Shown here: piece by piece, positions 1-64,000 of the stretch
Layout of the letters: each line of letters opens with the position of its first letter
Numbering within the stretch: position 1 is the first letter of the stretch
NCBI GenBank assembly: GCA_041740515.1
Contig: JBGSLV010000036.1
Coordinates: forward strand, 4,429-68,428
DNA length: 64,000 nt
From: Bdellovibrionales bacterium
GTDB lineage: Bacteria > Bdellovibrionota > Bdellovibrionia > Bdellovibrionales > UBA1609
Reading direction: 5' to 3'
Translations under genes and position numbers: made by a program
Notes under the pieces: generated by a model
What the model saw: only the letters and a program-made list of their open reading frames with translations
Database searches by the model: none
What the model was told of the DNA's origin: nothing

Positions 1-169
1 CTATCAGGATTACCTTTAGTCTTCTTTGGTTCTACTATTCTTCTTTCCCTGAAATCCAGCTTTAGTCCTATCCAATTTAGCAAAATAAAATTCATATAAA
101 ATGGACACCATGCGATATGCTAAGTTTTGGTTTTAGACGAAATAGAAATGGCTCGAGTATGATCGCTCA

Positions 170-490
170 ATGGGAACGAAATTGTCGCAGCAAGATTTGG
201 AGTTATATCGAAGAATTGACGAAGTGCTTTTTTATCTTTGGGATCCAATCGGTGTCTCTGGCACACCTGAAGCGAGAGATGAATACCATGCGTACCTTCC
301 AGTGGTCTTCTCGATGCTAAAGCAAAATAAAGAACCAAATGAAGTGGCTAGATATTTAACGCGGATAGAACGTGAACGTATGGGTTTTGATGGAGGGGAA
401 AAACAAGACAAAAGGAATCTCGAGATAGCCCTTCTGCTCGAAGATCATAAGTTGGTTATTTTAGAGAAATTTAGCAGAACTGAAACATGA
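170..490 (+). CDS. small cytoplasmic protein of unknown function (WDPIG...DEY motif, immunity-protein-like; tentative)
   Basis: 106-aa ORF with no signal peptide or TM. The motif LWDPIGVSGTPEARDEYHAYLPVV resembles small DUF1871/immunity-type families from memory (unverified). The antisense 72-aa ORF 120..338 looks like a shadow frame. Confidence 0.45.
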   Translation: MGTKLSQQDLELYRRIDEVLFYLWDPIGVSGTPEARDEYHAYLPVVFSMLKQNKEPNEVARYLTRIERERMGFDGGEKQDKRNLEIALLLEDHKLVILEKFSRTET

Positions 491-773
491 CACTAGTATC
501 ATGTATCTTGGAAGCTAAATCTCGCTTACATTTATTATGGAAGAGCGGCCGGCAGCTCTGTGAGCATTAATAATTTTTCTATTTTCAATGCAATTCAATA
601 CTTCTGGATTTAATTCTAGCACTCTTTCTATCCTCTATTTTTTAAAAAATTCAAGTTTGCACGACAAGGATATTGTGAACCTCAATCAGAGAGAAAAATT
701 ATTTTAGCATCTGGTCCTAACGCTTTTATTGATGGCAATTGGAGAATTTCAAGTCTGCTAAATCTGCTGGAGC

Positions 774-1940
774 TTACTTTCTACGATGTTCAATAATGCC
801 TAAGGCGGATTTTAAGACATTTTCGGCTACTTTATCATTGGCTAGCTGTTCTCCATTCATCGAAGGAGTCCAGTGAATATTGGCTGCTTTGGCGGCGGCG
901 ATGAAATCAAACCATTCGACCCAGTCCTGCCGTATTGTCCCATTTATTATCGCCTCACGATAAATATCATTCAAAAAAGTCCATGAAACGTTATGTGATG
1001 ATGGATCAATTTTCTTAGAAAGAGGATAAAAAGGTCCACGCCCTTCAAAAATAAAATCAGGATTGGTTTTCAACTCCTGTCTCATCTTATCGAACTCCAA
1101 ACTTGCTTTTTTAGTCTTGGATAATAAACTGATGTCCAACTCAAAATTTAGGTGTTTTTGAATTAGTTCTTTTAATTGAAGTGCGCCCTTATCAATAGCG
1201 AAAGATACAGATTTTTTTAGACTAAACTGAGGTGTGTAGTTAACAAAATCTCTTTTTAAATCGCAATCTCCGCTGAGTTGAAATAACGATCCTCCTCCAA
1301 CGTCAGCGAAGACATACCATCCTTTAGGAAGACATTCGTGGGTCATGAAGCCTTGCCTTTCGCCAAGGTAGGGACTTTCAAGTTCAAGGAACATGGTGAA
1401 ACCCAGTTGCATAAGAATATCAACAGTCAATCCTACTCTATCTAAATAGCCGGCCTCGAGTTGTTTAACATTGATATCTTCGACCATATTGTCGTAAAGT
1501 TTACGGTGAAAAAACATTCCTGAAAGAAATTGGGAAAGATCCAACAAAATATTTTTATTACTTATCGAATCCGAACTATTTCTTTTTCCTGACTTCGAGC
1601 AGAGTTTTTCTTTTAGAGTTTGGTTGTTGCATACATCTTCAATGCTACAGCCAAAAAACTTTTCTATCGCATCAGTATTAGCATTTCTTTCGATGTTATT
1701 GAGTCCGCCATATTCGTTGTAAGTCCCTTTTATCGGAAAACATAAAACGTTATAGATATCATTGGGGTAAACGTAAAAACTTTGACTCTGGACATCAGTA
1801 AGTATTTTTTTATCTCGATCTTTTAACTCACCTCTGATTCCATAGTAATCATAAGATTTATGTAACAATGGCACATACACAGCCTGTTCTTTATAAGTAA
1901 TTGAAATTTTACTGATGCTACAACTCACATTAAAAGCCAT
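774..1940 (-). CDS. hypothetical cytoplasmic protein (388 aa), no recognisable domain
   Basis: Long uninterrupted ORF with an ATG start and no signal peptide. Flanked by 280-380 bp of very AT-rich intergenic DNA. Confidence 0.6.
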   Translation of the reverse strand: MAFNVSCSISKISITYKEQAVYVPLLHKSYDYYGIRGELKDRDKKILTDVQSQSFYVYPNDIYNVLCFPIKGTYNEYGGLNNIERNANTDAIEKFFGCSIEDVCNNQTLKEKLCSKSGKRNSSDSISNKNILLDLSQFLSGMFFHRKLYDNMVEDINVKQLEAGYLDRVGLTVDILMQLGFTMFLELESPYLGERQGFMTHECLPKGWYVFADVGGGSLFQLSGDCDLKRDFVNYTPQFSLKKSVSFAIDKGALQLKELIQKHLNFELDISLLSKTKKASLEFDKMRQELKTNPDFIFEGRGPFYPLSKKIDPSSHNVSWTFLNDIYREAIINGTIRQDWVEWFDFIAAAKAANIHWTPSMNGEQLANDKVAENVLKSALGIIEHRRK

Positions 1941-2321
1941 TCTAATTACACCTCACTATTTGTGACTAATGCCGGCACTACTAATTGTATCGCTTACTAG
2001 TCTAATTTTCTAGCCCCTGTGTTCTAAAGTATAAAGATCGCGAGTCTCATTTCAATTCTAAATCAGTAGTTCAGTTATCACTTGGTTTCTTTGAGCAACC
2101 AACTGTCGCAATCCTGCTTAGTGATAAAGCGGGCTTTTTCTTTTTTCAGAAACGCTAACTTTAAAATTAAATTTTATTTTATACCATTGTATTAATACAT
2201 AATTATTAATTTTTAATCTTGATTAACTTCTGATACTTTAAATAATTTTATAGAGTTTAATAGGAGTTAGTAGATTGGGAAGATACCTCTATAGCAACTC
2301 CTTGAAAAAGACCCAAATATG

Positions 2322-3407
2322 TTATCTCTCTTGACCTATTAAAAGTGGAATTAATTGTGGTATTTGAAAAGTCGCTGGCTTATGTTTAATAGAAACTTGG
2401 TCATTTTTTATTTCTAAAGCTAACTTTTTGAGTCGATTTATAACATATGTTTTATATTCAGGACTTGTAGGATTATAATTCTCTTGAACAAAATTTAGTT
2501 GTTCTTGTAAAAACACAAGTGTATTTGATTTACCTTCGTTTTTCCAAATAGCAAAAGCGTGTTGTTCAATATGCCCATTGTTGGGGTGGTTACTTTTTGA
2601 AATCTCAGAGAAAATCTCTTTTTGAAGTTGGTAATCTTCGGTTTCACGATGTTTTAAACTTAAATAAGACTCTTCTTTAGGGTAATTCCTTTCAAAATAG
2701 CTTTTTACATCAGTCAAAATAGAGTCTTGGGGTGAAAATATCCCGAACTCCATCAACACATATAAATTGATGGACTTATTTTCACTGAATCTTAAATACA
2801 TCTCTTTTAACAGAGGTTCAGATTTTTTAAAGTCATCAACAATAAATGATTTTTTATGAAATCTTTGTCCAAGATACAGTCCAAAAAGCTCGTGATCTTC
2901 TAATTTTTTTAGGTCCGAATTTAGTAGTTCTGCGTTTTTTAATAAAAACAAAGAACCTTTAAAACCCAATAAAAAATCCAAACACGAAGTATTAGATGTA
3001 TTTGTTGATTCAAGATCTTTACAGCTATTAAAGAAAAGCATGTGATTTTCTATATTATCTTTAAAATCATCTTTTAGACAAGCTAAGGACTTCTCCCAAA
3101 AATGCTCATCAAGTTTTAATGCAAAAAAATCCCGTGAATTTAAAACCTCAAATGTCTGCACGCAATTTTTAGATAATTGCTTCTGACTATTATTTTTGGA
3201 TTCATCAATAATTAATTTGGATTTTTTAAAAGGCTTGGCGATAGATTTAATATCTAATTTTTTATTTTGAGATTTTGATAAATTTGTTTCTGTTTTACTA
3301 ATAGCTTTAGATTTATTTTTTACAAAATTTGAATTTTTATCAAAAAATAAAATCCAAATAAGAATTGTAAGAAAAGAAAAAGCTAAGTATTTATATTTTA
3401 TCTTCAA
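2322..3407 (-). CDS. N-terminally membrane-anchored Lys/Asn-rich protein of unknown function (361 aa)
   Basis: Hydrophobic N-terminus (YLAFSFLTILIWILFF), then a K/S/N-rich linker, then a Cys-containing globular part. The most AT-rich coding stretch in the window. Confidence 0.6.
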   Translation of the reverse strand: MKIKYKYLAFSFLTILIWILFFDKNSNFVKNKSKAISKTETNLSKSQNKKLDIKSIAKPFKKSKLIIDESKNNSQKQLSKNCVQTFEVLNSRDFFALKLDEHFWEKSLACLKDDFKDNIENHMLFFNSCKDLESTNTSNTSCLDFLLGFKGSLFLLKNAELLNSDLKKLEDHELFGLYLGQRFHKKSFIVDDFKKSEPLLKEMYLRFSENKSINLYVLMEFGIFSPQDSILTDVKSYFERNYPKEESYLSLKHRETEDYQLQKEIFSEISKSNHPNNGHIEQHAFAIWKNEGKSNTLVFLQEQLNFVQENYNPTSPEYKTYVINRLKKLALEIKNDQVSIKHKPATFQIPQLIPLLIGQER

Positions 3408-3642
3408 TACTACAAACTCCTAAGATAAAAATTTAACTTTCTTAATATTAATAAATTTGTAAAACCGCAGTCTTTATAGTTTCATAATTCCATACAAATT
3501 TAATAGGCATTTAATAAACAAATAATAAGTCTAAAGTTAAAAAATTAAAAGTCGCAATAAGATTAAATAGTATACATACAGTTCCAACAAGAAAAGTTAA
3601 ACTAAAGCGGGTAAAACAAATAATCGCTATATTTAAAATTTA

Positions 3643-4212
3643 TTAGTGATTATCCCAAACACAAATCACACCGGATCTGTGCAATCGATTAATTGGGGCA
3701 AAATCAAATGAGTTATCTCGGCCAATGAAACTCCAGACAAAAAGACTATAGTCATCCTGGGGCATATGAAAATTTCCGTCAAAAGAGGTTGAAGTCCAAA
3801 AGCTATAATTAGCTAGACCCTTTATCAATTCAGTCTTTGTCCCACGCTTAAATGGGCTATACTTTGTCGAAGGGAGCCAACCCTCCTGATGACCAAGAAA
3901 TTGAACTAGACGGATAAATTCAAAATATTCAGGTAACCGAGCGTCAAGATCGGAACATGCTTTTTCTGCTTGCTCATAGGAGGACTCAAAAATCATATCA
4001 CTCCAGATAAGACCATTTTGATCCTCAAGTCCATCAATTAATAAATCGGAAGAACGATAATGGGTCGGATTTTCTTCAACAACTTTTAATTTACTTTTGA
4101 TTCCATTGCTATATCTATCATGTTTAGTATCTGTCCCATACCTATTTATTTCACCGTATGAAATTTGTGTACATAGGATTAACCCTAAACCCAATCCTAA
4201 TAATCGTGGCAT
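3643..4212 (-). CDS. secreted DUF1566 (Lcl C-terminal-like) domain protein
   Basis: Motifs GLIWSD, EQAEKACSDLDARLPEYFEFIRL, FWTSTS and the C-terminal VICVW match the DUF1566 pattern. I moved the start to the internal ATG at 4212 (MPRLLGLGLGLILCTQISYGE signal peptide), which is preceded by a GGAAGG RBS. The ORF track extends to 4281. Confidence 0.55.
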   Translation of the reverse strand: MPRLLGLGLGLILCTQISYGEINRYGTDTKHDRYSNGIKSKLKVVEENPTHYRSSDLLIDGLEDQNGLIWSDMIFESSYEQAEKACSDLDARLPEYFEFIRLVQFLGHQEGWLPSTKYSPFKRGTKTELIKGLANYSFWTSTSFDGNFHMPQDDYSLFVWSFIGRDNSFDFAPINRLHRSGVICVWDNH

Positions 4213-4530
4213 GACAACCTTCCATTTTTTTAAATCTGTTAATTCTACACTGCAAGTTAAGGACCAAATTGTTAAGCGCAATTTACTTTCAATTCAAAAA
4301 TCTATATTTTTATTACCCCTAAGCTTGATGACGGTTTTTGGCACTTTCTCCCCATAACACGCAAAGTAGACCTGAAGTCACAGTACACAGCTTTCAATCT
4401 ATCATTGATGAAAACGGTCGAATTCACCTTATGGACACTCTGCGACTTATAAAAAAATGCAAGTGCTCACTTTTAGAACTACTGCTACTTTTAACAGATG
4501 GGCCGACACGTAATTGCTTCTTTTAAAGGT

Positions 4531-5247
4531 ATGTCAATTGTTGTTCCCGCTTATAACGAGGAGAAGGCACTGCCTTTGACTTTGGCATCGATAAACCATG
4601 CCCTATTAGAATTACAAACCCATGTTAACATCAAATCCGAAATTATTGTCGTTGATAATGTCTCTACAGATTCAACGGCTGAAGTGGCCAAGAGTTTTGG
4701 CGCGCGGGTAATCCGTCACGAAACTAGAAATATCGCATCGGTTCGAAATGCGGGAATACAAGCTGCAGCCAACGAATTGGTCTTAACGATAGATGCTGAT
4801 ACTTTAGTTCCGAAGCATGCCTTTATAAAAATTTGGCAGTCCATGAAAACTGGTCGCTATGTTGGTGGTGGCGTACGAGTGGGAGTTAGTGGGCCACGAA
4901 AAACTTTTAAGATTTTAGTAACAACACTTGATGCCGCCATGTTTATGGTGACTAGACTTTCGGGCGGTCTCTTTTTTTTCGACAAGCAAGCCGCTATTGC
5001 AATTGGTGGCTTTCCAGAAGGATTCATGGCGGCCGAAGATATAGCTTTTGCGCGCCAACTGAAACGATTTGGTGCAAAGACTGGGCTTAAATTTCTTAAC
5101 CTCCATACGGTTCGAATCCTTACGATGGATAGAAAAAAGGCTTCCATTTCACAAAGTCTTAGGGCTTTTGGCAGCGGCATCAAAGCTTATTTAGGATTTA
5201 AACTATCGAATCAAGAACTTTCATATTGGTATGATCCTGATCGATAA
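4531..5247 (+). CDS. family 2 glycosyltransferase
   Basis: SIVVPAYNEE N-terminus, DNVSTDST, TIDADT (DxD) and AEDIAF motifs. Start placed at ATG 4531 after AAAGG; the ORF track start at 4498 is also possible. Confidence 0.85.
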   Translation: MSIVVPAYNEEKALPLTLASINHALLELQTHVNIKSEIIVVDNVSTDSTAEVAKSFGARVIRHETRNIASVRNAGIQAAANELVLTIDADTLVPKHAFIKIWQSMKTGRYVGGGVRVGVSGPRKTFKILVTTLDAAMFMVTRLSGGLFFFDKQAAIAIGGFPEGFMAAEDIAFARQLKRFGAKTGLKFLNLHTVRILTMDRKKASISQSLRAFGSGIKAYLGFKLSNQELSYWYDPDR

Positions 5248-5393
5248 CTAAAAATATTTAATTATAGATCCAAAGCTTTTAAATTAAAGCAAATTTTAAC
5301 TTGTCTAATAAGCTTTAACGTTCAAATATTGATTATAGTCTTTTGTTTGGATTCTAATTTCGCATCTTAAATATTTTTTTGCACTGGAGCTTC

Positions 5394-6176
5394 ATGAAAC
5401 TTTACTTCATAATTTTGCAAGTCATTTTTTTTCAAATTTTATTAGCTTCTAATATATGGGCCAGTCCATTCTTTGCCAAAGAGAAGTTTCAGGTCGCTTT
5501 GGGTTTGCAAGCCGACTCACTGATTTATAAGCGAGGCATTATTACTTATGAAGGTCCTCAAGCCTTTCCAATTTATGCAGTGAGTTTATTTCATCCCGAT
5601 TTAATTTTGGCGGGCAGCGCCTTATACTATAAACAAAGAGTACTTTATGAAAATCTATATTTTCGAACACGACTTAATGTGAATTCAACAAACGATACGC
5701 CACTTTATTTTACAACTGAAAAAGAAGAAGACAGAATTCGAAGAGAAGACACAACTGAGCTTGACCTTTTCCTTGAGTATTTAATGCCCAACGAAAGTTT
5801 TTTGCGACTTAACTTGAGCCAAGATTTAGTAGCACACAAAGGACATTACTTAGAGCTTAGAGCAAGATTAGGTCTTCTAAATTTAATAAAAAACGAAGGT
5901 GAAAGAGCACTTATTCAGGCTGGGCTATTTGTCGCTGCTGGCTATGGGGACCAACGACATAATGAGTATTTTTACGGGCAAGGAGCCAATAAAAGTGGAG
6001 TTAACAATATTGAATATGGAATTTCAGTCGTAAGTCCAAAAGTGATTGATTTGTTTTGGCCGACTTTTACTATATCAAGATTTCATTTGTTGGGAGAAGA
6101 AAATAAAAATGGCTCTTTTGTCCAAGAACTTAAAGGTTGGTCAGCACAAGCTCTATTTGCTTTTAAAGTATGGTAA
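5394..6176 (+). CDS. outer-membrane beta-barrel protein (MipA/OmpV-like, tentative)
   Basis: Signal peptide MKLYFIILQVIFFQILLASNIWA after a GGAG RBS. Alternating amphipathic strands and a C-terminal aromatic residue (FAFKVW). Confidence 0.5.
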   Translation: MKLYFIILQVIFFQILLASNIWASPFFAKEKFQVALGLQADSLIYKRGIITYEGPQAFPIYAVSLFHPDLILAGSALYYKQRVLYENLYFRTRLNVNSTNDTPLYFTTEKEEDRIRREDTTELDLFLEYLMPNESFLRLNLSQDLVAHKGHYLELRARLGLLNLIKNEGERALIQAGLFVAAGYGDQRHNEYFYGQGANKSGVNNIEYGISVVSPKVIDLFWPTFTISRFHLLGEENKNGSFVQELKGWSAQALFAFKVW

Positions 6177-6212
6177 AAAATAAGTAAGGTTTAATCTCAA
6201 AATTACTTAGCC

Positions 6213-6584
6213 TTATTTAATAAAAATCAGTATCCACACCCCATAACCTACCACGGCGACTGCGCCCGCAAAATGAGTCAGCGAGGCTTTTTGATCACCG
6301 CAGCTTCTTACAACCATAAAATCCGACAAAGCCACAAGCCCGATACAAAATTGAATTAAAGCCATCTGAAGCCATAACTGATTAAAGTATAAAATTAAAA
6401 CAGTTAGACCCATAAATATATCCCTAATCCCAACACTTCTGACATAAGCTGTGGCCGTTCCACTTGCTTTGATACCAAAATTTTTGGACATAGGCTCTGG
6501 CTTCAAGATAGCGCCTAAGCCAATAAAAATTGTGGTTAAACCTATAAAAGGTGCTACAAAGTAAGAAAGTGCAATAAAGTCCAT
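6213..6584 (-). CDS. small integral membrane protein (about 4 TM helices)
   Basis: 123-aa ORF that is almost entirely hydrophobic helices. Confidence 0.6.
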   Translation of the reverse strand: MDFIALSYFVAPFIGLTTIFIGLGAILKPEPMSKNFGIKASGTATAYVRSVGIRDIFMGLTVLILYFNQLWLQMALIQFCIGLVALSDFMVVRSCGDQKASLTHFAGAVAVVGYGVWILIFIK

Positions 6585-6752
6585 AATAAGCCCTCGGCAA
6601 TTGTTTTATTTTAGTTAATTCAACCACCATTTAATGACTAGGATCAAGTGAAGTAAAGGGTTTACCCAAAAATCATTATACTTATGGATTGCAAAAATGT
6701 TGAAATATGTTACTTGCCCTAATAAGTCATTTAAACCCTTGAAGGAGATTTT

Positions 6753-7043
6753 ATGAAATTAGCTAGTTTAGTAATTGCAGCATTAATGAGTTTTTCTTGT
6801 TCCGCTTTTGCAAAAGATTATAAACAATTGGCCGCAGAGATTGTTACCAACATGTATGGTCAACCTGGTGATAGCGTTGTTGTAAACCATTTTTCAAATC
6901 CAAATGCTTTTCAAGTTGTTCTTTCAAATGGGGCAACTGTTGGTAGCGCGTCCTATACGGTCGAATTTTTTGAAAATGAGGGTGGAGCTGATGAAGGTGA
7001 AGTAGTTGCCAACATCAAAGTCACTTATGAAGGTGGAAACTAA
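6753..7043 (+). CDS. small secreted protein (96 aa)
   Basis: GGAG RBS and signal peptide MKLASLVIAALMSFSCSAFA. Confidence 0.6.
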   Translation: MKLASLVIAALMSFSCSAFAKDYKQLAAEIVTNMYGQPGDSVVVNHFSNPNAFQVVLSNGATVGSASYTVEFFENEGGADEGEVVANIKVTYEGGN

Positions 7044-7084
7044 ATTTATAAGTTTTAGCAAAAATTATGTTTAATTAAAAATTT

Positions 7085-7115
7085 ACAAATCCTGTGTTTG
7101 AAACACAGGATTTGT
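7085..7115. terminator. bidirectional rho-independent terminator between convergent genes
   Basis: Perfect 14-bp stem, ACAAATCCTGTGTT (7085-7098) / AACACAGGATTTGT (7102-7115), with a 3-nt loop. A T-run follows on the minus strand and a weaker one on the plus strand. Confidence 0.7.
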
Positions 7116-7136
7116 GGTTTAAAGAAAACCACTTTG

Positions 7137-8366
7137 TCAAAGCTGTGCTTCGTCGCTCGTAATATCCTCATTGGCAATTTGTAAATAGTATTTAATGACT
7201 AACAAACGCGAACTATATTCAAGCCAAAAATTTAGCGGATCAGTTTTTTGTAAGTTTATAGCCCTAGCAAGCCTATCCCAAGCTTGCGAAAAATTTTGCT
7301 TGGCTTGAGTCGCCTCAAAATTAGAACTAATAAGCATAATTTCAAAATGATGAAGCCTGTGATGTATATACCCATGCGCTTCTCTAGGCGCGACCAGATG
7401 AGATTGTGGAGGTACAGGCAGCAATCCGTTCAAAACCAGAAGATTAAAAAAATCTAGGACACTGGCTGCATTTTGCGAGCCACTTTGATCGACAAAGTAG
7501 CTTAGAGCTATGGGATGATTATACAAACTTAAATCTAAACTGGCTTTGAAATCTTTTGGCAAATCTTGACCAATTTGGGTTTCGGCAAAGCATTTTAAAT
7601 TTTTAGCGCCCCATAAGATTAATTTTACTTCCCCTTTTGAGGTTGAAATAAAAGCGATTTGATCTAATAAAAAATGAATAAGTGTTGCCAGATACTCTAA
7701 CCTGTTTTTATCGGCAAAAGGTTGATTAGTAGAATTAGTAAAAAGCTGTGCCGCTGAACTTAAATCCCCTAAAATTACGGCTCGTTGATAGAGCTGAATC
7801 GCCAGCTCAAAATGTTGCCTTAAGTTAGGTTGAGCCATAAGAAGACTTACGGAAATAAGATCGTCGATGTTAAGTAGTGGAATTTTTTTATGGGCATAAA
7901 GTTCAAATAAATAACTGTCATCCAAGACCCCTGTTCTCTCATCAAAAAAAAGTTGCACAGAGCCTGCTTTGGTATTTTTATAAGGGAAGGCTTTGACCTG
8001 ATCAGCATAGATGAATTCATACCCCGGCAGAAAAGTTTTTGCCCAAATAGCTAAATCATGCTTTAGCATTTCAGGAAACTGACCTTGAGATCTTTGCAAA
8101 ATATTAAAAAGCTCAGGTGCACCTTTCATACTTTCGATACCGTGTTTAAAAAATTCAACAGCCTTAATGAAAGCATCTATCGAAGTGTTTTTTGAAGAGT
8201 TGTTTGCATCCGCTAGTTTCGGAAAAGGCAGTTTTAGAGTCTTAGATATATGCATAAGAGGCTCTTTAAGATTTGAAGCCGCTAAGTAATTTGAACAGGT
8301 CATTTCTGCCACTGCGCTCTTTGAAGCAAATACCAAAACCAATATAACTAAATTTACAAACTTCAT
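7137..8366 (-). CDS. secreted protein of unknown function (409 aa)
   Basis: Signal peptide MKFVNLVILVLVFASKSAVA. Start overlaps the stop of the upstream gene (8363-8366). Confidence 0.65.
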   Translation of the reverse strand: MKFVNLVILVLVFASKSAVAEMTCSNYLAASNLKEPLMHISKTLKLPFPKLADANNSSKNTSIDAFIKAVEFFKHGIESMKGAPELFNILQRSQGQFPEMLKHDLAIWAKTFLPGYEFIYADQVKAFPYKNTKAGSVQLFFDERTGVLDDSYLFELYAHKKIPLLNIDDLISVSLLMAQPNLRQHFELAIQLYQRAVILGDLSSAAQLFTNSTNQPFADKNRLEYLATLIHFLLDQIAFISTSKGEVKLILWGAKNLKCFAETQIGQDLPKDFKASLDLSLYNHPIALSYFVDQSGSQNAASVLDFFNLLVLNGLLPVPPQSHLVAPREAHGYIHHRLHHFEIMLISSNFEATQAKQNFSQAWDRLARAINLQKTDPLNFWLEYSSRLLVIKYYLQIANEDITSDEAQL

Positions 8367-9343
8367 AAATTCTCCCCGACCAATGGTGTAGAGTTTCGGG
8401 ATTGTAGAATTTTTCTAAAATCATTGCCACTAATGCCAAGCACATACTCTTGAGAGCCATCGGGTAGATTTATAGTTTCTAATAATGTCATTTGATAGCG
8501 ACTTCGAAACAGTCGTAAGTGTATGGGGGTTGCCACGTGAGCGACAAAGTAGGAATTTGGAAAGTGTCGTAAATAGTAATTTTCTAGAAAAAGTTCGAAG
8601 GATTTTAAAATGGCATTGGTCTGTTTTAAATTACCTTTAGCGGTTAAGCGACCAATTTCAAAAAGTCTTAGCCCTGGGTTTAATAGTTTTAGCTGCATAA
8701 GTTTATTAGATAAACTATCACTGTTTAAATTACGAAAATCTAAACTTATTTCAACTGGCAGTTTAGGCGGTAATTCGGGGTATTGCACATATACTCTGTC
8801 TGGTGAAGCATCGTAGACTTGAATGGTTCCCAGAATCTCCCGGGGGCCGTAGTAGCCACTAGGATCAAGAACAATATCCGCTTTGTCGCTCCTTAAGGGA
8901 TCTAACTGCTGGTTAAGAGACTTCACTAAATGCAATACATTTACATTAAAAGTATGGGAGTACCAATCTAGAATATGAGTCATAAAAGATTCTCCAGGAC
9001 CGGGGAACATTCGACCTATCCGAGTGGATTTGGGGTCTCCTTGTGGGGCGAACACATAAGAGCCATGGCGTTTGTTGATGTGAGTGGCCTCAATTTCCCC
9101 GGGTTTTATACTCACAGGAAGATTCACCGCCCAGTCTAACCTGACGGGCTTATTGTCGTTTAGCTTTTCGATAAGACTTAGTGCTTCTATGATTAATCCG
9201 CCGTCACGGACAAAATCAAATCCTGGGCGATTGTAAAGATAGGACGCGCAACTAACTTGAGCGGCGATTGGATGAGTTAATACCATCCAGGTTAAAAACA
9301 TAAATAATTTAAACTTTAATTGCATATATTGAAGTAAATGCAA
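8363..9343 (-). CDS. secreted protein of unknown function (326 aa)
   Basis: Signal peptide ending THPIAA. 4-nt overlap with the downstream gene. Lies immediately downstream of the TetR gene on the same strand. Confidence 0.65.
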   Translation of the reverse strand: MHLLQYMQLKFKLFMFLTWMVLTHPIAAQVSCASYLYNRPGFDFVRDGGLIIEALSLIEKLNDNKPVRLDWAVNLPVSIKPGEIEATHINKRHGSYVFAPQGDPKSTRIGRMFPGPGESFMTHILDWYSHTFNVNVLHLVKSLNQQLDPLRSDKADIVLDPSGYYGPREILGTIQVYDASPDRVYVQYPELPPKLPVEISLDFRNLNSDSLSNKLMQLKLLNPGLRLFEIGRLTAKGNLKQTNAILKSFELFLENYYLRHFPNSYFVAHVATPIHLRLFRSRYQMTLLETINLPDGSQEYVLGISGNDFRKILQSRNSTPLVGENL

Positions 9344-9364
9344 TCTCTGTTCCAGACTAGAAAG

Positions 9365-10024
9365 CTATAAACTCTTATAAAGAAGCAGTTGCTCTTTTAG
9401 TATGAGCATAATCTGCTCCTGCTCGTCTTGGATATCAGCTCCTTTACCTTGCCTTAAGAGATGATCAAAAGAAGCGAATAAAATCATATGAATCGATCTG
9501 GTGCGACGGTAAAGATCAGGTTTAGACCAATGAGGGTAAGCCAAATTTAGCGCGTTTTGTATGCGAATAAAACCAGACTGAACTTCCGTTTTATAAATAC
9601 GACCCACTTCAGATCGTTCGGCAATGGCTGTCATTAAGGAGGAGATTCGACATAAATGGGGATATTCCGCAATCCATAAAAATATAGCCTCGGCCATTCT
9701 TAGTATGGTTTCGTCATAAGAGTTGGGTGGATATTTTAATATCAGATTTACAGTCGTTGTCCGACCTGTTTCGATCAAACATCGAAGCACGTCCTCTAAT
9801 ATTTCATCCATAGATTTATAGTGATACCTAAGTTTCTGCACCGACATTCCTGCCACTTTAGCCACGGCATTTAAGGACGTAGTTTGCGTGTCAGAATTCA
9901 ATATTGTAGCAATTGCCGCCCTTAAAATGTCACCTCGAATGCCACTTTCAAAGGAAACAGCAAGTTTAACGGCTTTAGGGAGGATTTTTTTATGCATTTT
10001 CATATTATAACAAAAAATTTTCAT
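9365..10024 (-). CDS. TetR/AcrR-family transcriptional regulator
   Basis: N-terminal HTH region RGDILRAAIATIL...LNAVAKVAGMSVQKLRYHYKSMDEILEDV. The true start may be one of the internal Met codons a few residues in. Confidence 0.8.
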   Translation of the reverse strand: MKIFCYNMKMHKKILPKAVKLAVSFESGIRGDILRAAIATILNSDTQTTSLNAVAKVAGMSVQKLRYHYKSMDEILEDVLRCLIETGRTTTVNLILKYPPNSYDETILRMAEAIFLWIAEYPHLCRISSLMTAIAERSEVGRIYKTEVQSGFIRIQNALNLAYPHWSKPDLYRRTRSIHMILFASFDHLLRQGKGADIQDEQEQIMLILKEQLLLYKSL

Positions 10025-10027
10025 ATA

Positions 10028-10047
10028 TGTGAAAATTAATTTACAAA
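10028..10047. promoter_or_regulatory. candidate TetR operator (imperfect 20-bp palindrome)
   Basis: TGTGAAAATT|AATTTACAAA, 8 of 10 positions symmetric. Located in the 84-bp divergent intergenic region between the TetR gene and 10109..10762. Confidence 0.3.
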
Positions 10048-10108
10048 ATATAAAAATAAAGGCATCTAAGGATGAAAACTAGACTAATCTTTTTTCAAGG
10101 AGAAAATA

Positions 10109-10762
10109 ATGATCATAAAATTTAGCTTTTTAAGATGTTTTAAGTGGGTTTTAAGCGGAGTCTTAATACAAATGACCCTAGGTATGTCCGTTTGGGCTTT
10201 AGAATCTTCTTATCAATCCACCATAACCTATGAGCACTCTGAATTCGTTGAAGCCTTATTTCCAGATTTAAAGTCGGGCGATAAAGTTAAAATTGTTTTT
10301 GATGTCCCTATGAGTTCGGCTGTTGTAGATCACGACAAAGTTTATGGCCAAACCTATGTATTGAGCTTAAATGGACCCCACACCGTGACCATATTGGTGA
10401 ACGATACAGTACGAGGTTTACCATTCACTATTGCCAACAGTGGGCGCACTTCTTCAGGCAATCATATGACAATCGTTAATCCCCAAAATTTTGCCTTGCC
10501 CCCAGACATTCGGGCTTATGAAGCAGAACTGTGGACCAATGAAGGCCCTAATTCACAAAAAATTACTTTAAGTTTAGCTAAAGATCCTTCCTTGACACCA
10601 AACACTCTGCTTCAAATTGTTTTAAATGACACAGTCAAAGTAGGGACATCGGCTGATACTACTTCTAAATTAAGCTACCAAGCTCAACCTGGGGTCCGAA
10701 GCTTATCTCCTATAATGAATACTAATAATTTATGTAAAAATTATTTAAAAAATAATAATTAA
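10109..10762 (+). CDS. secreted protein of unknown function (217 aa)
   Basis: AAGGAG RBS and an N-terminal signal sequence ending SVWA. Confidence 0.6.
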   Translation: MIIKFSFLRCFKWVLSGVLIQMTLGMSVWALESSYQSTITYEHSEFVEALFPDLKSGDKVKIVFDVPMSSAVVDHDKVYGQTYVLSLNGPHTVTILVNDTVRGLPFTIANSGRTSSGNHMTIVNPQNFALPPDIRAYEAELWTNEGPNSQKITLSLAKDPSLTPNTLLQIVLNDTVKVGTSADTTSKLSYQAQPGVRSLSPIMNTNNLCKNYLKNNN

Positions 10763-10859
10763 TTTTTATTTTCATATCATTTAAGTTTTTAAATAATAGC
10801 AACTAGTTTTTATTATTTTAATATTTTAGTTTTTTGCTATATCGCTTTCCAATTTATTT

Positions 10860-10900
10860 ATAGCTAGACCACTTTTGATAAATATTAGAGGTCTAGCTAT
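10860..10900. terminator. possible hairpin terminator between convergent genes
   Basis: Perfect 11-bp arms, ATAGCTAGACC (10860-10870) / GGTCTAGCTAT (10890-10900). The loop is 19 nt, which is large for an intrinsic terminator. Confidence 0.35.
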
Positions 10901-10923
10901 CCAGTAAATGCTTCAAATAATGA

Positions 10924-13900
10924 TTATGGGCCGTAACACAAGGGTTGATTTCCACCCACCGGGGTCCCAGAAAAGCTTCCTGTGAATTGAAAGTAACCCA
11001 TCCCGACAGAGCACTGAACAGCTCCGTTATTAACAAAATTATGCTGATGTCTGAATTGATAAGTAGAGATGTCAAATATGCCGCTTGAAATATTGAGTAC
11101 TGGAGAATAGGTGCTGGACGATGCTAATCCACCATTTCCAATCAATGAAACTCTATTTGTACTAAGGTTTTTGTTAATCCGTAAACTTACACCACGACTG
11201 CCCATATAACCTGACCCACCAGGTTCAAAATAAAGTTGCGAGTCTGCCCCACCTACTAGATTTATATCCACATCCCTAATTGCACCATAACAATCCTTCG
11301 TAGCGGGGTTCTGACAATGATAATTTATATTTCCGTAGACATTAAAGACAGCAAACGTTGGAAAATCTGATTTTATTGTTCCATTGTGAATGTCCATATC
11401 TCCTTCAATATTTACAATAGAGTCCGAAGTAAATTTAATCGAGTATTCGTCTCCGGTGGGCCCATCATTCAAATCAAGGTCGCCGGCGATATTTAGTGCA
11501 AAGTCGTTAAAAATGATCCCCGGGCCATCTATATCTATAACCATGGCAGACCTATTGTCATTGCTATTTGTAACCGAATCAAACGAAACTAAACCGTTAT
11601 TATGATCAAAGAAGCCTCCAAGATATTCAAAACCAATTGATGAGCTCTCTGTTGCAAAACTCGTATTCGACCCCTCACCAAAGCTTAAATGCTTAGGTGC
11701 TACAAAAGTTCCTTGAATAAGTCGAAACCTTCCTAATCTAAAATATCCAACAGCAGGATTGGTTGCGATCTGATTAACGCCATTAGGATTATCAATGATA
11801 AAACCTGGTGCCGCAGCACCGTCATCAAAAGTGTATGTTTGCGGAGTTCCATCATTTCGATTAAATCGTAAAAACGTATGCGCCCGAATTCCAACAATGG
11901 AAGCCCCACCTGGAATCGCAGATACATTTAGATTTGAACCTAAATCTGAGCATCTATCTGAGGCCGCGATATTGTCACATTCGAAATTCGCATTTAAACC
12001 TTGATATCTAATTTCGCCTTGTAAAAAATGACCGTCTCTCCAGTCCAGATTAGTCGATACATTGATGATTTTATTTGTTCCGTAAATATGTGTGCTAGCT
12101 AAAGCTTTTCTTCCAAAAGTAGTCCCGGTTCCATTGGAATTATTATCAATTATTAAGTTGGCCAAGTTTAATTGTTGGTCCACAGAGAAAGCAAAAACTC
12201 GAACTCCGTTTAAGTTTGTAGAAGAATTGATATGAACAGTCCCGTTATTGTGGTTAAAAACGCCGGTCGCTGAAAGTGTAAAGCCACATTCTCTGGAGTT
12301 CTTCCAGTCCCAAGCAGGTGATCCAGTTTCGCAATTACTATTATTAAAGCTGCTTCCCATAAGCAAAGTGCCGGAAGTCGATGTGAAAGCACCACCGATG
12401 ATATTTAATCGATCGACAGTTAAATTCGCATTCCCACCTTGAAATGTTCCGGCTTCCATTTCCCATTTACCAAAGTTGGGTGCTGATCCTGTAGAGCTAC
12501 GAAGACCAACCTGAAAAGTGACACCAGGATTTTGAGTGATTGTCCCTGAGTAAGTTGGTTTCATATAAACACGCCGAACCTGAGTGTTCGCATTGATATT
12601 GACATTACAATTGCCTGTAACCAGACACTCGTCGTCAAAATATGTGAACGCTGTACTTGGTGGGATTGCATTCACTCTCCAGTTGGACGGCGTGGTCCAA
12701 AGACCATCGCCAGCAGTTCCTAACCATGTATAATCTGGAATAGCTATTCGTAAAAACATCACCCTTTGTATCGTCCCAATCCCATCGGAGATTGTGATAG
12801 TATAATTTTGTCCAACGTCATCACTGACCGTAGGAGTACCTGAAATCAATCCTGTTCCCGCATTTATAGTCAGGCCTGCAGGTAAGGAAGGTGAAATTGA
12901 AAAGTTTGTTGGCGCTCCAGCAACCACCGTCGCTGCCACACCTGCAGAGGGATCATTAAGTGGCGTGTATTTTGGTCCCGTAAATGTCCCAGGATAAGTG
13001 ACATTTAAATTTGTGTAATTGATTGTAATGCCAACTGAGCCTGATGGATTTAAAGCTTGGTCTATTTGATTGACGTTGACTACTTTAACTCCGAATGCTG
13101 CCGTTAAAGTAATTGCTCTTGAGTAAGCACTTGCTACACAAGTTGTAGCGACTGGAGACCCAACAATGTCACCACTGATATTCACCGTCGCCCCCGTTTC
13201 ACAGGCACCAGAAACTGTTTGGCTTACAGATGAAACGGTAAGGTTATTTGTAGGCGCTACAACAGTAGGTGTGCTTGGAGCTATAGTGTCTAAAGTTAAA
13301 CTGATGTTTGTTGCTGATGAAGTATTTCCTGCAGGATCAGTTTGTGTTGCACTAATTGATTTTAATCCTTGCGACGAAATTAATGTTATATTCACAACAG
13401 TATACGAAGACGAGGAACACGGAGCAATGACCGGTGATTCAGAAAAGTCTCCACTGACGTTCACAATAGCACCACTCTCGCAAGAGCCGGTTACACTTTG
13501 AAAAATGGTGTTGGTGAATGAACCGTTAACTGGTGCAGTTATTGTTGGTGCACTTGGTGCAGTTGTGTCTAAGGTGACAGTGATATTTGTGGCTAAAGAC
13601 GTGTTGCCTGCCAAATCGGTTTGTGTGGCACTGATAGCTTTACTGCCTTGGGATGCGGCCAACGTGATCGCTCGTGTATAAGCATTTGCTACGCACGCTG
13701 CTGTGAGTGGTGATCCTGTAAAGTCTCCGGTTAAATTTACAGTCGCGCCCGATTCACAAGATCCTGTTACTGTCTGTGCCGTAGTATTGGTAAGCGATCC
13801 ATTAGCTGGAGTAGTTATGGTGGGTGCTGTTGGTGCTACTGAATCAAAAGTGATATTTATATTTGTAGCCACTGATGTGTTTCCAGATGGATCTGTCTGT

Positions 13901-16419
13901 GTGGCACTGATGGCTTTACTTCCTTGAGCGACTGTCAACGTGATCCCTCGTGAATAAAGTGATGCCACACAAGTGGCTGTCAGCGGTGATCCGGCAAAGT
14001 CCCCGCTTAAGTTTACAGTGGCTCCCGTTTCACATGCTCCAGTTACTGTTTGTGCCGAGATGTTGGTTACGGCTCCGTTCGCCGGCGTTGCTATCGTTGG
14101 TGAACCTGGGGCCACAGCATCAAACGTAACGGTTATATTCGTAGCCACAGATGTGTTTCCCGAAGGATCTGTTTGAGTCACATTGATGGATTTACTTCCC
14201 TGAGATGCTGTCAGAGTGATGGCTCGGGAATACCAAGCCGCTGCACACAACTCGGTCAGAGGCGATCCGACAAAGTCCCCGCTTAAGTTTACTGTGGATC
14301 CGGTCTCACATGCTCCCGTCACCGTTTGAGCTGTGGTGTTGGTAAAAGCACCACTCACTGGTGTAAGTATTGTCGGTGCACTTGGGGCGGCTGTATCTAA
14401 AGTGAATGAAATATTGGTCGAAAGGGAAATGTTTCCAGCTATATCCGTTTGAATTGCACTTAAAGCTTTGGAACCATCACCCGCTGATAAGACTACTAAT
14501 CTGGAAAAAGCCGAAGCCACACAAGTAGTGGTTTGAGGAGAAGTCACGATATCCCCTGAAATGCTAACAATTGCCCCGGTCTCACAGGCACCAGTTACCA
14601 CTTGAGATGTATTGTTGGTTAAACTTCCATTTGCAGGCGACGTTATGGTTGGTGCTCCAGGTAAAGTTGAATCTAAAGTGATACTGATGTTTGTGACTAA
14701 AGAGGTGTTACCCGCCAAATCCGTTTGTGTGGCACTGATGGCTTTACTGCCTTCTGATGCGGTCAATGTGATGGCTCGTGAATAAAGGGATGCAACACAC
14801 GAAGCTGTCAGTGGCGATCCTGTAAAGTCTCCGCTTAAGTTTACAGTGGCCCCCGTTTCACAAGCGCCGTTGACTGTTTGCGAAGTGGTGTTAGTAAAAG
14901 ACCCATTTGCAGGAGCTGTGATACTTGGAGCTAACGGATCCACAGAGTCTAAAGTCACACTGATGTTTGTTGCACTTGAAATGTTTCCAGCTAAATCTGT
15001 TTGTGTGGCACTAATAGATTTACTTCCTTGAGCTGCGGTCAAAGTGATGGCTTGAGAGTATGCGTTGGTCACACACGCAGCTGTGATTGGTGATCCTGTA
15101 AAAGCTCCACTTAAATTTACTGTGGCCCCTGTTTCACAAGCGCCTGTTACAGTTTGGGTTGTGGTATTTGTTAATGCTCCGTTTGATGGTGTCACAACTG
15201 TTGGTGCACTTGGTGCGATAGTGTCTAAAGTCACGTTGATATTGGTAGTCACCGAAGTGTTACCAGCTAAATCTGTCTGTGTGGCACTGATCGATTTACT
15301 TCCTTGAGCAACTGATAGCGTGATAGCTCGTGAATAAGCATTCGCTACGCAAGAAGCTGTCAAAGGCGACCCCGTAAAATCACCGCTTAAATTAACTGTG
15401 GCACCAGTTTCACATGCACCAGTTACAGTTTGTGACGTGATGTTTGTAAATGAATTATTTACTGGTGTTAAGATCGTTGGAACCGAAGGAATAACATCAT
15501 CTAAAGTTATATTTAATAGGGAAGTTGGCGAAGTTCCAACACCATTGGTTTGTGAAACGTTAATAGCTTTTAAACCGTTTAATGCTGTTAAAGTCACACC
15601 TAAACTATAAGTATTTAACACACAAGCGGTAGTGACCGGAGCCCCAACTACGTCACCAAAAATATTCACTGTTGCTCCAGACTCACAAGCACCCGAAATA
15701 GTTTGTGCAACTAAGGAAGTAATTAGTCCTGCTGAAGGAGTTAGAATTGTGGGCATCAAAGGTAAAATCCCAAGACTCACACTAATTGCATCAGCTGCAG
15801 AGGTATTTCCAACAGAGTCAGTTTGTGTAGCTGAAATATTTTTAGCGCCATTACCTAATACCAAAGAAGTTGGAGTCGAAAAAGCCCCTGCCACACAAGA
15901 AACTAAGATAGTCGAACCTTCGATATCACCAAAAACACTGACTGTAGTTCCTGTTTCGCATGTACCCGAAACTGTAATTGGTGTTGAGTTAAATGAAGCG
16001 CCATTGATTGGATTTAAAATTACGGGAACTGTAGGTACAATAGTGTCTTTTAAAACTTGAATTGAAGCGCTAGCGGTCAAAAGCGCTTGAGTCGCAGATA
16101 TAGAAGTTAAACCTTCTGGCAATCCCGCAGTACTTAAATCCACTGCGCCACTAAACAATCCATTCACGCATGGAAAAGTTTGTGACACCAAACTTGGTAT
16201 TCCCACATTCACAGTCACGTCATTGTATTGGGGCACACACCGGCCTGAAACAGGATAGGTTACAACATTACTTGCAGTAATGTTTGGTAAAGACTGAAAA
16301 GATAAATCAAAACCTTTGATGCTAGAATTTTCTAGGCTTGAAACAATTTCGCCGCAACCTGTGGTTAGAAAAAGTGTTGCGATCGTGTAAACTGAGAGTA
16401 AAAAAAACTTGAAAAACAT
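10924..16419 (-). CDS. giant surface lipoprotein (1831 aa): 11 tandem two-Cys Ig-like repeats, a cadherin-like Ig domain and a C-terminal beta-helix-like region
   Basis: Start moved to ATG 16419 (MFFKFFLLSVYTIATLFLTTGC, lipobox-like). Repeats of about 92 aa follow the pattern P.AP.I..P.NG..TN...Q.V.G.CE.GA.V...GDF.GSP...C....YS..I.L....G.K.ISATQTD.AGN.S. Next comes FSISPSLPAGLTINAGTGLISGTP, then DYTWLGTAGDGLWTTPSNWR, which resembles autotransporter-associated beta-strand (PATR) repeats. Confidence 0.85.
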   Translation of the reverse strand: MFFKFFLLSVYTIATLFLTTGCGEIVSSLENSSIKGFDLSFQSLPNITASNVVTYPVSGRCVPQYNDVTVNVGIPSLVSQTFPCVNGLFSGAVDLSTAGLPEGLTSISATQALLTASASIQVLKDTIVPTVPVILNPINGASFNSTPITVSGTCETGTTVSVFGDIEGSTILVSCVAGAFSTPTSLVLGNGAKNISATQTDSVGNTSAADAISVSLGILPLMPTILTPSAGLITSLVAQTISGACESGATVNIFGDVVGAPVTTACVLNTYSLGVTLTALNGLKAINVSQTNGVGTSPTSLLNITLDDVIPSVPTILTPVNNSFTNITSQTVTGACETGATVNLSGDFTGSPLTASCVANAYSRAITLSVAQGSKSISATQTDLAGNTSVTTNINVTLDTIAPSAPTVVTPSNGALTNTTTQTVTGACETGATVNLSGAFTGSPITAACVTNAYSQAITLTAAQGSKSISATQTDLAGNISSATNISVTLDSVDPLAPSITAPANGSFTNTTSQTVNGACETGATVNLSGDFTGSPLTASCVASLYSRAITLTASEGSKAISATQTDLAGNTSLVTNISITLDSTLPGAPTITSPANGSLTNNTSQVVTGACETGAIVSISGDIVTSPQTTTCVASAFSRLVVLSAGDGSKALSAIQTDIAGNISLSTNISFTLDTAAPSAPTILTPVSGAFTNTTAQTVTGACETGSTVNLSGDFVGSPLTELCAAAWYSRAITLTASQGSKSINVTQTDPSGNTSVATNITVTFDAVAPGSPTIATPANGAVTNISAQTVTGACETGATVNLSGDFAGSPLTATCVASLYSRGITLTVAQGSKAISATQTDPSGNTSVATNINITFDSVAPTAPTITTPANGSLTNTTAQTVTGSCESGATVNLTGDFTGSPLTAACVANAYTRAITLAASQGSKAISATQTDLAGNTSLATNITVTLDTTAPSAPTITAPVNGSFTNTIFQSVTGSCESGAIVNVSGDFSESPVIAPCSSSSYTVVNITLISSQGLKSISATQTDPAGNTSSATNISLTLDTIAPSTPTVVAPTNNLTVSSVSQTVSGACETGATVNISGDIVGSPVATTCVASAYSRAITLTAAFGVKVVNVNQIDQALNPSGSVGITINYTNLNVTYPGTFTGPKYTPLNDPSAGVAATVVAGAPTNFSISPSLPAGLTINAGTGLISGTPTVSDDVGQNYTITISDGIGTIQRVMFLRIAIPDYTWLGTAGDGLWTTPSNWRVNAIPPSTAFTYFDDECLVTGNCNVNINANTQVRRVYMKPTYSGTITQNPGVTFQVGLRSSTGSAPNFGKWEMEAGTFQGGNANLTVDRLNIIGGAFTSTSGTLLMGSSFNNSNCETGSPAWDWKNSRECGFTLSATGVFNHNNGTVHINSSTNLNGVRVFAFSVDQQLNLANLIIDNNSNGTGTTFGRKALASTHIYGTNKIINVSTNLDWRDGHFLQGEIRYQGLNANFECDNIAASDRCSDLGSNLNVSAIPGGASIVGIRAHTFLRFNRNDGTPQTYTFDDGAAAPGFIIDNPNGVNQIATNPAVGYFRLGRFRLIQGTFVAPKHLSFGEGSNTSFATESSSIGFEYLGGFFDHNNGLVSFDSVTNSNDNRSAMVIDIDGPGIIFNDFALNIAGDLDLNDGPTGDEYSIKFTSDSIVNIEGDMDIHNGTIKSDFPTFAVFNVYGNINYHCQNPATKDCYGAIRDVDINLVGGADSQLYFEPGGSGYMGSRGVSLRINKNLSTNRVSLIGNGGLASSSTYSPVLNISSGIFDISTYQFRHQHNFVNNGAVQCSVGMGYFQFTGSFSGTPVGGNQPLCYGP
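13020..16050 (-). repeat. intragenic tandem repeat array, about 11 units of about 276 bp
   Basis: Long blocks recur at about 276-bp spacing at nucleotide level (e.g. ...gtttcacaagcgcc..gttac.gt.tg...). This produces a ladder of plus-strand shadow ORFs that all begin M.PVSQAP.TV. Confidence 0.85.
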
Positions 16420-16812
16420 ATTGTATATATCGGAATTGATTAACGTAAAGTTTATTAAACCATTGAAATTTAAAACTATTTTCTTACAAACCCAGTAACG
16501 CAACAATGTAATTTTATTTTCGCCCATCTTAGCCTGAAGTCGCACTTTAATACGTCAAAAACAAAAGAAGAAAACAAGATATCAAAGCTTTTGTCTCATA
16601 TTTATACGTTCTTTTAAATTTACATAAACCTTAGACATCAATCCTTGGTAGATCTAGGTCTTCTAAAGAGTATAAAGCTTGGTTTGAAAAACTACGATAA
16701 ACCGATTATAGTTGGTTTTAGGTAGATGCCTAAACAGTCTCATTTCTATTTTGAAAGTTCAAAGTAGATTCAAAAAAAACTAACCCATTGGTAATTATGG
16801 CTAAACGAAAAA

Positions 16813-17832
16813 ATGCACAAAACCATGTTTAAAGTTGAATATTATAGAGAAGACTGGGTTGAATGTCCTGAACTCGTTTATGCTGTTTTTAATTCAGATT
16901 TTGACAAAGTTCAAAATCTACTTAAAACTGAATCAGTGGACCAACAGGATCAGAAAGGACGATCAGCATTTGAGTGGTCCTTAGAAATATCAATTCAACA
17001 CAATCCACCAATTTTACAAAAAAAAATATTGAGTTTACTTTTAGCCAAAAAGCCCAACCCATTTTTAAATTCGAAATCTGAAGTCGGTTGTTTTGAATAT
17101 ATTTACAAAGGCCATAAAGCTGAAATCACGAAGCTACTTTTAAACTCTTTTGATTCCAAGAATCTACTAAATTTAAAACAAAAATCTGAACTAGCTACTA
17201 AAGCATTACATCGTGGTAACTTTGAAGCTTATCAAGTTTTGATTCAAGCTTGGGGTGTTAAAAATTTATACTCAGCTCCATTTCAGACAACGGACTTACA
17301 TCTCGCCTGCCAATTCGGTTCCTACCTTGCAGCTTCTAAAGCTCTAGATACTATTAATGATGTAAATTTATTAAATGAACTTGGACAAACACCTTTAGAT
17401 CTAATCACGTTAACAAAAAAAGGTAGCCAAAGCGATAAAAAGTTAATCCAAGACTTACTAAAAAAGCAAGGTGGAGTCTTAAATTATTTAACAGCAACTG
17501 AGTATATTGAACTGCCGATATACACAAAAATGAATCATCAAAACTATTTGAATGGAGCTATTAATGTTAAACATCCTAGCACTTGGTTCATTAAAAATAT
17601 TTTCACCCTTTCTGAAACTGAAGCTATCCTAATTATAGAAAGTGAAAAAAATATTGATCAAAAAGATCTTTTGAATGGGACAGCATTATATTGGTCTGTA
17701 TATAAACACTGCTTACAATCAGACAACACCAAAGTCATAAACAAATTACTTGAACGAGGTGCCGATCCAAATATCGTCCACCATTTTATGGGTTCAATTC
17801 AAGACCTAAAAATGCATTTTAATCGATTTTAA
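16813..17832 (+). CDS. ankyrin-repeat protein
   Basis: Ankyrin-like signatures: DQKGRSAFEWSL, TTDLHLACQFGSYLAASKAL, NELGQTPLDL, NGTALYWSV....VINKLLERGADPN. Confidence 0.75.
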   Translation: MHKTMFKVEYYREDWVECPELVYAVFNSDFDKVQNLLKTESVDQQDQKGRSAFEWSLEISIQHNPPILQKKILSLLLAKKPNPFLNSKSEVGCFEYIYKGHKAEITKLLLNSFDSKNLLNLKQKSELATKALHRGNFEAYQVLIQAWGVKNLYSAPFQTTDLHLACQFGSYLAASKALDTINDVNLLNELGQTPLDLITLTKKGSQSDKKLIQDLLKKQGGVLNYLTATEYIELPIYTKMNHQNYLNGAINVKHPSTWFIKNIFTLSETEAILIIESEKNIDQKDLLNGTALYWSVYKHCLQSDNTKVINKLLERGADPNIVHHFMGSIQDLKMHFNRF

Positions 17833-17903
17833 ATACTTATTCGTTTTAAACCAGACCAAACAGGTTAATCATACCAAAGGCGACTTTAGAAAGGTAACTT
17901 TCC

Positions 17904-18800
17904 TTAGAGGCTATTTAAAAATTGATTAAGCTCGGTCCAGTAGATAGGAAAAGTGGCCAAGTCATCATGGGTACCTTTAGGAATCTTAACCAATGTGATA
18001 TTTTGATTAAGCCCTTTTAGTCTTAAAGCATGATCAATAGGAATCAAAGCGTCTTCTACACCATGAACTATAAAAATAGGCGCTCTGACATCAGAGACTA
18101 TCAAATCCGAACGAAAAGGATATTTGAGTAAAAAAGCTGGAACAAAAGGATATTGCGCGAGAGCTAAGTCCCTTATACTAAAATAAGGAGTTTCAAGAAT
18201 TATAGCGTCTATGGCTTTTTTAAATTTAAACGGAAAATTTAAAGCTTTCGGTGGATTTAAGGGGTCTTCGATTTTTTGACTTTGTTCATAATAATAAGCT
18301 AACCCAAGTGCCAAACCAGAACCTAAGGATCTGCCTAAAACAACAATTTTTTTAAAATCGTAGGCGGAGGCTTCATTCAAAGCATGTCTAGCAATGAGTT
18401 CCAACTGCTCTTGGGATTTAATGTCACCTTCACTTTTACCATACCCAGGGTAATCAATAATGAAGACATCCCAACCTGTTTTTTTAACAAGCTCTACGGC
18501 GCTTAAAGCACACTGGCTAAGCTCACATCCATTGCCATGAAAATATAAAATTAATCCTTTAGGATCTAGAGTTTTAAAATACAAACTATGAATTCTAAGA
18601 TCTTTAACTTGAAAAAATTTTTCTTCAAAAGGGATATCAAAAGAGTAGGCAAAATCTTGGGTCATTTTTTTGGGAAAAAACATAAATTTTTCCTGCAAAA
18701 AATACATCGTAATAAGTAAGGAAAGATACAGAAACAGGAATAAAAAAACTAAATTTTTAAAAAATTTTTTAACTCTCAATCTAAGCTTTTTTAATATCAT
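17904..18800 (-). CDS. membrane-anchored alpha/beta hydrolase (ABHD/BEM46-like serine hydrolase)
   Basis: N-terminal TM helix, HGNG oxyanion motif, nucleophile elbow GRSLGSG, and later VHGVEDALIP and GTHDD. Confidence 0.8.
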   Translation of the reverse strand: MILKKLRLRVKKFFKNLVFLFLFLYLSLLITMYFLQEKFMFFPKKMTQDFAYSFDIPFEEKFFQVKDLRIHSLYFKTLDPKGLILYFHGNGCELSQCALSAVELVKKTGWDVFIIDYPGYGKSEGDIKSQEQLELIARHALNEASAYDFKKIVVLGRSLGSGLALGLAYYYEQSQKIEDPLNPPKALNFPFKFKKAIDAIILETPYFSIRDLALAQYPFVPAFLLKYPFRSDLIVSDVRAPIFIVHGVEDALIPIDHALRLKGLNQNITLVKIPKGTHDDLATFPIYWTELNQFLNSL

Positions 18801-18874
18801 ACAATTACGTTATATATTTTTTTTTAAAAGTCATACCGCATTGGTATTAAGCTCTAAATATTTTTTAAACTTGC

Positions 18875-21800
18875 TTAAAATACCGCCGCTAACCCTAAGC
18901 TTAAAGCTCGCCCCCGTTGAAAGCTTGATACCACAAAATCCCCTTGTGTGCGCGTCACATCTGGATCTAAAAGATTTTGAGCCCGGAAAGTTAAATTTAA
19001 ATTCTTTTTTATTTTTTGAATAATCGATAGATCTAGCTGATGGATCGGCTGCTCATAAGTATCTGGTCGCCCCCCATCCCCCACATCTGTAATTCGTGGT
19101 CCCACAATGTTATATACCAGGGTCGTATTTAAATTGTACCAGGGCAAAGTTACATCAACACCAAAATTTAATAAGTAGGGGGATTGACCTTGTAGTGGTC
19201 TGGAAAAAGTAGTGGAGTTTCCTTTCTCTTCAGCGGACAAACGAACCTGTGAAGCAATTAACGAATAATTGCTAAAAACTTCGGTATTAAATCCTGCACC
19301 TAAAAATTCCGTGATGTCTTTACGGATTTCAAATTCAATCCCCGAGTTACTGGCTTCACTGATATTTCGATATGATCTTATGGTATCCGTGGAATTGACC
19401 GCGTAAGCTTCAATTGGATTTTCAAAGTTTTTTAGAAATACACCAACTGAAAGTAATTCTTTGGAGGTTGGATACCAATCCCATCTAAAATCAAAGTTAG
19501 TTATCCCGGCGGCAACAAGATCAGGATTTCCTATTTCATAAATGTTGTCGTTATCATTTAAAAATCTTGCCGGTGACAACTCTTTGAAATCTGGCCTTGA
19601 TACTGTTTTGGTAAAACCAAATCTAAGAGAGTGCTTTTGACTTAAAGCAAAATTTAAACCTAATGAAGGCAGAAAATCATCGGTTGCAAGCGCAGTGTTT
19701 ACACTAGATGTTGAAGAGTTTAAATCAAATGTATTCACATTCTGAGTCGAGCGCTCGAGCCTTAGGCCATAAACAAGTTGGGGCTTGAAGTAGTCATAAC
19801 CTGTGGCTGTGTTATACTTAAAATTAAAAGTATTAGAAGCTTGGATATAAAATGCATTTACATCTTGATCGGCCAAATAATTATCCGTTGGTAGTGTTGA
19901 ATCAATTAGTCGAAAACCACCCGGCCTAATATTCTCATCACTTAAGATATCATCAAGGGCGTCTTGCCGATTATAGGCCACTTGCGAGCCCGCAGTAGAA
20001 TCATTCCTAAATTTGAATCTTCGAACGTTAAACTCTCGGTCTTTATTGATATTTTGAAAGCCTAATTTAAGTCCAACATCCATAAAGGCGGTGGCCGAAG
20101 TTTTAAGTCGAGCCTGACTTTCATAAGATATTTTAAAATCATTCAAAACTTCATTCAAAGCCGAAAAGCTTCGCTCATTGCCATACACTTTATCATCAGC
20201 AAACAATAACTGCTCATTGATTTTCAAATAGTAATACTCCCGAAAATCAGGTTCATCTAACTGCGCTTGGCTGTTAGTAAAACCCCATGTTAACTTAGGG
20301 CCTTTATCAGATGATGTAAATTTATGAACTCCTGAAATCTGCATGGTATTAAGTTCACGCTCTTGCCATCTTAGTCGATAAATATTTGCTGTATCGTCAA
20401 TATTATTTCTGCCATCTCGCTCTATGGCGACTGTCGAATTTAAACTAGAACGGGTAATTACTTGGGTCGCATTGATTTGATGGTTTTTAAAAATCTCTAA
20501 GCCTAAGCCAAAAATGCCACCAAAATTGATAGTATTTTCTGTCTGAGTATTATTGTCTTCAAGTCCAACAACCCCTTCACTTTGAGTCACCATGTCGACC
20601 CTTCGCTGCAAAATCAAATCTGTATCAGTGGCATTGGCATAGGCGAGCTTAGCTGTCCCACCAATTTTAAAAATATTTCCGCGCTTAAACCTATCCCCCA
20701 TTTCAAAGTTCATTCCAAAATTAGCCGGCAGCGAAGCTTCTTTGACATTATAATTTCGAGAAAAACTTTGACCTAAAGCTTCAATCTCTTCGCCCGTAAA
20801 ACCACTGCCATCATTCACTGCAAAAGGATTGTCATCCACAAGATTGTTGATATCTCGGTTTTGCTTTAAAACCGATTTCACAGCCTCTGGTAAGCCTCGA
20901 ATATTATTTTGATCATACCCCGTCCAATCGGAATTTGAATTGGCATGAAATAATCCACGCTCCTTTCCTGTTAATACGTCTTCGGAACTTACGCCTACAT
21001 TCACACTCATACGAGCAAAGGCCTGGTCAGGGATGGATTTGGTCGTAATGTTCACCACCCCGCCCCCAAACTCTGACAACTGATCAGCACTATAGGTTTT
21101 TTGTACTTCGATACTTTCTATGAGTGCAGACGGAAACATATCTAAGGGCACAACTCGTCTTGAAGGATCAGGGCTTGGCAACATACTTCCATTTAATAAT
21201 GTGGACGAGTACCGCTCCCCTAAGCCCCGAACATAAATATATTTTCCATCAACTAAACTTAAACCCGTCACACGCCTTAGAGCTGAAGCCGCACTGCTAT
21301 CCCCCGATTTTGCCATTTGCTCTGAACCTAAAAGATCTTTCACTGACATGGATGACTTTCGTTGATTTAACATCGAAGACACACTGCCCTTAACATGAGG
21401 TGCAATAACGGTAATTTGGTCCAAAGCAATTCCTGAAGGTTGAAGAGCCAATTCAAGTTTTGGATACTTTAAAGGCCAAGGAACTGATTCCGACCATGTC
21501 ACATAAGAGGCATGTACAACGGCCATTTCAATAACATTTTTAGTTAAATTAGATGAATTAAAACTAAGAACAAATTCACCTTGGTCATTTGTAATTGCTG
21601 TTAAATTTAAACTTGGAACTAAAACGTTAGCATTATTTATAGGTCGAAAGGATTCTTTATCCACAACTCGACCTTGAATTTTTGCATCGGTAGAATTTAA
21701 AGCTTTAATTTCGGTATTACTTGCAACGGCATTTTGAGGAAAATTTGAACCCGTACTTTCGGCATCTATAGAAGCCCTATTTAATGCTGAATATTTTGAT

Positions 21801-22435
21801 GCGTTTGAAGAGCTGCTCAAATTCATGACCGAAGGGTCAATTGAGTCTTCGGATTGAGAATTTGCAATTAAGGTTTTTGGGTGCTCGACTTGGACATTAA
21901 ATTCGTAGTCATCAAATGAAACTATGACTTGAGTTTCATTTTGGGCATAAACTGAAAATTTAACATTTCTAGTCAACTTATCTTTAAATTTATATTTTAA
22001 AACGTAAGACCCTTCCTGAAGTTGAGTGGTAAAAACTCCTTCATCAAGAACTTGATGAACCAAGATATCTTCATTTTCTTCTCGCTTTAGTGAAGTTACA
22101 GTTCCACTATCTTTAGATAGATCTTCGATTGATTCTGGATTCACCGGGGCTGATTTTACGGGTAAGATTTTAATATCGATATTTGAAGCCAAGTTATTGA
22201 ATTTAAAAAAATACAAAGTGATGGAACCAGATTTAGAGGGCTTAATTGGCTTTATTGAAGTCTTGGGATTTTGTAAGGAAGGATGGCTTCCTAAAAGATT
22301 TACGGCCAAAGAAAATTCGGGGGACTTCGATAGTGTATCTGCTAAAATTCTGGGGCTTATAGTAACCATACAACAAAAACTAATCCATGAAGTGAGGACT
22401 AATTGTCTTACACAGTAATTCAGCTTTAAGTTCAT
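18875..22435 (-). CDS. TonB-dependent receptor with a long N-terminal extension (beta-sandwich plus carboxypeptidase-regulatory-like domain)
   Basis: Plug region: LLGSEQMAKSGDSSAASALRRVTGLSLVDGKYIYVRGLGERYSSTLLNGSMLPSPDPSRRVVPLDMFPSALIESIEVQKTYSADQLSEFGGGVVNITTKS. CarbopepD_reg-like IQGRVVDKESFRPINNANVLVP...TNDQGEF. C-terminal barrel ends in ...AAVF. Start set to ATG 22435, which forms an ATGA overlap with the upstream stop. Confidence 0.9.
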   Translation of the reverse strand: MNLKLNYCVRQLVLTSWISFCCMVTISPRILADTLSKSPEFSLAVNLLGSHPSLQNPKTSIKPIKPSKSGSITLYFFKFNNLASNIDIKILPVKSAPVNPESIEDLSKDSGTVTSLKREENEDILVHQVLDEGVFTTQLQEGSYVLKYKFKDKLTRNVKFSVYAQNETQVIVSFDDYEFNVQVEHPKTLIANSQSEDSIDPSVMNLSSSSNASKYSALNRASIDAESTGSNFPQNAVASNTEIKALNSTDAKIQGRVVDKESFRPINNANVLVPSLNLTAITNDQGEFVLSFNSSNLTKNVIEMAVVHASYVTWSESVPWPLKYPKLELALQPSGIALDQITVIAPHVKGSVSSMLNQRKSSMSVKDLLGSEQMAKSGDSSAASALRRVTGLSLVDGKYIYVRGLGERYSSTLLNGSMLPSPDPSRRVVPLDMFPSALIESIEVQKTYSADQLSEFGGGVVNITTKSIPDQAFARMSVNVGVSSEDVLTGKERGLFHANSNSDWTGYDQNNIRGLPEAVKSVLKQNRDINNLVDDNPFAVNDGSGFTGEEIEALGQSFSRNYNVKEASLPANFGMNFEMGDRFKRGNIFKIGGTAKLAYANATDTDLILQRRVDMVTQSEGVVGLEDNNTQTENTINFGGIFGLGLEIFKNHQINATQVITRSSLNSTVAIERDGRNNIDDTANIYRLRWQERELNTMQISGVHKFTSSDKGPKLTWGFTNSQAQLDEPDFREYYYLKINEQLLFADDKVYGNERSFSALNEVLNDFKISYESQARLKTSATAFMDVGLKLGFQNINKDREFNVRRFKFRNDSTAGSQVAYNRQDALDDILSDENIRPGGFRLIDSTLPTDNYLADQDVNAFYIQASNTFNFKYNTATGYDYFKPQLVYGLRLERSTQNVNTFDLNSSTSSVNTALATDDFLPSLGLNFALSQKHSLRFGFTKTVSRPDFKELSPARFLNDNDNIYEIGNPDLVAAGITNFDFRWDWYPTSKELLSVGVFLKNFENPIEAYAVNSTDTIRSYRNISEASNSGIEFEIRKDITEFLGAGFNTEVFSNYSLIASQVRLSAEEKGNSTTFSRPLQGQSPYLLNFGVDVTLPWYNLNTTLVYNIVGPRITDVGDGGRPDTYEQPIHQLDLSIIQKIKKNLNLTFRAQNLLDPDVTRTQGDFVVSSFQRGRALSLGLAAVF

Positions 22436-23643
22436 ATCAAACACTTCCAAGATCCATCTTCTGCACATTCTTGAGACCAGTCTTTGAGCTTGAGAGCTTT
22501 TTTAAACATTTCTGGCGTTTTAATTTGCTGCAAATATTGTTTAGCCTTTGTTACTTTACCAATTTTTACAGCACAGTAAGCCAAAGCATAAATTAGGGAC
22601 TCATCTTCGAGTAAACCTTGACGGTTCAATTCATCTTTTAAAAAATAGGCTTCGTGAAAATTTGCAGCTTTTATTTCTAAGGCGAATCTTTGTTTAGTTT
22701 TTTTCTTGGCATCAAGTACTTTCGAGTTAAAATATTTAGCTAAAACAAGATCATTGTTTTTAAGCAAAACCTCGGCGGCTTGATAAGCGTATTTGGCATC
22801 TAAATTCGCAGCTCGTAAATACAAATCTTTTGCGGGATAAAGGCTATTTTGAGCATAATATATATACGCCAATTCCGAAGTTATATCGGCATTTAGAGGA
22901 TTAACTGCAAGTTCAGCTTCAAGAAGTTTTTTTGCAAGATGTAATTCATTTTTTTGTTTTAAGAGATTAACTAAAAACAAAAAGTATGTCTGATCAAAAT
23001 CTTTAGTAGCAGATATTAAGCTTTGGCCTTCAAGATAAAGTTCATGCAATAGCCCAAGATCGGCAAAGTACAAAGCTTTTTGTTTGATGAGATTTGAACT
23101 TCTTGGGAACTTTTGTAAAGCTCGGCTTAATATATCAAAAGCCTTATCTTGTTTTTTTAAACCCCAATAACTACTACTTAAAATCAAGTAGGATTTTTCC
23201 GTTCGATTTTTTTGTAACCTTAACGCTGAAATAGCACTTTCAAATTCATTAAGTGCAAAGTGCGATTGCGCCATAAAAGTTGCTATGGGTGTTTGATAGT
23301 CAACTTCGCCGGTGGGGTTTATAAATTTTAATTTTTTTTCAGCCTGCCTGTAATACTCTAAAGCTTTCACATATTTTTTACTTTCAAAAGCCAACATGCC
23401 TTGATAAAAATAATATCGAACCTGATCCAATGGATTTAAATGAGCAAGATTTATAGACTTAAATAAAGTTTTAGCTTTTTTAAATTCAGAATTTTTTATC
23501 AACACTTCGATAGAATTAACTTCGATTGATGGTTTTAAATCAGTCTGAACAGATGGACTTTTTATCTTAGCCAAAACTTCAAATGGTGTAATAAATCCAA
23601 GGATGAACCAAAGCAGCATCACATAACTAAAAATAGCTTTCAT
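22432..23643 (-). CDS. periplasmic TPR-repeat protein (TtpD-like position in the TonB2-type operon)
   Basis: Signal peptide plus multiple TPR-like A..YY..G / A...Y..A helices. Sits immediately after tonB. Confidence 0.7.
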   Translation of the reverse strand: MKAIFSYVMLLWFILGFITPFEVLAKIKSPSVQTDLKPSIEVNSIEVLIKNSEFKKAKTLFKSINLAHLNPLDQVRYYFYQGMLAFESKKYVKALEYYRQAEKKLKFINPTGEVDYQTPIATFMAQSHFALNEFESAISALRLQKNRTEKSYLILSSSYWGLKKQDKAFDILSRALQKFPRSSNLIKQKALYFADLGLLHELYLEGQSLISATKDFDQTYFLFLVNLLKQKNELHLAKKLLEAELAVNPLNADITSELAYIYYAQNSLYPAKDLYLRAANLDAKYAYQAAEVLLKNNDLVLAKYFNSKVLDAKKKTKQRFALEIKAANFHEAYFLKDELNRQGLLEDESLIYALAYCAVKIGKVTKAKQYLQQIKTPEMFKKALKLKDWSQECAEDGSWKCLI

Positions 23644-23670
23644 AAGTTTTTAGTTCTCCTAATCATTCAA

Positions 23671-24312
23671 CTACTCAAGTGCAAAATTAATGGTTTGATT
23701 CAACCAAACGGCAACCTTTTTACCTTTGTACTCTGCGGGTTGAAAGCGCCATTGACTGACACTGGCTTGAGCTGCGGCTTCAAAGACACCCTTGGGACTA
23801 GCTTTCAGTATATTAACTTTTTCAACTTGACCTAACTCACTGACCAATAAACTGACTTCGACAAAACCTTGAATGCCTTTCTCTGCGGCTGAAGCCGGAT
23901 AATTAAGTTCAGGCTGAGTTAAAGATTTTGGCAAAACATCAACGGCTTGAGCCGACATCACGCCGTCATTAGCGCCATTAAGCAATGCTTGACCTGCACT
24001 TAAATCCAATTCAAGGGAAGGTAAGCCAAATGAAAATCCCTCTAGCACTTGATCTAGCTCTGGGCTTAGGTCAGAGCTTTTTTTTGGTTCTGTCGAGGCC
24101 TTAGGTTGTTCTTGCGCTTGTTTTTTTTCTAAAACTTCAAATCGAGTCGTCGATTTTGCAGCATAATTTTTATTAAACGATTTTTTTTGGTTTAAGTACT
24201 GCAGCAAGGCTAAAATTAAAAACGTACATACTAAGCCAAATAGTGTGGCTTGCAGATAAATTTTAGTTGTAGGTTTAACATGATTAAAAATCATTATATC
24301 CTTAAGCTCCAA
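23671..24312 (-). CDS. tonB: TonB-family energy transducer
   Basis: N-terminal TM anchor, a K/P/E/Q-rich linker, and a C-terminal TonB fold motif YPASAAEKGIQGFVEVSLLVSELGQVEKVNILKASPKGVFEAAAQASVSQWRFQP. An alternative start at 24294 avoids the 11-nt overlap with exbD. Confidence 0.85.
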   Translation of the reverse strand: MELKDIMIFNHVKPTTKIYLQATLFGLVCTFLILALLQYLNQKKSFNKNYAAKSTTRFEVLEKKQAQEQPKASTEPKKSSDLSPELDQVLEGFSFGLPSLELDLSAGQALLNGANDGVMSAQAVDVLPKSLTQPELNYPASAAEKGIQGFVEVSLLVSELGQVEKVNILKASPKGVFEAAAQASVSQWRFQPAEYKGKKVAVWLNQTINFALE

Positions 24313-24715
24313 ACTCTTGATCTGTGGCTACACCAATATCTTTAGCACCAGCCAAACGACACTGATCAACCACTTCAATTAAAAGCTCTGACTCCACACT
24401 TTTATCAACCAAAACTAAAATAGGACTGTTTTTGTCTTCTTTTAAGGCTTCACGAATTCGACTCTGAATCATCCAAGCTTTGACGGCTTCACCATTTACA
24501 TAAATGTTTTTAAGAGGATCAATAGTGACACGAATAGATTTTGTGTCGGCGCTTTCGGCACTTGAAGCTCCTGGTCGGTCTAAGTCAATTTTCATATCTT
24601 TAACAAATGTCGTGCTGACCATAAAAAAGATTAATAAAATAAAAACCATATCCACTAAAGATGTGACATCGACAGAATCCGTACTCTCTTCAACCCTTTG
24701 TCTTGATCGTTTCAT
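24302..24715 (-). CDS. exbD: ExbD/TolR-family biopolymer transport protein
   Basis: 137 aa with VDVTSLVDMVFILLIFFMVSTTF, a single TM helix and a periplasmic domain. Confidence 0.9.
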   Translation of the reverse strand: MKRSRQRVEESTDSVDVTSLVDMVFILLIFFMVSTTFVKDMKIDLDRPGASSAESADTKSIRVTIDPLKNIYVNGEAVKAWMIQSRIREALKEDKNSPILVLVDKSVESELLIEVVDQCRLAGAKDIGVATDQEFGA

Positions 24716-24757
24716 ATTCTAATCCTTTAAAAAAGAATTTTACTTAAAAACTAGTAT

Positions 24758-25213
24758 TTAAGTTTTGGATATTCCTTGGATAATGGGTGGAAAAGCTAAC
24801 TTATTTATGCGGGTTTCAATAAATTTACTAAATAATAAACCTGGAGCTGAAATCACCAATCCCATCTGTGTGGTAAATAGAGCTTTAGAGATTCCTGAAG
24901 CTATGCCTCCAGACTGACTGTATAACTGCATTGATCCCATGGAATCAAAAGTTTCAATCATTCCGGAAACAGTTCCTAACAAACCCAAAAGTGGAGCCAC
25001 CATCAATAAACTTTTAATCAGTGAGGTGTATTGATCTTGATGGGTTTGATATAGCCTTTGATCTTCATAATCAAAGGTGTGAGATTTAATTTGATGATTA
25101 AAATATTGGTATAGACAAAATCGAAAGCCTAAACAAAACCACAGGATTAGAGCCGCTAGACCTAAGGGCCACATCACCCAACCCCCATCTATAAAAAAAT
25201 CTATGAAAAACAT
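24758..25213 (-). CDS. exbB: short MotA/TolQ/ExbB-family proton channel subunit
   Basis: 151 aa, 3 TM helices, with PLLGLLGTVSGMIETF and ISKALFTTQMGLVISAP motifs. Confidence 0.85.
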   Translation of the reverse strand: MFFIDFFIDGGWVMWPLGLAALILWFCLGFRFCLYQYFNHQIKSHTFDYEDQRLYQTHQDQYTSLIKSLLMVAPLLGLLGTVSGMIETFDSMGSMQLYSQSGGIASGISKALFTTQMGLVISAPGLLFSKFIETRINKLAFPPIIQGISKT

Positions 25214-25216
25214 TTT

Positions 25217-26584
25217 CTAAGACTCCGAAGTTGTGGCATCAAAAATTTCAAATAAATTTCTTGAAATTCGTTTAGCCCAAGAGTTCAACCAGTTGCCTAA
25301 AAGCAAACAAGGTATTGCTACTATCAAACCAAACTCTGTTGTTACTAAAGCTTCAGAAATTCCACCAGATAGCATCTTCGGATTACCTGTTCCAATCTCG
25401 GTGATGACATCAAAGGTTGCAATCATACCAGTCACTGTTCCCAGCAAACCTAACAGCGGACCTACGGCTGCGATTCCCAGTAGCACCGGAGCATAAGCCA
25501 TAATTTTTTGATCTAAAGAAAGAATCAATGTCTCAGCTTCAATTTTGGCATTTTTAATATTTAAATATTTAAGTTCAGCATACAAAGGGCCAAGAGCAGG
25601 ATGCTGTTCCCATTTTTTGGCAATCTCTTGGCTGTTGTCTTTGGTGCTATTTTTAGCATTTATGGCTTTTATAAACTCACTCTTTATCTCATCATCAAAG
25701 TTGTATTTTCTTAATATAAAAAATCTTTTAACAGCCACTACTAAGCCAAATAGCCCAAAGATAATGATGACGTACCCAATCAATCCACCCGCATTTAAAA
25801 CATCATTCAAACTTTTTTCTAGTTTAGCTTCAAAGGGTTTATTGATAGAGTCATAAATAAAAAACTTTTGTGAATCTTGAGGCTGACTCACTAAAGGATC
25901 AAAAGGCTTCGTGGTTTCCACCACTTTAAGGTGGCCCAAACCGGCCGGAGCCAAAAGTCCCATGCCACTGGTTGTATTGCCATTATCAGTGTGATTTACG
26001 GCCATTGATGAGATTAAGCCAAACTGTAAAACATCAGCAGATATTTTTTTTCCTTTTATATCAAAGATATCCATACTTACTTTCTGCACTGAGTCCGTAG
26101 TTGCTAGTAAACTTTCGGCTTCCATAAATGCTTGCTTTAAGACTTCTACTTTACTAGCTCCAGATTCAGAACCTGTGATTGTATATCCATAGCTTTTTAA
26201 AGTTTCCGTAGTTTGCTGAGCCAAAGCTTGTAATTTTCGATCTTCAGATTCTGACTTTTCAATCAACTGTTGATACGTCTGATAAGCGGCAAGCTGATTT
26301 TCGGTTTTTGCTTCTAATGAAGATAGCTCTGCCAGCTGACGAACGACTTTGGATTCAAGTTCTTTGATGGAAGATTTTAGCTCGTTAATTGTTTGTTCTT
26401 TAGCTTTCAATAAATTATTTTTTTGCGTGTTTAAATAAATATACTCCCGCTGGTAAGCTTCTTGCAATTTAATATCAGAAGCTTGGGCCGATAAATTTGT
26501 CAGCCAAGGCAAAAAGAAAATAAACCCAAAGTTTTTTAAATCTTTGAGCCCACAAACAAATAATTTAAATTTAGGCCTGATCAT
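25217..26584 (-). CDS. long MotA/TolQ/ExbB-family protein with a periplasmic coiled-coil N-domain (TtpC-like)
   Basis: 455 aa: signal peptide, about 250 aa of periplasmic coiled coil, then a C-terminal ExbB module (GPLLGLLGTVTGMIATF, ISEALVTTEFGLIVAIP). Size and position match TtpC of Vibrio TonB2 systems. Confidence 0.8.
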   Translation of the reverse strand: MIRPKFKLFVCGLKDLKNFGFIFFLPWLTNLSAQASDIKLQEAYQREYIYLNTQKNNLLKAKEQTINELKSSIKELESKVVRQLAELSSLEAKTENQLAAYQTYQQLIEKSESEDRKLQALAQQTTETLKSYGYTITGSESGASKVEVLKQAFMEAESLLATTDSVQKVSMDIFDIKGKKISADVLQFGLISSMAVNHTDNGNTTSGMGLLAPAGLGHLKVVETTKPFDPLVSQPQDSQKFFIYDSINKPFEAKLEKSLNDVLNAGGLIGYVIIIFGLFGLVVAVKRFFILRKYNFDDEIKSEFIKAINAKNSTKDNSQEIAKKWEQHPALGPLYAELKYLNIKNAKIEAETLILSLDQKIMAYAPVLLGIAAVGPLLGLLGTVTGMIATFDVITEIGTGNPKMLSGGISEALVTTEFGLIVAIPCLLLGNWLNSWAKRISRNLFEIFDATTSES

Positions 26585-27374
26585 TTTTTTCTCCCCTTTT
26601 TACATTTTGCTTAGGATTGGGTGTGCTGGATTTAATTGGAATTTTGGGAAATTCAAAATAGCCTGTTCGTATTTGTTTTTTTAAGCTTGAAAAAAAACTT
26701 TCAATGAGAAGACTTGATTGCGAATTCGGCAAAATTTTGGGCGTCCAGCCTTCAGGACTTAAGTGGATATATCCAAGCTCGCCGTTGGACAGTTTGTAAA
26801 ACATCATTAGCATTCCCACTTTAGCCACTTCAACAAGTGTGGGCTGACCGGCTAAATCAATAACATCTTTATCTATACTGATATCTTTTGCCAGTTGGAT
26901 TTCGTCTTCGACATGTGACCACAATAATTGCAAAGTTTTTTCTGGAGTATTTTTAGTTTGTAAAAAATCATTTTTTATCTGTTCAAGGGACTGTAAGCGC
27001 TCTGTTCTCTTGAATGGTAAGGATTTCTTAAGCCTTGCCGTTTCGAAATCCATAAATTGAGCTATAATTTTGTCAAATTCTGGATTTTTAAGGTCTTTTA
27101 AATTTTTGGCTTTCGCAATTTTGTCATTAATGGCATTTAGTTGCAGGTTTTGACGACGTAGCTTTGAATCTAAATCCATTTTTTCTAAAGCTAATGTTTG
27201 AATTTTTGCTTTTAGAAGTTCTTTTTCAGTTTTAAAATCATCACTTAAAGCGCCGACTTCATCACGAAGCTGCATGATTTTGGTTGCGAAGTCTGTTGAT
27301 GAAAAGGCATAAAATGGAATGTATAATACTAATACTATTAAACAGAGATACCAAAACTTTATCATCAGACACAT
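26571..27374 (-). CDS. DUF3450-like periplasmic coiled-coil protein (TtpB-like position)
   Basis: 267 aa with an N-terminal signal/anchor and a long coiled coil. First gene of the operon; overlaps the next gene by 14 nt. Confidence 0.6.
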   Translation of the reverse strand: MCLMIKFWYLCLIVLVLYIPFYAFSSTDFATKIMQLRDEVGALSDDFKTEKELLKAKIQTLALEKMDLDSKLRRQNLQLNAINDKIAKAKNLKDLKNPEFDKIIAQFMDFETARLKKSLPFKRTERLQSLEQIKNDFLQTKNTPEKTLQLLWSHVEDEIQLAKDISIDKDVIDLAGQPTLVEVAKVGMLMMFYKLSNGELGYIHLSPEGWTPKILPNSQSSLLIESFFSSLKKQIRTGYFEFPKIPIKSSTPNPKQNVKRGEKNDQA

Positions 27375-27410
27375 CCTTATAAATAAAAAAATTAAAACTG
27401 AACTTAAAAA

Positions 27411-27442
27411 AGCACCTGCATTTTTTAAAAGATGCAGGTGCT
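27411..27442 (-). terminator. rho-independent terminator downstream of the 440-aa gene
   Basis: 11-bp stem AGCACCTGCAT / ATGCAGGTGCT with a 10-nt loop. On the minus strand the stem is followed by TTTTTT. Confidence 0.7.
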
Positions 27443-27492
27443 TGAAGTCATAAGCTTTAGGATTGAAGAATAACCAACTGATCCTTTAAAAT

Positions 27493-28815
27493 TTAGTTTT
27501 GGGCCGAAGTTGTCCAACCTTCAAACCAAAGATCAGAAGCGTCTTTAACAGCTCCGACATAATCCGTTGGTATGATGGCCGCACTAAACTGCGGTACTAC
27601 TAAATTTTGAAGTTGTATTGGGTTTATAGCTGCAAATCCAGACATTGCTACGCTAAACCCAACTTTATTGCCAGCTTGTGCTGTAAACCAGTCTTGAAGT
27701 AACCATGGCTCGTCTTTTTCTAAAGGCGTAACATCTTGAGCACAAGATACATACACATTTTCAAATACGATTCCAGGTTGACGATTATTTTCGCTACTAC
27801 CTTCTAAAGCATTTCTAAATGTTTCATTGTCATCGATATCAATGCAAGAACTTTTAAAACCACTCACGATTGAATTATAGATGTAAGCGCCTGTGCCTTT
27901 TCGTAATAAAATTCCTGAACCACCAGTAGCTGTAGCACCAGTTGTGCCTAACAAAGTCATATTCGATAATGTTGGAGCCGAACGAGGCATTCTATCCATT
28001 GGTGAATCTGAATTGTCTGCTTCAATTCCATGATTGGCAGCATCGTCAAACTGTTTAATAATTACAAACTGCGCACTACCTTTCCAGCCAGCAACCCAGT
28101 CCATCGAATCATCTTTGATGCCCGTTAACACTAAATGTTTAACATTTACATTGCCGCCGTAGAATTCAACGCCATCATCAGAGTTCATGTGAACTTGAAC
28201 AAAGTCTACTAAAGTTCCACGACCAACGCCTTGAAAGGAAATACCATTTAATTCGTTGTCAGGAGTTATTTCAGAACCAGCCCATTCTACAACCACAAAA
28301 TTTAAGACACCACTGCTATCGTCTTCAAGTGGTCCACCATAATTTCCAGTAGAGCCTTCACCTGATAATTCACAAATTCCTACATCACAGCCATTAACTG
28401 GTGCATTGCCATTGATTATTAAACCACCCCAAGATCCACGAGCTCTATTGGTTTGTTTGGCAGCTGTAAAGACAACGGGTTCTGTTTTAGTTCCTTGAGC
28501 CATAATTTGCGCGCCACGATCAATGACTAAAAAATCTTTAGTTGTTTGACCGTAAACTTTGGTACCTTTTTCTATTGTTAATTTTACTTTGGACTCAGAT
28601 GAGTCTGTGATCATTTTGTTAGAACCCACAAAAACGCCACCGGACAAAATCCAATTTTTCGAACTGTCTAAAGTTAAATCGGTAGTGATATTTCCTGCTA
28701 GTACACAAGAGTCTTTACCAAAAGCTTTTGGACCAGATGTTGTACCTGTAGGACACACAGCAAATGCTGCACTTCCAAGTGTTAATGATAATAAAATGGC
28801 TATTTTAGAATACAT
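27493..28815 (-). CDS. secreted protein of unknown function, probably beta-helical (440 aa)
   Basis: Signal peptide MYSKIAILLSLTLGSAAFA. Repetitive G/N/D-rich strands (GGLIINGNAPVNGC, NGISFQGVGRGTLVDFVQVHMNSDDGVEFYGGNVNVKHLVLTGIKDDSMDW). Strong G-rich RBS. Confidence 0.7.
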   Translation of the reverse strand: MYSKIAILLSLTLGSAAFAVCPTGTTSGPKAFGKDSCVLAGNITTDLTLDSSKNWILSGGVFVGSNKMITDSSESKVKLTIEKGTKVYGQTTKDFLVIDRGAQIMAQGTKTEPVVFTAAKQTNRARGSWGGLIINGNAPVNGCDVGICELSGEGSTGNYGGPLEDDSSGVLNFVVVEWAGSEITPDNELNGISFQGVGRGTLVDFVQVHMNSDDGVEFYGGNVNVKHLVLTGIKDDSMDWVAGWKGSAQFVIIKQFDDAANHGIEADNSDSPMDRMPRSAPTLSNMTLLGTTGATATGGSGILLRKGTGAYIYNSIVSGFKSSCIDIDDNETFRNALEGSSENNRQPGIVFENVYVSCAQDVTPLEKDEPWLLQDWFTAQAGNKVGFSVAMSGFAAINPIQLQNLVVPQFSAAIIPTDYVGAVKDASDLWFEGWTTSAQN

Positions 28816-29058
28816 AATCCCCCCGTGAGATATTCATTAATTATTAAATTTTGTTCTTACGGGCTTGAAGTTAATTGAGACTTGGTTTTTTAGTCATGTT
28901 AAGAAAGGGTCAACCGAGTTTCTTAACAACTTCTTAATTTTTGTTTTAAATTTTGACTAGATCTTAACGCTTAATCTTGTTTTATAAGATTTGATTTAAA
29001 ATCTGAAATGACACAAGCATTAAAAGTTTATTTTTTGTAAAGATGGATTTTAAAAAAA

Positions 29059-29084
29059 AAGCCACATGTTTGAACATGTGGCTT
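29059..29084 (-). terminator. rho-independent terminator downstream of 29235..29879
   Basis: AAGCCACATGTT / AACATGTGGCTT inverted repeat, followed on the minus strand by a 9-T run. Confidence 0.7.
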
Positions 29085-29234
29085 GATACTAATAAATTTT
29101 AATCATTAAAAAAATTTACTTAATAAATATTATAATAGGGTTGCAACAATTTATTTTCGTCTGTGTTAGCTTTTAGTCGCTTTGTAATTCAACGAAGGCG
29201 ATATAAATCATAACACCATTAACTTGCCACTCGT

Positions 29235-29879
29235 CTAGTAAGGATTGTGAGAGTAAAATTGCACGCCATCAATCCATTGGTCATGTCCACCACCATCAAA
29301 ATCAGAGAACATTAACCAAACATTCACATTATTGAAACAAGAAAGATTTACCCACAGGTCTTCTATGAATGGTCCGTCTTCGTCAGTGCCCATAGGTACT
29401 TCGACATAGTTAAAAAGATCTTGATCCGCTGTAAATTCGGCACCATTAAATCTAACAGTAAAAAATCCTTCAGCTCCGTAATTTAGATATTCAATGAAAT
29501 CACCAGCTTTAAACGATCTTCTTACTTCATCAAAATTTTCAGTTTCAAAATTATAATCACTGGTAATGTAAACAAAATCATTTTTTACAGGCAATTCAAC
29601 AATTTTTGACATGGAAATGTAAGTTGCAGCTGGTAAAGCTCGTCCAGGAGCATAGCGGTTTCGCTTTAACACGCACTCGACAGTAGGTGTTTCTTCTTTA
29701 TTTACCGAAGTTCGACCTAAAATCTTTACACCTTTTTTGTAAACTTGAAATCCTGGTGGATATTCTCCGGGCCATCCCATCGATTTGTGCCATGAAGAGT
29801 CGTAAGCCATAGCTGTGTTTGCAATCGAAAAAAAAGCTGTTGCTAATACTAGATTTAATAAAATTGATTTGTGTTTCAT
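29235..29879 (-). CDS. secreted protein of unknown function (214 aa)
   Basis: Signal peptide MKHKSILLNLVLATAFFSIANTAMA; GGGGG-type RBS. Confidence 0.65.
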   Translation of the reverse strand: MKHKSILLNLVLATAFFSIANTAMAYDSSWHKSMGWPGEYPPGFQVYKKGVKILGRTSVNKEETPTVECVLKRNRYAPGRALPAATYISMSKIVELPVKNDFVYITSDYNFETENFDEVRRSFKAGDFIEYLNYGAEGFFTVRFNGAEFTADQDLFNYVEVPMGTDEDGPFIEDLWVNLSCFNNVNVWLMFSDFDGGGHDQWIDGVQFYSHNPY

Positions 29880-29984
29880 AATCCCCCTTTGGATGTGGTG
29901 GAGTTACCTTTTAAAGCCCTGGCCTGTCAAGATATGTCGCCATAGTCACTTTAAATTTTACAGAGTTCTAAATTCTGCAAAATT

Positions 29985-30926
29985 TTATAGTTGGTCTTTA
30001 AGGATCAGCTCTCGAAGTTGCATAGCCACTGGACCTGGCTGGCCATCGCTTACTTTTTGACCTTCAAATTCTGTCACAGCTAACACATCCAACGTTGTAC
30101 CCACCATCATGATCTCTTGGGCTTCGGCTAAATCTTTGACTGTTAAATTTGCTTCCTGACGAATTTTAATAGTTTTAACATTGGCCGCAAGCTCAAAGGT
30201 GCGCTGCATAGTTGTTCCTCGTAAGATATGAGCCAGACTAGGTTTTATTAAGGCTCCATCGGCGGTAAGCACAATCAAATTTTCTGTACTACCTTCAGTG
30301 ATAAAGCCCTGTGAATTAACCCCAATAGTAAAATCAAGCCCCCTATCAATGGCTTCTTTTTTCATTAAAACATTTTGCAGATAGTTGCAGCTTTTAATCT
30401 GAGCCAGCCAACCTTCTTTAGGCGATATTTGTGAAAGTCCAATGCGAACACCCATTTTATGTTTAAGTTCAGGGACAGGTTGAAGAGTTGTAACCACTAA
30501 ATAGAGCTGTGCACCTAGAGTGTCGTAAGGACTAGTTGAAAATGATCCAGGCCCGCGGCTTAGAAATAATCGTAAGATGGCGTTTTGTAAGTTTGAAGCT
30601 TGTAAAGTCTGCTGCATTATCTGTTCAAGCTCAGTCCTTGTATAAGGACATATTAAACCGATGGCTGCTGCCGATCGCTCTAATCTATCTAAGTGTTCCT
30701 TTAATAAATAAATTTTACTGTTAATAACTTTTAAGGCTTCAAATACGGCATCACCTCGGTGGACTTGATGATCATCAATGGGTACAAACATACGAGTTGG
30801 GTCTATGACAATACCGTTCCACCAAGACGAAAACATAGCTTTATAATTTGATCTTTGGGTATTTTGTGGGTTTGACTGCAAAGCTTTTAGCCATTCGTCC
30901 GCTTGAAAAATTTTAATTGTGCTCAT
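29985..30926 (-). CDS. class IV (fold type IV) aminotransferase, branched-chain/D-amino-acid aminotransferase or ADC-lyase-like
   Basis: HRGDAVFEALKV, LKEHLDRLERSA and TEGSTENLIVL motifs. Start set at ATG 30926 (MSTIKIF...). Confidence 0.8.
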   Translation of the reverse strand: MSTIKIFQADEWLKALQSNPQNTQRSNYKAMFSSWWNGIVIDPTRMFVPIDDHQVHRGDAVFEALKVINSKIYLLKEHLDRLERSAAAIGLICPYTRTELEQIMQQTLQASNLQNAILRLFLSRGPGSFSTSPYDTLGAQLYLVVTTLQPVPELKHKMGVRIGLSQISPKEGWLAQIKSCNYLQNVLMKKEAIDRGLDFTIGVNSQGFITEGSTENLIVLTADGALIKPSLAHILRGTTMQRTFELAANVKTIKIRQEANLTVKDLAEAQEIMMVGTTLDVLAVTEFEGQKVSDGQPGPVAMQLRELILKDQL

Positions 30927-31291
30927 GCAATCCTCATAAAAACTTAATACCAAAAGAACTTAAAGCCAGTATGGCATTGCTTTTAAAAAATAGAAAGAAC
31001 TGGTGCTTAGCTTTAACTCTTATTTATCCGTACCTAATGCAACAAGCTAGTGATGGGACAATATAAATTATCCCATCACTAAAATTGTTTATCTGCACGA
31101 GCGTTATATATTGTGTGAAGAAAAAAGAAATATAATATCTGAAATTAAATTTTTAAAGCTAGAGATTGCAGATTCACAAATGCTTATTTAAAATTTTAAT
31201 TTAAAAATTTGCTACTTTAACAGACTTGCAACTTTAAAAATCTTTTCTATGAACTTTAAAATTACTTTTGCAAAATAAATGGGAGCTTATA

Positions 31292-32710
31292 ATGGATTCG
31301 TTGGGATTTAACATAGATGGAAGCTTACAGCTCATTGTAATTATAGCCGCCGTTTTTTTGGGTTTATCTTTAGTCATTGCGCTACTGCTTCGAAGAGTCG
31401 TGCACACCAATGAAGTGCATATCGTGCAATCAGGCAAAGCCACTGTCTCTTACGGTAAAGATCATCCTTCTGGAAATTCATACTACGAATGGCCCTCTTG
31501 GATTCCGAAATTTGGGATTGTGAAAATTGTTCTGCCGGTGTCGGTTTTTGATGAAGATCTTGAATCTTATGAAGCTTACGATAAGGGACGCTTGCCCTTT
31601 GTTGTTGATATCAAAGCTTTTTTTCGCATTACTGATTCGAATGTGGCCGCCCAACGCGTCAGTTCGTTTGATGAACTTCGAAGTCAACTTAGAGCCATTC
31701 TACAAGGTGCCACTCGAACCATTTTGGCCTCTGCCGATATTGAAGATATTATGCAAGGTCGAAGTCAATTTGGCGAAATGTTTACCCAAGAAGTTGAACT
31801 GCAACTAAAAAACTGGGGTGTTTCCACAGTAAAAAATATTGAACTTATGGATATTCGAGACTCTACGTCTTCGAATGTCATTCGTAATATTATGGAAAAG
31901 AAAAAATCATTGATTGAAATGCAAAGTCGAATTGAAGTGGCTGAAAATATGAAGCGAGCCAGTATTGCTGAAATTGAAGCCAAAAGAGAGACCGACATCC
32001 AATTGCAAGAAGCTTTACAACGAGTTGGATCAAGGACTGCTGAAAAAGATCAAGCTGTTGGAATTTCAAATGAAAAGGCCCAACAGTCTATCAAACAAGA
32101 AGCCAAAGCCACTGTTGAAAAAGAATTGGCTATTTTAAAATTACAACAGATTACCGAAGCTGAAATCGCCAAAAGTGTTGAGATTGTTAAAGCCAATCAA
32201 GATAAAGAAACCGCCAGTATTATAAAAGAAAAAGCTCTTATTCTGGCTTCCCAGGATAAAGAGACCAAAATTCTAGTGGCTGAAGGGGAAAAGGCCACGA
32301 CCATTTTAGTGGCCGAAGGAAATTTAGAAAGTAAAAAACGCGAGTCGGAAGGGATTGCTGTGGAAGGTACATCACGCGCCGAAGCTGAAAAAGCGATGCA
32401 ACTGGCCCCCGTCCAAGCCCAAATTGTTCTAGCCAAAGAGATAGGTAACAACGAAGGTTATCAAAAATATCTTGTAACTATTGAGCAAGTTAAAGCCAAT
32501 CAAGCCGTTGGTATCGAACAAGCTCGTGCACTTGCTGAAGCTGAATTAAAAATCATCGCCAACTCGGGCAATGTGGAAAGTGGCATGAAAGGTTTAATGG
32601 ATGTATTTTCAGCAAATGGTGGAACTCAGTTGGGTGCAATGCTCGAAGGCTTAGCCCAATCCGAACAAGGTGAAGCTATTTTAAGTAAAATTGGCCTTAA
32701 AAAACATTAG
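31292..32710 (+). CDS. flotillin-like SPFH/band-7 domain protein
   Basis: N-terminal TM helix, an SPFH core, and a long EA-rich coiled-coil flotillin tail. Start at ATG 31292, 6 nt after GGGAG. Confidence 0.85.
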   Translation: MDSLGFNIDGSLQLIVIIAAVFLGLSLVIALLLRRVVHTNEVHIVQSGKATVSYGKDHPSGNSYYEWPSWIPKFGIVKIVLPVSVFDEDLESYEAYDKGRLPFVVDIKAFFRITDSNVAAQRVSSFDELRSQLRAILQGATRTILASADIEDIMQGRSQFGEMFTQEVELQLKNWGVSTVKNIELMDIRDSTSSNVIRNIMEKKKSLIEMQSRIEVAENMKRASIAEIEAKRETDIQLQEALQRVGSRTAEKDQAVGISNEKAQQSIKQEAKATVEKELAILKLQQITEAEIAKSVEIVKANQDKETASIIKEKALILASQDKETKILVAEGEKATTILVAEGNLESKKRESEGIAVEGTSRAEAEKAMQLAPVQAQIVLAKEIGNNEGYQKYLVTIEQVKANQAVGIEQARALAEAELKIIANSGNVESGMKGLMDVFSANGGTQLGAMLEGLAQSEQGEAILSKIGLKKH

Positions 32711-32765
32711 GGCCTTGGCTTAGATTATGCTTTAATATTTTTTTTAAGCCAAATTCGGGGGTTTT

Positions 32766-35135
32766 ATGTCTGAGCTTAATACTGTTGTTTTAACTAAAGC
32801 CTATAAAAATCTAAGTTATCAACCAGAGCAGATTCTTAAATCGTTACAAATGTTAATCGATGAAAAGTCCACGATTCCATTTGTTTCTAGATATCGAAAA
32901 GAAGCCACAGGAGGGCTTGATGATCTAGCCCTGATTGAAATCTTGGATACCTATAATGACGGTGTGGAGCAAGAAGACCGAAGACTATTTATTCTTGAAA
33001 CGATAAAAAAACTTGAAAAGTTAACTCCTGAATTAGAAAAAGCCATATTAAATGCCAATTCATTAAATCAACTGGAAGACCTCTATGCTCCTTACAAAAG
33101 TAAAGTCAAAACTAAGGCCCAAGTGGCTTTTGAAAAAGGCTTAAAACCTTTAGCTGAACTTTTAAAAACAACAACCCTAAAGCTGCATGAATTGGAGAGC
33201 CAGAAAGGCAAAGAGTTTCTTACCAAAGAAAATCAATTGGTAACCTTTACTGAAGCTGTTGATGGCGCATCGGATATCATCATTGAAGAGATTGCCAACA
33301 CTCCCGAACTCAAAGACGAATTCAGACGAATGTATTGGGTGGATGCCACTTTAAAATCAAAACTAAAAAAGGGCGCTGAAAAAATTGCGGATCACGTCAA
33401 GTACCAAGATTATTTTGAGTTTGAACAAAAGCTTGCAACGCTGAAAGAGCCCAAAAATAATTTTAGATTCTTAGCACTTCGCCGAGGTGCCAATGAAAAG
33501 ATTCTTAGTCTTGATCTAGTCTTTGACGAAGTGTTTGCTAGCAAAATTATTAAAGCAAAAATGTTTCCTAAGCTCTCGTCCTTAGGATGCCAAGAGGTTT
33601 TAGAGTCTTGCGTTCAGAAAGCTTACATCCAATACATTCACCGAAGTTTAGAAACTGAGATTAAAAGTGAACTTAAAGATTTAGGGGATGAATCTGCGAT
33701 TAAAATATTTGGTGAAAATTTAAAAAATTTACTTTTGCAACCCTATATTGGGCAAAAAGCCATTTTAGGATTAGATCCTGGAGTTCGAACAGGTGTTAAA
33801 GCTGTTGCTATCGACAAAAATGGCAACTATCTTTTTGACTCTGTTGTATATCCTCACCCACCTAAAAACGACAAAGTGGGCTCCGCAAAAACAATCAATT
33901 TGTTTTTAGAAAAATTTAATATCGAGTTTATCGCGATCGGTAGTGGAACTTATGGCCGCGAGACCTTACAATTTTTGCAAGAACATATTCCATTAGTCCA
34001 AACAAATAAAGTTAAAGCCGTTCTTGTGAATGAAGATGGAGCAAGTATTTATTCGGCTAGCGCCATAGCGCGTGAAGAGTTTCCTGATAAAGATGTCACG
34101 GTTCGAGGGGCTATAAGTATCGCAAGGCGCTTTCAAGATCCTTTAGCCGAATTAGTAAAAATAGATCCAAAGTCTATTGGTGTTGGTCAGTATCAACATG
34201 ATGTTAATCCCGTGAAGTTAAAAAAATCTTTAGGCTATGTTGTCGAAGCCTGCGTGAATCATGTGGGTGTAGATTTAAATACCGCCAGCTTCTCGCTTTT
34301 GTCTTATGTTTCTGGCATTGGACCTGGTGTTGCAAAAAGTATAGTTACAACTCGGGAAAAACTAGGGGGATTCAAAGACCGAAAGCAACTGCTTAAAGTC
34401 TCTCGCTTTACTGAAAAGACTTTTGAACAGTCCGCAGGATTTTTACGAATTCATGGTGGACCTAATCCTTTAGACGCTACTTTCATTCACCCCGAGGCTT
34501 ACCCCATCTTAGAAAAGTGGTGCAAAACTAATAAAATCAAACTTGAGGATTTACCAAAATCCAAAGAAAATATCGAGCTCCTAGCGAAAGATAAAACTTT
34601 CAGATCTGATATTGGTGATTACACACATGATGATATCGTAAAGTGCTTAAAGGCTCCCACACAAGATCCTAGAACAGCTTTTGAGCCCTTCAGTTATCGT
34701 AATGACATCAAAGAGATTCAAGATCTAAAGTTAGGTCAAATTTATCCAGGTCTGGTCACCAACATCACTCAGTTTGGGGCGTTCGTAGATATTGGCATCA
34801 AAGAAAATGCTCTTATTCATATTTCGCAAATGTCGGATACCTTTGTTGACAATCCACTGGCTGTTTTAAAAGTTGGCGAAACTGTGAAAGGACGACTGAT
34901 TGATTTAGATGTAGATCGAAAACGCATTTCGCTGTCGTTAAAATCTAACCCCGAGATGGGTAATAAAACGAATTCGAATCAACGACCTAAAAATAGTGAT
35001 CGGTCTATAAAATCTGTTGATAGAGTCAACAATAAATACGATGGTCCTCAAAAGAATAAATCTAATAACAGGCCGATTGATACTTCTAACGAAAGCTCAA
35101 ATCCCTTTGCGGCCCTAAAAAAACTTAAACTTTAA
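32766..35135 (+). CDS. tex: Tex transcription accessory protein (YqgF/HHH/S1 domains)
   Basis: N-terminus IPFVSRYRKEATGGLDD, YqgF-like GLDPGVRTGVKAVAID, HHH region, and a C-terminal S1 domain (GQIYPGLVTNITQFGAFVDIG...GRLIDLDVDRKRISLSLK). Confidence 0.92.
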   Translation: MSELNTVVLTKAYKNLSYQPEQILKSLQMLIDEKSTIPFVSRYRKEATGGLDDLALIEILDTYNDGVEQEDRRLFILETIKKLEKLTPELEKAILNANSLNQLEDLYAPYKSKVKTKAQVAFEKGLKPLAELLKTTTLKLHELESQKGKEFLTKENQLVTFTEAVDGASDIIIEEIANTPELKDEFRRMYWVDATLKSKLKKGAEKIADHVKYQDYFEFEQKLATLKEPKNNFRFLALRRGANEKILSLDLVFDEVFASKIIKAKMFPKLSSLGCQEVLESCVQKAYIQYIHRSLETEIKSELKDLGDESAIKIFGENLKNLLLQPYIGQKAILGLDPGVRTGVKAVAIDKNGNYLFDSVVYPHPPKNDKVGSAKTINLFLEKFNIEFIAIGSGTYGRETLQFLQEHIPLVQTNKVKAVLVNEDGASIYSASAIAREEFPDKDVTVRGAISIARRFQDPLAELVKIDPKSIGVGQYQHDVNPVKLKKSLGYVVEACVNHVGVDLNTASFSLLSYVSGIGPGVAKSIVTTREKLGGFKDRKQLLKVSRFTEKTFEQSAGFLRIHGGPNPLDATFIHPEAYPILEKWCKTNKIKLEDLPKSKENIELLAKDKTFRSDIGDYTHDDIVKCLKAPTQDPRTAFEPFSYRNDIKEIQDLKLGQIYPGLVTNITQFGAFVDIGIKENALIHISQMSDTFVDNPLAVLKVGETVKGRLIDLDVDRKRISLSLKSNPEMGNKTNSNQRPKNSDRSIKSVDRVNNKYDGPQKNKSNNRPIDTSNESSNPFAALKKLKL

Positions 35136-35138
35136 TGC

Positions 35139-35234
35139 TTTAGTACTTTAGTACTCTAGTAATTTAATAATTTGGTATTTTAGTATTTTAAAATATTAAA
35201 ATATTAAAATATTAAAATATTAAAATATTATTAA
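35139..35234. repeat. degenerating 8-bp tandem array (about 12 units)
   Basis: Reads in register as tttagtac tttagtac tctagtaa tttaataa tttggtat tttagtat tttaaaat attaaaat x4 attattaa. It starts 4 nt after the tex stop codon. Confidence 0.8.
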
Positions 35235-35434
35235 AAACAAAATTGACACTAACTTAATTTTCACAAAACAAAAAATCGAAGTCGCTACTCCTAAAATTAA
35301 GTTAATATCTTGTGTTAACTTAATTTTAGCTTGTCTAGCTGAGTGAATAGAATAAAAGGGATATAAGAAGAGTTAAGCCAAGATGTATGGCTTATTTTAT
35401 TTTACAACCAATATACAAATTCCAGGGGGGAATT

Positions 35435-35887
35435 ATGACACTATTAAATAAGATACTATTTATCGCTGTTGCACTTTTTAGTTTTAACACTTTTGCTACA
35501 GTTGATGGCTTTACTGAAGCTTGGATTGTTGTTGAAGATTTTAATGAAGAGGACAGATTTTTTGTCCAAAAAGTCCCCGTTATTGGATGTTATGGTTTGC
35601 CTCAAGGCCCGCAAGTTGTTCAGTTTGTTTCTGAATATAAAGTTAAATCATCTTTAGGTTGTGGGGACGATAGTGAAGATATGATGAACATCAATGCTTT
35701 ATCCTGTGCCACACTTGAAGACTCTATCGAAGATGATGCTTTCATGGCTTATAAAAAAGTAGTGTTGAACATATCTAAATGTCCCCAAAAAAATAATAGC
35801 AAATTTATCAGGTTAGAACAGCTGCAGCTAAAAACTTTCCTCAATTCAAAAATGGCAAGTATGTTGCTAAACCTGAAGTTGAATTAG
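35435..35887 (+). CDS. small secreted Cys-containing protein (150 aa)
   Basis: GGGGGG RBS, then MTLLNKILFIAVALFSFNTFA signal peptide. The ORF track start at 35387 is less likely. The C-terminal 30 aa look low-complexity. Confidence 0.5.
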   Translation: MTLLNKILFIAVALFSFNTFATVDGFTEAWIVVEDFNEEDRFFVQKVPVIGCYGLPQGPQVVQFVSEYKVKSSLGCGDDSEDMMNINALSCATLEDSIEDDAFMAYKKVVLNISKCPQKNNSKFIRLEQLQLKTFLNSKMASMLLNLKLN

Positions 35888-36031
35888 TTTTAATCAAATA
35901 GTTTCTAGAATGTGAAAAGGTTTAAAAATTTTGATTTAGACCTTTTCATAAAATCCAACACTATCAATTTATAAAATTTAATGAATTAAATTGGACAAGA
36001 TATACCGACATCTGTAGAAGATATCTTTGAG

Positions 36032-36940
36032 ATGTCCCAAGATACCCTTGCCTATTTATACGCTTTTTCTGCAGTTTTCACTTTCTCTGTTGCGGCGATT
36101 GGGTTTACCTATCTAAGTCAAAAGGTATCACCACTTTGGATGAATATCTTTAAGTGTATTTTTTCCTTTTTGATCAGCCTACCTTTAGTTATTTACTTAA
36201 ATCATCAAGTTTATTGGTCCTTTGAACAGGCTTGGCCGTTTTACTTAAGTGGCATTATTGGACTTAATTTGGGCGATTGGCTGCTACTCAGCGCTTATAA
36301 AAAAATTGGTCCCGCACGCACCCTCTTACTTTTTGGTTTTCAACCTTTGATTGCTGGTGGCTTTTCTTATTATGTTTGGGGCGAAATGGTTTACCCTAAA
36401 CAGCTCATTGCCATTATATTTTTTGTGATATGTTTAATTCTATTTGGGTATGAGAAATTTCAAATACAGCGTAAATTAGATTTTTCGGGACTTTTGTTTG
36501 CACTTGGCGGTGTAACTTTAGATAGCCTTGGAGTAATCTTAACTCGCTATGGTTTTAATGAAAATCCGCAGTTAACAGGCGTTGAAGCCCAATACTTAAG
36601 AACACTAGCGGCCTTAGTTAGCTTTACGGTCTTGATTCCATTTATTAGATTAAAAATTATCGAATTAAATTTTATTAAAAACTTTTTAGCACTCACATCT
36701 GGCGAAAAGCTACTGGCTTCAGTAGCCAGTTTTTTGGGTACTTTTTTATCCCTCGCCTTTTACATGCAAGCTGTTAAAATCGGTAAACTAGCAGCAGTCA
36801 CATCCATTGTTTTAACTGATCCTATGATGTCAACCTTCTTTGAATCCCTATGGCTTAAAAAATGGCCCTCAAAATATTTGTGGTATGCTATGATAAGTTT
36901 TTTATGTGCTATGTACTTTTTGTTTTCACCACAGCTTTAA
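36032..36940 (+). CDS. EamA/DMT-superfamily transporter
   Basis: About 10 TM helices in two EamA-like halves. Confidence 0.75.
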   Translation: MSQDTLAYLYAFSAVFTFSVAAIGFTYLSQKVSPLWMNIFKCIFSFLISLPLVIYLNHQVYWSFEQAWPFYLSGIIGLNLGDWLLLSAYKKIGPARTLLLFGFQPLIAGGFSYYVWGEMVYPKQLIAIIFFVICLILFGYEKFQIQRKLDFSGLLFALGGVTLDSLGVILTRYGFNENPQLTGVEAQYLRTLAALVSFTVLIPFIRLKIIELNFIKNFLALTSGEKLLASVASFLGTFLSLAFYMQAVKIGKLAAVTSIVLTDPMMSTFFESLWLKKWPSKYLWYAMISFLCAMYFLFSPQL

Positions 36941-37189
36941 GAAGCCACAATCAACCTAACGAGCATAAACCCTGTAAGATTTCTAAGAAAACCAAACTTA
37001 ATAGGGTTGAATAATCATCTTCGGTGTATAGTCATAAATATTTCTTTGTCGGTTATTTGTTAAGATTTTTAGGCTTTTAGCGTTACCCCCTTTAAATTCA
37101 TAAATAAAATTAATTTTTTAGCGTATTTTCAACTTTAGTATTTTTCTATAACAAATATTTCGACGACTTAATTATATTAGGATGGATTC

Positions 37190-38167
37190 ATGACTATTGA
37201 TTTCACAGTGATCTTTAATCTGATGGGTAGCTTAGCTATTTTTCTTTTTGCGATTGAATATCTTGCCGATGCTTTAAAAAATCTTGATCTTGAAAATTTA
37301 AAAAAATGGTTACTTTACTCTTCTAAAACGCCGACCAGAGGTCTTATTACCGGTGCTATAACCACAACCCTTCTAGACTCTTCTTCGGTTGTGATTATTT
37401 TTTTAATCACTTTTGTGGATGCAGGTTTGATAAGTTTTTCTAATTCTTTGGGTATAGTCTTAGGAGCTAATATTGGAACAACTATTTCTAGTCAAATCAT
37501 AGCTTTTCAGATTGGTGACTATGCCGCTTTACCTCTTATAGTTGCCGTTTTCACAAAACTTCTGGTCTCTAGTAAAAAAGCTCAGTGGATGTGCCAATTT
37601 GTAATTGGCGTTAGTTTGATATTTTTTAGTTTACATCTTATGAATTTATCAGTTTTGCCTTATAAAAATTCTGCCGAACTGCAGTCGTGGATGGCAGGTT
37701 TAAATAATCCTTACACAGGTGTCCTTATTGGAGCTTTTATAACTCTTATCATCCAATCCTCTTCAGCTACTGTAGCAATTGCGATCACTCTAGCTAGTCA
37801 AGGCATGATGTCTTTGGATGCAGGGATAGCTATTATGCTTGGATCAGAGATCGGCACATGCTCTGACACTTTACTGGCTACTATTGGTCGATCCAGAGAA
37901 GCCGTACGAATTGGTATGTTCCACCTTTTTTACAATATTTTTGCAGTTATAATGGGACTAATAACTTTCGCATGGCTCAAAGGCTTTGTTGTATGGGTTG
38001 ATGGCGGTGGAGCTAATACAGCCCGAATGATTGCCAATGCTCACGTGGCTTTTAATGTGGGAGGCGCTTTGATCTTTTTACTTTTAATTCCTGTGTGTCG
38101 AAAAATCTTACTGTTAACCCTTCCTCAAAAACCTGCGAAATTAACACCAAAAATTTTAGCGCAGTAA
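37190..38167 (+). CDS. Na/Pi-cotransporter family (PF02690-like) membrane protein, short form lacking a PhoU-like tail
   Basis: GSLAIFLFAIEYL, LLDSSSVVIIF, GANIGTT and IQSSSATVAIAI repeats are typical of the NptA-related family. Confidence 0.75.
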   Translation: MTIDFTVIFNLMGSLAIFLFAIEYLADALKNLDLENLKKWLLYSSKTPTRGLITGAITTTLLDSSSVVIIFLITFVDAGLISFSNSLGIVLGANIGTTISSQIIAFQIGDYAALPLIVAVFTKLLVSSKKAQWMCQFVIGVSLIFFSLHLMNLSVLPYKNSAELQSWMAGLNNPYTGVLIGAFITLIIQSSSATVAIAITLASQGMMSLDAGIAIMLGSEIGTCSDTLLATIGRSREAVRIGMFHLFYNIFAVIMGLITFAWLKGFVVWVDGGGANTARMIANAHVAFNVGGALIFLLLIPVCRKILLLTLPQKPAKLTPKILAQ

Positions 38168-38189
38168 TTATTTTCTACGCGTCATACTA

Positions 38190-38221
38190 TTGACCCTGTA
38201 GTTAAGTACAGGGTTTAAAGT
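38190..38221 (+). promoter_or_regulatory. MerR-type promoter with 19-20-bp spacer and perfect dyad operator
   Basis: TTGACC (38190-38195), dyad ACCCTGTA-N6-TACAGGGT (38193-38214), then TTAAAG/TAAAGT (38215-38221). Closely resembles CadR/PbrR/ZntR-type operators (ACCCTATAG...CTACAGGGT). The ATG at 38228 lies about 7 nt after the -10 and has no SD. Confidence 0.6.
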
Positions 38222-38227
38222 TAAATT

Positions 38228-38647
38228 ATGAAAGCGAAATCAAACACTAGTTTAACTATTGGCAAAGTTGCAAAGCTGGCCCATGTAAATTTAGAGACAG
38301 TGCGCTTTTATGAAGCTAAAGGTTTAATCGAAAAACCTATTAAAAGCGGCGCATTTAGATATTATAGTTTAGACCACATAAAAAAAATAAAATTTGTAAA
38401 AAAAGCGCAGGCACTGGGATTTACTCTCGCTGAAGCCAAAAGTTTATTGGACTTAAATTTAACGAAGCAAGCTAAGTGTAAAGATGTGTTAACTAAAACC
38501 CAAATTAAGATTTTAGAAATAGAGCAAAAAATTGCAGATTTAAAAAAAATGCAAGCTTCACTTCGAAAACTTTCCAAGTGCTGTGTAGATCAAGAGGTCT
38601 TATTATCTGAATGCCCTATTCTTGACGCTTTTGGAGCCACTATATGA
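38228..38647 (+). CDS. MerR-family metal(loid)-responsive transcriptional regulator
   Basis: HTH TIGKVAKLAHVNLETVRFYEAKGLI, coiled-coil dimerisation helix, and Cys84, Cys118, Cys119 and Cys129 (KCCVDQEVLLSECPILD) in positions analogous to the MerR/ZntR metal ligands. Confidence 0.85.
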   Translation: MKAKSNTSLTIGKVAKLAHVNLETVRFYEAKGLIEKPIKSGAFRYYSLDHIKKIKFVKKAQALGFTLAEAKSLLDLNLTKQAKCKDVLTKTQIKILEIEQKIADLKKMQASLRKLSKCCVDQEVLLSECPILDAFGATI

Positions 38648-39162
38648 CTATCAATATAAAATCGACATTAAGCCATGAATCGACAAATCTGCAGCCTAAG
38701 GCCTTAAAAATTTTATTCTTATGCACTGGGAACTCTTGTCGATCTCAGATGGCCGAGGGATGGGCTAAATATTATTTTCCTAATCAGGAAAATTATTTGT
38801 TTTTTTCCGCAGGGACAACCAAGCACGGCATGAACCAAAGAGCTATTCAAGTTATGCAAGAAGTTGGCGTAGATATCTCTTCCCACTATTCAAAAACTGT
38901 TGAAGATTTAAGAGCAAGTTATACAGATCCTAGGGCTTCCGAACTGTTATTTGATTTAGTTATTACCGTATGTTCTGAGGCTCATGAAAATTGCCCCTAT
39001 ATTCCTGCTCAACATATTCTACACATGGGTTTTGAAGACCCACCAAGACTCACGAAAAATTTAAGTCAAGAAGAAGAGATCTTAGAAGTGTATCGTCGAA
39101 TCCGTGACGAGATTAAACTCGCCGTTAAAAACTTTGATTTTTATAGCTTGGAGTTTAAATGA
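38644..39162 (+). CDS. arsC: arsenate reductase, LMW-PTP/thioredoxin-coupled type
   Basis: CTGNSCRSQMAEGW P-loop plus the downstream Cys pair VCSEAHENCP (C-x6-C, like S. aureus ArsC Cys82/Cys89). ATGA overlap with the merR-like stop. Confidence 0.9.
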   Translation: MTINIKSTLSHESTNLQPKALKILFLCTGNSCRSQMAEGWAKYYFPNQENYLFFSAGTTKHGMNQRAIQVMQEVGVDISSHYSKTVEDLRASYTDPRASELLFDLVITVCSEAHENCPYIPAQHILHMGFEDPPRLTKNLSQEEEILEVYRRIRDEIKLAVKNFDFYSLEFK

Positions 39163-40193
39163 AAAACAATGACTTAAAGATAGGTTTTTTTGAACAGTAC
39201 TTAACTATTTGGGTTGGTGCTTGCATCATTTTAGGATTAATTTTAGGCCAATTTTTTGGACCTATCTTTGAAGATTTAAGTTCTATGACGATTTCCAATG
39301 TAAATCTACCCGTAGCTTTATTGGTTTGGATGATGATCTTTCCCATGATGGTGCAAGTGAATTTCAGCGCCATAAAAGATGTGGGAAAAAATCCTAAAGG
39401 TTTAATTTTAACCCTAGCCATCAATTGGCTCATCAAGCCTTTCACAATGGCTTTGATCGCTTGGATTTTTTTTACAATGGTCTTTGCTTCCTATTTGACG
39501 GATCTACAAATAGAGCAATATATGGCGGGAGCTATTTTATTAGGTGCAGCACCTTGCACCGCTATGGTTTTTGTCTGGTCCTATTTAACCAAAGGTGATC
39601 CCGAATACACGCTGGTGCAAGTAGCCATCAATGATTTAGTTTTGCTCGTGGCTTTTATACCTATCGTTAAATTTCTTTTAGGGGTCACCAATATTGAAAT
39701 TCCATTTGCTACCTTATTTTATTCGGTATTTATCTTTGTTGTTATTCCACTTGTGGCTGGGCTCATCACCAACCGGATTTTAATAAATACCAAAGGGCAA
39801 ACTTGGTTTGAATCTGTGTTTTTACCTCAACTTAAGCCTGTATCTATTTTAGCTCTTCTTAGCACTCTGATTTTACTCTTTGCTTTTCAAGGTGAAACTA
39901 TTTTGTCGTCACCTCTTCATATCTTGATCATTGCCGTTCCACTTACTGTGCAAACCTATTTAATATTTTTTGTCAGCTGGTATTTAGGAAAGAAGTTAAA
40001 GCTCACTCATAAGGTTTTAGCCCCCGCAGCCATGATAGGTGCCAGTAATTTTTTCGAACTGGCCGTAGCTGTGGCTATAGCTTTATTTGGGTTAAATTCT
40101 GGGGCGGCTCTAGCTACAGTCGTAGGTGTATTGATCGAAGTGCCCGTCATGTTATCCCTTGTGAAGCTAGCAAATCGATGGCGTTTTGAATGA
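39159..40193 (+). CDS. acr3: ACR3-family arsenite efflux permease
   Basis: FFEQYLTIWV N-terminus, the conserved GAAPCTAMVFVWS motif and 10 TM helices. ATGA overlap with arsC. Confidence 0.9.
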   Translation: MKNNDLKIGFFEQYLTIWVGACIILGLILGQFFGPIFEDLSSMTISNVNLPVALLVWMMIFPMMVQVNFSAIKDVGKNPKGLILTLAINWLIKPFTMALIAWIFFTMVFASYLTDLQIEQYMAGAILLGAAPCTAMVFVWSYLTKGDPEYTLVQVAINDLVLLVAFIPIVKFLLGVTNIEIPFATLFYSVFIFVVIPLVAGLITNRILINTKGQTWFESVFLPQLKPVSILALLSTLILLFAFQGETILSSPLHILIIAVPLTVQTYLIFFVSWYLGKKLKLTHKVLAPAAMIGASNFFELAVAVAIALFGLNSGAALATVVGVLIEVPVMLSLVKLANRWRFE

Positions 40194-40236
40194 TTCTTTC
40201 TTGACAGCTTAAAGCTGGGCTAAGCACACTTAAGTG

Positions 40237-41097
40237 ATGGGCTTTAAATGCGAGCACAATACCATCTCCCTTCGAAATTTAAGCTGGGCCATTGGTATAA
40301 ATTTAGTTTTATCGATAGTACAGATTCTAGCGGGCCTGCTGTCAGGAAGTTTATCCCTGATTGCGGACGCCATTCATAACCTCAGTGATGCTATCAGTTT
40401 ATTAATAGCTTTTGTTGCCGAAAAAATATCGCATTGGCCTGCCAATCAAGACTTAAATTTTGGCTATGGACGAGCTCAAATTATTGGGGCGTTAATTAAC
40501 AGTTTGTCATTAATCCTAGTGGCTATATATATTATTTACGAAGTCATTTTAAGATTTTTAGAACCTAAACCCATTAATGGATGGTGGGTTATAATCGTGG
40601 CAAGCTTTGCTTTAGTCATTGATTTACTGACTGCCAAATTGACCCATGAGGGCTCAAAACACAACATCAATATGCGAGCGGCTTTTATACATAATGTAAC
40701 CGATGCTTTGGCCTCCATTGTCGTCATTTTTTCTGGCGTGTTGGTGCTACTTTATGACTTTTACATTTTTGATCTACTGGCCAGCCTATTAATTGCTGGA
40801 TATATTTGTTATCAATCGATAGGTTTAATTCAAGATTGTCTTCGACATTTAATGCAAGCTGTTCCTGCTGACATCAATTATCAAGATGTGCAAAAAACAA
40901 TCTTGAATTGTACTGAAATCAAAGAGATCAAAAATTTATACATTTGGTCCATGAATGAAAGCCAAATAGCACTTCAGGCCCATTTAATATTACAAGACCA
41001 CAAGACCATAAATCAAAGTGAGCTGCTTGTAAGGCTTAAAAAAAGCATGTTAGAAAATTACAAAATTCAGATGACTACTTTTGAGCTTTCACCTTAA
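40237..41097 (+). CDS. cation diffusion facilitator (CzcD/ZitB-like) divalent-metal exporter
   Basis: Six TM helices, IADAIHNLSDA and HNVTDALAS motifs, and a C-terminal cytoplasmic domain. A GTG at 40234 is an alternative start. Confidence 0.85.
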   Translation: MGFKCEHNTISLRNLSWAIGINLVLSIVQILAGLLSGSLSLIADAIHNLSDAISLLIAFVAEKISHWPANQDLNFGYGRAQIIGALINSLSLILVAIYIIYEVILRFLEPKPINGWWVIIVASFALVIDLLTAKLTHEGSKHNINMRAAFIHNVTDALASIVVIFSGVLVLLYDFYIFDLLASLLIAGYICYQSIGLIQDCLRHLMQAVPADINYQDVQKTILNCTEIKEIKNLYIWSMNESQIALQAHLILQDHKTINQSELLVRLKKSMLENYKIQMTTFELSP

Positions 41098-41121
41098 GTT
41101 TTGTAAATATCAAAACTAAAC

Positions 41122-41796
41122 TCAAAGTCTAAAATGAAACCCACAAACAACACCAAACTCTTCCAATGTGGCTGGTGTGTCAGAAACGTCAATGAATGAA
41201 GAGGATGTGAAAATTTCCGGTCGAAGTATCAATTGTGGTGTAATCTGATAATCAAAACCAATATGTATACCAAAGTATATTTGGGAAGAAGTAACATCAG
41301 CAACCACATCGGTTTCACGCTCTGTTTTAGCCATAGCAATTCCAGATCCTAAACCAATAAAAGGCGCCCATGTCTGCATCGTTACAGAAGAACCTAATTT
41401 GCTATTTGGAATAACGGGAGGTGGATTATAAAAGTATCTTCGTAAAGTAAAACCTGTAAAACTAACACCTGAAGTAAATGGTCCAAGTCTAAACCCACGA
41501 CGATGCCCTAATGCTAATGAATACTTGGGGGCAATGAAAGTTTCAATACTGAGCCCAAACATTCCTGGTGTCTCTGCTCTGGATAAATCAAAACTTTCAC
41601 CAGCAACTATTACCGTTTTATCGATCCCAGAACCACCATATCCAAACAAGCCACCATAAATAAAATCAGGTTTAAATCTCATGGCCTGAGCTGAATTCAT
41701 AAACCCAACGCTTGCTACAATAATTAAAAAAGATTGAAACCAGAAATTAAGCGGCAACAGATAACCCCTTAGCACTATCTTCCTTTTTAATAGCAT
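41122..41796 (-). CDS. small outer-membrane beta-barrel protein (224 aa)
   Basis: Signal peptide ending NSAQA, Gly/aromatic-rich alternating strands, C-terminus GFHFRL. Overlaps the upstream gene by 50 nt. Confidence 0.6.
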   Translation of the reverse strand: MLLKRKIVLRGYLLPLNFWFQSFLIIVASVGFMNSAQAMRFKPDFIYGGLFGYGGSGIDKTVIVAGESFDLSRAETPGMFGLSIETFIAPKYSLALGHRRGFRLGPFTSGVSFTGFTLRRYFYNPPPVIPNSKLGSSVTMQTWAPFIGLGSGIAMAKTERETDVVADVTSSQIYFGIHIGFDYQITPQLILRPEIFTSSSFIDVSDTPATLEEFGVVCGFHFRL

Positions 41797-43513
41797 CTTC
41801 TAAAGTTAAGACATTACTAAAAACCAGATTCACAAGCTTATTATGCAAAGATAAAATTAAACGCTCTTTTTCATTTTCAGGTAAGTTATCAGCTCGAGAT
41901 AAATCGTCTTCCAATATCTGTTTAGCTCTTGGTGAGATAAGCTCTAACACACTGGGAATCATATTAGGTACAACCCTTAAATAGGCTATTAACTCTTCAT
42001 TGGTCGCTCGCTTAATTAAGATCTCTTGCGTTGTTACTGTCCATTTAGAAAAAAAGCCAATGTGTGGACTTCTGCATTTGTACTCTTCAACCATAGGACC
42101 TTTAATTTTAGGCAACAACTTGCAAGCTTCTGTATACGACATACTGTCTACAAGTTTATTAAGTGTCATAGCTAATGAAATTTCAGACTCGCTGATTTGT
42201 TCCGTGAAATAGGGAGCAATTTGATTTTCAATGTCTTTTAACTTCTGTTGACTGATAGAGCTAAGCTGAGCGGCATTGTTTAAAAGCTCAATTTTTTTAT
42301 CAGGATCAAGTTTAGAAAAATAGTTTTTTCGTAAATTTTCAGGCATGTATAGAGAAACAACTGTTTGGATATCCGTATCGTTCCCTAATAGAACTTGGTT
42401 AACAGTCCCCAGATTCGTGTTACCTAAAAATGAAAACGGCTTGTGCAAAGCGTCTGTGCCTAAATTCAAGGAGGCCACCAAATCCCAATAAACTTTATTT
42501 ACTATATCATAACGTTTATCTAAACTTAAAGCTGACATTTGCGAAAACACATCCCCCATCTTCTTTTTTTCTTCTTTAGGGATAGGCAAACTACCAAGCA
42601 CACTTCCTGAAATTTCAGCAAAACAAGCAATTTGACTTAAACCTATTTCTCCTTGCTCACACCACTGATTGATCAATTGATCCAATTGGGTAATTAACTT
42701 CGGAGCAAGTTCTTTTATTTGTAAAGACAGTTGTGCAATTTTAGTCTCCATGGCTAATTTTTCAGCCACTTGCATTTGATCGTCGGCACCACGGCCCGAC
42801 ATAAAGCCTTCGCCGGCTTTCATTTCTGATTTGCTTTCAATATTAACAGAAGGGGTTTGTGACTCCCCTTTTGCGGCTCCACCACTTAAAATACGCCACA
42901 ATATAATTCCTAGTAATATTGCTAGTGCTAAGATGAGCTGACCTACAAGACCTTGTACTTGAATAATGCGATCAAAAGTTGATGGATTAGAGTTTTCATT
43001 TTGAATAAATTGTACTTGCGACTTTCCTAAACCTTGAAACTCTTCTTGAACTCGGTTTTGCAGCCAAGTCTCGATGGATTTTTTTACGGTATCACCCATG
43101 CTTTGGTGTAATCCAACATTTACACTCACTGACTTAATGGCATACTTTGCTAAAGGGCTGACGCTGCCAGCATCAACGTTGGCATAACGATCAAATAAAG
43201 TGTCTGCATCTAAGTAACCTAAATCTAAATCCGTATAATTTTCATCTTGTCCATTGAAATTTCTTTTCTTTTGGGAATCATCAATAATTTCTAATTCAAA
43301 TCGTGCTCCAACATTAAATTTTTCAAAAGTTATAATTGCAGATAACTCTTGAGTATACCTTTTCACGATCATCTCTTCTAAAGCCGCTTTGACACTGATA
43401 ACGTCCGCACGTCGTAATGGCGAAATAGTTTCTGATGTGTTTTTAGTATTTTGCGCCCAAACACAACTAAAACTAAAATATATTAAAGCTATTAAAAATA
43501 TCTTCAAATTCAT
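41747..43513 (-). CDS. single-pass inner-membrane protein: periplasmic N-domain, TM helix, and a cytoplasmic coiled coil plus FliG/MgtE_N-like C-terminal region
   Basis: Signal MNLKIFLIALIYFSFSCVWA; TM helix LVGQLILALAILLGIILWRIL. The cytoplasmic segments LLGNDTDIQTVVSLYMPENLRKNYFSKLDPDKKIELLNNAAQLSSISQQKLKDIENQI and LISPRAKQILEDDLSRADNLPENEKERLILSLHNKLVNLV read like the FliG middle and C-terminal motifs (compare MSKRAAEMLKEDLE). The domain call is by eye only. Confidence 0.6.
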   Translation of the reverse strand: MNLKIFLIALIYFSFSCVWAQNTKNTSETISPLRRADVISVKAALEEMIVKRYTQELSAIITFEKFNVGARFELEIIDDSQKKRNFNGQDENYTDLDLGYLDADTLFDRYANVDAGSVSPLAKYAIKSVSVNVGLHQSMGDTVKKSIETWLQNRVQEEFQGLGKSQVQFIQNENSNPSTFDRIIQVQGLVGQLILALAILLGIILWRILSGGAAKGESQTPSVNIESKSEMKAGEGFMSGRGADDQMQVAEKLAMETKIAQLSLQIKELAPKLITQLDQLINQWCEQGEIGLSQIACFAEISGSVLGSLPIPKEEKKKMGDVFSQMSALSLDKRYDIVNKVYWDLVASLNLGTDALHKPFSFLGNTNLGTVNQVLLGNDTDIQTVVSLYMPENLRKNYFSKLDPDKKIELLNNAAQLSSISQQKLKDIENQIAPYFTEQISESEISLAMTLNKLVDSMSYTEACKLLPKIKGPMVEEYKCRSPHIGFFSKWTVTTQEILIKRATNEELIAYLRVVPNMIPSVLELISPRAKQILEDDLSRADNLPENEKERLILSLHNKLVNLVFSNVLTLEDAIKKEDSAKGLSVAA

Positions 43514-44232
43514 GGCGATGCCTTTTTTGCACCTGGGTTTGGACTTAGAGAATTTTCTAAAGTGGCTTTTATTTCGTTGGATGACGGTGTTTGAGCTGGC
43601 AGTCGATTAGGTATTCGAAGTGTGTCTCGGACTTTACCAGCCATATCGATAGCTGTTTTAAGCTCAGGGTTTACAGCTAAAGCATTTTCGTACCATTTTA
43701 AACTCTCTTCAAACTCCCCTTTGGCATAATGAATGGCCGCTTTCATACTTAATGCGCGGTCAAACTTGGGAAACACTTCAAGGATTTTGTCTATTTCAAT
43801 TAAGGCTCTTTCTAATTGAGCTGATTTGGCAAACTGTTGTGATAAAAAAAGCTTTTGTAACAAATCTTGGGCTGTCTTGAGTTCATCGGAGCTACTTGTG
43901 GTAGGATCTAACTTTAAAACTAGCTGTGTTCCCAACTGACCACCGGCATTGATAGGAACCCAAATGTCTTTAGCTTTAAAACCGTCTTTACGAATAATTA
44001 TATTTACTAACCCACCTGGATAATTCTGGCCTTTTAAGTGCTCGCTTAAGTCTTTATCAGTTTTAAGCAGTGGGGTTTGCCCCAAATTTTTCTCTTCTTT
44101 AGTTTCAGGATTCACAATATAAACATCTGCAACTTCAGGCTCTGTGATCACTTTAAACGGAACCGTTCCACAACTTGTAAGAAATTGTATTGCAGCCAAC
44201 ACCATAGAAACTTTAAAAACCAACTTACCCAT
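43510..44232 (-). CDS. lipoprotein with PEGA-like domain and TPR repeats
   Basis: Lipobox AAIQFLTSC. PEGA-type strand FKVITEPEVADVYIVNPETKEEKNLGQTPL. C-terminal TPR (ALSMKAAIHYAKGEFEESLKWYENALAVNP). ATGA overlap with the next gene. Confidence 0.7.
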   Translation of the reverse strand: MGKLVFKVSMVLAAIQFLTSCGTVPFKVITEPEVADVYIVNPETKEEKNLGQTPLLKTDKDLSEHLKGQNYPGGLVNIIIRKDGFKAKDIWVPINAGGQLGTQLVLKLDPTTSSSDELKTAQDLLQKLFLSQQFAKSAQLERALIEIDKILEVFPKFDRALSMKAAIHYAKGEFEESLKWYENALAVNPELKTAIDMAGKVRDTLRIPNRLPAQTPSSNEIKATLENSLSPNPGAKKASP

Positions 44233-44317
44233 AATGATCCTTCCATGCTATTTATCGAGAAAACAGTAGGTACTCTTGATGTAGTATCAGGGTTTCTAAA
44301 CTATAGACTTGTTTTAT

Positions 44318-44342
44318 TTTTTAAGATTTTCTTAAGATTTCA
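44318..44342 (-). promoter_or_regulatory. conserved intergenic element, copy A (TTTTTAAGAT-ttt-CTTAAGATTTCA)
   Basis: 22 of 22 nt identical, apart from a 3-nt indel, to copy B at 60830-60851. Lies about 85-110 nt upstream of the PEGA/TPR lipoprotein start. Confidence 0.35.
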
Positions 44343-44462
44343 GATTCTTAAATATGCATTTTTTGTATTGAAAAAATTAAGCCTTAAATTGAAACAAATA
44401 AGACTTAAGTCGTGCAAAAACAATACTTCGTTAAATTTAATATGGCCGATAATTGCATTGAT

Positions 44463-47400
44463 TTAGGGTCCTGATTCCACTAGTATCTGCGAACTTCGAA
44501 TAGTTATTTGACCTTGTGATGGTGAAACTCGTGATACAAATTTTTCATTTATTGGAAGACCCACAATCTCTGGACTTCGATAGTTATTTAAAGTCGCAGG
44601 GTTGATAAAAATTTGTGATCCCGTCACTAAATTTAATCCTAGATTGCCAGAACTTGCACTATGATACATTAAATCCACTGACCCTTGCGATAAACTGTCG
44701 GTATCGGCTGTCACTTGATAATATACTTTAGGATTAGTAAATTGGCTTCGATCAAAAATAGCGCGTTGATAAGTAAGTATGGTTTCAACTCCAATCATGC
44801 GATTTAAAGATCCAATTCTATAAACTAAACTTGTTTTTGATAAATTTCTAAGTTTTACCCAAAGCCCCGCTTTGTGAATTCGGACGGAACCAGTTGAGCA
44901 GTAATATTCACATCGTAAAACTAATCTGTAATTGTGCCCTTCATTGACCCCACGAAATTGTAAAACACCTTCGTTAAATGGAATACTAGTTATTATTACA
45001 CCAGGTCCTGAAAATCGTGTTTCGGTCATAGCTACTAATTGGCTTGTGTTGTTATTGTAAAGCCCTAATATTCCTTCGGCTCCATTTACTGTTGAAATTA
45101 ATGTCTCAAGTTCCCAAGCGTTATACTCAATGATTTTATCTAAACTTAAAGCTCTTCTGGTAAATAGACTAGCTTGGGGGAAATCATGATAGACAGTGTC
45201 TGATGTGCTATAAGCAAAAACATCAGCGTCAACATTGATTGGGGATTCATCAGAGCTTAGCAAAGGATAATAGATTTTTGTCTTAGTAGCATTGACTTGA
45301 TTAACAAGTAATTTCGCCGAGTACACCGACAGCTGCCCATCTGAAGTCGTCTGTTCAAGCTCTAGTCGAAGTTTCTGTGCCCCCGAATTTATAGTTATAG
45401 GGGATTTAAAAACAGTAGGTTCAAAAGTATTTGCTGGAATTGTTATAAAATCCATCATCACATCTGACTCATTAACAATACCTACAGATCTAGCCGTTGT
45501 ATCAAAATTAGTTCCTATAACTTCAAACTCTAACCCTGTAACACCATCGTAGTCGTTAGTGTCAAAAGTTGTTAAAGTTCTATTGAAAGCTATGTTGTTA
45601 GAGCCACTAGATGCAATCGCTAAGTCTGTTAACTCAATAGGAACTTGAAAGCGTAAAGATCCATCTCTAATGATACTGACAGTGTTGGAACTCACCGATC
45701 TGCGACCATTTGCATACACTCCTCTTACGGCATAATAATAAGTCACAGCTGCGACCACATTACTGTCTAATGCTGAAGTTGTTACAGAAGTTTGTACCAC
45801 GCCGTAAGGACCTGAAGAGGATTCGGATCTTAAAACTTCATACTGTGTCACGGATGGGATAACATCCCAATTTAATTCAACAGCTGAGGTACCGTTTACG
45901 GCTGTTAAATTTGTCGGACCACTCACTAACAGGACCGAAACTTGATTGGAATTGTTAGAAATAACGCCTGAACTATTTACCGTTCGAAGTACATAAAAAT
46001 AACTATCCCCAGGAATTACCGTGGTGTCCAAGTACTCTGTGGTAGCTGGAGGTAACGTAGCTATGACACTGTAAGGTCCCCCTGAATTTACGGATCGAAG
46101 CAGTTCATAACTTGCGATGCTAGGAACATTCGGCCAATATAGCTCTACAGAATTTGTTGACTGCGAAGCTAAATTTAATCCAACCGGAGTTTGAGGTCGT
46201 ATTGATACATTCACAGGGTCACTGATCAGCGAGGTTGCCATTTCACTGCCGTTGATCGCTATAGCTTGATACTGATAATAATAGGTCTGAGCTGGTGCAA
46301 TTGAAGCGTCGACATAAGAGGTCGTTGGTAACCCTGAAGCAATGAGTTCAAAATTAACAGCGTTTGTTGAACGATATAAATTATAGGTATTTGCATTTAC
46401 GACACTTGCCCAAGATATTCCAATTGAAGTGGTAGTGTTAAATTGCACATCTGGCTTAGGCGTGCTCATTTCAGACTGGATCATGACTTCATTAGAAGGT
46501 GCACTTTCATTAAAGCCATTCAAAGCTGTAACTCTAAAATAATACGTAGTTCCTGCTACTAAACCACTGACAATAGTCCCTGAAGAGCTTGTAGTGTTCT
46601 GGATCGGGGCCCCGTAAACTCCGGAAGTTGTTGATCGATAAATATTAAAAGAAGTTCGCCCAGAGACATCCGTCCAAGTTAAATTCACATCATTTCCAGA
46701 TCCAGTGTTTTCAGCATGCAATTGCACTGGAGACAGTGGTATACGCCCAGGACTAAAACCAACGCTAATTGGCGAAAGCAATTGCAGTGGAGGATAGTTT
46801 GTCTTAATCCGATAAAAATATACGTTGCCATTGCTTGCAGTATTATCAGTGAAGTTTGTCATTGCATAGTTTGTGCTAATGGCACTAAAGGTTGATCCAT
46901 CCGTTGATCTTTCAATATCATAATCAATAGCCCCTGCCATTGGTGTCCATGACAAAGTCACTTGATTATTACCCGTTATTCCACTGGGGGCTGAAGCTGG
47001 CATAAATGTCCATGCTTGAGCTACTGGTGAAGTTTGAGGAACACCGGCAACAATGGCCACCACTCTGATGTAATATAAACTTTGAGGATTTAAGCCAAAT
47101 ATGGTTGCCGTATTCGTTGCTGTTGTGGTTGCTATTGTATATGGACCTGCAATGTTTAAGGCCCGTTCCACACGATAAGAAGTTGTGGCTGGAACACTTG
47201 GCCAATCTACACGCATGAACGTATCACCAAGAACCGTTAAGCTGATATTAGAGGGAAGGGTGGAAGTAGTTATTTGACCTAACACAACTTGAGATGATTG
47301 ACCCTCGGTTAAATCCGAAAAGCGCGCACGTACTCGGTAATAATAACCCGTGTTCACGTTGACTGCAGTGTCTTGATAAGTTGCCGTAGAGGCAACATCG

Positions 47401-50400
47401 TAATTGACAAATGGACCATCAAAAGAATTGGCTCTGGCTATGACATAGTCTTGCGCGCCAGCTACAGCATTCCAAGATAGTTGCAAACGATCCGATTGAG
47501 GAGCCATTGCAAAACCAGTTATAGGTGCATTTCTAAATCCAACAGTATTTGTAGGAGCTGTCTCATGACTTCCCCAAACCGCTGTGATTCGAAAAAAATT
47601 CATACCAGTTAATAAAGGTGCGGAACTCATAAATGTAGTGTTAATATTTTGGACAAAAGTAAATGGTCCAAGTTCATTGGCGGATCGGTACAATCTGAAA
47701 TTATTAAAATGTGAAGGTGATATCCAATCCAGCTGAACTCTATTATCTGCAGCAATGAAATTTAAAATCAAATTTCCCGGCGCAGATGGATTAACGTTTG
47801 CTCTTGCCGCTTTGATAGCAGTTGGATAACCGACGTAAATTTTATCGCCATCGATATCAAAAAGATAAGCTTGAACATAATAATAAGCCCCATCCATATT
47901 GGCTGTAGGATCAACCAAAGAACGTGGTGTATAGCCATCCACTAAAACTGAAAAATTTTTGTCAGGGTCTGAAGATTTATATACAGTGTAGAATAAATCC
48001 CCGGAATTGTAGGACCCAAAAGTGCTTGGTGCCGTCCAAGAAAGAATCACTTCGCCATCTCCAGGAGCAAGATTTAATTGTGGCGAATCCGAAGAGTAAA
48101 AACCGACAATATTTGAGCCCCCACTTTCAGAAAGTCCCCATCCTGCTCTGACACGAATGTAATTGATGTTATCATTGCCAAAACCACAATCATCAAATGA
48201 AGCTAAATCAGTAGAACCCATAAGCCCTAAAGAATTTTTTGGAAAGCCTTTATAAACATTAAATGTGTCATAGTAAGAAGATCTGGACCAATTTATTTTT
48301 AAACCCTGACCACCACCGCAACTAGCAATGGCATTAAGTGGAGTGATTGACAATAAGGTCGGAGCACTTGGATTAGCTTTTGGGACAGCTGAAGCTATAT
48401 TAGACTGGGAACTTTCACCGGCAGGATTACTGGCTTTGATTAAATAAAAATAAGTTTGTCCGTTCGACAAACCTGTATCTGCATAAAAAGTTGAAGTCGT
48501 TGTAACTCCTAGATCTGTAAATGGTCCGGCAAATTGTAAAGATCGAAAAATTCGATAAGTGACATTTTCAGGAAATCCACTCCAAGTCAAATTCACTCTT
48601 GAATCACCAACAGTAGTGACCAAATTATTAGAAGCAATTGGTGTTGGAGCTGCAATTGTGATACTAACTTCGGGGGAACTTTGGCTTCGCCCCGTAACAT
48701 TGGATGCAAACACGCGGTAATAATACGTCTCGCCATCAGTAATTTGTAAATCGTTATAGTTATTTCCAATCTGTTGACTGCTTAATACTGTATAAGGGCC
48801 ACCCGACTGGTTTGATCTTTCCACTGTGTATCTAGGAGTGGGATTTGCAAGTCCATCAGGAAGCCAAGACAAATTGACCGAACCATTTACATTGTTACTA
48901 GCCACCAAATTCGCTGGCGGTAAATTGTTATGTGTAAAATTGGTTAAAAATCGGCATGCAGATAAAGTTCCGACTTCATTTATTGTTTGGCCATACAAAG
49001 CCATTGTTGCATTCGGGTTTACTTGTATTGGCACACCAGTGGTTGTCAACAGAGTGGGATTTGCGGAAGTGACTAAACTTGTGCAGATGGAATTAGCATA
49101 AATACTTAAGTTAACTCGATTCATAAAATCTGGACTTAATGTGTAAGACCCAAACAGTCTAATCTCTTGGTTATAAGACGGAGAAGTAGGTGTAGTGCTT
49201 TGAAAGACAGGTGCGGCAGGTACAAGAATATTGTAAGTGTAAAAAGTTAAAAGCGTACAATTACTTTCATTACCTGCCGCATCGAAGGCTTTAGCATAGA
49301 TGGAAGTTTCAGCGTTGATATTCACATCAATCGTTATTCCTGTTGCATTAAATTGATTTGGTGTACCCTCACCCAGTTTTGTTACACAGGAGTCACTGTC
49401 AAAGAATTCAACTCTTGAAGGTGGCAACTGACTGGCTGGATTATCTAACACATCCCCTGAAATAGTCGGTGTCGAGGATTGATTGTTTGGTGAAATGGGA
49501 GCAATCCCGCTGTATGTTGGATTTACTGGAGACACATTATTATGAATATAAGTCGTTAAAAAAACACAAGCTGAAAAGTTACCGTAAATATCAACAGCGC
49601 GAGCAAAAAGCTGAGTGGTCGAATTTAAAGGCAAATTAGCAACAACTCCCGATGCTGTATATTGCCCTCTGGAAGCTGATGCAATCTGTGTGGTACAGGT
49701 TGGGTTGGTAAAAATCCGTATCGTTTCAATTGTAGGATCAGCTGTTCCTAAGATAGCAGGAGTACTAGAAAATCTTGAAGGCGAAGCAGGTACTGTGAAA
49801 GCAAATGTAGGATTCGGCGCAGGCACACTTGAATGTTCATAACTGGCATGGAAGGTACAATCGGACATATTACCTTCAAGATCAGAAACGCGGACGTAGA
49901 TGGGAGTGGTCGAATTGGTATCTAAGTTTAGCAAAATACCATTCACTTCATAATCATCGATATCCCCTTGACCCACACTGACAGTGCATAATTCATCTTT
50001 ATAGAAAAACAAATTTACTGTTCGAGCTGCCGCTTGCCCGATGATCAAAGGAGTTGTTGTTAAATTCGTAGGCGAAAGCGGATCTGTTCTATTAAACACT
50101 GGGTTTTCAGGAGGTGTAGTATTATGAATATAACTTGTTAAAAATGTGCAGTCCGAGCCATTATCAGAGCTATCAAAAGCTCGTGCGTAAATATTGGTTG
50201 TGTCATTGCTGCGTACATTTGTAACGGCACCAATTCCAATAAAATCAGGACGATTTCCAAAACCGATAGTGTTTAAACACAAAGCCGAATCATAAAAAAT
50301 AATCTCATCTGTATCGCTACTTGCCGAACCAAAAATTCTTGGCAAAGTCTTTTGGTTTGTGGGCGACATGGGACTTGCCCCTAAATATCCAAGAGCAGCT

Positions 50401-51350
50401 GGGGGTAAATTGTCATGAGTGTAAGTGGTAAATAAAGCGCATACGGATGGGGCTCCCATCCCATCAACGGATCTTGCATAAATAACTGTGGTTGCATTTT
50501 CAGGCAAAGTTACATCAAAGCCTGCCGTCTCAAAGTCACTGGGATCACCCGAAACCAAAAGGTTCATACAACCAGAATCTGTGTACAACGAAACTGTGAC
50601 TGAACCCACCGAGGTTGTACCTCTTATATTAGGCGCAAAAGAAGCTTTTGAAGGTGACAAAGGTGTAATGGCTAACAATTCAGGAAAGGGACTATTTACA
50701 TTTGAATGCGTAAAATCTGTCATGTAAACACAGCCCGACAATGTGCCAATAGGATCTCTGGTTCTTGCATAAATAGATGTTGTTTGGTTTAAAGGAAGCT
50801 GCACAGCTATGCCAGATTGCGCAAAATTACTTGCTGACCCCGAAGCTAAAGCTTGTGTGCAAATAGCGTCACTAAAAAATTCAACCGTTGACGACAATGG
50901 CAGTGCCTGCCCAAACAAACCCGGAGCCGTAGTAAATCTTGAGGGTGATTGGGGCGATATGGCAGTAAAAATTGGCTCCCCAGGAACTAAAGGGTCATGA
51001 CTAAAGTTTTCAAGCAGCAAGGTACATGTATTTAAAGCTTGCGATTTCACATAAAAATCAGTGGGCACGTTCACCGGAATTTGAACTAAAATTCCCGAAC
51101 TATTAAACTGCGCTACAGTAGCTTGGCCTACACTTACAGTTTGACATAAGTTATCTGTATGTACGGTGAGCAGGTCTAAATTCAAATAATCACTTGAAGT
51201 AACGCCAATAAGTCTTATTTGGGCCAAGACACTTGTGTAATCAATAAGTTGGCTAGAAGTCAGCGATACACTTAAATCTTCAGAAGAGTTTACACGCTCA
51301 CCATCAGCACAAGAAACTTGTAGCCCAAAAGCAAACAGTAATATTAGCAA
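44463..51350 (-). CDS. giant surface lipoprotein (about 2295 aa): 8 two-Cys Ig-like modules, 12 FN3 domains and a C-terminal triple module of unknown fold
   Basis: LLFAFGLQVSC lipobox-like N-terminus. About 98-aa modules follow the pattern SP.SP....P.I.G.......V.F..D..C.......F...G..V.L..N.TT.IYAR..D..GN.S.C...T.Y.H. The FN3 units follow V.L.W......Y.[VIL].RS...GP[YF].........Y.D......Y[YF]Y.V. The annotated start is TTG and is uncertain. Confidence 0.85.
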   Translation of the reverse strand: MLILLFAFGLQVSCADGERVNSSEDLSVSLTSSQLIDYTSVLAQIRLIGVTSSDYLNLDLLTVHTDNLCQTVSVGQATVAQFNSSGILVQIPVNVPTDFYVKSQALNTCTLLLENFSHDPLVPGEPIFTAISPQSPSRFTTAPGLFGQALPLSSTVEFFSDAICTQALASGSASNFAQSGIAVQLPLNQTTSIYARTRDPIGTLSGCVYMTDFTHSNVNSPFPELLAITPLSPSKASFAPNIRGTTSVGSVTVSLYTDSGCMNLLVSGDPSDFETAGFDVTLPENATTVIYARSVDGMGAPSVCALFTTYTHDNLPPAALGYLGASPMSPTNQKTLPRIFGSASSDTDEIIFYDSALCLNTIGFGNRPDFIGIGAVTNVRSNDTTNIYARAFDSSDNGSDCTFLTSYIHNTTPPENPVFNRTDPLSPTNLTTTPLIIGQAAARTVNLFFYKDELCTVSVGQGDIDDYEVNGILLNLDTNSTTPIYVRVSDLEGNMSDCTFHASYEHSSVPAPNPTFAFTVPASPSRFSSTPAILGTADPTIETIRIFTNPTCTTQIASASRGQYTASGVVANLPLNSTTQLFARAVDIYGNFSACVFLTTYIHNNVSPVNPTYSGIAPISPNNQSSTPTISGDVLDNPASQLPPSRVEFFDSDSCVTKLGEGTPNQFNATGITIDVNINAETSIYAKAFDAAGNESNCTLLTFYTYNILVPAAPVFQSTTPTSPSYNQEIRLFGSYTLSPDFMNRVNLSIYANSICTSLVTSANPTLLTTTGVPIQVNPNATMALYGQTINEVGTLSACRFLTNFTHNNLPPANLVASNNVNGSVNLSWLPDGLANPTPRYTVERSNQSGGPYTVLSSQQIGNNYNDLQITDGETYYYRVFASNVTGRSQSSPEVSITIAAPTPIASNNLVTTVGDSRVNLTWSGFPENVTYRIFRSLQFAGPFTDLGVTTTSTFYADTGLSNGQTYFYLIKASNPAGESSQSNIASAVPKANPSAPTLLSITPLNAIASCGGGQGLKINWSRSSYYDTFNVYKGFPKNSLGLMGSTDLASFDDCGFGNDNINYIRVRAGWGLSESGGSNIVGFYSSDSPQLNLAPGDGEVILSWTAPSTFGSYNSGDLFYTVYKSSDPDKNFSVLVDGYTPRSLVDPTANMDGAYYYVQAYLFDIDGDKIYVGYPTAIKAARANVNPSAPGNLILNFIAADNRVQLDWISPSHFNNFRLYRSANELGPFTFVQNINTTFMSSAPLLTGMNFFRITAVWGSHETAPTNTVGFRNAPITGFAMAPQSDRLQLSWNAVAGAQDYVIARANSFDGPFVNYDVASTATYQDTAVNVNTGYYYRVRARFSDLTEGQSSQVVLGQITTSTLPSNISLTVLGDTFMRVDWPSVPATTSYRVERALNIAGPYTIATTTATNTATIFGLNPQSLYYIRVVAIVAGVPQTSPVAQAWTFMPASAPSGITGNNQVTLSWTPMAGAIDYDIERSTDGSTFSAISTNYAMTNFTDNTASNGNVYFYRIKTNYPPLQLLSPISVGFSPGRIPLSPVQLHAENTGSGNDVNLTWTDVSGRTSFNIYRSTTSGVYGAPIQNTTSSSGTIVSGLVAGTTYYFRVTALNGFNESAPSNEVMIQSEMSTPKPDVQFNTTTSIGISWASVVNANTYNLYRSTNAVNFELIASGLPTTSYVDASIAPAQTYYYQYQAIAINGSEMATSLISDPVNVSIRPQTPVGLNLASQSTNSVELYWPNVPSIASYELLRSVNSGGPYSVIATLPPATTEYLDTTVIPGDSYFYVLRTVNSSGVISNNSNQVSVLLVSGPTNLTAVNGTSAVELNWDVIPSVTQYEVLRSESSSGPYGVVQTSVTTSALDSNVVAAVTYYYAVRGVYANGRRSVSSNTVSIIRDGSLRFQVPIELTDLAIASSGSNNIAFNRTLTTFDTNDYDGVTGLEFEVIGTNFDTTARSVGIVNESDVMMDFITIPANTFEPTVFKSPITINSGAQKLRLELEQTTSDGQLSVYSAKLLVNQVNATKTKIYYPLLSSDESPINVDADVFAYSTSDTVYHDFPQASLFTRRALSLDKIIEYNAWELETLISTVNGAEGILGLYNNNTSQLVAMTETRFSGPGVIITSIPFNEGVLQFRGVNEGHNYRLVLRCEYYCSTGSVRIHKAGLWVKLRNLSKTSLVYRIGSLNRMIGVETILTYQRAIFDRSQFTNPKVYYQVTADTDSLSQGSVDLMYHSASSGNLGLNLVTGSQIFINPATLNNYRSPEIVGLPINEKFVSRVSPSQGQITIRSSQILVESGP

Positions 51351-51392
51351 CCAAACACGTTCCAGAATAACTTCCTTAATAGTAAATTTTTT

Positions 51393-54300
51393 TTATTGAC
51401 CTAGAAACACTTTAATGAGCGCCTCCGAATCATCTAAAATGGTTATATCCAAAATTTGATCATTATTTAAATCATCGACAGCAATATGACTTGCATTCAC
51501 ACCCGTATTAATACTAGATATAGTTGCATAGTTGCCGGTTGGTGAACCAAACAAAATGGTTAGGTTTCGTTGCATACCATTGCCAACAATAATATCTTCT
51601 CGACCATTTCCGTTCAAATCACCTTTAGCCAGTGAAGTAGGTTCAATACCTGCTGAAAAATGATTGGCTGGATTAAAAGTTCCATCGCCTCGACCTTTTA
51701 AAATACTTACCGAAGATGATATGTTATTTGATACGGCTAAATCTAAGAAACCATCCGAATCAAAAAAACCAGCAATGATACCATTGGGGCCTGATTCAAC
51801 ATCAAAGTCTGCTGTTTGAAAGGTGCCATTGCCATTGGATAAAAACACTGTGACGGAATCATCGGACTGATTTACAACAGCCACATCCAAAACGAAATCT
51901 TCATTAAAATCACCAGCGGTAATATGTGAGGGTTGTGCTCCTGAAACTGAAGTTGTTCTTGGGCCAAATGATCCATCTCCTTGCCCAGGAAGAAAGTTCA
52001 TGCGATTTGCCCCACTGCAAGTTACGGCAACATCCATTAGACCATCGTTATTAAAATCTCCATGAACTATAGATGTGGGTTGTGAATGTACGGGATAACT
52101 TCCACCTGAAGCAAAAACACCGCCCCCTTGCCCCATAAAAACCCGCACTGAGCTTGCAGCATTAAGCACAATCACTAAGTCTACTAAACCATCGTTATTT
52201 AAATCTACAAAATCGGCATCAGTAGGACTATTGCCAACGTTTAAAAATCCAAGAGAACTAAACAAACCATTTCCTAAACCTTTGTGAAGAGTTATGGAAT
52301 TTGCGGCACGATTGACAACTGCTTTATCCAAAAATCCATCATTATCCAGATCATGACTGATCACTTTTACGGGTGTATCTGACACTGAGGTTAAAAAACC
52401 AAGTATTCCATCTGTTTGACCCGGTAAAATTTGAATTTTAGTTTCCCCATTAGAAACAATCAGTAAGTCCTGAAGCATATCCTGATTAAAATCTGAAGCC
52501 ATTATGTTGATGGGATTTGATAAAGTATTAATAGATGGTCTGATATCAAATGTCCCGGTATTCAAGCCGTAAAAAATTGAAAGCGTGCTATCGCCAACAT
52601 TAGCTATCGCTAAATCAATAAAGCCGTCGGCATTCAAGTCCTTAGCACTTAGAGCAATTGGCGTCAGCCCTACACTTGTAATATCCGGAATATCAAATGT
52701 TCCATCATTTAAGTTTAGAAATACCGAAATATTATCACTCCCACTATTTGTGACAATAATATCTTGAAAAAGATCACCGTTTAAACGAGCCATGGTAACA
52801 CTTGATGGGGCCACACCTGTGCTGTAAATCACTTGTGATGAAAAACCACCACTGCCATTATTAATATAAACACTCATCGTATCATCAGATGCGTTGATAA
52901 CAGCTAAATCTTCAAAACCATCGTTATTTAAATCACCTACCGCAACTTTTGTGGGTAGAGATCCAGAAGGATAAATAGTGGGTGAGTCAAAAGTGCCATT
53001 ATTATTTCCAAATCTTATTGCAATGTTGTTAGAAGCTCCATTGACTATCACAATATCTTTATCGCCATCATTGTTAAAATCACCAATGGCTACATCAACT
53101 GGTAAAGTTTCAAGGGGATCTTGCAAAGTATTTACGGCCGCACTGAAAGAACCATTGCCAACTCCAGCTAAAAATGAAAATTGCCCAGTCCCATTACAAA
53201 CTAAAATTAAATCTTTATTGGTGTCATTATTGAAATCCGCAAACGCCATGCCCGAAGGGCCGCTGCAAAGACCAGTTAGTTTGGACTGTGTGGTAAAAAG
53301 TCCGTTGCCTCGTCCCAAAAATCTAGAAATGGTAGCTTCACTTTTGTTTAAAACAAAAATATCATTGAAACCATCATTATTAAAATCACCAACCAAAGTA
53401 TTTTCGGCACCACTACCCACATTATAATTCAAATCAAAAGCTCCTGAATTTCTACTTTGACTTGATAATAAAAAGCGAGCTTTACTTAATCCTGAAGCAA
53501 CCACATCGGGTAGAGTTCCAATTAGGGGTAAAACAGAAACATAGGATCTTGCTGCATTATACCCTTGAAGCACCGATACCGTTGCCGTTCCTGATGCATT
53601 CGTGCGACGTTCTGAAGGACCAATGATATGAACATCCCCAGCTGTTCGTTGGAAGAGGACTGGATAATTTGATACGCCATTACCAAAACGATCTACAACT
53701 CGTATACTAATAGGTTCAGAAAAACTTTGCCCGATAAATGCGGACTGATTATTTCCACTAAGAGTAGGAAACTCAAAATGATCAGCGACATCTGCTAAAA
53801 CTTGAATGTTTATCTGTTGTGAAAATCCTTGGTTGTCAGTCACAGTTAAAACATCGGTGACGCCAGCTCGGGATCCCGCCGTATAAGTACTGGTGCTTGA
53901 ATTGTAATTCGCTGTCAGCGAATTATTTTGCGTTAACACAACCGTATATGGTGCTGTCCCGCCGGTGATATTAAAAACTTCACTTTGGCCAACAACGATC
54001 TGTGGATCATTTGGGATTACGCTTAATGACTGTTTTTGCCAAACTAAATTTAAGCTGGCTTGATTACCCGCTAGATCGGTTTGTCTGATTTCAATATTGT
54101 AATTGCCGTCAGCAAATTTAGGTAAACTTATACTAAATGTCGAATTGGAACATGTCGTAGAACCTGTACCATCATTGGCTAAACTAACCAAAGCGCCTGT
54201 TTCACAGCCCCCTTGAATATTGAGTACAGCCTCGCTAGAGCTATGTGGGTTACTGGGAGGATAAGTTAAAGAAGGTTGAGAGACGCTGGTTTTTCGATAC

Positions 54301-54671
54301 CAAATAAAACTCACTGGGGCTGAAATGTTTCCCATATCATTTTGAGTTAGAAAATAATTATAAACGCCATCGGTCGTTTGGCTTAGCGCAAAAGAAAATT
54401 CAGAGTTGGAGCATATCGTTGAGGCGATCGAGGCTCCAGAGAGAGAAATTAAACTCCCCGATTTACAAAGTCCTTGAATTGATAAAGTACTTCCTTGCGA
54501 GTAATAAGGGTTTTGTGCAGGAATACTTAAAACAGGTACTTCTATATCGGGACCATTGTTAGAGCTTTGAACATTAAGATTTTGTTTACAAGATATAAAA
54601 TTAATAACAGCAAAAAATGCTGTTATTAATTTTATAATTTTAAAACTAAAGTCAACGTTCCCTATATTCAT
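51393..54671 (-). CDS. lipoprotein with two-Cys Ig-like modules, Big-like domains and about 14 FG-GAP/VCBS repeats (two integrin-alpha-like propellers)
   Basis: Lipobox FAVINFISC. GDFNNDGFNDIFVLN-type Ca-binding FG-GAP loops repeat about 14 times. The N-terminal modules contain IRQTDLAGNQAS, like the repeats of the 10924..16419 protein. Confidence 0.85.
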   Translation of the reverse strand: MNIGNVDFSFKIIKLITAFFAVINFISCKQNLNVQSSNNGPDIEVPVLSIPAQNPYYSQGSTLSIQGLCKSGSLISLSGASIASTICSNSEFSFALSQTTDGVYNYFLTQNDMGNISAPVSFIWYRKTSVSQPSLTYPPSNPHSSSEAVLNIQGGCETGALVSLANDGTGSTTCSNSTFSISLPKFADGNYNIEIRQTDLAGNQASLNLVWQKQSLSVIPNDPQIVVGQSEVFNITGGTAPYTVVLTQNNSLTANYNSSTSTYTAGSRAGVTDVLTVTDNQGFSQQINIQVLADVADHFEFPTLSGNNQSAFIGQSFSEPISIRVVDRFGNGVSNYPVLFQRTAGDVHIIGPSERRTNASGTATVSVLQGYNAARSYVSVLPLIGTLPDVVASGLSKARFLLSSQSRNSGAFDLNYNVGSGAENTLVGDFNNDGFNDIFVLNKSEATISRFLGRGNGLFTTQSKLTGLCSGPSGMAFADFNNDTNKDLILVCNGTGQFSFLAGVGNGSFSAAVNTLQDPLETLPVDVAIGDFNNDGDKDIVIVNGASNNIAIRFGNNNGTFDSPTIYPSGSLPTKVAVGDLNNDGFEDLAVINASDDTMSVYINNGSGGFSSQVIYSTGVAPSSVTMARLNGDLFQDIIVTNSGSDNISVFLNLNDGTFDIPDITSVGLTPIALSAKDLNADGFIDLAIANVGDSTLSIFYGLNTGTFDIRPSINTLSNPINIMASDFNQDMLQDLLIVSNGETKIQILPGQTDGILGFLTSVSDTPVKVISHDLDNDGFLDKAVVNRAANSITLHKGLGNGLFSSLGFLNVGNSPTDADFVDLNNDGLVDLVIVLNAASSVRVFMGQGGGVFASGGSYPVHSQPTSIVHGDFNNDGLMDVAVTCSGANRMNFLPGQGDGSFGPRTTSVSGAQPSHITAGDFNEDFVLDVAVVNQSDDSVTVFLSNGNGTFQTADFDVESGPNGIIAGFFDSDGFLDLAVSNNISSSVSILKGRGDGTFNPANHFSAGIEPTSLAKGDLNGNGREDIIVGNGMQRNLTILFGSPTGNYATISSINTGVNASHIAVDDLNNDQILDITILDDSEALIKVFLGQ

Positions 54672-54729
54672 ATTTTAAATTGCAAATTCCTATTTCATAG
54701 TAAAAAGTTAAACCCTCAACAGTTAAAAT

Positions 54730-57700
54730 CTATTTCGGAAATCGTGTCATACGATTGCCATTTTTGTCTGTGACATATAAAAAGTGGTCGTCTCCAAACA
54801 TCATACCCAAAGAGTCATTAAATTTACCCAAAGTAGATCCACTAGAGACTCTTCCGCCTTGACACCATCCGGGTGTCAAATCTGATGACCCAGCACAGCC
54901 TGGATCGCCACCACTGGTTGGGAATGAAGCTTGAATGCCACCTTTCCAACCTACAATAGTTCCTGTGGTTTTATCCATTTTCCATATAGCAGCGCCATTG
55001 CCACTTCCACATGTGTTGGCATTCATACCGTAAATAAAATTTGAATCAACCCATACACTCACTGGCATTGAGCAGTCTAGACCATTACCAATATTGGCAA
55101 TGTTAGCAGCGGCACTTTGCCACGTGTTAACGTACATATCTTGTCGTGTGCTAGTGGATTCCACCAACACGCCACCAAAAGTGTATTTGTCGATACGGAT
55201 ATTTCTAGTATTGGTGATGTATAAGTGCGAACCGTCTGTGGCTATTCCACCTCGATCATAGTTACCCCAATCAAAGTTAAAACCACCACCACGATCATTT
55301 CTATAACTCGCTAAAGAGGCCGAACCACCTAAGCACCATCCTGCCACGGATACCACATAGTTGCCATTACTTGCTGTTGTACAACCTGGATTTGGCGCTG
55401 AACCCACTCGACCAATCCAACCATTGAAATTTCCCGTAGCCGCATTATAGGAGGACACACGGTGATTTCTTGTATCAACTACATATAAATTCCCACCATG
55501 GAAGACAATAGCTGTGGGTTGATACATTTGACCATCCCCATTACCTTCTCGGCTAAGTCCACCTAAACACCAACCCGGAGTAAAAGAGTTCACTCCAGCG
55601 GCTGTACATCCAGGATCGCCACCGGTTGGAATATTAGCCACAGAATTTCCAATGCGACCAATCCATCCCCCATAAGCACCAGTATCAAGATTGAACCTTT
55701 GAATTCGATGTAAACTAAAATCAGTTACATACAACCATGTGCCATCAGTGGTTAAACCGTGGGGTCTTTGCATTATACCATTAACGTTGGAAGCAATTAA
55801 GTTTTGATCACCCCATGTGAAAGACGGATAATTACTGGCTCCTAAACACCAACTCGGTGATGGCCCCATAGCATTGGCCGCTAAACAGGAAGCTGGATTT
55901 TGTCCTCCCGTAGCGGTCGAGGTCATAGCTCCGATCCAACCTATTAATTCCCCAGTGCGTTTATTAAATTTTTTAACTCTAGAGCCATCCACTTCGGCCA
56001 TAAACAAAAAATCACCCACAATAAGTGAACCCATAGGATTATAAGTCGAATAGTCATCAAAGCCATGAAATTCCACTCGTGCTTGTCTGTCAGAAGACCA
56101 TGATCTTGGACTGATGCTCTCTAGACCAATGCTGCCTTGATAATTACCTGTGCTAACGCTGAATTTTTTAAGCATAGGAAAGCGTCGACTGATGGTCACA
56201 AATGAGCCTGAACCATCTAAAGCAAGGCCCCAATTATCCAAGAAAGAAGTTTCATCTAAACCTGGTTTGTAGGTTCCACCCAAGCACCATCCCGGTGTGT
56301 TTTGATTTGACGCCAACGAGTTACAGCCTGCATTACCACTCATGCCTGAAGGGTTGGCGACTTTCCCCATCCAAGATTCTATGAGGCCAGTTGCACCAAC
56401 TTTTAAAATACGCTCATCATCGGCCACATAAAAGAATGATCCATCAAAATCCATTGCAATAGGATTGTTCCAATTGAAACTTAAATTGGCTAATCGTTGG
56501 ATAAAGGCACCAGTATCAATATTATATCTATTGATCACACCACCATCACCACTATTTAGGACGTATAGGTTTGTGCCACTGATAACCATGTCACGGGCTT
56601 CACGAACACCACCTTGCACCCCACTTTGGGATTGAGCATTGGAATATAAAAACTCACCACCAAAACACCAACCTGGAGTCCGTTGACCTTGTGGAGTTGA
56701 AGTACAACCTACGGCTCCCCCAGTTGGAGTCACGTTAACAATACCTAACCAACCTTGAAAGGCCCCTGTGGCTTTATTATATCTTAAAACAGCACCAGAA
56801 ACGCCTACATACATGAATACAGAATCTACTTTTACACCGTTGGGGTTAATCATACGCCCATCACCGATTCGACTGTTTCCAGTATCAAGGCTTCCACCTC
56901 GACACCAACCCGGTGACACTGTACTTGTTGAAGTGTTACAGCTTCCAGGACCACCCGTTGCCGATCCACTTGGAGCTGTTGTACCTATCAGACCAATCCA
57001 CCCTTCGAATTCACCGGTATCAATACGGTGACGAGAGACTGAATTTGTATTTGAACTTGAAACATAAATGTAAGTATCATCGGCTGTAATGCCCCATGGA
57101 TTACTAAATCCCCCAGTTGATTCAGTACCATTGATTGACAATCCACCCACACACCATCCTGGCAATGGCTGATCATTGCCGGTTCCAACGCATAATGCAC
57201 TGCTTGGAATCGATTGCGCACTTCCAGATGGTCCTATACCGTTCTCGCGGCGCATACGCCCAATCCATCCACGATACTCTAATGATTGGTAGTCGTACTT
57301 GATCACACGGTTGGCATCATGATCTGCTACAAATAAGAACTGTTTATTTGGCGAAAAAGCTATATGATTCGCACCACGAATTCCATCATATCGTGCGGCA
57401 ACTGGTTTTACGCCCATTCTAAAAGGCAATAAATTTCCATTTGAATCTGTCTGAGTTGAAGCAGTTCCAACCCAACCTAAATCGCCAAGAACAGCCCATG
57501 CTTGTGTAGCAGCTGTTAAAACTCCAGCACTATGAGTCGCCGTCAAAGTTAAACTTGTTTCAGGAAACTGCCCTTTAAAGTAAAACTGTCTTGAGCTTTG
57601 ACCTGAAATAAAAGTTGTAGATGTAATGATTGCGGTACAATTATTATCGCTATAAAAAGCCCCTGAAATTCCTGCCCCAGATAAATTAGCTTGGGTTGTT

Positions 57701-60591
57701 GCCACCACCGGAGCCACTGTTCCTACACCGTCTAAAGTTTCTAGAACAAATGGTCCTCGACACTGGCTAGTTAAAGAACTTACTGGCAACACAGGAGGTG
57801 TTATACGAAACGCAGATGGGCTGATCGTTAATGTTCGAGTACTAGACTGGGTCATTCCCAAGGCCACATTCGAAATAAAAATATTTAAAATCTCAGCCTG
57901 GTTACCACGGAAATATACGGGTGTTGATCCCGATCCATTCGGCATAGTGATTGTCGTATTAGACCCACCACCTGTGCATGACGAAGATGTGTAAAATCGG
58001 CCAGTGGTTGATACTCCCTGTACACCGTTGATGGTTAGATTTAAATTTTGATGTGCAGGAACAACATTATTTAAAGTGTCTCGAAGACTTACCGTAAATG
58101 CAGTTGAACATTGACCTGCGACAACGCTTGATGGTCCTGTATAATTAATTCTTGAAGCTAAAACTTTAATCTCTTGCGGCAAGGACACCGTAGTAATTAA
58201 ACCATTTGGATCAGCGGCGTTAACCATTAAATTTTCACCCACAGGATCTCTTAAATAAACAAAAGTATTTGAATTTGGCGCGGCCCCTAAACTCATTGGA
58301 AAACTTGTAGCCGTAATCGCCGTTGTACAAGTATCATCAGAAAAAAGCGTGGCACTTGACCCTAATATACCAGACATAGCTATATTAATTGTTCCAAAAA
58401 CTTGTCCTTGGGTGTCGTCCTCTGCAAGGGGTGAAATCACAATTCGAGTTGAACATTGTCCAGATAGAACCGTCAGCAATGTTCCTGGGGCTGCAGGAAT
58501 AGCAGCTTCAGCCAATAAACGAATTTTACTTGGTGTGATATTCAAAGCGTAGTTTGCCGCTGTTAAAACAGATGAAGAGTCAGAGACTGCAATATTTAAA
58601 GCCAATGATTTATTATTTTTTAAATAAAGAATTTTAGTGTTTTGTCCTGTACTGAATAGAACATTGGTACTTAGTGGTGCGCCCCCACATGTGTTGCTAG
58701 AGTAAAAACTTGAAGTCCCATGACCAGAGATTTGCACGGTTGTATTACCAGTGGCGTTGGCTAAATTGCCTCCTAAATCGCGAAGCTGTATTAAGATCTG
58801 ATCACTACACTGTCCCGATCGAACTTCACTAGGACCTGATACTGTAATGACTCTTGGTATGCCGGCTGTAATGTTAAAGTTATTACTTGTTGCTGGAGTT
58901 AAAACTCCAGAATTGGCGACCAAACGATAGTTGGTACCTGTTCTATCAATACCTAAATCATTAAACTGAGCAATCCCATTAACAGCGACCACAGGATTTG
59001 TTCCGGTAAGTATTGCACCATTAACGTTATTCGAAATTGTTAAAGCAATTGATGACGAAGCTTGTGCACCTGTGGTGATAAGATTGCCCTGGGCATCTTG
59101 AACTGCAAGTTGAATTGGGTTCATACTTGCCAGACCTGCAGGGGAAGTTTGTGGCTGTGCTAAAAAAGCCAATCGAGCAGGAGGCCCCGCTTTGAACGGA
59201 GCTAAAACTTGTATGGCATTAAGACCCGAGGGTGAAGTGATACTTAAAACTCTTGCCGGTGTTGTATCTGCAATTGAAGTTGAAATAGAACCAGTTGTGA
59301 CTCCCGTTGCATCGGTGTTTAACGAGGGCTGTGTTATCGAATCACCCACAATGTTCGAAGAAAATTGCGGTCTAATTCCTGAAACGGGGTTTCCAAAAGA
59401 ATCACGAAGCGTAAAAATCACTTGATAGGAATCCGAGCCATTGGCAATCAAAGCTTCAAACGGAGGAATAATGGCTGGATTAATTGTTAGTGTACTTAAA
59501 GTCGGCGAAACGTTTCCTGGTGTTATATTAAATTGGCTAGAGTCAACAACCATCTCTGGACTACCAAAAGGTAAACCTGAGGTATCAGCTTTACGTGCCG
59601 ATATTATTTTTAATCCCGACTCTTCAAAATTAATTCCAGTGAATGTGGCAACTCCCGCCACAGCATTGATGGCAAATGTTCCACCAACACTTCCGCTGGA
59701 GGGGGATGTCGGTGCGATCTCTAAAGTGATAAGAGCCGTGGCATCAGGTCCCCCTGAAACAATATTACCATTTTCATCTAAAACTCGTACTACAGGCTGT
59801 TGAGTTAATATTTGTCCCGCTTGAGCATTTCCAGGTTGGGTTGCAAAAACTAAAGATTCAGCTCGACCCAAAGCTGTAAAGGTCACAATTTGATTATTAT
59901 TATCTTCAATACCATCAACGGAAACAGCAACACGGCAATTATAAACTGTGTTTGTAACTAAGCTTGTGATTGGCACGCTTGTCAAAGTGATATCTGTAAG
60001 TGTGCTAACTAAACTGAATTCAGTTGCTGCAGCGGTTTTACAATAGACGCTAACTGCTGTGGCTTCACCGGATGTAGCAGGACTAAAATTTAAAATAGCT
60101 TCAGTGCTACTTACTACAAGTGCATTGGTTGCACCCCCATAAGCAATACCTGGAAGATCATTTTCATTTATGTCTTCCATATCTCGATCATCAACAGCTT
60201 TGACTCGAAATTGGTAAACTCTATTTCTATTTAAGCCTGAAATAATGGTTGAAGACACGTTGCCAACTTCTCGTTTAATTTCTGGGAAGGAAGGTAAAGT
60301 TGTATCGTAGATGCGATAACCTGTTACTCTTGTGCTTGAAGATTGAGTCCAAGTGATTCGGACCGAAGAGTCTGATAAAGTTTGGACTGTGGCAGCTCCG
60401 GTAAAGCCACCAAATGTTGTATCCCCATCAATGATAGCTTGAGTTAATGACTCTTCAGAAGGCATACATGAAACTACGGCATGAAGAGATAAGACTAATA
60501 TTAATCTTAAGAAATTTTTTAAGTGAAACAATCTATTAAGATTTGCTGCTTTATAATTATAAACTTGTAAAATGGCTTTTACATGTTTCAT
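54730..60591 (-). CDS. giant surface lipoprotein (1953 aa): 2 FN3, Big/invasin-like Ig domains, 4 two-Cys domains, and about 10 NHL-like beta-propeller blades carrying a GWIG...C...PGWCxGG insert
   Basis: Start set at ATG 60591 after GGGAGAG (MKHVKAIL...LILVLSLHAVVSC lipobox). NHL-like strands: HGLTTDGTWLYVTDFSLHRIQRFNLDTGAY and PTAIVFHGGNLYVVDTRNHRVSSYNAATGNF. The ORF track's extra 35 N-terminal codons are unlikely to be translated. Confidence 0.85.
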   Translation of the reverse strand: MKHVKAILQVYNYKAANLNRLFHLKNFLRLILVLSLHAVVSCMPSEESLTQAIIDGDTTFGGFTGAATVQTLSDSSVRITWTQSSSTRVTGYRIYDTTLPSFPEIKREVGNVSSTIISGLNRNRVYQFRVKAVDDRDMEDINENDLPGIAYGGATNALVVSSTEAILNFSPATSGEATAVSVYCKTAAATEFSLVSTLTDITLTSVPITSLVTNTVYNCRVAVSVDGIEDNNNQIVTFTALGRAESLVFATQPGNAQAGQILTQQPVVRVLDENGNIVSGGPDATALITLEIAPTSPSSGSVGGTFAINAVAGVATFTGINFEESGLKIISARKADTSGLPFGSPEMVVDSSQFNITPGNVSPTLSTLTINPAIIPPFEALIANGSDSYQVIFTLRDSFGNPVSGIRPQFSSNIVGDSITQPSLNTDATGVTTGSISTSIADTTPARVLSITSPSGLNAIQVLAPFKAGPPARLAFLAQPQTSPAGLASMNPIQLAVQDAQGNLITTGAQASSSIALTISNNVNGAILTGTNPVVAVNGIAQFNDLGIDRTGTNYRLVANSGVLTPATSNNFNITAGIPRVITVSGPSEVRSGQCSDQILIQLRDLGGNLANATGNTTVQISGHGTSSFYSSNTCGGAPLSTNVLFSTGQNTKILYLKNNKSLALNIAVSDSSSVLTAANYALNITPSKIRLLAEAAIPAAPGTLLTVLSGQCSTRIVISPLAEDDTQGQVFGTINIAMSGILGSSATLFSDDTCTTAITATSFPMSLGAAPNSNTFVYLRDPVGENLMVNAADPNGLITTVSLPQEIKVLASRINYTGPSSVVAGQCSTAFTVSLRDTLNNVVPAHQNLNLTINGVQGVSTTGRFYTSSSCTGGGSNTTITMPNGSGSTPVYFRGNQAEILNIFISNVALGMTQSSTRTLTISPSAFRITPPVLPVSSLTSQCRGPFVLETLDGVGTVAPVVATTQANLSGAGISGAFYSDNNCTAIITSTTFISGQSSRQFYFKGQFPETSLTLTATHSAGVLTAATQAWAVLGDLGWVGTASTQTDSNGNLLPFRMGVKPVAARYDGIRGANHIAFSPNKQFLFVADHDANRVIKYDYQSLEYRGWIGRMRRENGIGPSGSAQSIPSSALCVGTGNDQPLPGWCVGGLSINGTESTGGFSNPWGITADDTYIYVSSSNTNSVSRHRIDTGEFEGWIGLIGTTAPSGSATGGPGSCNTSTSTVSPGWCRGGSLDTGNSRIGDGRMINPNGVKVDSVFMYVGVSGAVLRYNKATGAFQGWLGIVNVTPTGGAVGCTSTPQGQRTPGWCFGGEFLYSNAQSQSGVQGGVREARDMVISGTNLYVLNSGDGGVINRYNIDTGAFIQRLANLSFNWNNPIAMDFDGSFFYVADDERILKVGATGLIESWMGKVANPSGMSGNAGCNSLASNQNTPGWCLGGTYKPGLDETSFLDNWGLALDGSGSFVTISRRFPMLKKFSVSTGNYQGSIGLESISPRSWSSDRQARVEFHGFDDYSTYNPMGSLIVGDFLFMAEVDGSRVKKFNKRTGELIGWIGAMTSTATGGQNPASCLAANAMGPSPSWCLGASNYPSFTWGDQNLIASNVNGIMQRPHGLTTDGTWLYVTDFSLHRIQRFNLDTGAYGGWIGRIGNSVANIPTGGDPGCTAAGVNSFTPGWCLGGLSREGNGDGQMYQPTAIVFHGGNLYVVDTRNHRVSSYNAATGNFNGWIGRVGSAPNPGCTTASNGNYVVSVAGWCLGGSASLASYRNDRGGGFNFDWGNYDRGGIATDGSHLYITNTRNIRIDKYTFGGVLVESTSTRQDMYVNTWQSAAANIANIGNGLDCSMPVSVWVDSNFIYGMNANTCGSGNGAAIWKMDKTTGTIVGWKGGIQASFPTSGGDPGCAGSSDLTPGWCQGGRVSSGSTLGKFNDSLGMMFGDDHFLYVTDKNGNRMTRFPK

Positions 60592-60829
60592 CTTTACTCT
60601 CCCGCTTACGTACAAATTCTTTAACAAAATTGAACAGATATTTATCGTCATGTTATATAAAGTCCTGCAGATTCTAAGAGGACATAAGTGTTTCAATTTA
60701 AGAATAGACTAAATTTTAAGACCAAAGTTCAGAAAACAAATCTTAAGATTAGGTTAAAGGATAAATCTTCATCACTCATCCAACGTAGTGGATTTAAGTG
60801 TATCAAAATAAGAATTTATTATGTTCTGA

Positions 60830-60851
60830 TTTTTAAGATCTTAAGATTTCA
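60830..60851 (-). promoter_or_regulatory. conserved intergenic element, copy B (TTTTTAAGAT-CTTAAGATTTCA)
   Basis: Same element as 44318-44342. Lies about 240 nt upstream of the 1953-aa lipoprotein start, in a 342-bp intergenic region that also holds the palindrome AATCTTAAGATT (60739-60750). Confidence 0.35.
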
Positions 60852-60933
60852 TGCAGAACACATTTTGAAAATGCACAAAAATATCCTTTTGAGACACTAA
60901 GATTTGTAAACATTAAGACACTATAGATTGGCT

Positions 60934-62043
60934 TTAAAAACTTAAAGCTACATAGGCATTGAACTGGTCTGTGTTTATTTTTTCAAGGGTATCGGTAAAT
61001 CTGTGGCTTGAGTATGAAAACCCATACTGTACTCTTCGAAGATTGTTTAAATTTTGGGTTAAATCCAAACTTAATTTTAAGGATCTTTCGCTAATAGGCT
61101 CCGAAAAATCATATGGTCTATAACTAATTTCAGCTCCGTAACTGATATCACTGTCACGATAGAATTCGGTTCGTAAACCCAAATCAAAGCCATATAAACC
61201 CGAAAATCCAAAAGGTGCACCTAAGGAAAAAAGGTTTATCGTGCCGCCGCCCAAAGTAATACGACTTCGATATTTAGGATTACGCACCAATGGGATTAAG
61301 TAACTTAAACCTACCCTGCCCTCAAAAAACTGTGGGTTTTCCTCCACTGGGGATGACGTATAGGTGAACAGTGTCAATAAAGCATCTGCAAAGTATCCCA
61401 ATTTATACCCTTTTTCAGGAGATGTGTACTTGGCTCCAACGAGTAAAGCTTGGGATACAAAAGTTCCAAATGAACTTTGACGATAGATCAAATACGAATG
61501 CCCAATGGAAAAAAATACCGAGTCAAAAACATTGGCCATTTTATACTCCCTAGCTTCAGGAGCAAAAAGATACAAGGTTTCACCAACTCGTTCATTCTTT
61601 GGTCCAACCGCTGTCAGATATAGCGTGCTAATTCTAGATCTAAGATAAGCGTAAACGACGTATTCACCTTCGACATCTGACTTCCGAACAGGTTCCTTAT
61701 CACTCAAAAAGATTTTCCATCCGGGTTTATTATACTTAAGTTTAAGCTTTACCATGGGTCTAAAGTTTTCACCCTGAGGCACCAAATAAACTGGAACTTT
61801 ATCAGTTTCTAATATTAAATCTTCAATACTACTGCTGCTTGTTTTATCTCTTAGAATGTGGGCTATCCAAAGCGCTTGTTTGGATTTATAAACTTCTCTA
61901 TCTTCAGGGGTGATCTGTTTGGAATTATTTGGTGTTATAGGCTTAGCAGCATCTATGGCTGGAACAGCATCTGGTTTAGACACTCCCTCAGCCAAGACGT
62001 TTTGTAAATGGAGCATCAGTGCAAATAGCAGCAAAATTTTCAT
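60934..62043 (-). CDS. outer-membrane protein: periplasmic N-domain plus C-terminal beta-barrel (369 aa)
   Basis: Signal peptide MKILLLFALMLHLQNVLA (start moved to ATG 62043). The C-terminal half has alternating aromatic/Gly strands and ends ...NAYVALSF with a terminal Phe. Confidence 0.6.
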   Translation of the reverse strand: MKILLLFALMLHLQNVLAEGVSKPDAVPAIDAAKPITPNNSKQITPEDREVYKSKQALWIAHILRDKTSSSSIEDLILETDKVPVYLVPQGENFRPMVKLKLKYNKPGWKIFLSDKEPVRKSDVEGEYVVYAYLRSRISTLYLTAVGPKNERVGETLYLFAPEAREYKMANVFDSVFFSIGHSYLIYRQSSFGTFVSQALLVGAKYTSPEKGYKLGYFADALLTLFTYTSSPVEENPQFFEGRVGLSYLIPLVRNPKYRSRITLGGGTINLFSLGAPFGFSGLYGFDLGLRTEFYRDSDISYGAEISYRPYDFSEPISERSLKLSLDLTQNLNNLRRVQYGFSYSSHRFTDTLEKINTDQFNAYVALSF

Positions 62044-62146
62044 ACTTTTAAGGTTCTCAAATACTAAGACTTCTGACAATGAATATCAGCGAGATGAATA
62101 AGTAATTAACCGAAATAGTCTAAAATAGTTTTGACAGGTGTATATA

Positions 62147-63496
62147 TCATTCCCCAAAAGGTGCAATAAGATGAGGAGCTTGGTAGATGCTTGTGGGACT
62201 GTTGCCTCTAAAAACTAAGCGATCTTGATCATCCCGAACACCTCTAAGTTCAACTCTAATATTACTGGTGCAAGTTATTTGGTTTGATTCAAGCAAAAAA
62301 CAAATTGATGATTCGCCAAACATTACTTTTTTAAAATTCTTTGGGGCATTGCTTACTTTGGTAAATGAACTTGCGATAGGATCTTTTTTACTTTCATATT
62401 TTAAACCCGATGGTAAAATACCTCGACAGTACAACTCCTTATCTAAGGTGACTCCACACATGGCATCAATTAAATGACTCACTTCCACAAATTTATACCC
62501 CTCAGAGATCTCTTTGCCTTGTTTAATGCTAAAGCCTAAATCGGAATAGCTTATGCCATATTTCCTTCGAGTAACCCTAAGATTAGATACATCTTCACTA
62601 AATAGATATAGTTTATTGTTAGTCGCATTTAGTACAATATTATCAGCCATTTGGAAAATATTATGCACTTCTTGATTAAAGACAAACTCATACATTGCTA
62701 AAGTTAAATCTATTGGTATTAAATATTCATTTAAATCACTCGATCTACTTCGACGTTGCCAATTATAAATTTTTCCGTCTAAACCAACAGCAAAAACGCA
62801 AGATGTGGAAAGAAAGAACTCTTTAATTTTTATGTCCGTCATCTTTAGAAAACTATAATTGTCATAGGGTGTACTTATAATTTCATTTAAATCACTTCCA
62901 CCACAAAAAAGTTCATGCTCTGAGTTCAAATAACAAATTAGACTTTCATATATTTTAAGATCTAGAAGGTCTTCGCCAAAGTTGTAAGAAATATTGCTTG
63001 TAAGTATTGATGGCAACATTCTATCAGGATCTATAAATGTCCAATTGTTATTCATATCTTCAACAGCAAGCGCTTGATATCCCATTTCTAATCTTTTAAC
63101 TCCATCAGGAATATGCAACTGCCGAAGGCCAATAAAATTTAAATAGTTATTTCCAAAGCAGTAAACATCTTTGACCAAGGCATAACAATAACTTCTACCG
63201 TAGTTGGCTGTTAACAAAACTTCATCTAGTTTTTTGACTTCCATTTTATCTTCAGAAAGTAAGTTTTGGATAATTTTGACCGCACCAGCTTGTAGATCTG
63301 TTGGCAGCTGCTGCACTAAAATCGATCGAGAGGGCACCTTTTTATCTATTCGAAGTAAGATTTGCTCACACAATTGCTGAGCATATCTTTTTTTGGTCAG
63401 TTTAATATTCATAATTTTTGCTAAAGAAGAAGAAGAAGAATTTGAAACTTCGTCCATAGATACGGCCTCTGGATTCCCATAAATCATTTCACTCAT
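62147..63496 (-). CDS. cytoplasmic protein with degenerate RCC1-like beta-propeller repeats (449 aa)
   Basis: No signal peptide. Recurrent blade signature: SYCYALVKDVYCFGNNYLNFIGL, ICYLNSEHELFCGGSDLNEI, SCVFAVGLDGKIYNWQ, AMCGVTLDKELYCRGILPSGL, SSICFLLESNQITCTSN. Confidence 0.5.
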   Translation of the reverse strand: MSEMIYGNPEAVSMDEVSNSSSSSLAKIMNIKLTKKRYAQQLCEQILLRIDKKVPSRSILVQQLPTDLQAGAVKIIQNLLSEDKMEVKKLDEVLLTANYGRSYCYALVKDVYCFGNNYLNFIGLRQLHIPDGVKRLEMGYQALAVEDMNNNWTFIDPDRMLPSILTSNISYNFGEDLLDLKIYESLICYLNSEHELFCGGSDLNEIISTPYDNYSFLKMTDIKIKEFFLSTSCVFAVGLDGKIYNWQRRSRSSDLNEYLIPIDLTLAMYEFVFNQEVHNIFQMADNIVLNATNNKLYLFSEDVSNLRVTRRKYGISYSDLGFSIKQGKEISEGYKFVEVSHLIDAMCGVTLDKELYCRGILPSGLKYESKKDPIASSFTKVSNAPKNFKKVMFGESSICFLLESNQITCTSNIRVELRGVRDDQDRLVFRGNSPTSIYQAPHLIAPFGE

Positions 63497-63601
63497 AGAG
63501 GCTAAAAAAGGTATAAAATTCTCTACAGTTTTTTGAGCATTTACAGGCTCTATACATGCAGCTTTGACCGCACTAAGGTCCTTGGTTTTAAAACCTAATA
63601 A

Positions 63602-64000
63602 TTAAATACTAAGCTTGTCCCCAGGTTTAGCTTTTAAGATCACTTCACGGGTCATGGTTAATTTAGCTCTCATGAGACCAATTCCATCAAAGGATAAATC
63701 TCTTTGCAGCAATTCTAGACCCGTCGCTTTAGTAGGTAAATAACCATTAACTTTTATTTCAATTCCATCCAAAGTAAGATCAATCTTTTGATGACTGCTT
63801 AAAGAAATATGAACAACTTTGATAAAGTCAGGTTTAAATTTACGAACCTTGGTTGTAAGTGTCAGTGCCACATGACCCACTTGGATCTGTTCAGAATGAG
63901 TCGTGATATCCTTCGAATTAAGCTCCCAAGATTTAGGTTCATCCGCTTTTGAATGAGCCGTAACAGCCGCTACATAATTGGTAAAGAGCTCGTTCAGTTC
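63602..64000 (-). CDS. 3' part of a gene running off the window (C-terminal 132 aa), unknown function
   Basis: My hand translation shows the frame of ORF 63602..63880 stays open up to base 64000 (ELNELFTNYVAAVTAHSKADEPKSWELNSKDITTHSEQIQVGHVALTL...). The track's start is a GTG inside this frame. Confidence 0.55.
   Translation of the reverse strand, partial: ELNELFTNYVAAVTAHSKADEPKSWELNSKDITTHSEQIQVGHVALTLTTKVRKFKPDFIKVVHISLSSHQKIDLTLDGIEIKVNGYLPTKATGLELLQRDLSFDGIGLMRAKLTMTREVILKAKPGDKLSI

Follow-up and report, generated by a model that had tools for sequence, protein, structure and literature searches.

Three giant putative lipoprotein genes of a Bdellovibrionales bacterium are conserved as a unit beside a FliF/FliG-like gene and may belong to a non-flagellar envelope machine

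What do three consecutive giant genes on one stretch of bacterial DNA (the window, 64 kb in length) do: do they encode independent adhesins, a passive adhesive structure or parts of something larger? The sequence-only reading had described genes for proteins of 1953, 1092 and about 2295 aa that are separated by 58 nt (g1/g2) and 42 nt (g2/g3), and the coordinates of the open reading frames agree with this. All three lie on the minus strand, which had not been given before.

54730..60591, minus strand: g1, putative lipoprotein, 1953 aa, ATG at 60591
51393..54671, minus strand: g2, putative lipoprotein, 1092 aa
44463..51365, minus strand: g3, putative lipoprotein, about 2295-2300 aa

The open reading frame of g1 covers 54730..60696 on the minus strand, and on a Logan contig the gene was called independently with the same result, 1953 aa from the ATG. 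For g3, the first canonical start is a TTG at 51350 (2295 aa), and the frame stays open upstream as far as the stop codon of g2. A Shine-Dalgarno-like AAGGAAG (51377-51371) is found 22 nt from this TTG, while a CTG in the same frame, at 51365, lies only 5 nt from that motif. The 63%-identical orthologue in locus L088 starts with a TTG (M-E-R-N...) to which this CTG is homologous. Since both the spacing and the homology favour the CTG, g3 probably starts there and has the N-terminus MERVWLLILLFAFGLQVSC. The three are real genes and not chance reading frames, because each has dozens of full-length homologues (full-length orthologues: about 40 for g1, 18 for g3). A promoter and terminator scan, with counts at the level of shuffled sequence, found no terminator-like hairpin in the two gaps.

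Each giant was said to begin with a hydrophobic segment ending in Cys, and we find all three (AVVSC in g1, NFISC in g2, LQVSC in g3). The LTTGC of an 1831-aa protein and the LTSC of the TPR protein d1 (see below) are present as well; the PEGA domain that had been attributed to d1 was not confirmed by Pfam. The 1831-aa protein is a giant Ig-repeat lipoprotein in the same window that is not linked to the trio.

60466..60468, minus strand: Cys codon (TGT) of the g1 lipobox, residue 42
54588..54590, minus strand: signal-end Cys codon of g2, residue 28, box FISC atypical
51309..51311, minus strand: signal-end Cys codon of g3, box QVSC atypical

As lipobox rules we used the pattern [LVI][ASTVI][GAS]C and a PROSITE PS51257-type core ending in Cys. 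The AVVSC of g1 satisfies them, and its Cys is present in 6 of 6 orthologue N-termini. NFISC and LQVSC of the window, with F or Q at position -3, fail both rules; the Cys is retained in 7 of 7 orthologues of g2, most of them with L[ST][AG]C, and likewise in 7 of 7 orthologues of g3. In total, a Cys ends the hydrophobic segment in 20 of 20 orthologue N-termini of g1-g3, and 16 of these contain the PROSITE-type core. It is from the orthologues that g2 and g3 take their putative SPII assignment. A charged n-region and a hydrophobic h-region are seen in g1, g2, g3, d1 and the 1831-aa protein, in g3 only if the start is CTG or ATT. We infer that the giants are lipidated and located at the outer membrane and the cell surface. 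The earlier statement that they carry no T1SS, T5SS or T9SS signals holds: at E<=0.01 neither Pfam nor NCBIfam gave a match to RTX, to a C-terminal domain of the T9SS or to an autotransporter family, and the giants were rejected as cargo of these systems. Neither did the domain searches find a secretion or flipping signal that would indicate a surface-export route. The C-terminus of g3 was also considered as a beta-barrel or sorting domain and rejected, as it consists of three soluble jelly rolls.

We then have to ask what the giants are built of. Domains were called with Pfam and repeats were counted with self-profile scans.

54733..57465, minus strand: NHL-like propeller region of g1, residues 1043-1953, about 11-12 blades
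51441..53504, minus strand: FG-GAP array of g2, residues 390-1077, 14 blades by self-profile
48888..51224, minus strand: tandem repeats of g3, eight of about 97 aa with two conserved Cys each, residues 43-821
45714..48890, minus strand: FN3 array of g3, exactly twelve domains, residues 821-1879
44466..45698, minus strand: C-terminal head of g3, three tandem CBM-like beta-jelly-roll domains, about 410 aa

In g1, the signal with AVVSC is followed by fn3, Big_1/Invasin-like Ig domains, four Ig-like units of about 90 aa (residues 574-1007, by self-profile) and the NHL-like blades. The Pfam matches (fn3, Big_1/Invasin_D3, NHL and SGL) bear out the FN3, Big and NHL-like composition that had been read from the sequence. 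Over the whole protein NHL (PF01436) reaches 39.7 bits (cut-off 20), although none of its stretches is significant taken singly, and SGL reaches 28.9 bits. The blades carry a GWIG...C...PGWCxGG insert with a Cys pair (seven GWCxGG motifs in the repeat scan), and the region probably forms two 6-bladed propellers. Against a gathering cut-off of 25 bits, fn3 (PF00041) scores 41.5 in g1 and 80.5 in g3.

For g2 we see FG-GAP_3 at 270.8 bits (cut-off 26.9, E 5.1e-82) in 12 stretches, plus Big_1/Big_13. Its 14 blades agree with the two FG-GAP propellers proposed earlier and would fit two integrin-alpha-like 7-bladed propellers (PF13517, PF01839). A scan of the genome collection with back-translated FG-GAP motifs found no g2 orthologue; it gave 379 FG-GAP proteins that are generic and spread over many phyla, with at most 38-41% identity to g2 and in the propeller only.

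In g3, fn3 was the only Pfam match. The repeats of about 97 aa match no Pfam family, and their Cys columns are nearly invariant among orthologues. As had been claimed, there are twelve FN3 domains with a head beyond them. The predicted structure of the head (pLDDT 92.5) shows three CBM-like jelly rolls, a fold that suits a binding tip, and g3 as a whole amounts to 23 tandem beta-sandwich domains with the CBM-like triple jelly roll last. Taken individually, the folds of the giants are ordinary adhesion folds; what is distinctive is the conserved gene set.

Is the trio a unit? Seven independent loci were anchored on the trio, and all of them keep its order, orientation and tight spacing. The genes are -16 to 178 nt apart (mostly <=60), and the proteins measure 1907-2081 aa (g1), 1064-1145 aa (g2) and 2258-2404 aa (g3). 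Among the relatives examined identity is 31-77%, and order and near-constant lengths persist down to about 31-37%. The orthologues of g1 (33-77% identity) mostly have 1921-1977 aa, the two at 33% having 2017 and 2115 aa; the 18 full-length orthologues of g3 have 2258-2404 aa at 33-63% identity. All relatives are Bdellovibrionales metagenome-assembled genomes, with clusters labelled Bdellovibrionales, Bdellovibrionaceae or Pseudobdellovibrionaceae bacterium and no cultured strain among them. Among loci on a long enough contig, none has one or two members of the trio alone. The neighbouring genes d1-d3 and the giants evolve about equally fast; given this average rate and the constant lengths, the giants resemble, by sequence comparison, components of a machine rather than free adhesins.

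One could still suppose that the three giants are separate adhesins, unconnected physically and functionally with each other and with their neighbours and brought together only by an operon, each protein having its own signal peptide and its own binding-type domains; a further, unlinked giant Ig-repeat lipoprotein in the same window would fit this picture. Yet every locus examined has all three genes, in an invariant order and with invariant spacing and lengths; where the contig is long enough, none is found with only one or two of them, and inversions leave the adjacency to d1-d3 intact. We disfavour this explanation and take it to be very improbable. Because order and lengths are kept in every relative examined, the trio is a unit and not a set of three independent adhesins.

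The unit also extends past position 44463: it is linked to d1-d3 downstream, usually to u1 upstream and, in relatives, to MotAB.

60934..62079, minus strand: u1, about 370-381 aa, secreted, SPI-type signal (..NVLA|EG)
43510..44232, minus strand: d1, TPR lipoprotein, 240 aa (..FLTSC|G)
41747..43513, minus strand: d2, 588 aa, bitopic inner-membrane protein, natural FliF(RBM3)-like/FliG-like fusion
41122..41796, minus strand: d3, secreted small outer-membrane beta-barrel-like protein, 224 aa

The product of u1, which starts at 62043 in the Logan gene call, has no Pfam or NCBIfam match. Its C-terminal 200 aa or so show an alternating beta-strand pattern and end in ...YVALSF, and it is a probable outer-membrane beta-barrel with a periplasmic N-domain. 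Homologues of u1 adjoin the trio or the d1-d3 block in L083, L086, L089, L090 and L101. The gene u2 (62147-63496) was considered as a further member and rejected, as it has no homologue in any related locus. Orthologues of d1 adjoin d2 in every d2 locus with sequence on that side; d3 always comes after d2, whose end it overlaps by 50 nt. For d3 there is a weak PorG match (E 0.019), and its orthologue in L083 weakly matches Pfam OMP_b-brl.

The d1-d3 block (41122-44232) adjoins the trio in 15 loci (the window, L083, L085/L104, L086, L088, L091, L093-L096 and L098-L102). The two are arranged in tandem, convergently or divergently, and therefore their adjacency outlasts rearrangement. In L092 and the short L097 we find d2 with no trio nearby, and in L089 and L090 a trio with no d1-d3 inside the available sequence.

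What kind of protein is d2? Searches of Pfam, NCBIfam and PDB with the single sequence gave nothing significant, and the likeness to FliG and FliF emerged only through a family profile and structure prediction.

43007..43420, minus strand: periplasmic ring-building-motif-like domain of d2, residues about 32-169, followed by a TM helix at about 179-210
41789..42781, minus strand: cytoplasmic FliG N/M/C-like region of d2, residues about 245-575

A profile of 31 homologues finds FliG (1lkv) in PDB with E 2.6e-9 over profile positions 358-570, and among the 31 family members 12 match Pfam FliG_C and 10 match FliG_M. The top 14 Foldseek matches are 13 FliG entries and one FliF integrative model, and alignments with full-length FliG cover 305-326 columns. 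The torque-helix-like segment is SPRAKQILEDDL, with D536 and D537 conserved: the pair is acidic in 31 of 31 members (D30/E1 and D24/E7). The residues of the E. coli FliG torque helix that contact MotA are R281, D288 and D289; the Arg position is R in only 17 of the 31 members. Since the EHPQ motif is not conserved (the equivalent columns are N/Q, D/N, variable and D/K), and since FliM/N or other flagellar genes are absent from all of the approximately 19 d2/trio loci, d2 is, on sequence grounds, FliG-like and not a FliG orthologue. In the predicted model, the periplasmic region between the two membrane segments has an RBM fold (pLDDT about 65-86, with loops in the 81-118 insert below 50). We were not able to find a Pfam match of d2 to FliF/YscJ (PF01514), and it has only one RBM-sized domain. 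Because a profile of the periplasmic domain found no FliF among PDB sequences, the description of this domain as FliF-RBM3-like is taken from the predicted fold only.

A rotor-like protein raises the question of a stator. Neither MotAB nor a GYF or LysM partner is encoded in this 64-kb window. MotA and MotB (MotB_plug + OmpA) are present in six fetched loci (L083, L085, L089, L092, L098 and L101), that is, within reach in only 6 of about 19 independent loci, and they directly flank d1-d3 in L098 and L101. All cluster-linked MotA proteins are orthologous to one another, at 64-72% identity (44% for L085), and the group at 64-72% stands beside the cluster in five loci that differ in arrangement. 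A GYF-domain (GYF_2) protein adjoins MotAB in L083, L092 and L101 and lies about 6 kb downstream of MotAB in L089. The pairs match Pfam MotA_ExbB, MotB_plug and OmpA; the best NCBIfam models are PomA/MotP/MotA for MotA (PomA E 2e-45 versus TolQ 5e-5) and MotD/MotB for MotB, with scores far under the equivalog cut-offs. Aligned to E. coli MotA, the conserved prolines P173 and P222 are kept; the rotor-contact residues R90 and E98 were not matched to charged residues, but the loop aligns poorly there.

The sequence-only reading had proposed a multi-component surface fibre or adhesive pad rather than independent adhesins. The unit stands, given its conservation in the seven loci; a passive adhesive structure does not fare as well, because the linkage to d1-d3, u1 and MotAB shifts the likeliest mechanism to a motor-associated one. 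We infer the physical assembly of the module, its coupling to a stator and its function as follows. The trio would be co-transcribed and yield Sec-exported, N-terminally lipidated giant envelope proteins. In the inner membrane, d2 would oligomerise to a ring or array, and its torque helix with the acidic pair would be engaged by a divergent flagellar-type MotA/MotB stator using ion-motive force, which in many relatives is encoded in or beside the cluster, though not in this window. Movement or tension would pass through the periplasm (the RBM domain of d2 and the TPR lipoprotein) and on to the outer-membrane barrels and the lipid-anchored giants, where the g3 tip would attach to a ligand of glycan type. 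Such a machine may serve surface gliding, or else a contact with prey or substratum that the motor assists. To this reading, in which the giants are large outer components of a rotor/stator-like, non-flagellar envelope machine and not free-standing adhesins, and in which u1, g1, g2, g3, d1, d2 and d3 form a Bdellovibrionota-specific module of at least seven genes, we assign a probability of roughly 0.5.

On the other hand, the trio could be a static surface adhesin of several proteins, for adhesion or prey recognition, which u1, d1 and d3 assemble and anchor. In that case d2 would be only an anchor or regulator in the inner membrane, its FliG-like domain recruited for signalling or localisation, and the MotAB pairs would be ordinary flagellar stators, nearby by chance. 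The adhesion-type folds and the CBM-like tip would suit it, MotAB is missing from most loci (the window included), and R90/E98-type charges were not recovered in the cluster-linked MotA. Bdellovibrio is reported to carry several flagellar motAB pairs, therefore a chance proximity is conceivable, and the FliG-like N-domain of MgtE is a precedent for such a domain being co-opted elsewhere. Still, one MotA orthologous group recurs at five loci, twice abutting d1-d3, and d2 keeps the FliG N/M/C architecture, the acidic pair and a FliF-type domain, which is more than a generic helical domain. We consider the static complex rather unlikely.

Alternatively, the giants may be anchored in the outer membrane and face the periplasm, forming a ring, cage or track around a MotAB-driven rotor, so that their role is structural and not adhesive. 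PorK/PorN/GldJ of the T9SS and the FlgP/PflA/PflB disks of Campylobacter-type motors are parallels. Lipoproteins of most Gram-negatives stay periplasmic by default, and in the giants no surface-export signal was found; their lengths and repeat numbers are almost invariant at 31-77% identity, which is unusual for surface adhesins, they evolve about as fast as d1-d3, and they share the cluster with the rotor-like d2 and the TPR lipoprotein. However, an extended g3 with its 23 beta-sandwich domains would far exceed the width of the periplasm, domains of the FN3, Big_1/invasin-like and FG-GAP kinds typically occur in binding proteins outside the cell, and the barrels u1 and d3 could give a route or anchor across the outer membrane. 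A periplasmic scaffold of this kind seems unlikely to us.

Returning to the motor-linked machine, it could be an undescribed rotary (or rack-and-pinion) machine of the Bdellovibrionota, with d2 as rotor, a dedicated MotAB and the trio as substrate-contacting part. In evolution it would be an offshoot, or a relic, of the flagellar motor without a type III export core, and it would provide the missing motor-plus-adhesin apparatus of this phylum for gliding or prey contact. We offer this as a tentative and somewhat doubtful possibility. If the machine is motor-linked, these would be the first flagellar rotor/stator parts to drive something besides a flagellum, and, as a rotor-stator pair lacking the export apparatus, it would bear on the evolution of the flagellar motor. 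It would further supply a candidate motor, force-transmission path and adhesins for gliding in Bdellovibrionota; the gliding machinery, motor and adhesins of Bdellovibrio are unidentified and a major open challenge according to a 2026 review (PMC13104615). Even in a conservative reading, a new protein family comes out of the gene set, together with a multi-protein complex that can be tested. At E<=1e-30 the family comprises about 160 clusters (50% identity, fragments counted), and every one of them bears the label hypothetical or the mistaken name 'FliG'.

How does the gene set, that is, the rotor-like d2, the TPR lipoprotein, the outer-membrane barrels and the fixed-length giants, compare with known systems? 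It matches none in the searched literature, in which we found neither a description of the trio/d1-d3 cluster nor one of a FliG-like protein that is anchored in a membrane and accompanied by MotAB outside flagella. A chlamydial FliF-FliG fusion is the one related case. In the flagellar core (FliF, FliG, MotA/MotB, PomA/PomB) the rotor consists of two polypeptides, whereas d2 is one. RBM1/2 of the flagellar FliF house the export gate; d2 lacks both and has one RBM only. The FliM-binding EHPQ motif of the flagellar FliG is not conserved in d2, and no cluster contains genes for FliM/N, export apparatus, rod, hook or filament. Instead, the partners of d2 are a TPR lipoprotein, outer-membrane barrels and three giant putative lipoproteins.

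The natural FliF-FliG fusion of Chlamydiaceae occurs where the flagellar gene set is incomplete and is a single chain with a signal/TM, a shortened periplasmic RBM region, a TM and, in the cytosol, a FliG-like domain (Bergeron 2016, PMC4768692). Its length is about 330 aa, it retains an SctJ-like RBM2, its FliG part is limited to a FliG-M-like region, and it has been proposed to act together with the injectisome (PMC4768692). By description, it and d2 are alike as natural single chains of RBM, TM and FliG-like parts. In contrast, d2 is about 590 aa long, its ring-building domain is RBM3-like, its FliG-like region is complete, and its gene is linked with those for the giants and MotAB.

In Bacteroidota, the outer-membrane barrel SprF is encoded beside the giant repeat adhesin SprB, which is the moving output. 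Their gliding uses an ion-driven inner-membrane motor and lipoproteins associated with the outer membrane (GldLM; GldJ/K/N track or ring) (PMC13104615). The proposed arrangement of motor, lipoprotein, barrel and giant would work similarly. Unlike there, the trio clusters have no GldL/M, T9SS or C-terminal sorting domain, the giants are themselves putative lipoproteins, and the motor parts are of the flagellar and not of the GldLM type.

The Agl-Glt system of Myxococcus likewise combines an envelope-spanning complex, a PMF motor, TPR proteins and small outer-membrane barrels (GltA/B/H-like). CglB is reportedly an integrin-domain outer-membrane lipoprotein adhesin of its focal-adhesion complex; it is a small VWA protein, whereas the trio consists of propeller/FN3 giants of 1000-2300 aa. 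The Agl-Glt motor is the TolQR-like AglRQS, here it is a flagellar-type MotAB (TolQ E 5e-5 versus PomA 2e-45), and to our knowledge Agl-Glt has no FliG-like component. The GYF_2 protein near MotAB in relatives recalls GltJ, a GYF-domain protein (PMC11135422).

Finally, the mosaic adhesive fibre tips of Bdellovibrio (for example the C-terminal domain of Bd2734, PDB 8okw) resemble the g3 head at the generic jelly-roll level only, and g3 differs in having globular repeats and a lipobox and in belonging to a conserved, presumed multi-gene machine. The Lig/OmpL47-type proteins of Leptospira share with the trio a lipobox signal followed by long Ig-like or FN3 arrays, and g3 and the 1831-aa protein of the window show weak OmpL47-type matches. 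The Leptospira proteins are stand-alone adhesins whose repeat number varies, whereas the architecture of the trio is fixed and its partners are obligatory.

On the minus strand of the window, three genes for giant putative lipoproteins follow one another:

54730..60696, minus, g1, 1988 aa from a TTG, or 1953 aa from the ATG at 60591
51393..54671, minus, g2, a 1092-aa ORF
44463..51350, minus, g3, a 2295-aa ORF from a TTG

The sequence-only reading had described three long consecutive reading frames with gaps of 58 nt (g1/g2) and 42 nt (g2/g3), and we find them so, all on the minus strand. Neither gap contains a terminator-like hairpin, the whole scan being at chance level. The length of 1953 aa for g1 is also given by an independent gene call on a Logan contig identical to this region. 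For g3, the frame is open up to the stop codon of g2 (51351..51392, minus), and a start at TTG 51350 leaves a signal of 14 residues without an n-region. The sole Shine-Dalgarno-like element before g3 is AAGGAAG (51377-51371); of the alternatives behind it, CTG (51365) and ATT (51380) both fit better than the TTG. We prefer the in-frame CTG because its spacing fits, as that of the TTG does not, and because it aligns with the TTG from which the L088 orthologue, 63% identical, starts (L088 is one of the related loci, L083-L104, from other Bdellovibrionales MAGs). The start of g3 is thus probably a non-canonical codon that gene callers have overlooked.

The domains that had been named for the three proteins agree with Pfam, which matches fn3, Big_1/Invasin_D3, NHL and SGL in g1, FG-GAP_3 (270.8 bits) and Big_1/Big_13 in g2, and fn3 in g3. 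Repeats were counted by self-profile scans of each protein. These give four Ig-like units of ~90 aa and ~11-12 NHL-like blades with a GWIG...C...PGWCxGG insert for g1, 14 FG-GAP blades for g2, and for g3 eight two-Cys repeats of ~97 aa, 12 FN3 domains (the number given before) and a head of ~410 aa. The head had been called unknown; its fold can now be assigned from a model. Modelled together with 17 orthologues, residues 1885-2295 are all-beta and form three tandem jelly rolls (pLDDT 92.5, pTM 0.89). We therefore regard it as a soluble tip that probably binds a ligand or glycan, and not as a translocator or sorting signal. As had been noted for T1SS, T5SS and T9SS signals, g1-g3 match none of the Pfam or NCBIfam families for RTX repeats, autotransporters or the T9SS C-terminal domain.

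The cysteines that end the N-terminal hydrophobic segments (AVVSC in g1, NFISC in g2, LQVSC in g3, LTTGC in an 1831-aa protein and LTSC in the TPR protein) are found where they had been reported. In the N-termini of the g1-g3 orthologues, the window's own copies included, a Cys closes the segment at the equivalent position in 20 of 20 cases (g1 6/6, g2 7/7, g3 7/7), and 16 of the 20 carry a PROSITE-type lipobox core, chiefly as L[ST][AG]C. Asp seldom follows this Cys. Within the window, the lipobox rules hold only for g1, for the TPR lipoprotein d1 and for the 1831-aa giant; they fail in g2, which has F at -3 and N at -4, and in g3, where position -3 is Q. Because all orthologues keep the Cys and most keep the lipobox, SPII processing of the trio is likely. 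The 1831-aa protein is a giant of its own:

10924..16419, minus, fourth of the giants, a putative lipoprotein of 1831 aa (ATG start), signal ..LFLTTGC

It consists of Big_6/Big_13/Glucodextran_B-type Ig repeats, with Ca-tandemer, PamR-like and OmpL47-type matches, and shows no linkage to the trio in related loci. The G+C content of the giant genes is 0.40-0.45 (44001..60000, 12001..16000) versus 0.29-0.39 elsewhere in the window, which may reflect beta-domains rich in Gly, Ala, Thr and Pro rather than foreign origin.

The trio is a fixed set. Besides the exact copy P0001, g3 has 18 full-length orthologues (33-63% identity, 2258-2404 aa), and g1 has about 40 (33-77%, mostly 1921-1977 aa). The organism names attached to the matches are solely those of Bdellovibrionales, Bdellovibrionaceae or Pseudobdellovibrionaceae MAGs, with no cultured strain among them. 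Conservation of the trio order had been proposed as a check: in six of six independent contigs bearing g3 orthologues, g1-g2-g3 keep order and orientation with short gaps. That these are three independent adhesins seems to us highly improbable. Across loci the proteins measure 1907-2081, 1064-1145 and 2258-2404 aa, respectively. The g3 orthologues align with few indels, and in every repeat the Cys pair is nearly invariant; therefore the repeat number is fixed, unlike that of typical repeat adhesins, and this argues for a defined architecture. The invariant lengths and the average evolutionary rate of the giants also favour periplasm-facing structural parts, a track or cage, of the machine considered below. 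Against such a placement, which we hold to be unlikely, speak the CBM-like tip of g3 and its length of 23 domains.

The conserved unit is larger than the three genes of the sequence-only reading. Around the trio we see four further genes, u1 upstream and d1-d3 downstream:

60934..62079, minus, u1, OM-barrel-like, SPI signal, beta-strand-rich C-terminal half, terminal ...YVALSF
43510..44232, minus, d1, TPR lipoprotein
41747..43513, minus, d2, 588-aa FliF/FliG-like inner-membrane protein
41122..41796, minus, d3, small OM-barrel-like protein

The reading frames of d1/d2 and d2/d3 overlap. By tblastn, d1-d2-d3 adjoin the trio in L083, L085/L104, L086 and L088. A search anchored on d2, independent of the trio, gave 12 further independent loci, and in ten of them (L091, L093-L096, L098-L102) g3 adjoins d2, with g2 where the contig reaches; the sequences of L092 and the short L097 lack g3. 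Homologues of u1 lie beside the cluster in L083, L086, L089, L090 and L101. The giants almost always have as neighbours a FliF/FliG-like inner-membrane protein, a TPR lipoprotein and at least one OM-barrel-like protein, sometimes two. The arrangement of the trio relative to d1-d3 varies by lineage (tandem, convergent or divergent), so their adjacency has outlived inversions, which strongly indicates that the trio and d1-d3 are functionally linked. L092 and L097 have d1-d2-d3 without the giants in the available sequence; L092 spans 10 kb on each side and also has MotAB and a GYF protein. Either these are platforms that exist without a trio, or the two genomes may carry it at another place.

Beyond u1 there is one more gene:

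62147..63496, minus, u2, 449-aa Cys-rich protein

It lacks a signal peptide, matches nothing in Pfam or NCBIfam, and has recurring C..G motifs that recall RCC1-like blades. Because no related locus has a homologue, the identical Logan contig excepted, u2 is probably outside the module. Two other features of the window have counterparts near the module in L088, namely a CzcD-like gene that adjoins it and ankyrin-repeat genes:

38228..41097, plus, small metal/metalloid-resistance-like group: MerR-family regulator, low-molecular-weight phosphatase (ArsC-like), SBF/ACR3-like transporter, CzcD-like cation-diffusion facilitator
16813..17832, plus, 339-aa ankyrin-repeat protein, between the 1831-aa lipoprotein and alpha/beta hydrolase genes

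Searches with the single d2 sequence (Pfam, NCBIfam, PDB) gave nothing significant. A profile of 31 homologues matched the middle and C-terminal domains of Thermotoga FliG (1lkv, E 2.6e-9) and nine more distinct PDB sequences, all FliG, one being a FliF-FliG fusion construct. Individually, 12 of the 31 members match Pfam FliG_C and 10 match FliG_M. In the AF2 model (pLDDT 72) a signal/TM segment precedes a periplasmic domain (~32-169) and a TM helix (~179-210). A disordered linker then leads to the cytoplasmic region (245-575), which is all-helical. Foldseek's top 14 are 13 FliG entries and one FliF integrative model, and full-length FliG matches span 305-326 columns. The periplasmic domain, modelled as alpha-beta-beta-alpha-beta with an insertion, has no FliF match when the profile is compared with PDB sequences and is FliF-like by its predicted fold. 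We conclude that d2 is a FliF/FliG-like fusion, the FliG part being identified by profile and structure comparison and the FliF part by predicted fold. The equivalent of the torque helix is SPRAKQILEDDL; of the 31 members, all keep its acidic pair and 17 keep the Arg. The family does not conserve the EHPQ motif for FliM binding, and none of the loci examined has FliM/N or another flagellar gene. The family has about 160 clusters at 50% identity (E<=1e-30, some fragment matches included); full-length members have ~550-750 aa, mostly ~580-650, and are annotated as 'hypothetical' or, automatically, 'FliG'. The sole precedent found in the literature searched is a natural chlamydial FliF-FliG fusion of ~330 aa and unknown function (PMC4768692).

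In relatives, the module is recurrently associated with a dedicated-looking flagellar-type stator. In L083, L085, L089, L092, L098 and L101, a pair of MotA and MotB (MotB_plug and OmpA) belongs to the cluster or neighbours it, and in L098 and L101 the pair directly abuts d1-d3. The linked MotA proteins are mutually orthologous (64-72% identity in five differently arranged loci, 44% for L085). They keep the E. coli MotA prolines P173 and P222; charged counterparts of R90 and E98 were not recovered in an alignment that is poor around these residues. Their best NCBIfam models are PomA/MotP/MotA and, for MotB, MotD/MotB (E 1e-37 to 1e-47), with scores that fall well short of the equivalog cut-offs, and the TolQ model scores only 5e-5; therefore they are divergent flagellar-type stators and not Tol/Exb/Agl-type. 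In several loci MotAB are accompanied by three further proteins: one with a GYF_2 domain, one of ~323 aa that is coiled-coil-like, and a LysM protein with a weak YscJ_FliF match (E 0.02). The regions concerned are:

L083, 21841-25544
L089, 18513-21002 and 26263-27215
L092, 5847-8059 and 14574-17024
L101, 5743-7987 and 12483-15339

GltJ, a gliding protein of Myxococcus, likewise has a GYF domain (PMC11135422), and the three proteins may be further parts of the machine. In L101 the whole set is contiguous (g3, 323-aa, LysM, u1, d1, d2, d3, MotA, MotB, GYF). The 64-kb window itself has no MotAB, GYF, ~323-aa or LysM gene. It does have, at 18875..27374 (minus), a complete TonB2-type cluster for energy transduction (DUF3450, two MotA_ExbB, ExbD, TonB_C, TPR protein), after which comes a TonB-dependent receptor of 1197 aa whose N-terminus carries a CarboxypepD_reg-like domain; the ExbB/ExbD of the cluster are part of a TonB system, not the module stator of relatives.

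RBM proteins form rings or arrays, and FliF-FliG fusions assemble into rings by themselves. In the motor-linked reading, d2 would assemble likewise, MotAB would act upon its FliG-like domain, the OM-anchored giants would receive the force relayed outward, and the g3 tip would engage a ligand, with gliding or motor-assisted contact as the output. Such functional statements are inferred from the genes and predicted structures of uncultured MAGs. We give the motor-linked reading as a whole a probability of about 0.5; its specific gliding or rotary-machine version is tentative and on balance doubtful. A static adhesion or prey-recognition complex, with d2 as a mere anchor or regulator and the proximity of MotAB fortuitous, seems to us rather unlikely. 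Within the module, u1 and d3 are the sole candidates for taking lipoproteins this large across the OM.

The folds of the trio are of known kinds, and giant Ig/FN3 lipoproteins occur elsewhere. With the GldLM-SprB system of Bacteroidota and the Agl-Glt-CglB system of Myxococcus, the proposed module would share a PMF motor, envelope-spanning TPR, lipoprotein and barrel parts and an adhesin output. It belongs to neither. The T9SS and the C-terminal sorting domain of the former are missing, and unlike the motor of the latter, its associated stator is flagellar-type and not TolQR-type. With the flagellum it shares rotor and stator homology, but it has no RBM1/2, no FliM/N partnership and no export or axial gene. 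Since the module thus belongs to none of these systems, and since a full-text literature search for such a gene cluster found no description, we rate it as falling outside the described kinds of system.

Follow-up and report, generated by a model that had tools for sequence, protein, structure and literature searches.

Analysis of the window, the whole 64,000-nucleotide stretch of contig JBGSLV010000036.1 from a Bdellovibrionales bacterium, revealed on the minus strand a gene for a 1953-aa lipoprotein, of which positions 54733-57510 encode the C-terminal 926 aa, together with three conserved neighbours. The gene and its neighbours are as follows.

60934..62016, minus strand: upstream conserved neighbour, 360 aa from ATG, with a signal peptide, an N-terminal beta domain and a 10-stranded outer-membrane beta-barrel, ending in ..YVALSF
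54730..60591, minus strand: target gene, 1953-aa lipoprotein with two fn3 domains, an Ig-like (Big_1 / invasin-D3-like) stalk and a double NHL propeller
60466..60591, minus strand: signal peptide and lipobox (..LHAVVSC) of the target, with Cys at residue 42 followed by MPSEE
51393..54671, minus strand: downstream conserved neighbour, 1092-aa FG-GAP/VCBS-repeat lipoprotein, 58 nt past the target stop codon
44463..51350, minus strand: next conserved neighbour, an fn3-rich giant of 2295 aa whose N-terminus is lipobox-like, 42 nt past the FG-GAP gene

The stop-to-stop open reading frame of the target extends over 54730..60696 on the minus strand, with a TTG at 60696, and the start codon is probably the ATG at 60591, giving 1953 aa. 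The predicted signal peptide (..LILVLSLHAVVSC) ends in the lipobox VVSC and agrees with the pattern used, [LVI][ASTVI][GAS]C, indicating that the target is a lipoprotein with a predicted lipid anchor at Cys 42. An equivalent Cys after a hydrophobic stretch was found in 15 of 15 orthologs, 11 of which fit the pattern (e.g. LTAC, LISC, LASC, LLGC, VAGC, LSGC), and in most of these orthologs the lipobox-type L/V-x-[GAS]-C is followed by [LMV]P[ST/Q]E. Reasoning on Lol-type sorting of the lipoprotein is borrowed from E. coli. Orthologs of full length measure ~1930-2040 aa (L001-L031). The stalk of the target consists of two fn3 and about eight Ig-like domains; Big_1 (31.7 bits, Pfam cutoff 34.9) and Invasin_D3 (21.9 bits, cutoff 33) both scored below their cutoffs in the target and were listed hits in several of its homologs.

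The order barrel, target, FG-GAP lipoprotein and fn3 giant is kept in about 24 loci, some of them with identities as low as about 30%, and the wider neighbourhood also holds a TPR lipoprotein as well as membrane or outer-membrane proteins. Short paralogs occur in tandem arrays. The gaps of only 58 nt and 42 nt suggest that the target, the FG-GAP gene and the fn3 giant are co-transcribed. A promoter and terminator scan of 44000-63600 returned sites no more frequently than in shuffled sequence and is uninformative on the operon, and Rfam gave no match in the window. A Slam-like surface-lipoprotein translocon, which is 14-stranded, was considered for the upstream barrel and rejected since the model, with its 10 strands, looks like OmpT and OpcA.

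The AF2 model of the C-terminal region (pLDDT 88.6, pTM 0.90) contains 12 four-stranded blades according to DSSP, and a blade-core HMM likewise gave 12 blades, so that the count of about 10 in the initial annotation has to be raised; its description of the blades as NHL-like agreed with Pfam, AF2 and Foldseek. The NHL repeat PF01436 scored 39.9 bits in the window protein (cutoff 20), one of the repeats being significant by itself; the relatives P0006, a stand-alone paralog, and P0008 reached 289.7 bits (11 repeats) and 251.4 bits (10 repeats). Foldseek aligned the Thin NHL propeller with TMt 0.83 over 458 query columns, that is, half of the query; the best structural matches were the NHL domains of TRIM proteins, which are non-enzymatic, and tandem YWTD propellers of the LRP6 E3E4 type were also among the matches. 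As modelled, the region is thus composed of two tandem, ordinary six-bladed NHL beta-propellers, each with six four-stranded antiparallel blades superposable on solved NHL domains.

57466..57477, minus strand: N-terminal strand GWVG (DSSP strand 12-15), carrying the D-strand motif
56044..57378, minus strand: propeller 1, blades 1-6, residues 45-489 of the 926-aa region (DSSP, blade-core HMM, six-bladed NHL matches)
54733..56043, minus strand: propeller 2, blades 7-12, residues 490-926 of the 926-aa region (DSSP, blade-core HMM)

Since blade 12 has just three C-terminal strands and DSSP places a strand at 12-15, the GWVG strand probably supplies the missing fourth strand of this blade and would close the ring as a velcro. 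The repeat period is ~78 aa, compared with ~40-45 aa and a short Gly-rich D-to-A connection in NHL proteins, because most blades are extended by a Cys-paired insert of ~30 residues (8 of the 12 blades in the target, 10 of 12 in both P0006 and P0008). The long period marks a variant of the NHL family and does not exclude the region from the NHL fold. Tandem Repeats Finder detected no DNA-level repeat for the blades, and the blade duplications are therefore old.

The motif GW[IL]G..C..[PSA][GS]WCxG[GA] recurs eight times in the C-terminal 926 aa. The ending [GSA]WC.G[GA] occurs eight times, compared with a mean of 0.006 and a maximum of 1 when these 926 aa were shuffled 20,000 times. All eight endings read in the initial annotation are present (PGWCVGG, PGWCRGG, PGWCFGG, PGWCLGG twice, PSWCLGA, AGWCLGG and PGWCQGG), and upstream of each lie GW[IL]G, SWMG or GWKG and one further Cys. 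A full insert follows 8 of the 12 blades and is absent after blades 4, 6, 10 and the closing blade 12. The inserts and the related linkers are as follows.

57142..57270, minus strand: insert 1, after blade 1, GWIGRMRRENGIGPSGSAQSIPSSALCVGTGNDQPLPGWCVGG; long first loop with low pLDDT of 49-69
56893..57003, minus strand: insert 2, after blade 2, GWIGLIGTTAPSGSATGGPGSCNTSTSTVSPGWCRGG
56656..56754, minus strand: insert 3, after blade 3, GWLGIVNVTPTGGAVGCTSTPQGQRTPGWCFGG
56275..56376, minus strand: insert 4, after blade 5, SWMGKVANPSGMSGNAGCNSLASNQNTPGWCLGG
56044..56127, minus strand: Cys-less linker after blade 6, joining the propellers, with the family-conserved Trp W471 (the SW of ..PRSWSS..)
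55837..55941, minus strand: insert 5, after blade 7, GWIGAMTSTATGGQNPASCLAANAMGPSPSWCLGA
55558..55668, minus strand: insert 6, after blade 8, GWIGRIGNSVANIPTGGDPGCTAAGVNSFTPGWCLGG; pLDDT 93-97 throughout
55324..55422, minus strand: insert 7, after blade 9, GWIGRVGSAPNPGCTTASNGNYVVSVAGWCLGG; short first loop, C-x15-C, extra hairpin
55009..55074, minus strand: alternative Cys pair between the end of the linker joining blades 10 and 11 and the B-C loop of blade 11 (CSMPVSVWVDSNFIYGMNANTC)
54853..54951, minus strand: insert 8, after blade 11, GWKGGIQASFPTSGGDPGCAGSSDLTPGWCQGG

In the DSSP assignment of the model, every insert follows strand D of its blade and precedes strand A of the next one. Propeller topology puts all inserts of one propeller on the same face and would make the loops co-facial within each propeller, a point raised in the initial annotation. 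Seven of the eight inserts have a pLDDT of 84-97 and are thus modelled as ordered. Across the family the insert takes the form of ~30 residues reading GW[I]G-x-[IV]-x-T-S-P-T-G-G-x-x-G-C-x11-W-C-x-G-G, with two Trp and two Thr near-invariant in every copy and with charged residues and Asn, Gln and Asp almost absent; the Cys pair and the near-invariant aromatic pair reported before were in this way recovered as a Cys-paired module with two near-invariant Trp. Regular members of the family carry a near-identical insert on every blade (KIATSPTGGAAGCNGAAVGTFTPGWCTGG), in 10 of 12 blades compared with 8 of 12 in the target, and the sixth linker is Cys-less both in the consensus of the family and in the members inspected. 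The relative P0031 is devoid of the loop and yet retains GWIG....GW[QH]xG, and the module therefore most likely originated when a hairpin of ~20 residues, rich in Gly, Ala, Ser and Thr, was inserted between two Trp that were already in place. A conserved module recurring on every blade would be expected of repeated ligand sites and of a purely structural brace alike.

Analysis of 802 inter-blade linkers from 80 relatives indicated that the cysteines come and go in pairs: two Cys were present in 644 linkers, none in 137 and one in 18. For 16 of the 16 checkable cases among these 18, a compensating Cys was found in blade 11; all 16 are twelve-blade proteins in which the single-Cys linker is the one between blades 10 and 11 and the core of blade 11 holds exactly one Cys, the arrangement also seen in the target. 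The Cys count is even in 56 of 59 12-blade regions, and all Cys of the mature lipoprotein lie, by position, in local pairs. The spacing is C-x10-15-C in the target and C-x12-C in 449 of 592 canonical family copies. By residue number within the 926-aa region, the pairs of the target are C107/C120, C191/C203, C269/C282, C396/C409, C542/C555, C635/C648, C710/C726 and C872/C883 in the inserts, and C813/C834 for the alternative pair. Cys columns have an entropy of 0.03 bits across 23 orthologs, and dN is 0 at the anchor positions of the insert. Strict pairwise presence or absence, the invariance of the Cys, the export of the protein and the high pLDDT of the inserts are strong, if indirect, signs of pairing, from which we infer that the Cys of each pair form a putative disulfide that would tie the middle of the hairpin to its C-terminal base.

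The initial annotation had described the loop as hypervariable in sequence and length and had read the region as a scaffold presenting a diversifying recognition loop on every blade. In the target the eight loops do differ in sequence, the length of the first loop varies between 9 and 22 aa, and the inter-Cys loop shows the lowest identity in the closest ortholog pairs (68% versus 80-86% for strands). Column entropy across the 23 orthologs is nevertheless 1.47-1.48 bits for the insert loops, close to that of strands (1.36) and below that of B-C loops (2.14) and of other linkers (1.88). Length varies much only before the first Cys, loop length is fixed in most family copies, and Cys-Cys spacing is nearly constant. 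The identity from blade to blade is 36% for the insert versus 32% for the NHL core in the target and 73% versus 57% in P0006, and is at least that of the core in 10 of 10 proteins tested. The dN/dS comparison of loop with scaffold revealed no sign of diversifying selection: loop dN is 0.12-0.25, far under dS, with pS saturated at about 0.7 even in the closest orthologs (78-81% amino-acid identity), so that dN and identity by partition are the interpretable quantities. The display of variable loops is contradicted by entropy, blade-to-blade identity, the near-identical inserts of the family and low dN; it is largely refuted at the species level and we regard it as most improbable. On the alignments, the inserts are best described as a conserved lineage-specific decoration.

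A search of 1.84 billion protein cluster representatives with the insert profile returned 182 matches, and 133 of 134 newly retrieved hits lie on NHL-type cores. The pattern [NFV]TPGWC[LTK]GG, based on the 7-sequence alignment A2, was used to search genomes and 56 of 60 matches encode relatives, nearly all in Bdellovibrionota MAGs, which makes TPGWCxGG diagnostic for the family. The spread that the initial annotation proposed to trace with a motif HMM is thus narrow. The nearest relatives are from Bdellovibrionales MAGs (81% and 78% identity) and no cultured carrier of the target gene was found. A word-indexed protein search with the insert-only alignment A3 gave 407 candidates, none significant; this result is uninformative, and the question of the spread was settled by the exhaustive HMM search. 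The insert motif was absent from Pfam, NCBIfam, PDB sequences and the literature searched, and literature queries with the motif strings or with Bdellovibrio and NHL retrieved nothing relevant, in agreement with the earlier remark that the combination was not recognised from the described NHL, YWTD and SMP-30 families. By these comparisons the insert is a new motif on the known NHL fold, restricted to a small bacterial lineage.

The reading that we favour, with a probability of roughly 60%, is that of a double NHL propeller head carrying mainly structural, disulfide-braced modules on a surface adhesin that is anchored as an outer-membrane lipoprotein. On each propeller the D-to-A modules would build a conserved crown, braced by disulfides, over the face that usually binds ligands, rigidifying and enlarging that face in an oxidising, protease-rich extracytoplasmic setting; they may contribute to a conserved binding surface and would not display variable loops. 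We think that their main role is structural. The adhesin function, with its surface exposure and ligand, is predicted from the architecture and the neighbouring genes: the double propeller would sit as a binding head at the distal end of a cell-surface adhesin in Bdellovibrio-like, predatory bacteria and probably acts with the two adjacent giant lipoproteins and the outer-membrane barrel.

The same features could also belong to a multivalent lectin-type head. In this case each Trp insert would build a pocket, on its own or together with the adjoining blade, and the up to 10-11 nearly identical pockets would bind a repeating polymer (peptidoglycan, LPS, EPS or a glycan of the prey surface, for example), in the manner of known propeller lectins with one site per blade. 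The near identity of the module on every blade of regular members, the two Trp and two Thr near-invariant in each copy, the position on the conventional binding face indicated by topology, the expansion of the family as tandem paralogs and the weak, sub-threshold matches of the FG-GAP neighbour to propeller lectin models are all consistent with it. The conserved Gly, Pro, Cys and Trp next to Gly nevertheless resemble a folding core and not a pocket, the insert has almost none of the charged or Asn, Gln and Asp residues typical of sugar sites, and similarity to lectin families is absent in Pfam and the PDB, so that we hold the lectin-type head to be possible but on the unlikely side. The larger proposal, that the Cys-stapled Trp modules are up to 10-11 equivalent sites of an undescribed multivalent recognition head of predatory Bdellovibrionota, which in a surface complex of three giant lipoproteins and a barrel would mediate attachment to prey or substrate, is rather unlikely and is put forward as speculation. 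There is also a very slim chance that the region is an extracytoplasmic NHL/SGL-type enzyme (a lactonase, a lyase such as PAL or a phosphotriesterase-like enzyme) with the inserts lining an active-site funnel, as the weak Pfam matches to SGL, Str_synth, Arylesterase and Lactonase and the name 'sugar lactone lactonase YvrE' given to some homologs by JGI might suggest. The SGL match (PF08450, 29.2 bits versus a cutoff of 26.3) is confined to profile positions 100-164, that is, 65 of 246 positions or one blade, and such one-blade coverage suggests that the enzyme-family matches reflect a shared blade motif. The invariant and near-invariant columns all belong to the repeat consensus (G, W, C, T, P; Y/D/N/R of LYVxDxxNxRI) or to the linker Trp; judged from the alignments, no blade-specific His/Asp/Glu/Asn metal-binding set occurs in the 30-sequence A1 or the 7-sequence A2 alignment, and the TRIM NHL domains matched best in structure are not enzymes.

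A location in the periplasm was weighed as well. A lipoprotein signal by itself is no proof of surface exposure, and a TPR lipoprotein with membrane and outer-membrane neighbours is typical of envelope machines; the protein might accordingly be a scaffold on the inner leaflet of the outer membrane, with propellers binding peptidoglycan or envelope partners and disulfides derived from periplasmic folding. About ten Ig/fn3 domains and two propellers would, if extended, exceed the ~25 nm of the periplasm, the architecture parallels that of surface adhesins, and it is more typically surface proteins that expand into tandem paralogs, all of which makes the periplasmic scaffold highly unlikely.

Prey and surface recognition by Bdellovibrio-like predators is partly understood. 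Fibre-type adhesins (PMC10769870) and a MIDAS-family adhesin (PMC11003981) have been described in these predators, and the surface adhesin proposed here would add a candidate of a different kind, a lineage-restricted double NHL propeller encoded in a conserved cluster of giant envelope proteins. The family also offers a clean example of a repeat fold that gained a sub-module per repeat, braced by a putative disulfide, on its move to an oxidising compartment. The established knowledge of NHL propellers is left standing, and the function given here is a prediction.

Comparison with known NHL propellers (PF01436; TRIM71/LIN-41, TRIM2, Brat, NHLRC2) showed that these have a period of ~43 aa while that of the target is ~78 aa, that the Cys-paired D-to-A insert of ~30 residues is absent from all PDB chain sequences, and that the target differs further in having two propellers in tandem, predicted to be extracytoplasmic and lipid-anchored, with GWIG in the D strand. 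The sensor of Mycobacterium tuberculosis PknD (1RWI) is likewise an extracellular NHL domain, but it is a single propeller of ~250 aa with, as judged from its length, short D-to-A turns, and it is attached to a transmembrane kinase instead of a lipoprotein stalk. Matches of teneurin TEN_NHL (PF25021) to the target were confined to blade cores, and neither teneurin NHL nor peptidyl-alpha-hydroxyglycine alpha-amidating lyase (PAL) has the repeated GWIG..C..PGWCxGG module. PAL is a metalloenzyme, whereas no conserved metal-site residues were seen in the alignments of the target family.

Receptors of the LDL-receptor family (LRP6 E3E4) resemble the target, with its predicted surface exposure and putative disulfides, in having extracellular tandem six-bladed propellers with small disulfide-bonded modules; in LRP/LDLR these are Cys-rich EGF modules between propellers of the YWTD blade motif, while in the target the modules are within the blades, and Ldl_recept_b (PF00058) was absent from the window protein at E<=1 and reached E 0.031, below cutoff, in P0006. 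Membership in the invasin/intimin adhesins was considered and found no support, with Big_1 and Invasin_D3 below their cutoffs and a lipoprotein signal in place of the barrel, and the likeness is architectural only. Both share a long Ig-like stalk and a C-terminal globular head; the invasin/intimin anchor is an N-terminal outer-membrane barrel and the head a C-type-lectin-like domain, while in the target these places are taken by a predicted lipid-modified Cys and by the double NHL propeller, respectively.

Analysis of the last 926 residues (54733-57510, minus strand) of the 1953-residue lipoprotein revealed all eight motif endings listed in the initial annotation, with GW[IL]G (in places SWMG or GWKG) and a further Cys ahead of each. 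The pattern [GSA]WC.G[GA] occurs eight times in this region versus a mean of 0.006 in 20,000 shuffles. A blade-core HMM, built and then iterated over the family, identified 12 cores in the target, rather than the ten or so blades counted initially, and likewise in 59 of the 80 relatives; the others have fewer, many of those being truncated sequences. An AlphaFold2 model of the propeller region, built on a 30-sequence alignment, was confident, with a mean pLDDT of 88.6 and a pTM of 0.90, and DSSP resolved 12 four-stranded blades in it, with the following strand motifs:

Strand A: PxGI..D
Strand B: LYVxD
Strand C: RIxRY
Strand D: FxGWIG

Blade 12 has three C-terminal strands only in the DSSP assignment and, since the N-terminal strand GWVG (residues 12-15 of the 926-residue region) bears the D-strand motif, the model makes a velcro closure of blade 12 by this strand likely. 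In every case the insert occupies the connection from strand D to strand A of the following blade; in the target it comes after blades 1, 2, 3, 5 and 7, 8, 9, 11, both halves being patterned alike. Because all D-to-A connections of any beta-propeller lie on one face, conventionally called the "top", inserts within a single propeller must be co-facial. No repeat was found at the DNA level in the propeller region, and for this reason the blade repeats of the target are taken to be old and diverged.

The gene and its N-terminal half are arranged as follows:

54730..60696, minus strand, ORF call of the target
57511-60465, minus strand, N-terminal half of the target: two fn3, Big_1/Invasin_D3-like domains, then four domains of ~116 residues

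The start codon is ambiguous; ATG at 60591, giving 1953 residues, is the most plausible and TTG at 60696 is the alternative. At the N-terminus are a signal peptide and a VVSC lipobox whose Cys is residue 42. A Cys at the equivalent site behind a hydrophobic stretch was present in 15/15 of the full-length ortholog sequences printed, usually followed by [LMV]P[ST]E, while the lipobox pattern itself was matched by 11 of these 15; at the sequence level the lipoprotein assignment is thereby sound. The best match of the target in a word-indexed protein search, among at most 8000 candidates, was 43-45% identical, and the target's own sequence was not among the matches.

The Cys of the insert were described initially as near-invariant, and their columns indeed showed an entropy of 0.03 bits across orthologs and a dN of 0. 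Among 802 inter-blade linkers of 80 family proteins, 644 contained two Cys, 137 none and 18 one. In 12-blade proteins all 16 single-Cys linkers joined blade 10 to blade 11, and in each case the core of blade 11 held a single Cys; the alternative local pair at this position reads CS..NANTC in the window protein. The number of Cys was even in 56 of 59 12-blade regions, the spacing C-x12-C was found in 449 of 592 canonical insert copies, and pLDDT was 84-97 within seven of the eight target inserts. The remaining Cys of the mature protein are also locally paired, in the Ig-like stalk: 184/219 and, about 40 residues apart with one pair in each of the four ~116-residue domains, which Pfam does not recognise, 595/635, 713/755, 828/872 and 944/985 (1953-residue numbering). 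These data fit folding in an oxidising compartment and argue, indirectly but strongly, for a disulfide between the paired insert Cys.

Conservation of the insert was compared with that of the other parts of the propeller region in the window protein and 22 full-length orthologs.

Mean column entropy by class of position
Strands: 1.36 bits
Insert loop 1: 1.47 bits
Insert loop 2: 1.48 bits
Other linkers: 1.88 bits
B-C loops: 2.14 bits

The loop between the anchors had been called hypervariable in sequence and length; its entropy, however, is close to that of the strands and its Cys spacing is mostly fixed. In the closest ortholog pairs (78-81% identity), synonymous sites were saturated (pS ~0.7), and dN was 0.09-0.15 for strands, 0.12-0.18 for loop 1, 0.17-0.25 for loop 2 and 0.15-0.17 for other linkers, a pattern ordinary for surface loops under purifying selection. 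Nor did the comparison between blades favour a scaffold displaying variable loops: in 10/10 proteins tested the insert was no less conserved than the NHL core (36% versus 32% identity in the window protein, 73% versus 57% in P0006, a stand-alone paralog). Regular family members such as P0006 carry a near-identical module on every blade, and the profile of 268 equal-length copies reads G-W-I-G-x-[IV]-x-T-S-P-T-G-G-A-A-G-C-x-G-A-A-V-G-T-F-T-P-G-W-C-T-G-G; Gly, Ala, Ser, Thr and Pro predominate in the insert, which is almost devoid of charged residues. The impression of hypervariable loops arose from the contrast with invariant anchors in a diverged family member.

An insert-less relative, P0031 (719 residues, JGI metagenome), comprises 11 NHL blades; their D strand is likewise GWIG, and their Cys-free linkers of ~23 residues, GG.dGW[QH]xG.aP..G.GD..F, retain the second Trp. 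Since these linkers hold GW[QH]xG, the second Trp and following xGG of the insert would be ancestral. The derived state would have arisen by addition of a hairpin of ~20 residues (..SPTGGxxGCxxxxxGxxTP) between the two Trp, with Cys apparently taking the place of the Gln or His of P0031, and P0031 probably represents the state before insertion of the Cys-stapled loop. The protein P0164 is intermediate, with a shorter loop and C-x9-C.

Pfam and NCBIfam recognised the blade core alone (NHL, blade-sized pieces of SGL, TEN_NHL, SBBP and others) and hold no model covering the insert. An insert HMM found nothing among PDB chains except chance antibody VH matches at E ~0.3, the motif strings were not found in the papers searched, and the literature on Bdellovibrio with NHL yielded nothing relevant, all of which agrees with the earlier remark that the combination was not recognised from described NHL, YWTD or SMP-30 families. 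In the source databases, family members are named "hypothetical protein" or carry generic propeller labels. A degenerate DNA pattern for [NFV]TPGWC[LTK]GG, searched in one genome per species (185,579 species), gave 60 matches, 56 of which encode relatives, at 52 loci. Almost all of these are from Bdellovibrionota MAGs (Bdellovibrionales, Pseudobdellovibrionaceae, Bdellovibrio sp., Bacteriovoracaceae, Oligoflexia), a few carry Myxococcota or Proteobacteria labels, and no cultured isolate was among the matching genomes. The nearest relatives of the target, 81% and 78% identical to it, are from Bdellovibrionales MAGs. An exhaustive HMM search with a 47-position insert profile retrieved 182 matches at E<=1e-3 in 1.84 billion cluster representatives; NHL-type cores were present in 133 of the 134 newly retrieved proteins among the best 150, the exception being a 66-residue fragment, so that within these 150 the module appears on this NHL subfamily only.

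The neighbourhood of the target is organised as follows, the four-gene order being retained in ~24 Bdellovibrionota loci down to ~30% identity, a Bacteriovorax MAG included:

44463-62016, minus strand, conserved four-gene cluster: ~360-residue outer-membrane barrel, target (~1950-residue NHL lipoprotein), 1092-residue FG-GAP/VCBS lipoprotein, 2295-residue fn3-rich giant
44463-51350, minus strand, the fn3-rich giant
41122-44232, minus strand, three genes downstream of the giants: TPR lipoprotein, 588-residue protein, 224-residue protein

The gaps between the three giant genes are 58 and 42 nt, and the cluster has the appearance of an as yet undescribed complex of the envelope or surface. The upstream barrel has an identical copy in NCBI (P0178). 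In the fn3-rich giant, Pfam detected fn3 in two stretches only and gave no match to the C-terminal ~500 residues; by eye, its first ~800 residues contain units of ~85-95 residues with two Cys each and a recurring '...C T/N L L ...'. The TPR lipoprotein (240 residues) is weakly similar to PilW/Tgl-type TPR lipoproteins, the 588-residue protein has a hydrophobic stretch mid-sequence and no Pfam match, and the 224-residue protein, judged by sequence alone, resembles a small outer-membrane barrel; two or three of this trio have homologs near family members at two related loci (L027 and L029).

Elsewhere in the window, a 449-residue ORF (62147-63496, minus strand) has many Cys in recurring contexts (YCF, FCGG, YCRG, ICF, TCT), shows neither signal peptide nor family match, and is not kept beside the cluster in related loci; it may be a repeat protein. 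A 1873-residue giant (10924-16545, minus strand) is a putative surface protein with Big_6, Big_13 and Glucodextranase_B-like Ig domains. An ordinary TonB system cluster (18875-27374, minus strand) encodes a 1197-residue TonB-dependent receptor with a CarboxypepD_reg domain, a TPR protein, TonB, a MotA/ExbB protein and a DUF3450 protein.

A shorter class of paralogs (~900-1300 residues), often extending scarcely beyond the double propeller, lacks the synteny of the target. Three consecutive genes for such stand-alone paralogs are found at one locus (L053, 2156-10832), and at another (L054, 1-10907) one lies two genes downstream of a 581-residue protein with a Peptidase_S74 domain, which occurs in tail-fibre-like proteins.

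The target is an exported protein of lipid-anchor type. Its distal, C-terminal half forms a double NHL propeller, and each propeller bears the conserved, Cys-paired module on one of its faces. We infer that the module forms a hairpin braced by a disulfide and packed by its two Trp; it would enlarge and rigidify the binding face, and the target may be the head of a surface adhesin that acts together with the neighbouring gene products. No catalytic-type residues specific to particular blades were conserved, which argues against a lactonase- or PAL-type enzyme. In the chief rival reading, each module would itself bind ligand and the head would be multivalent and lectin-like; conservation of the module across blades is consistent with this, but the Gly, Pro, Cys and Trp at its conserved positions fit a structural core better.

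Apart from its blade count, the initial description was accurate and the observation is real. The structural part of the initial interpretation was right, and the display of variable loops is unsupported. The significance of the double propeller would rise if the modules are binding sites, or if the four-gene cluster is part of a predatory attachment apparatus. The inserts are a new, lineage-restricted variant of the well-known NHL propeller fold.
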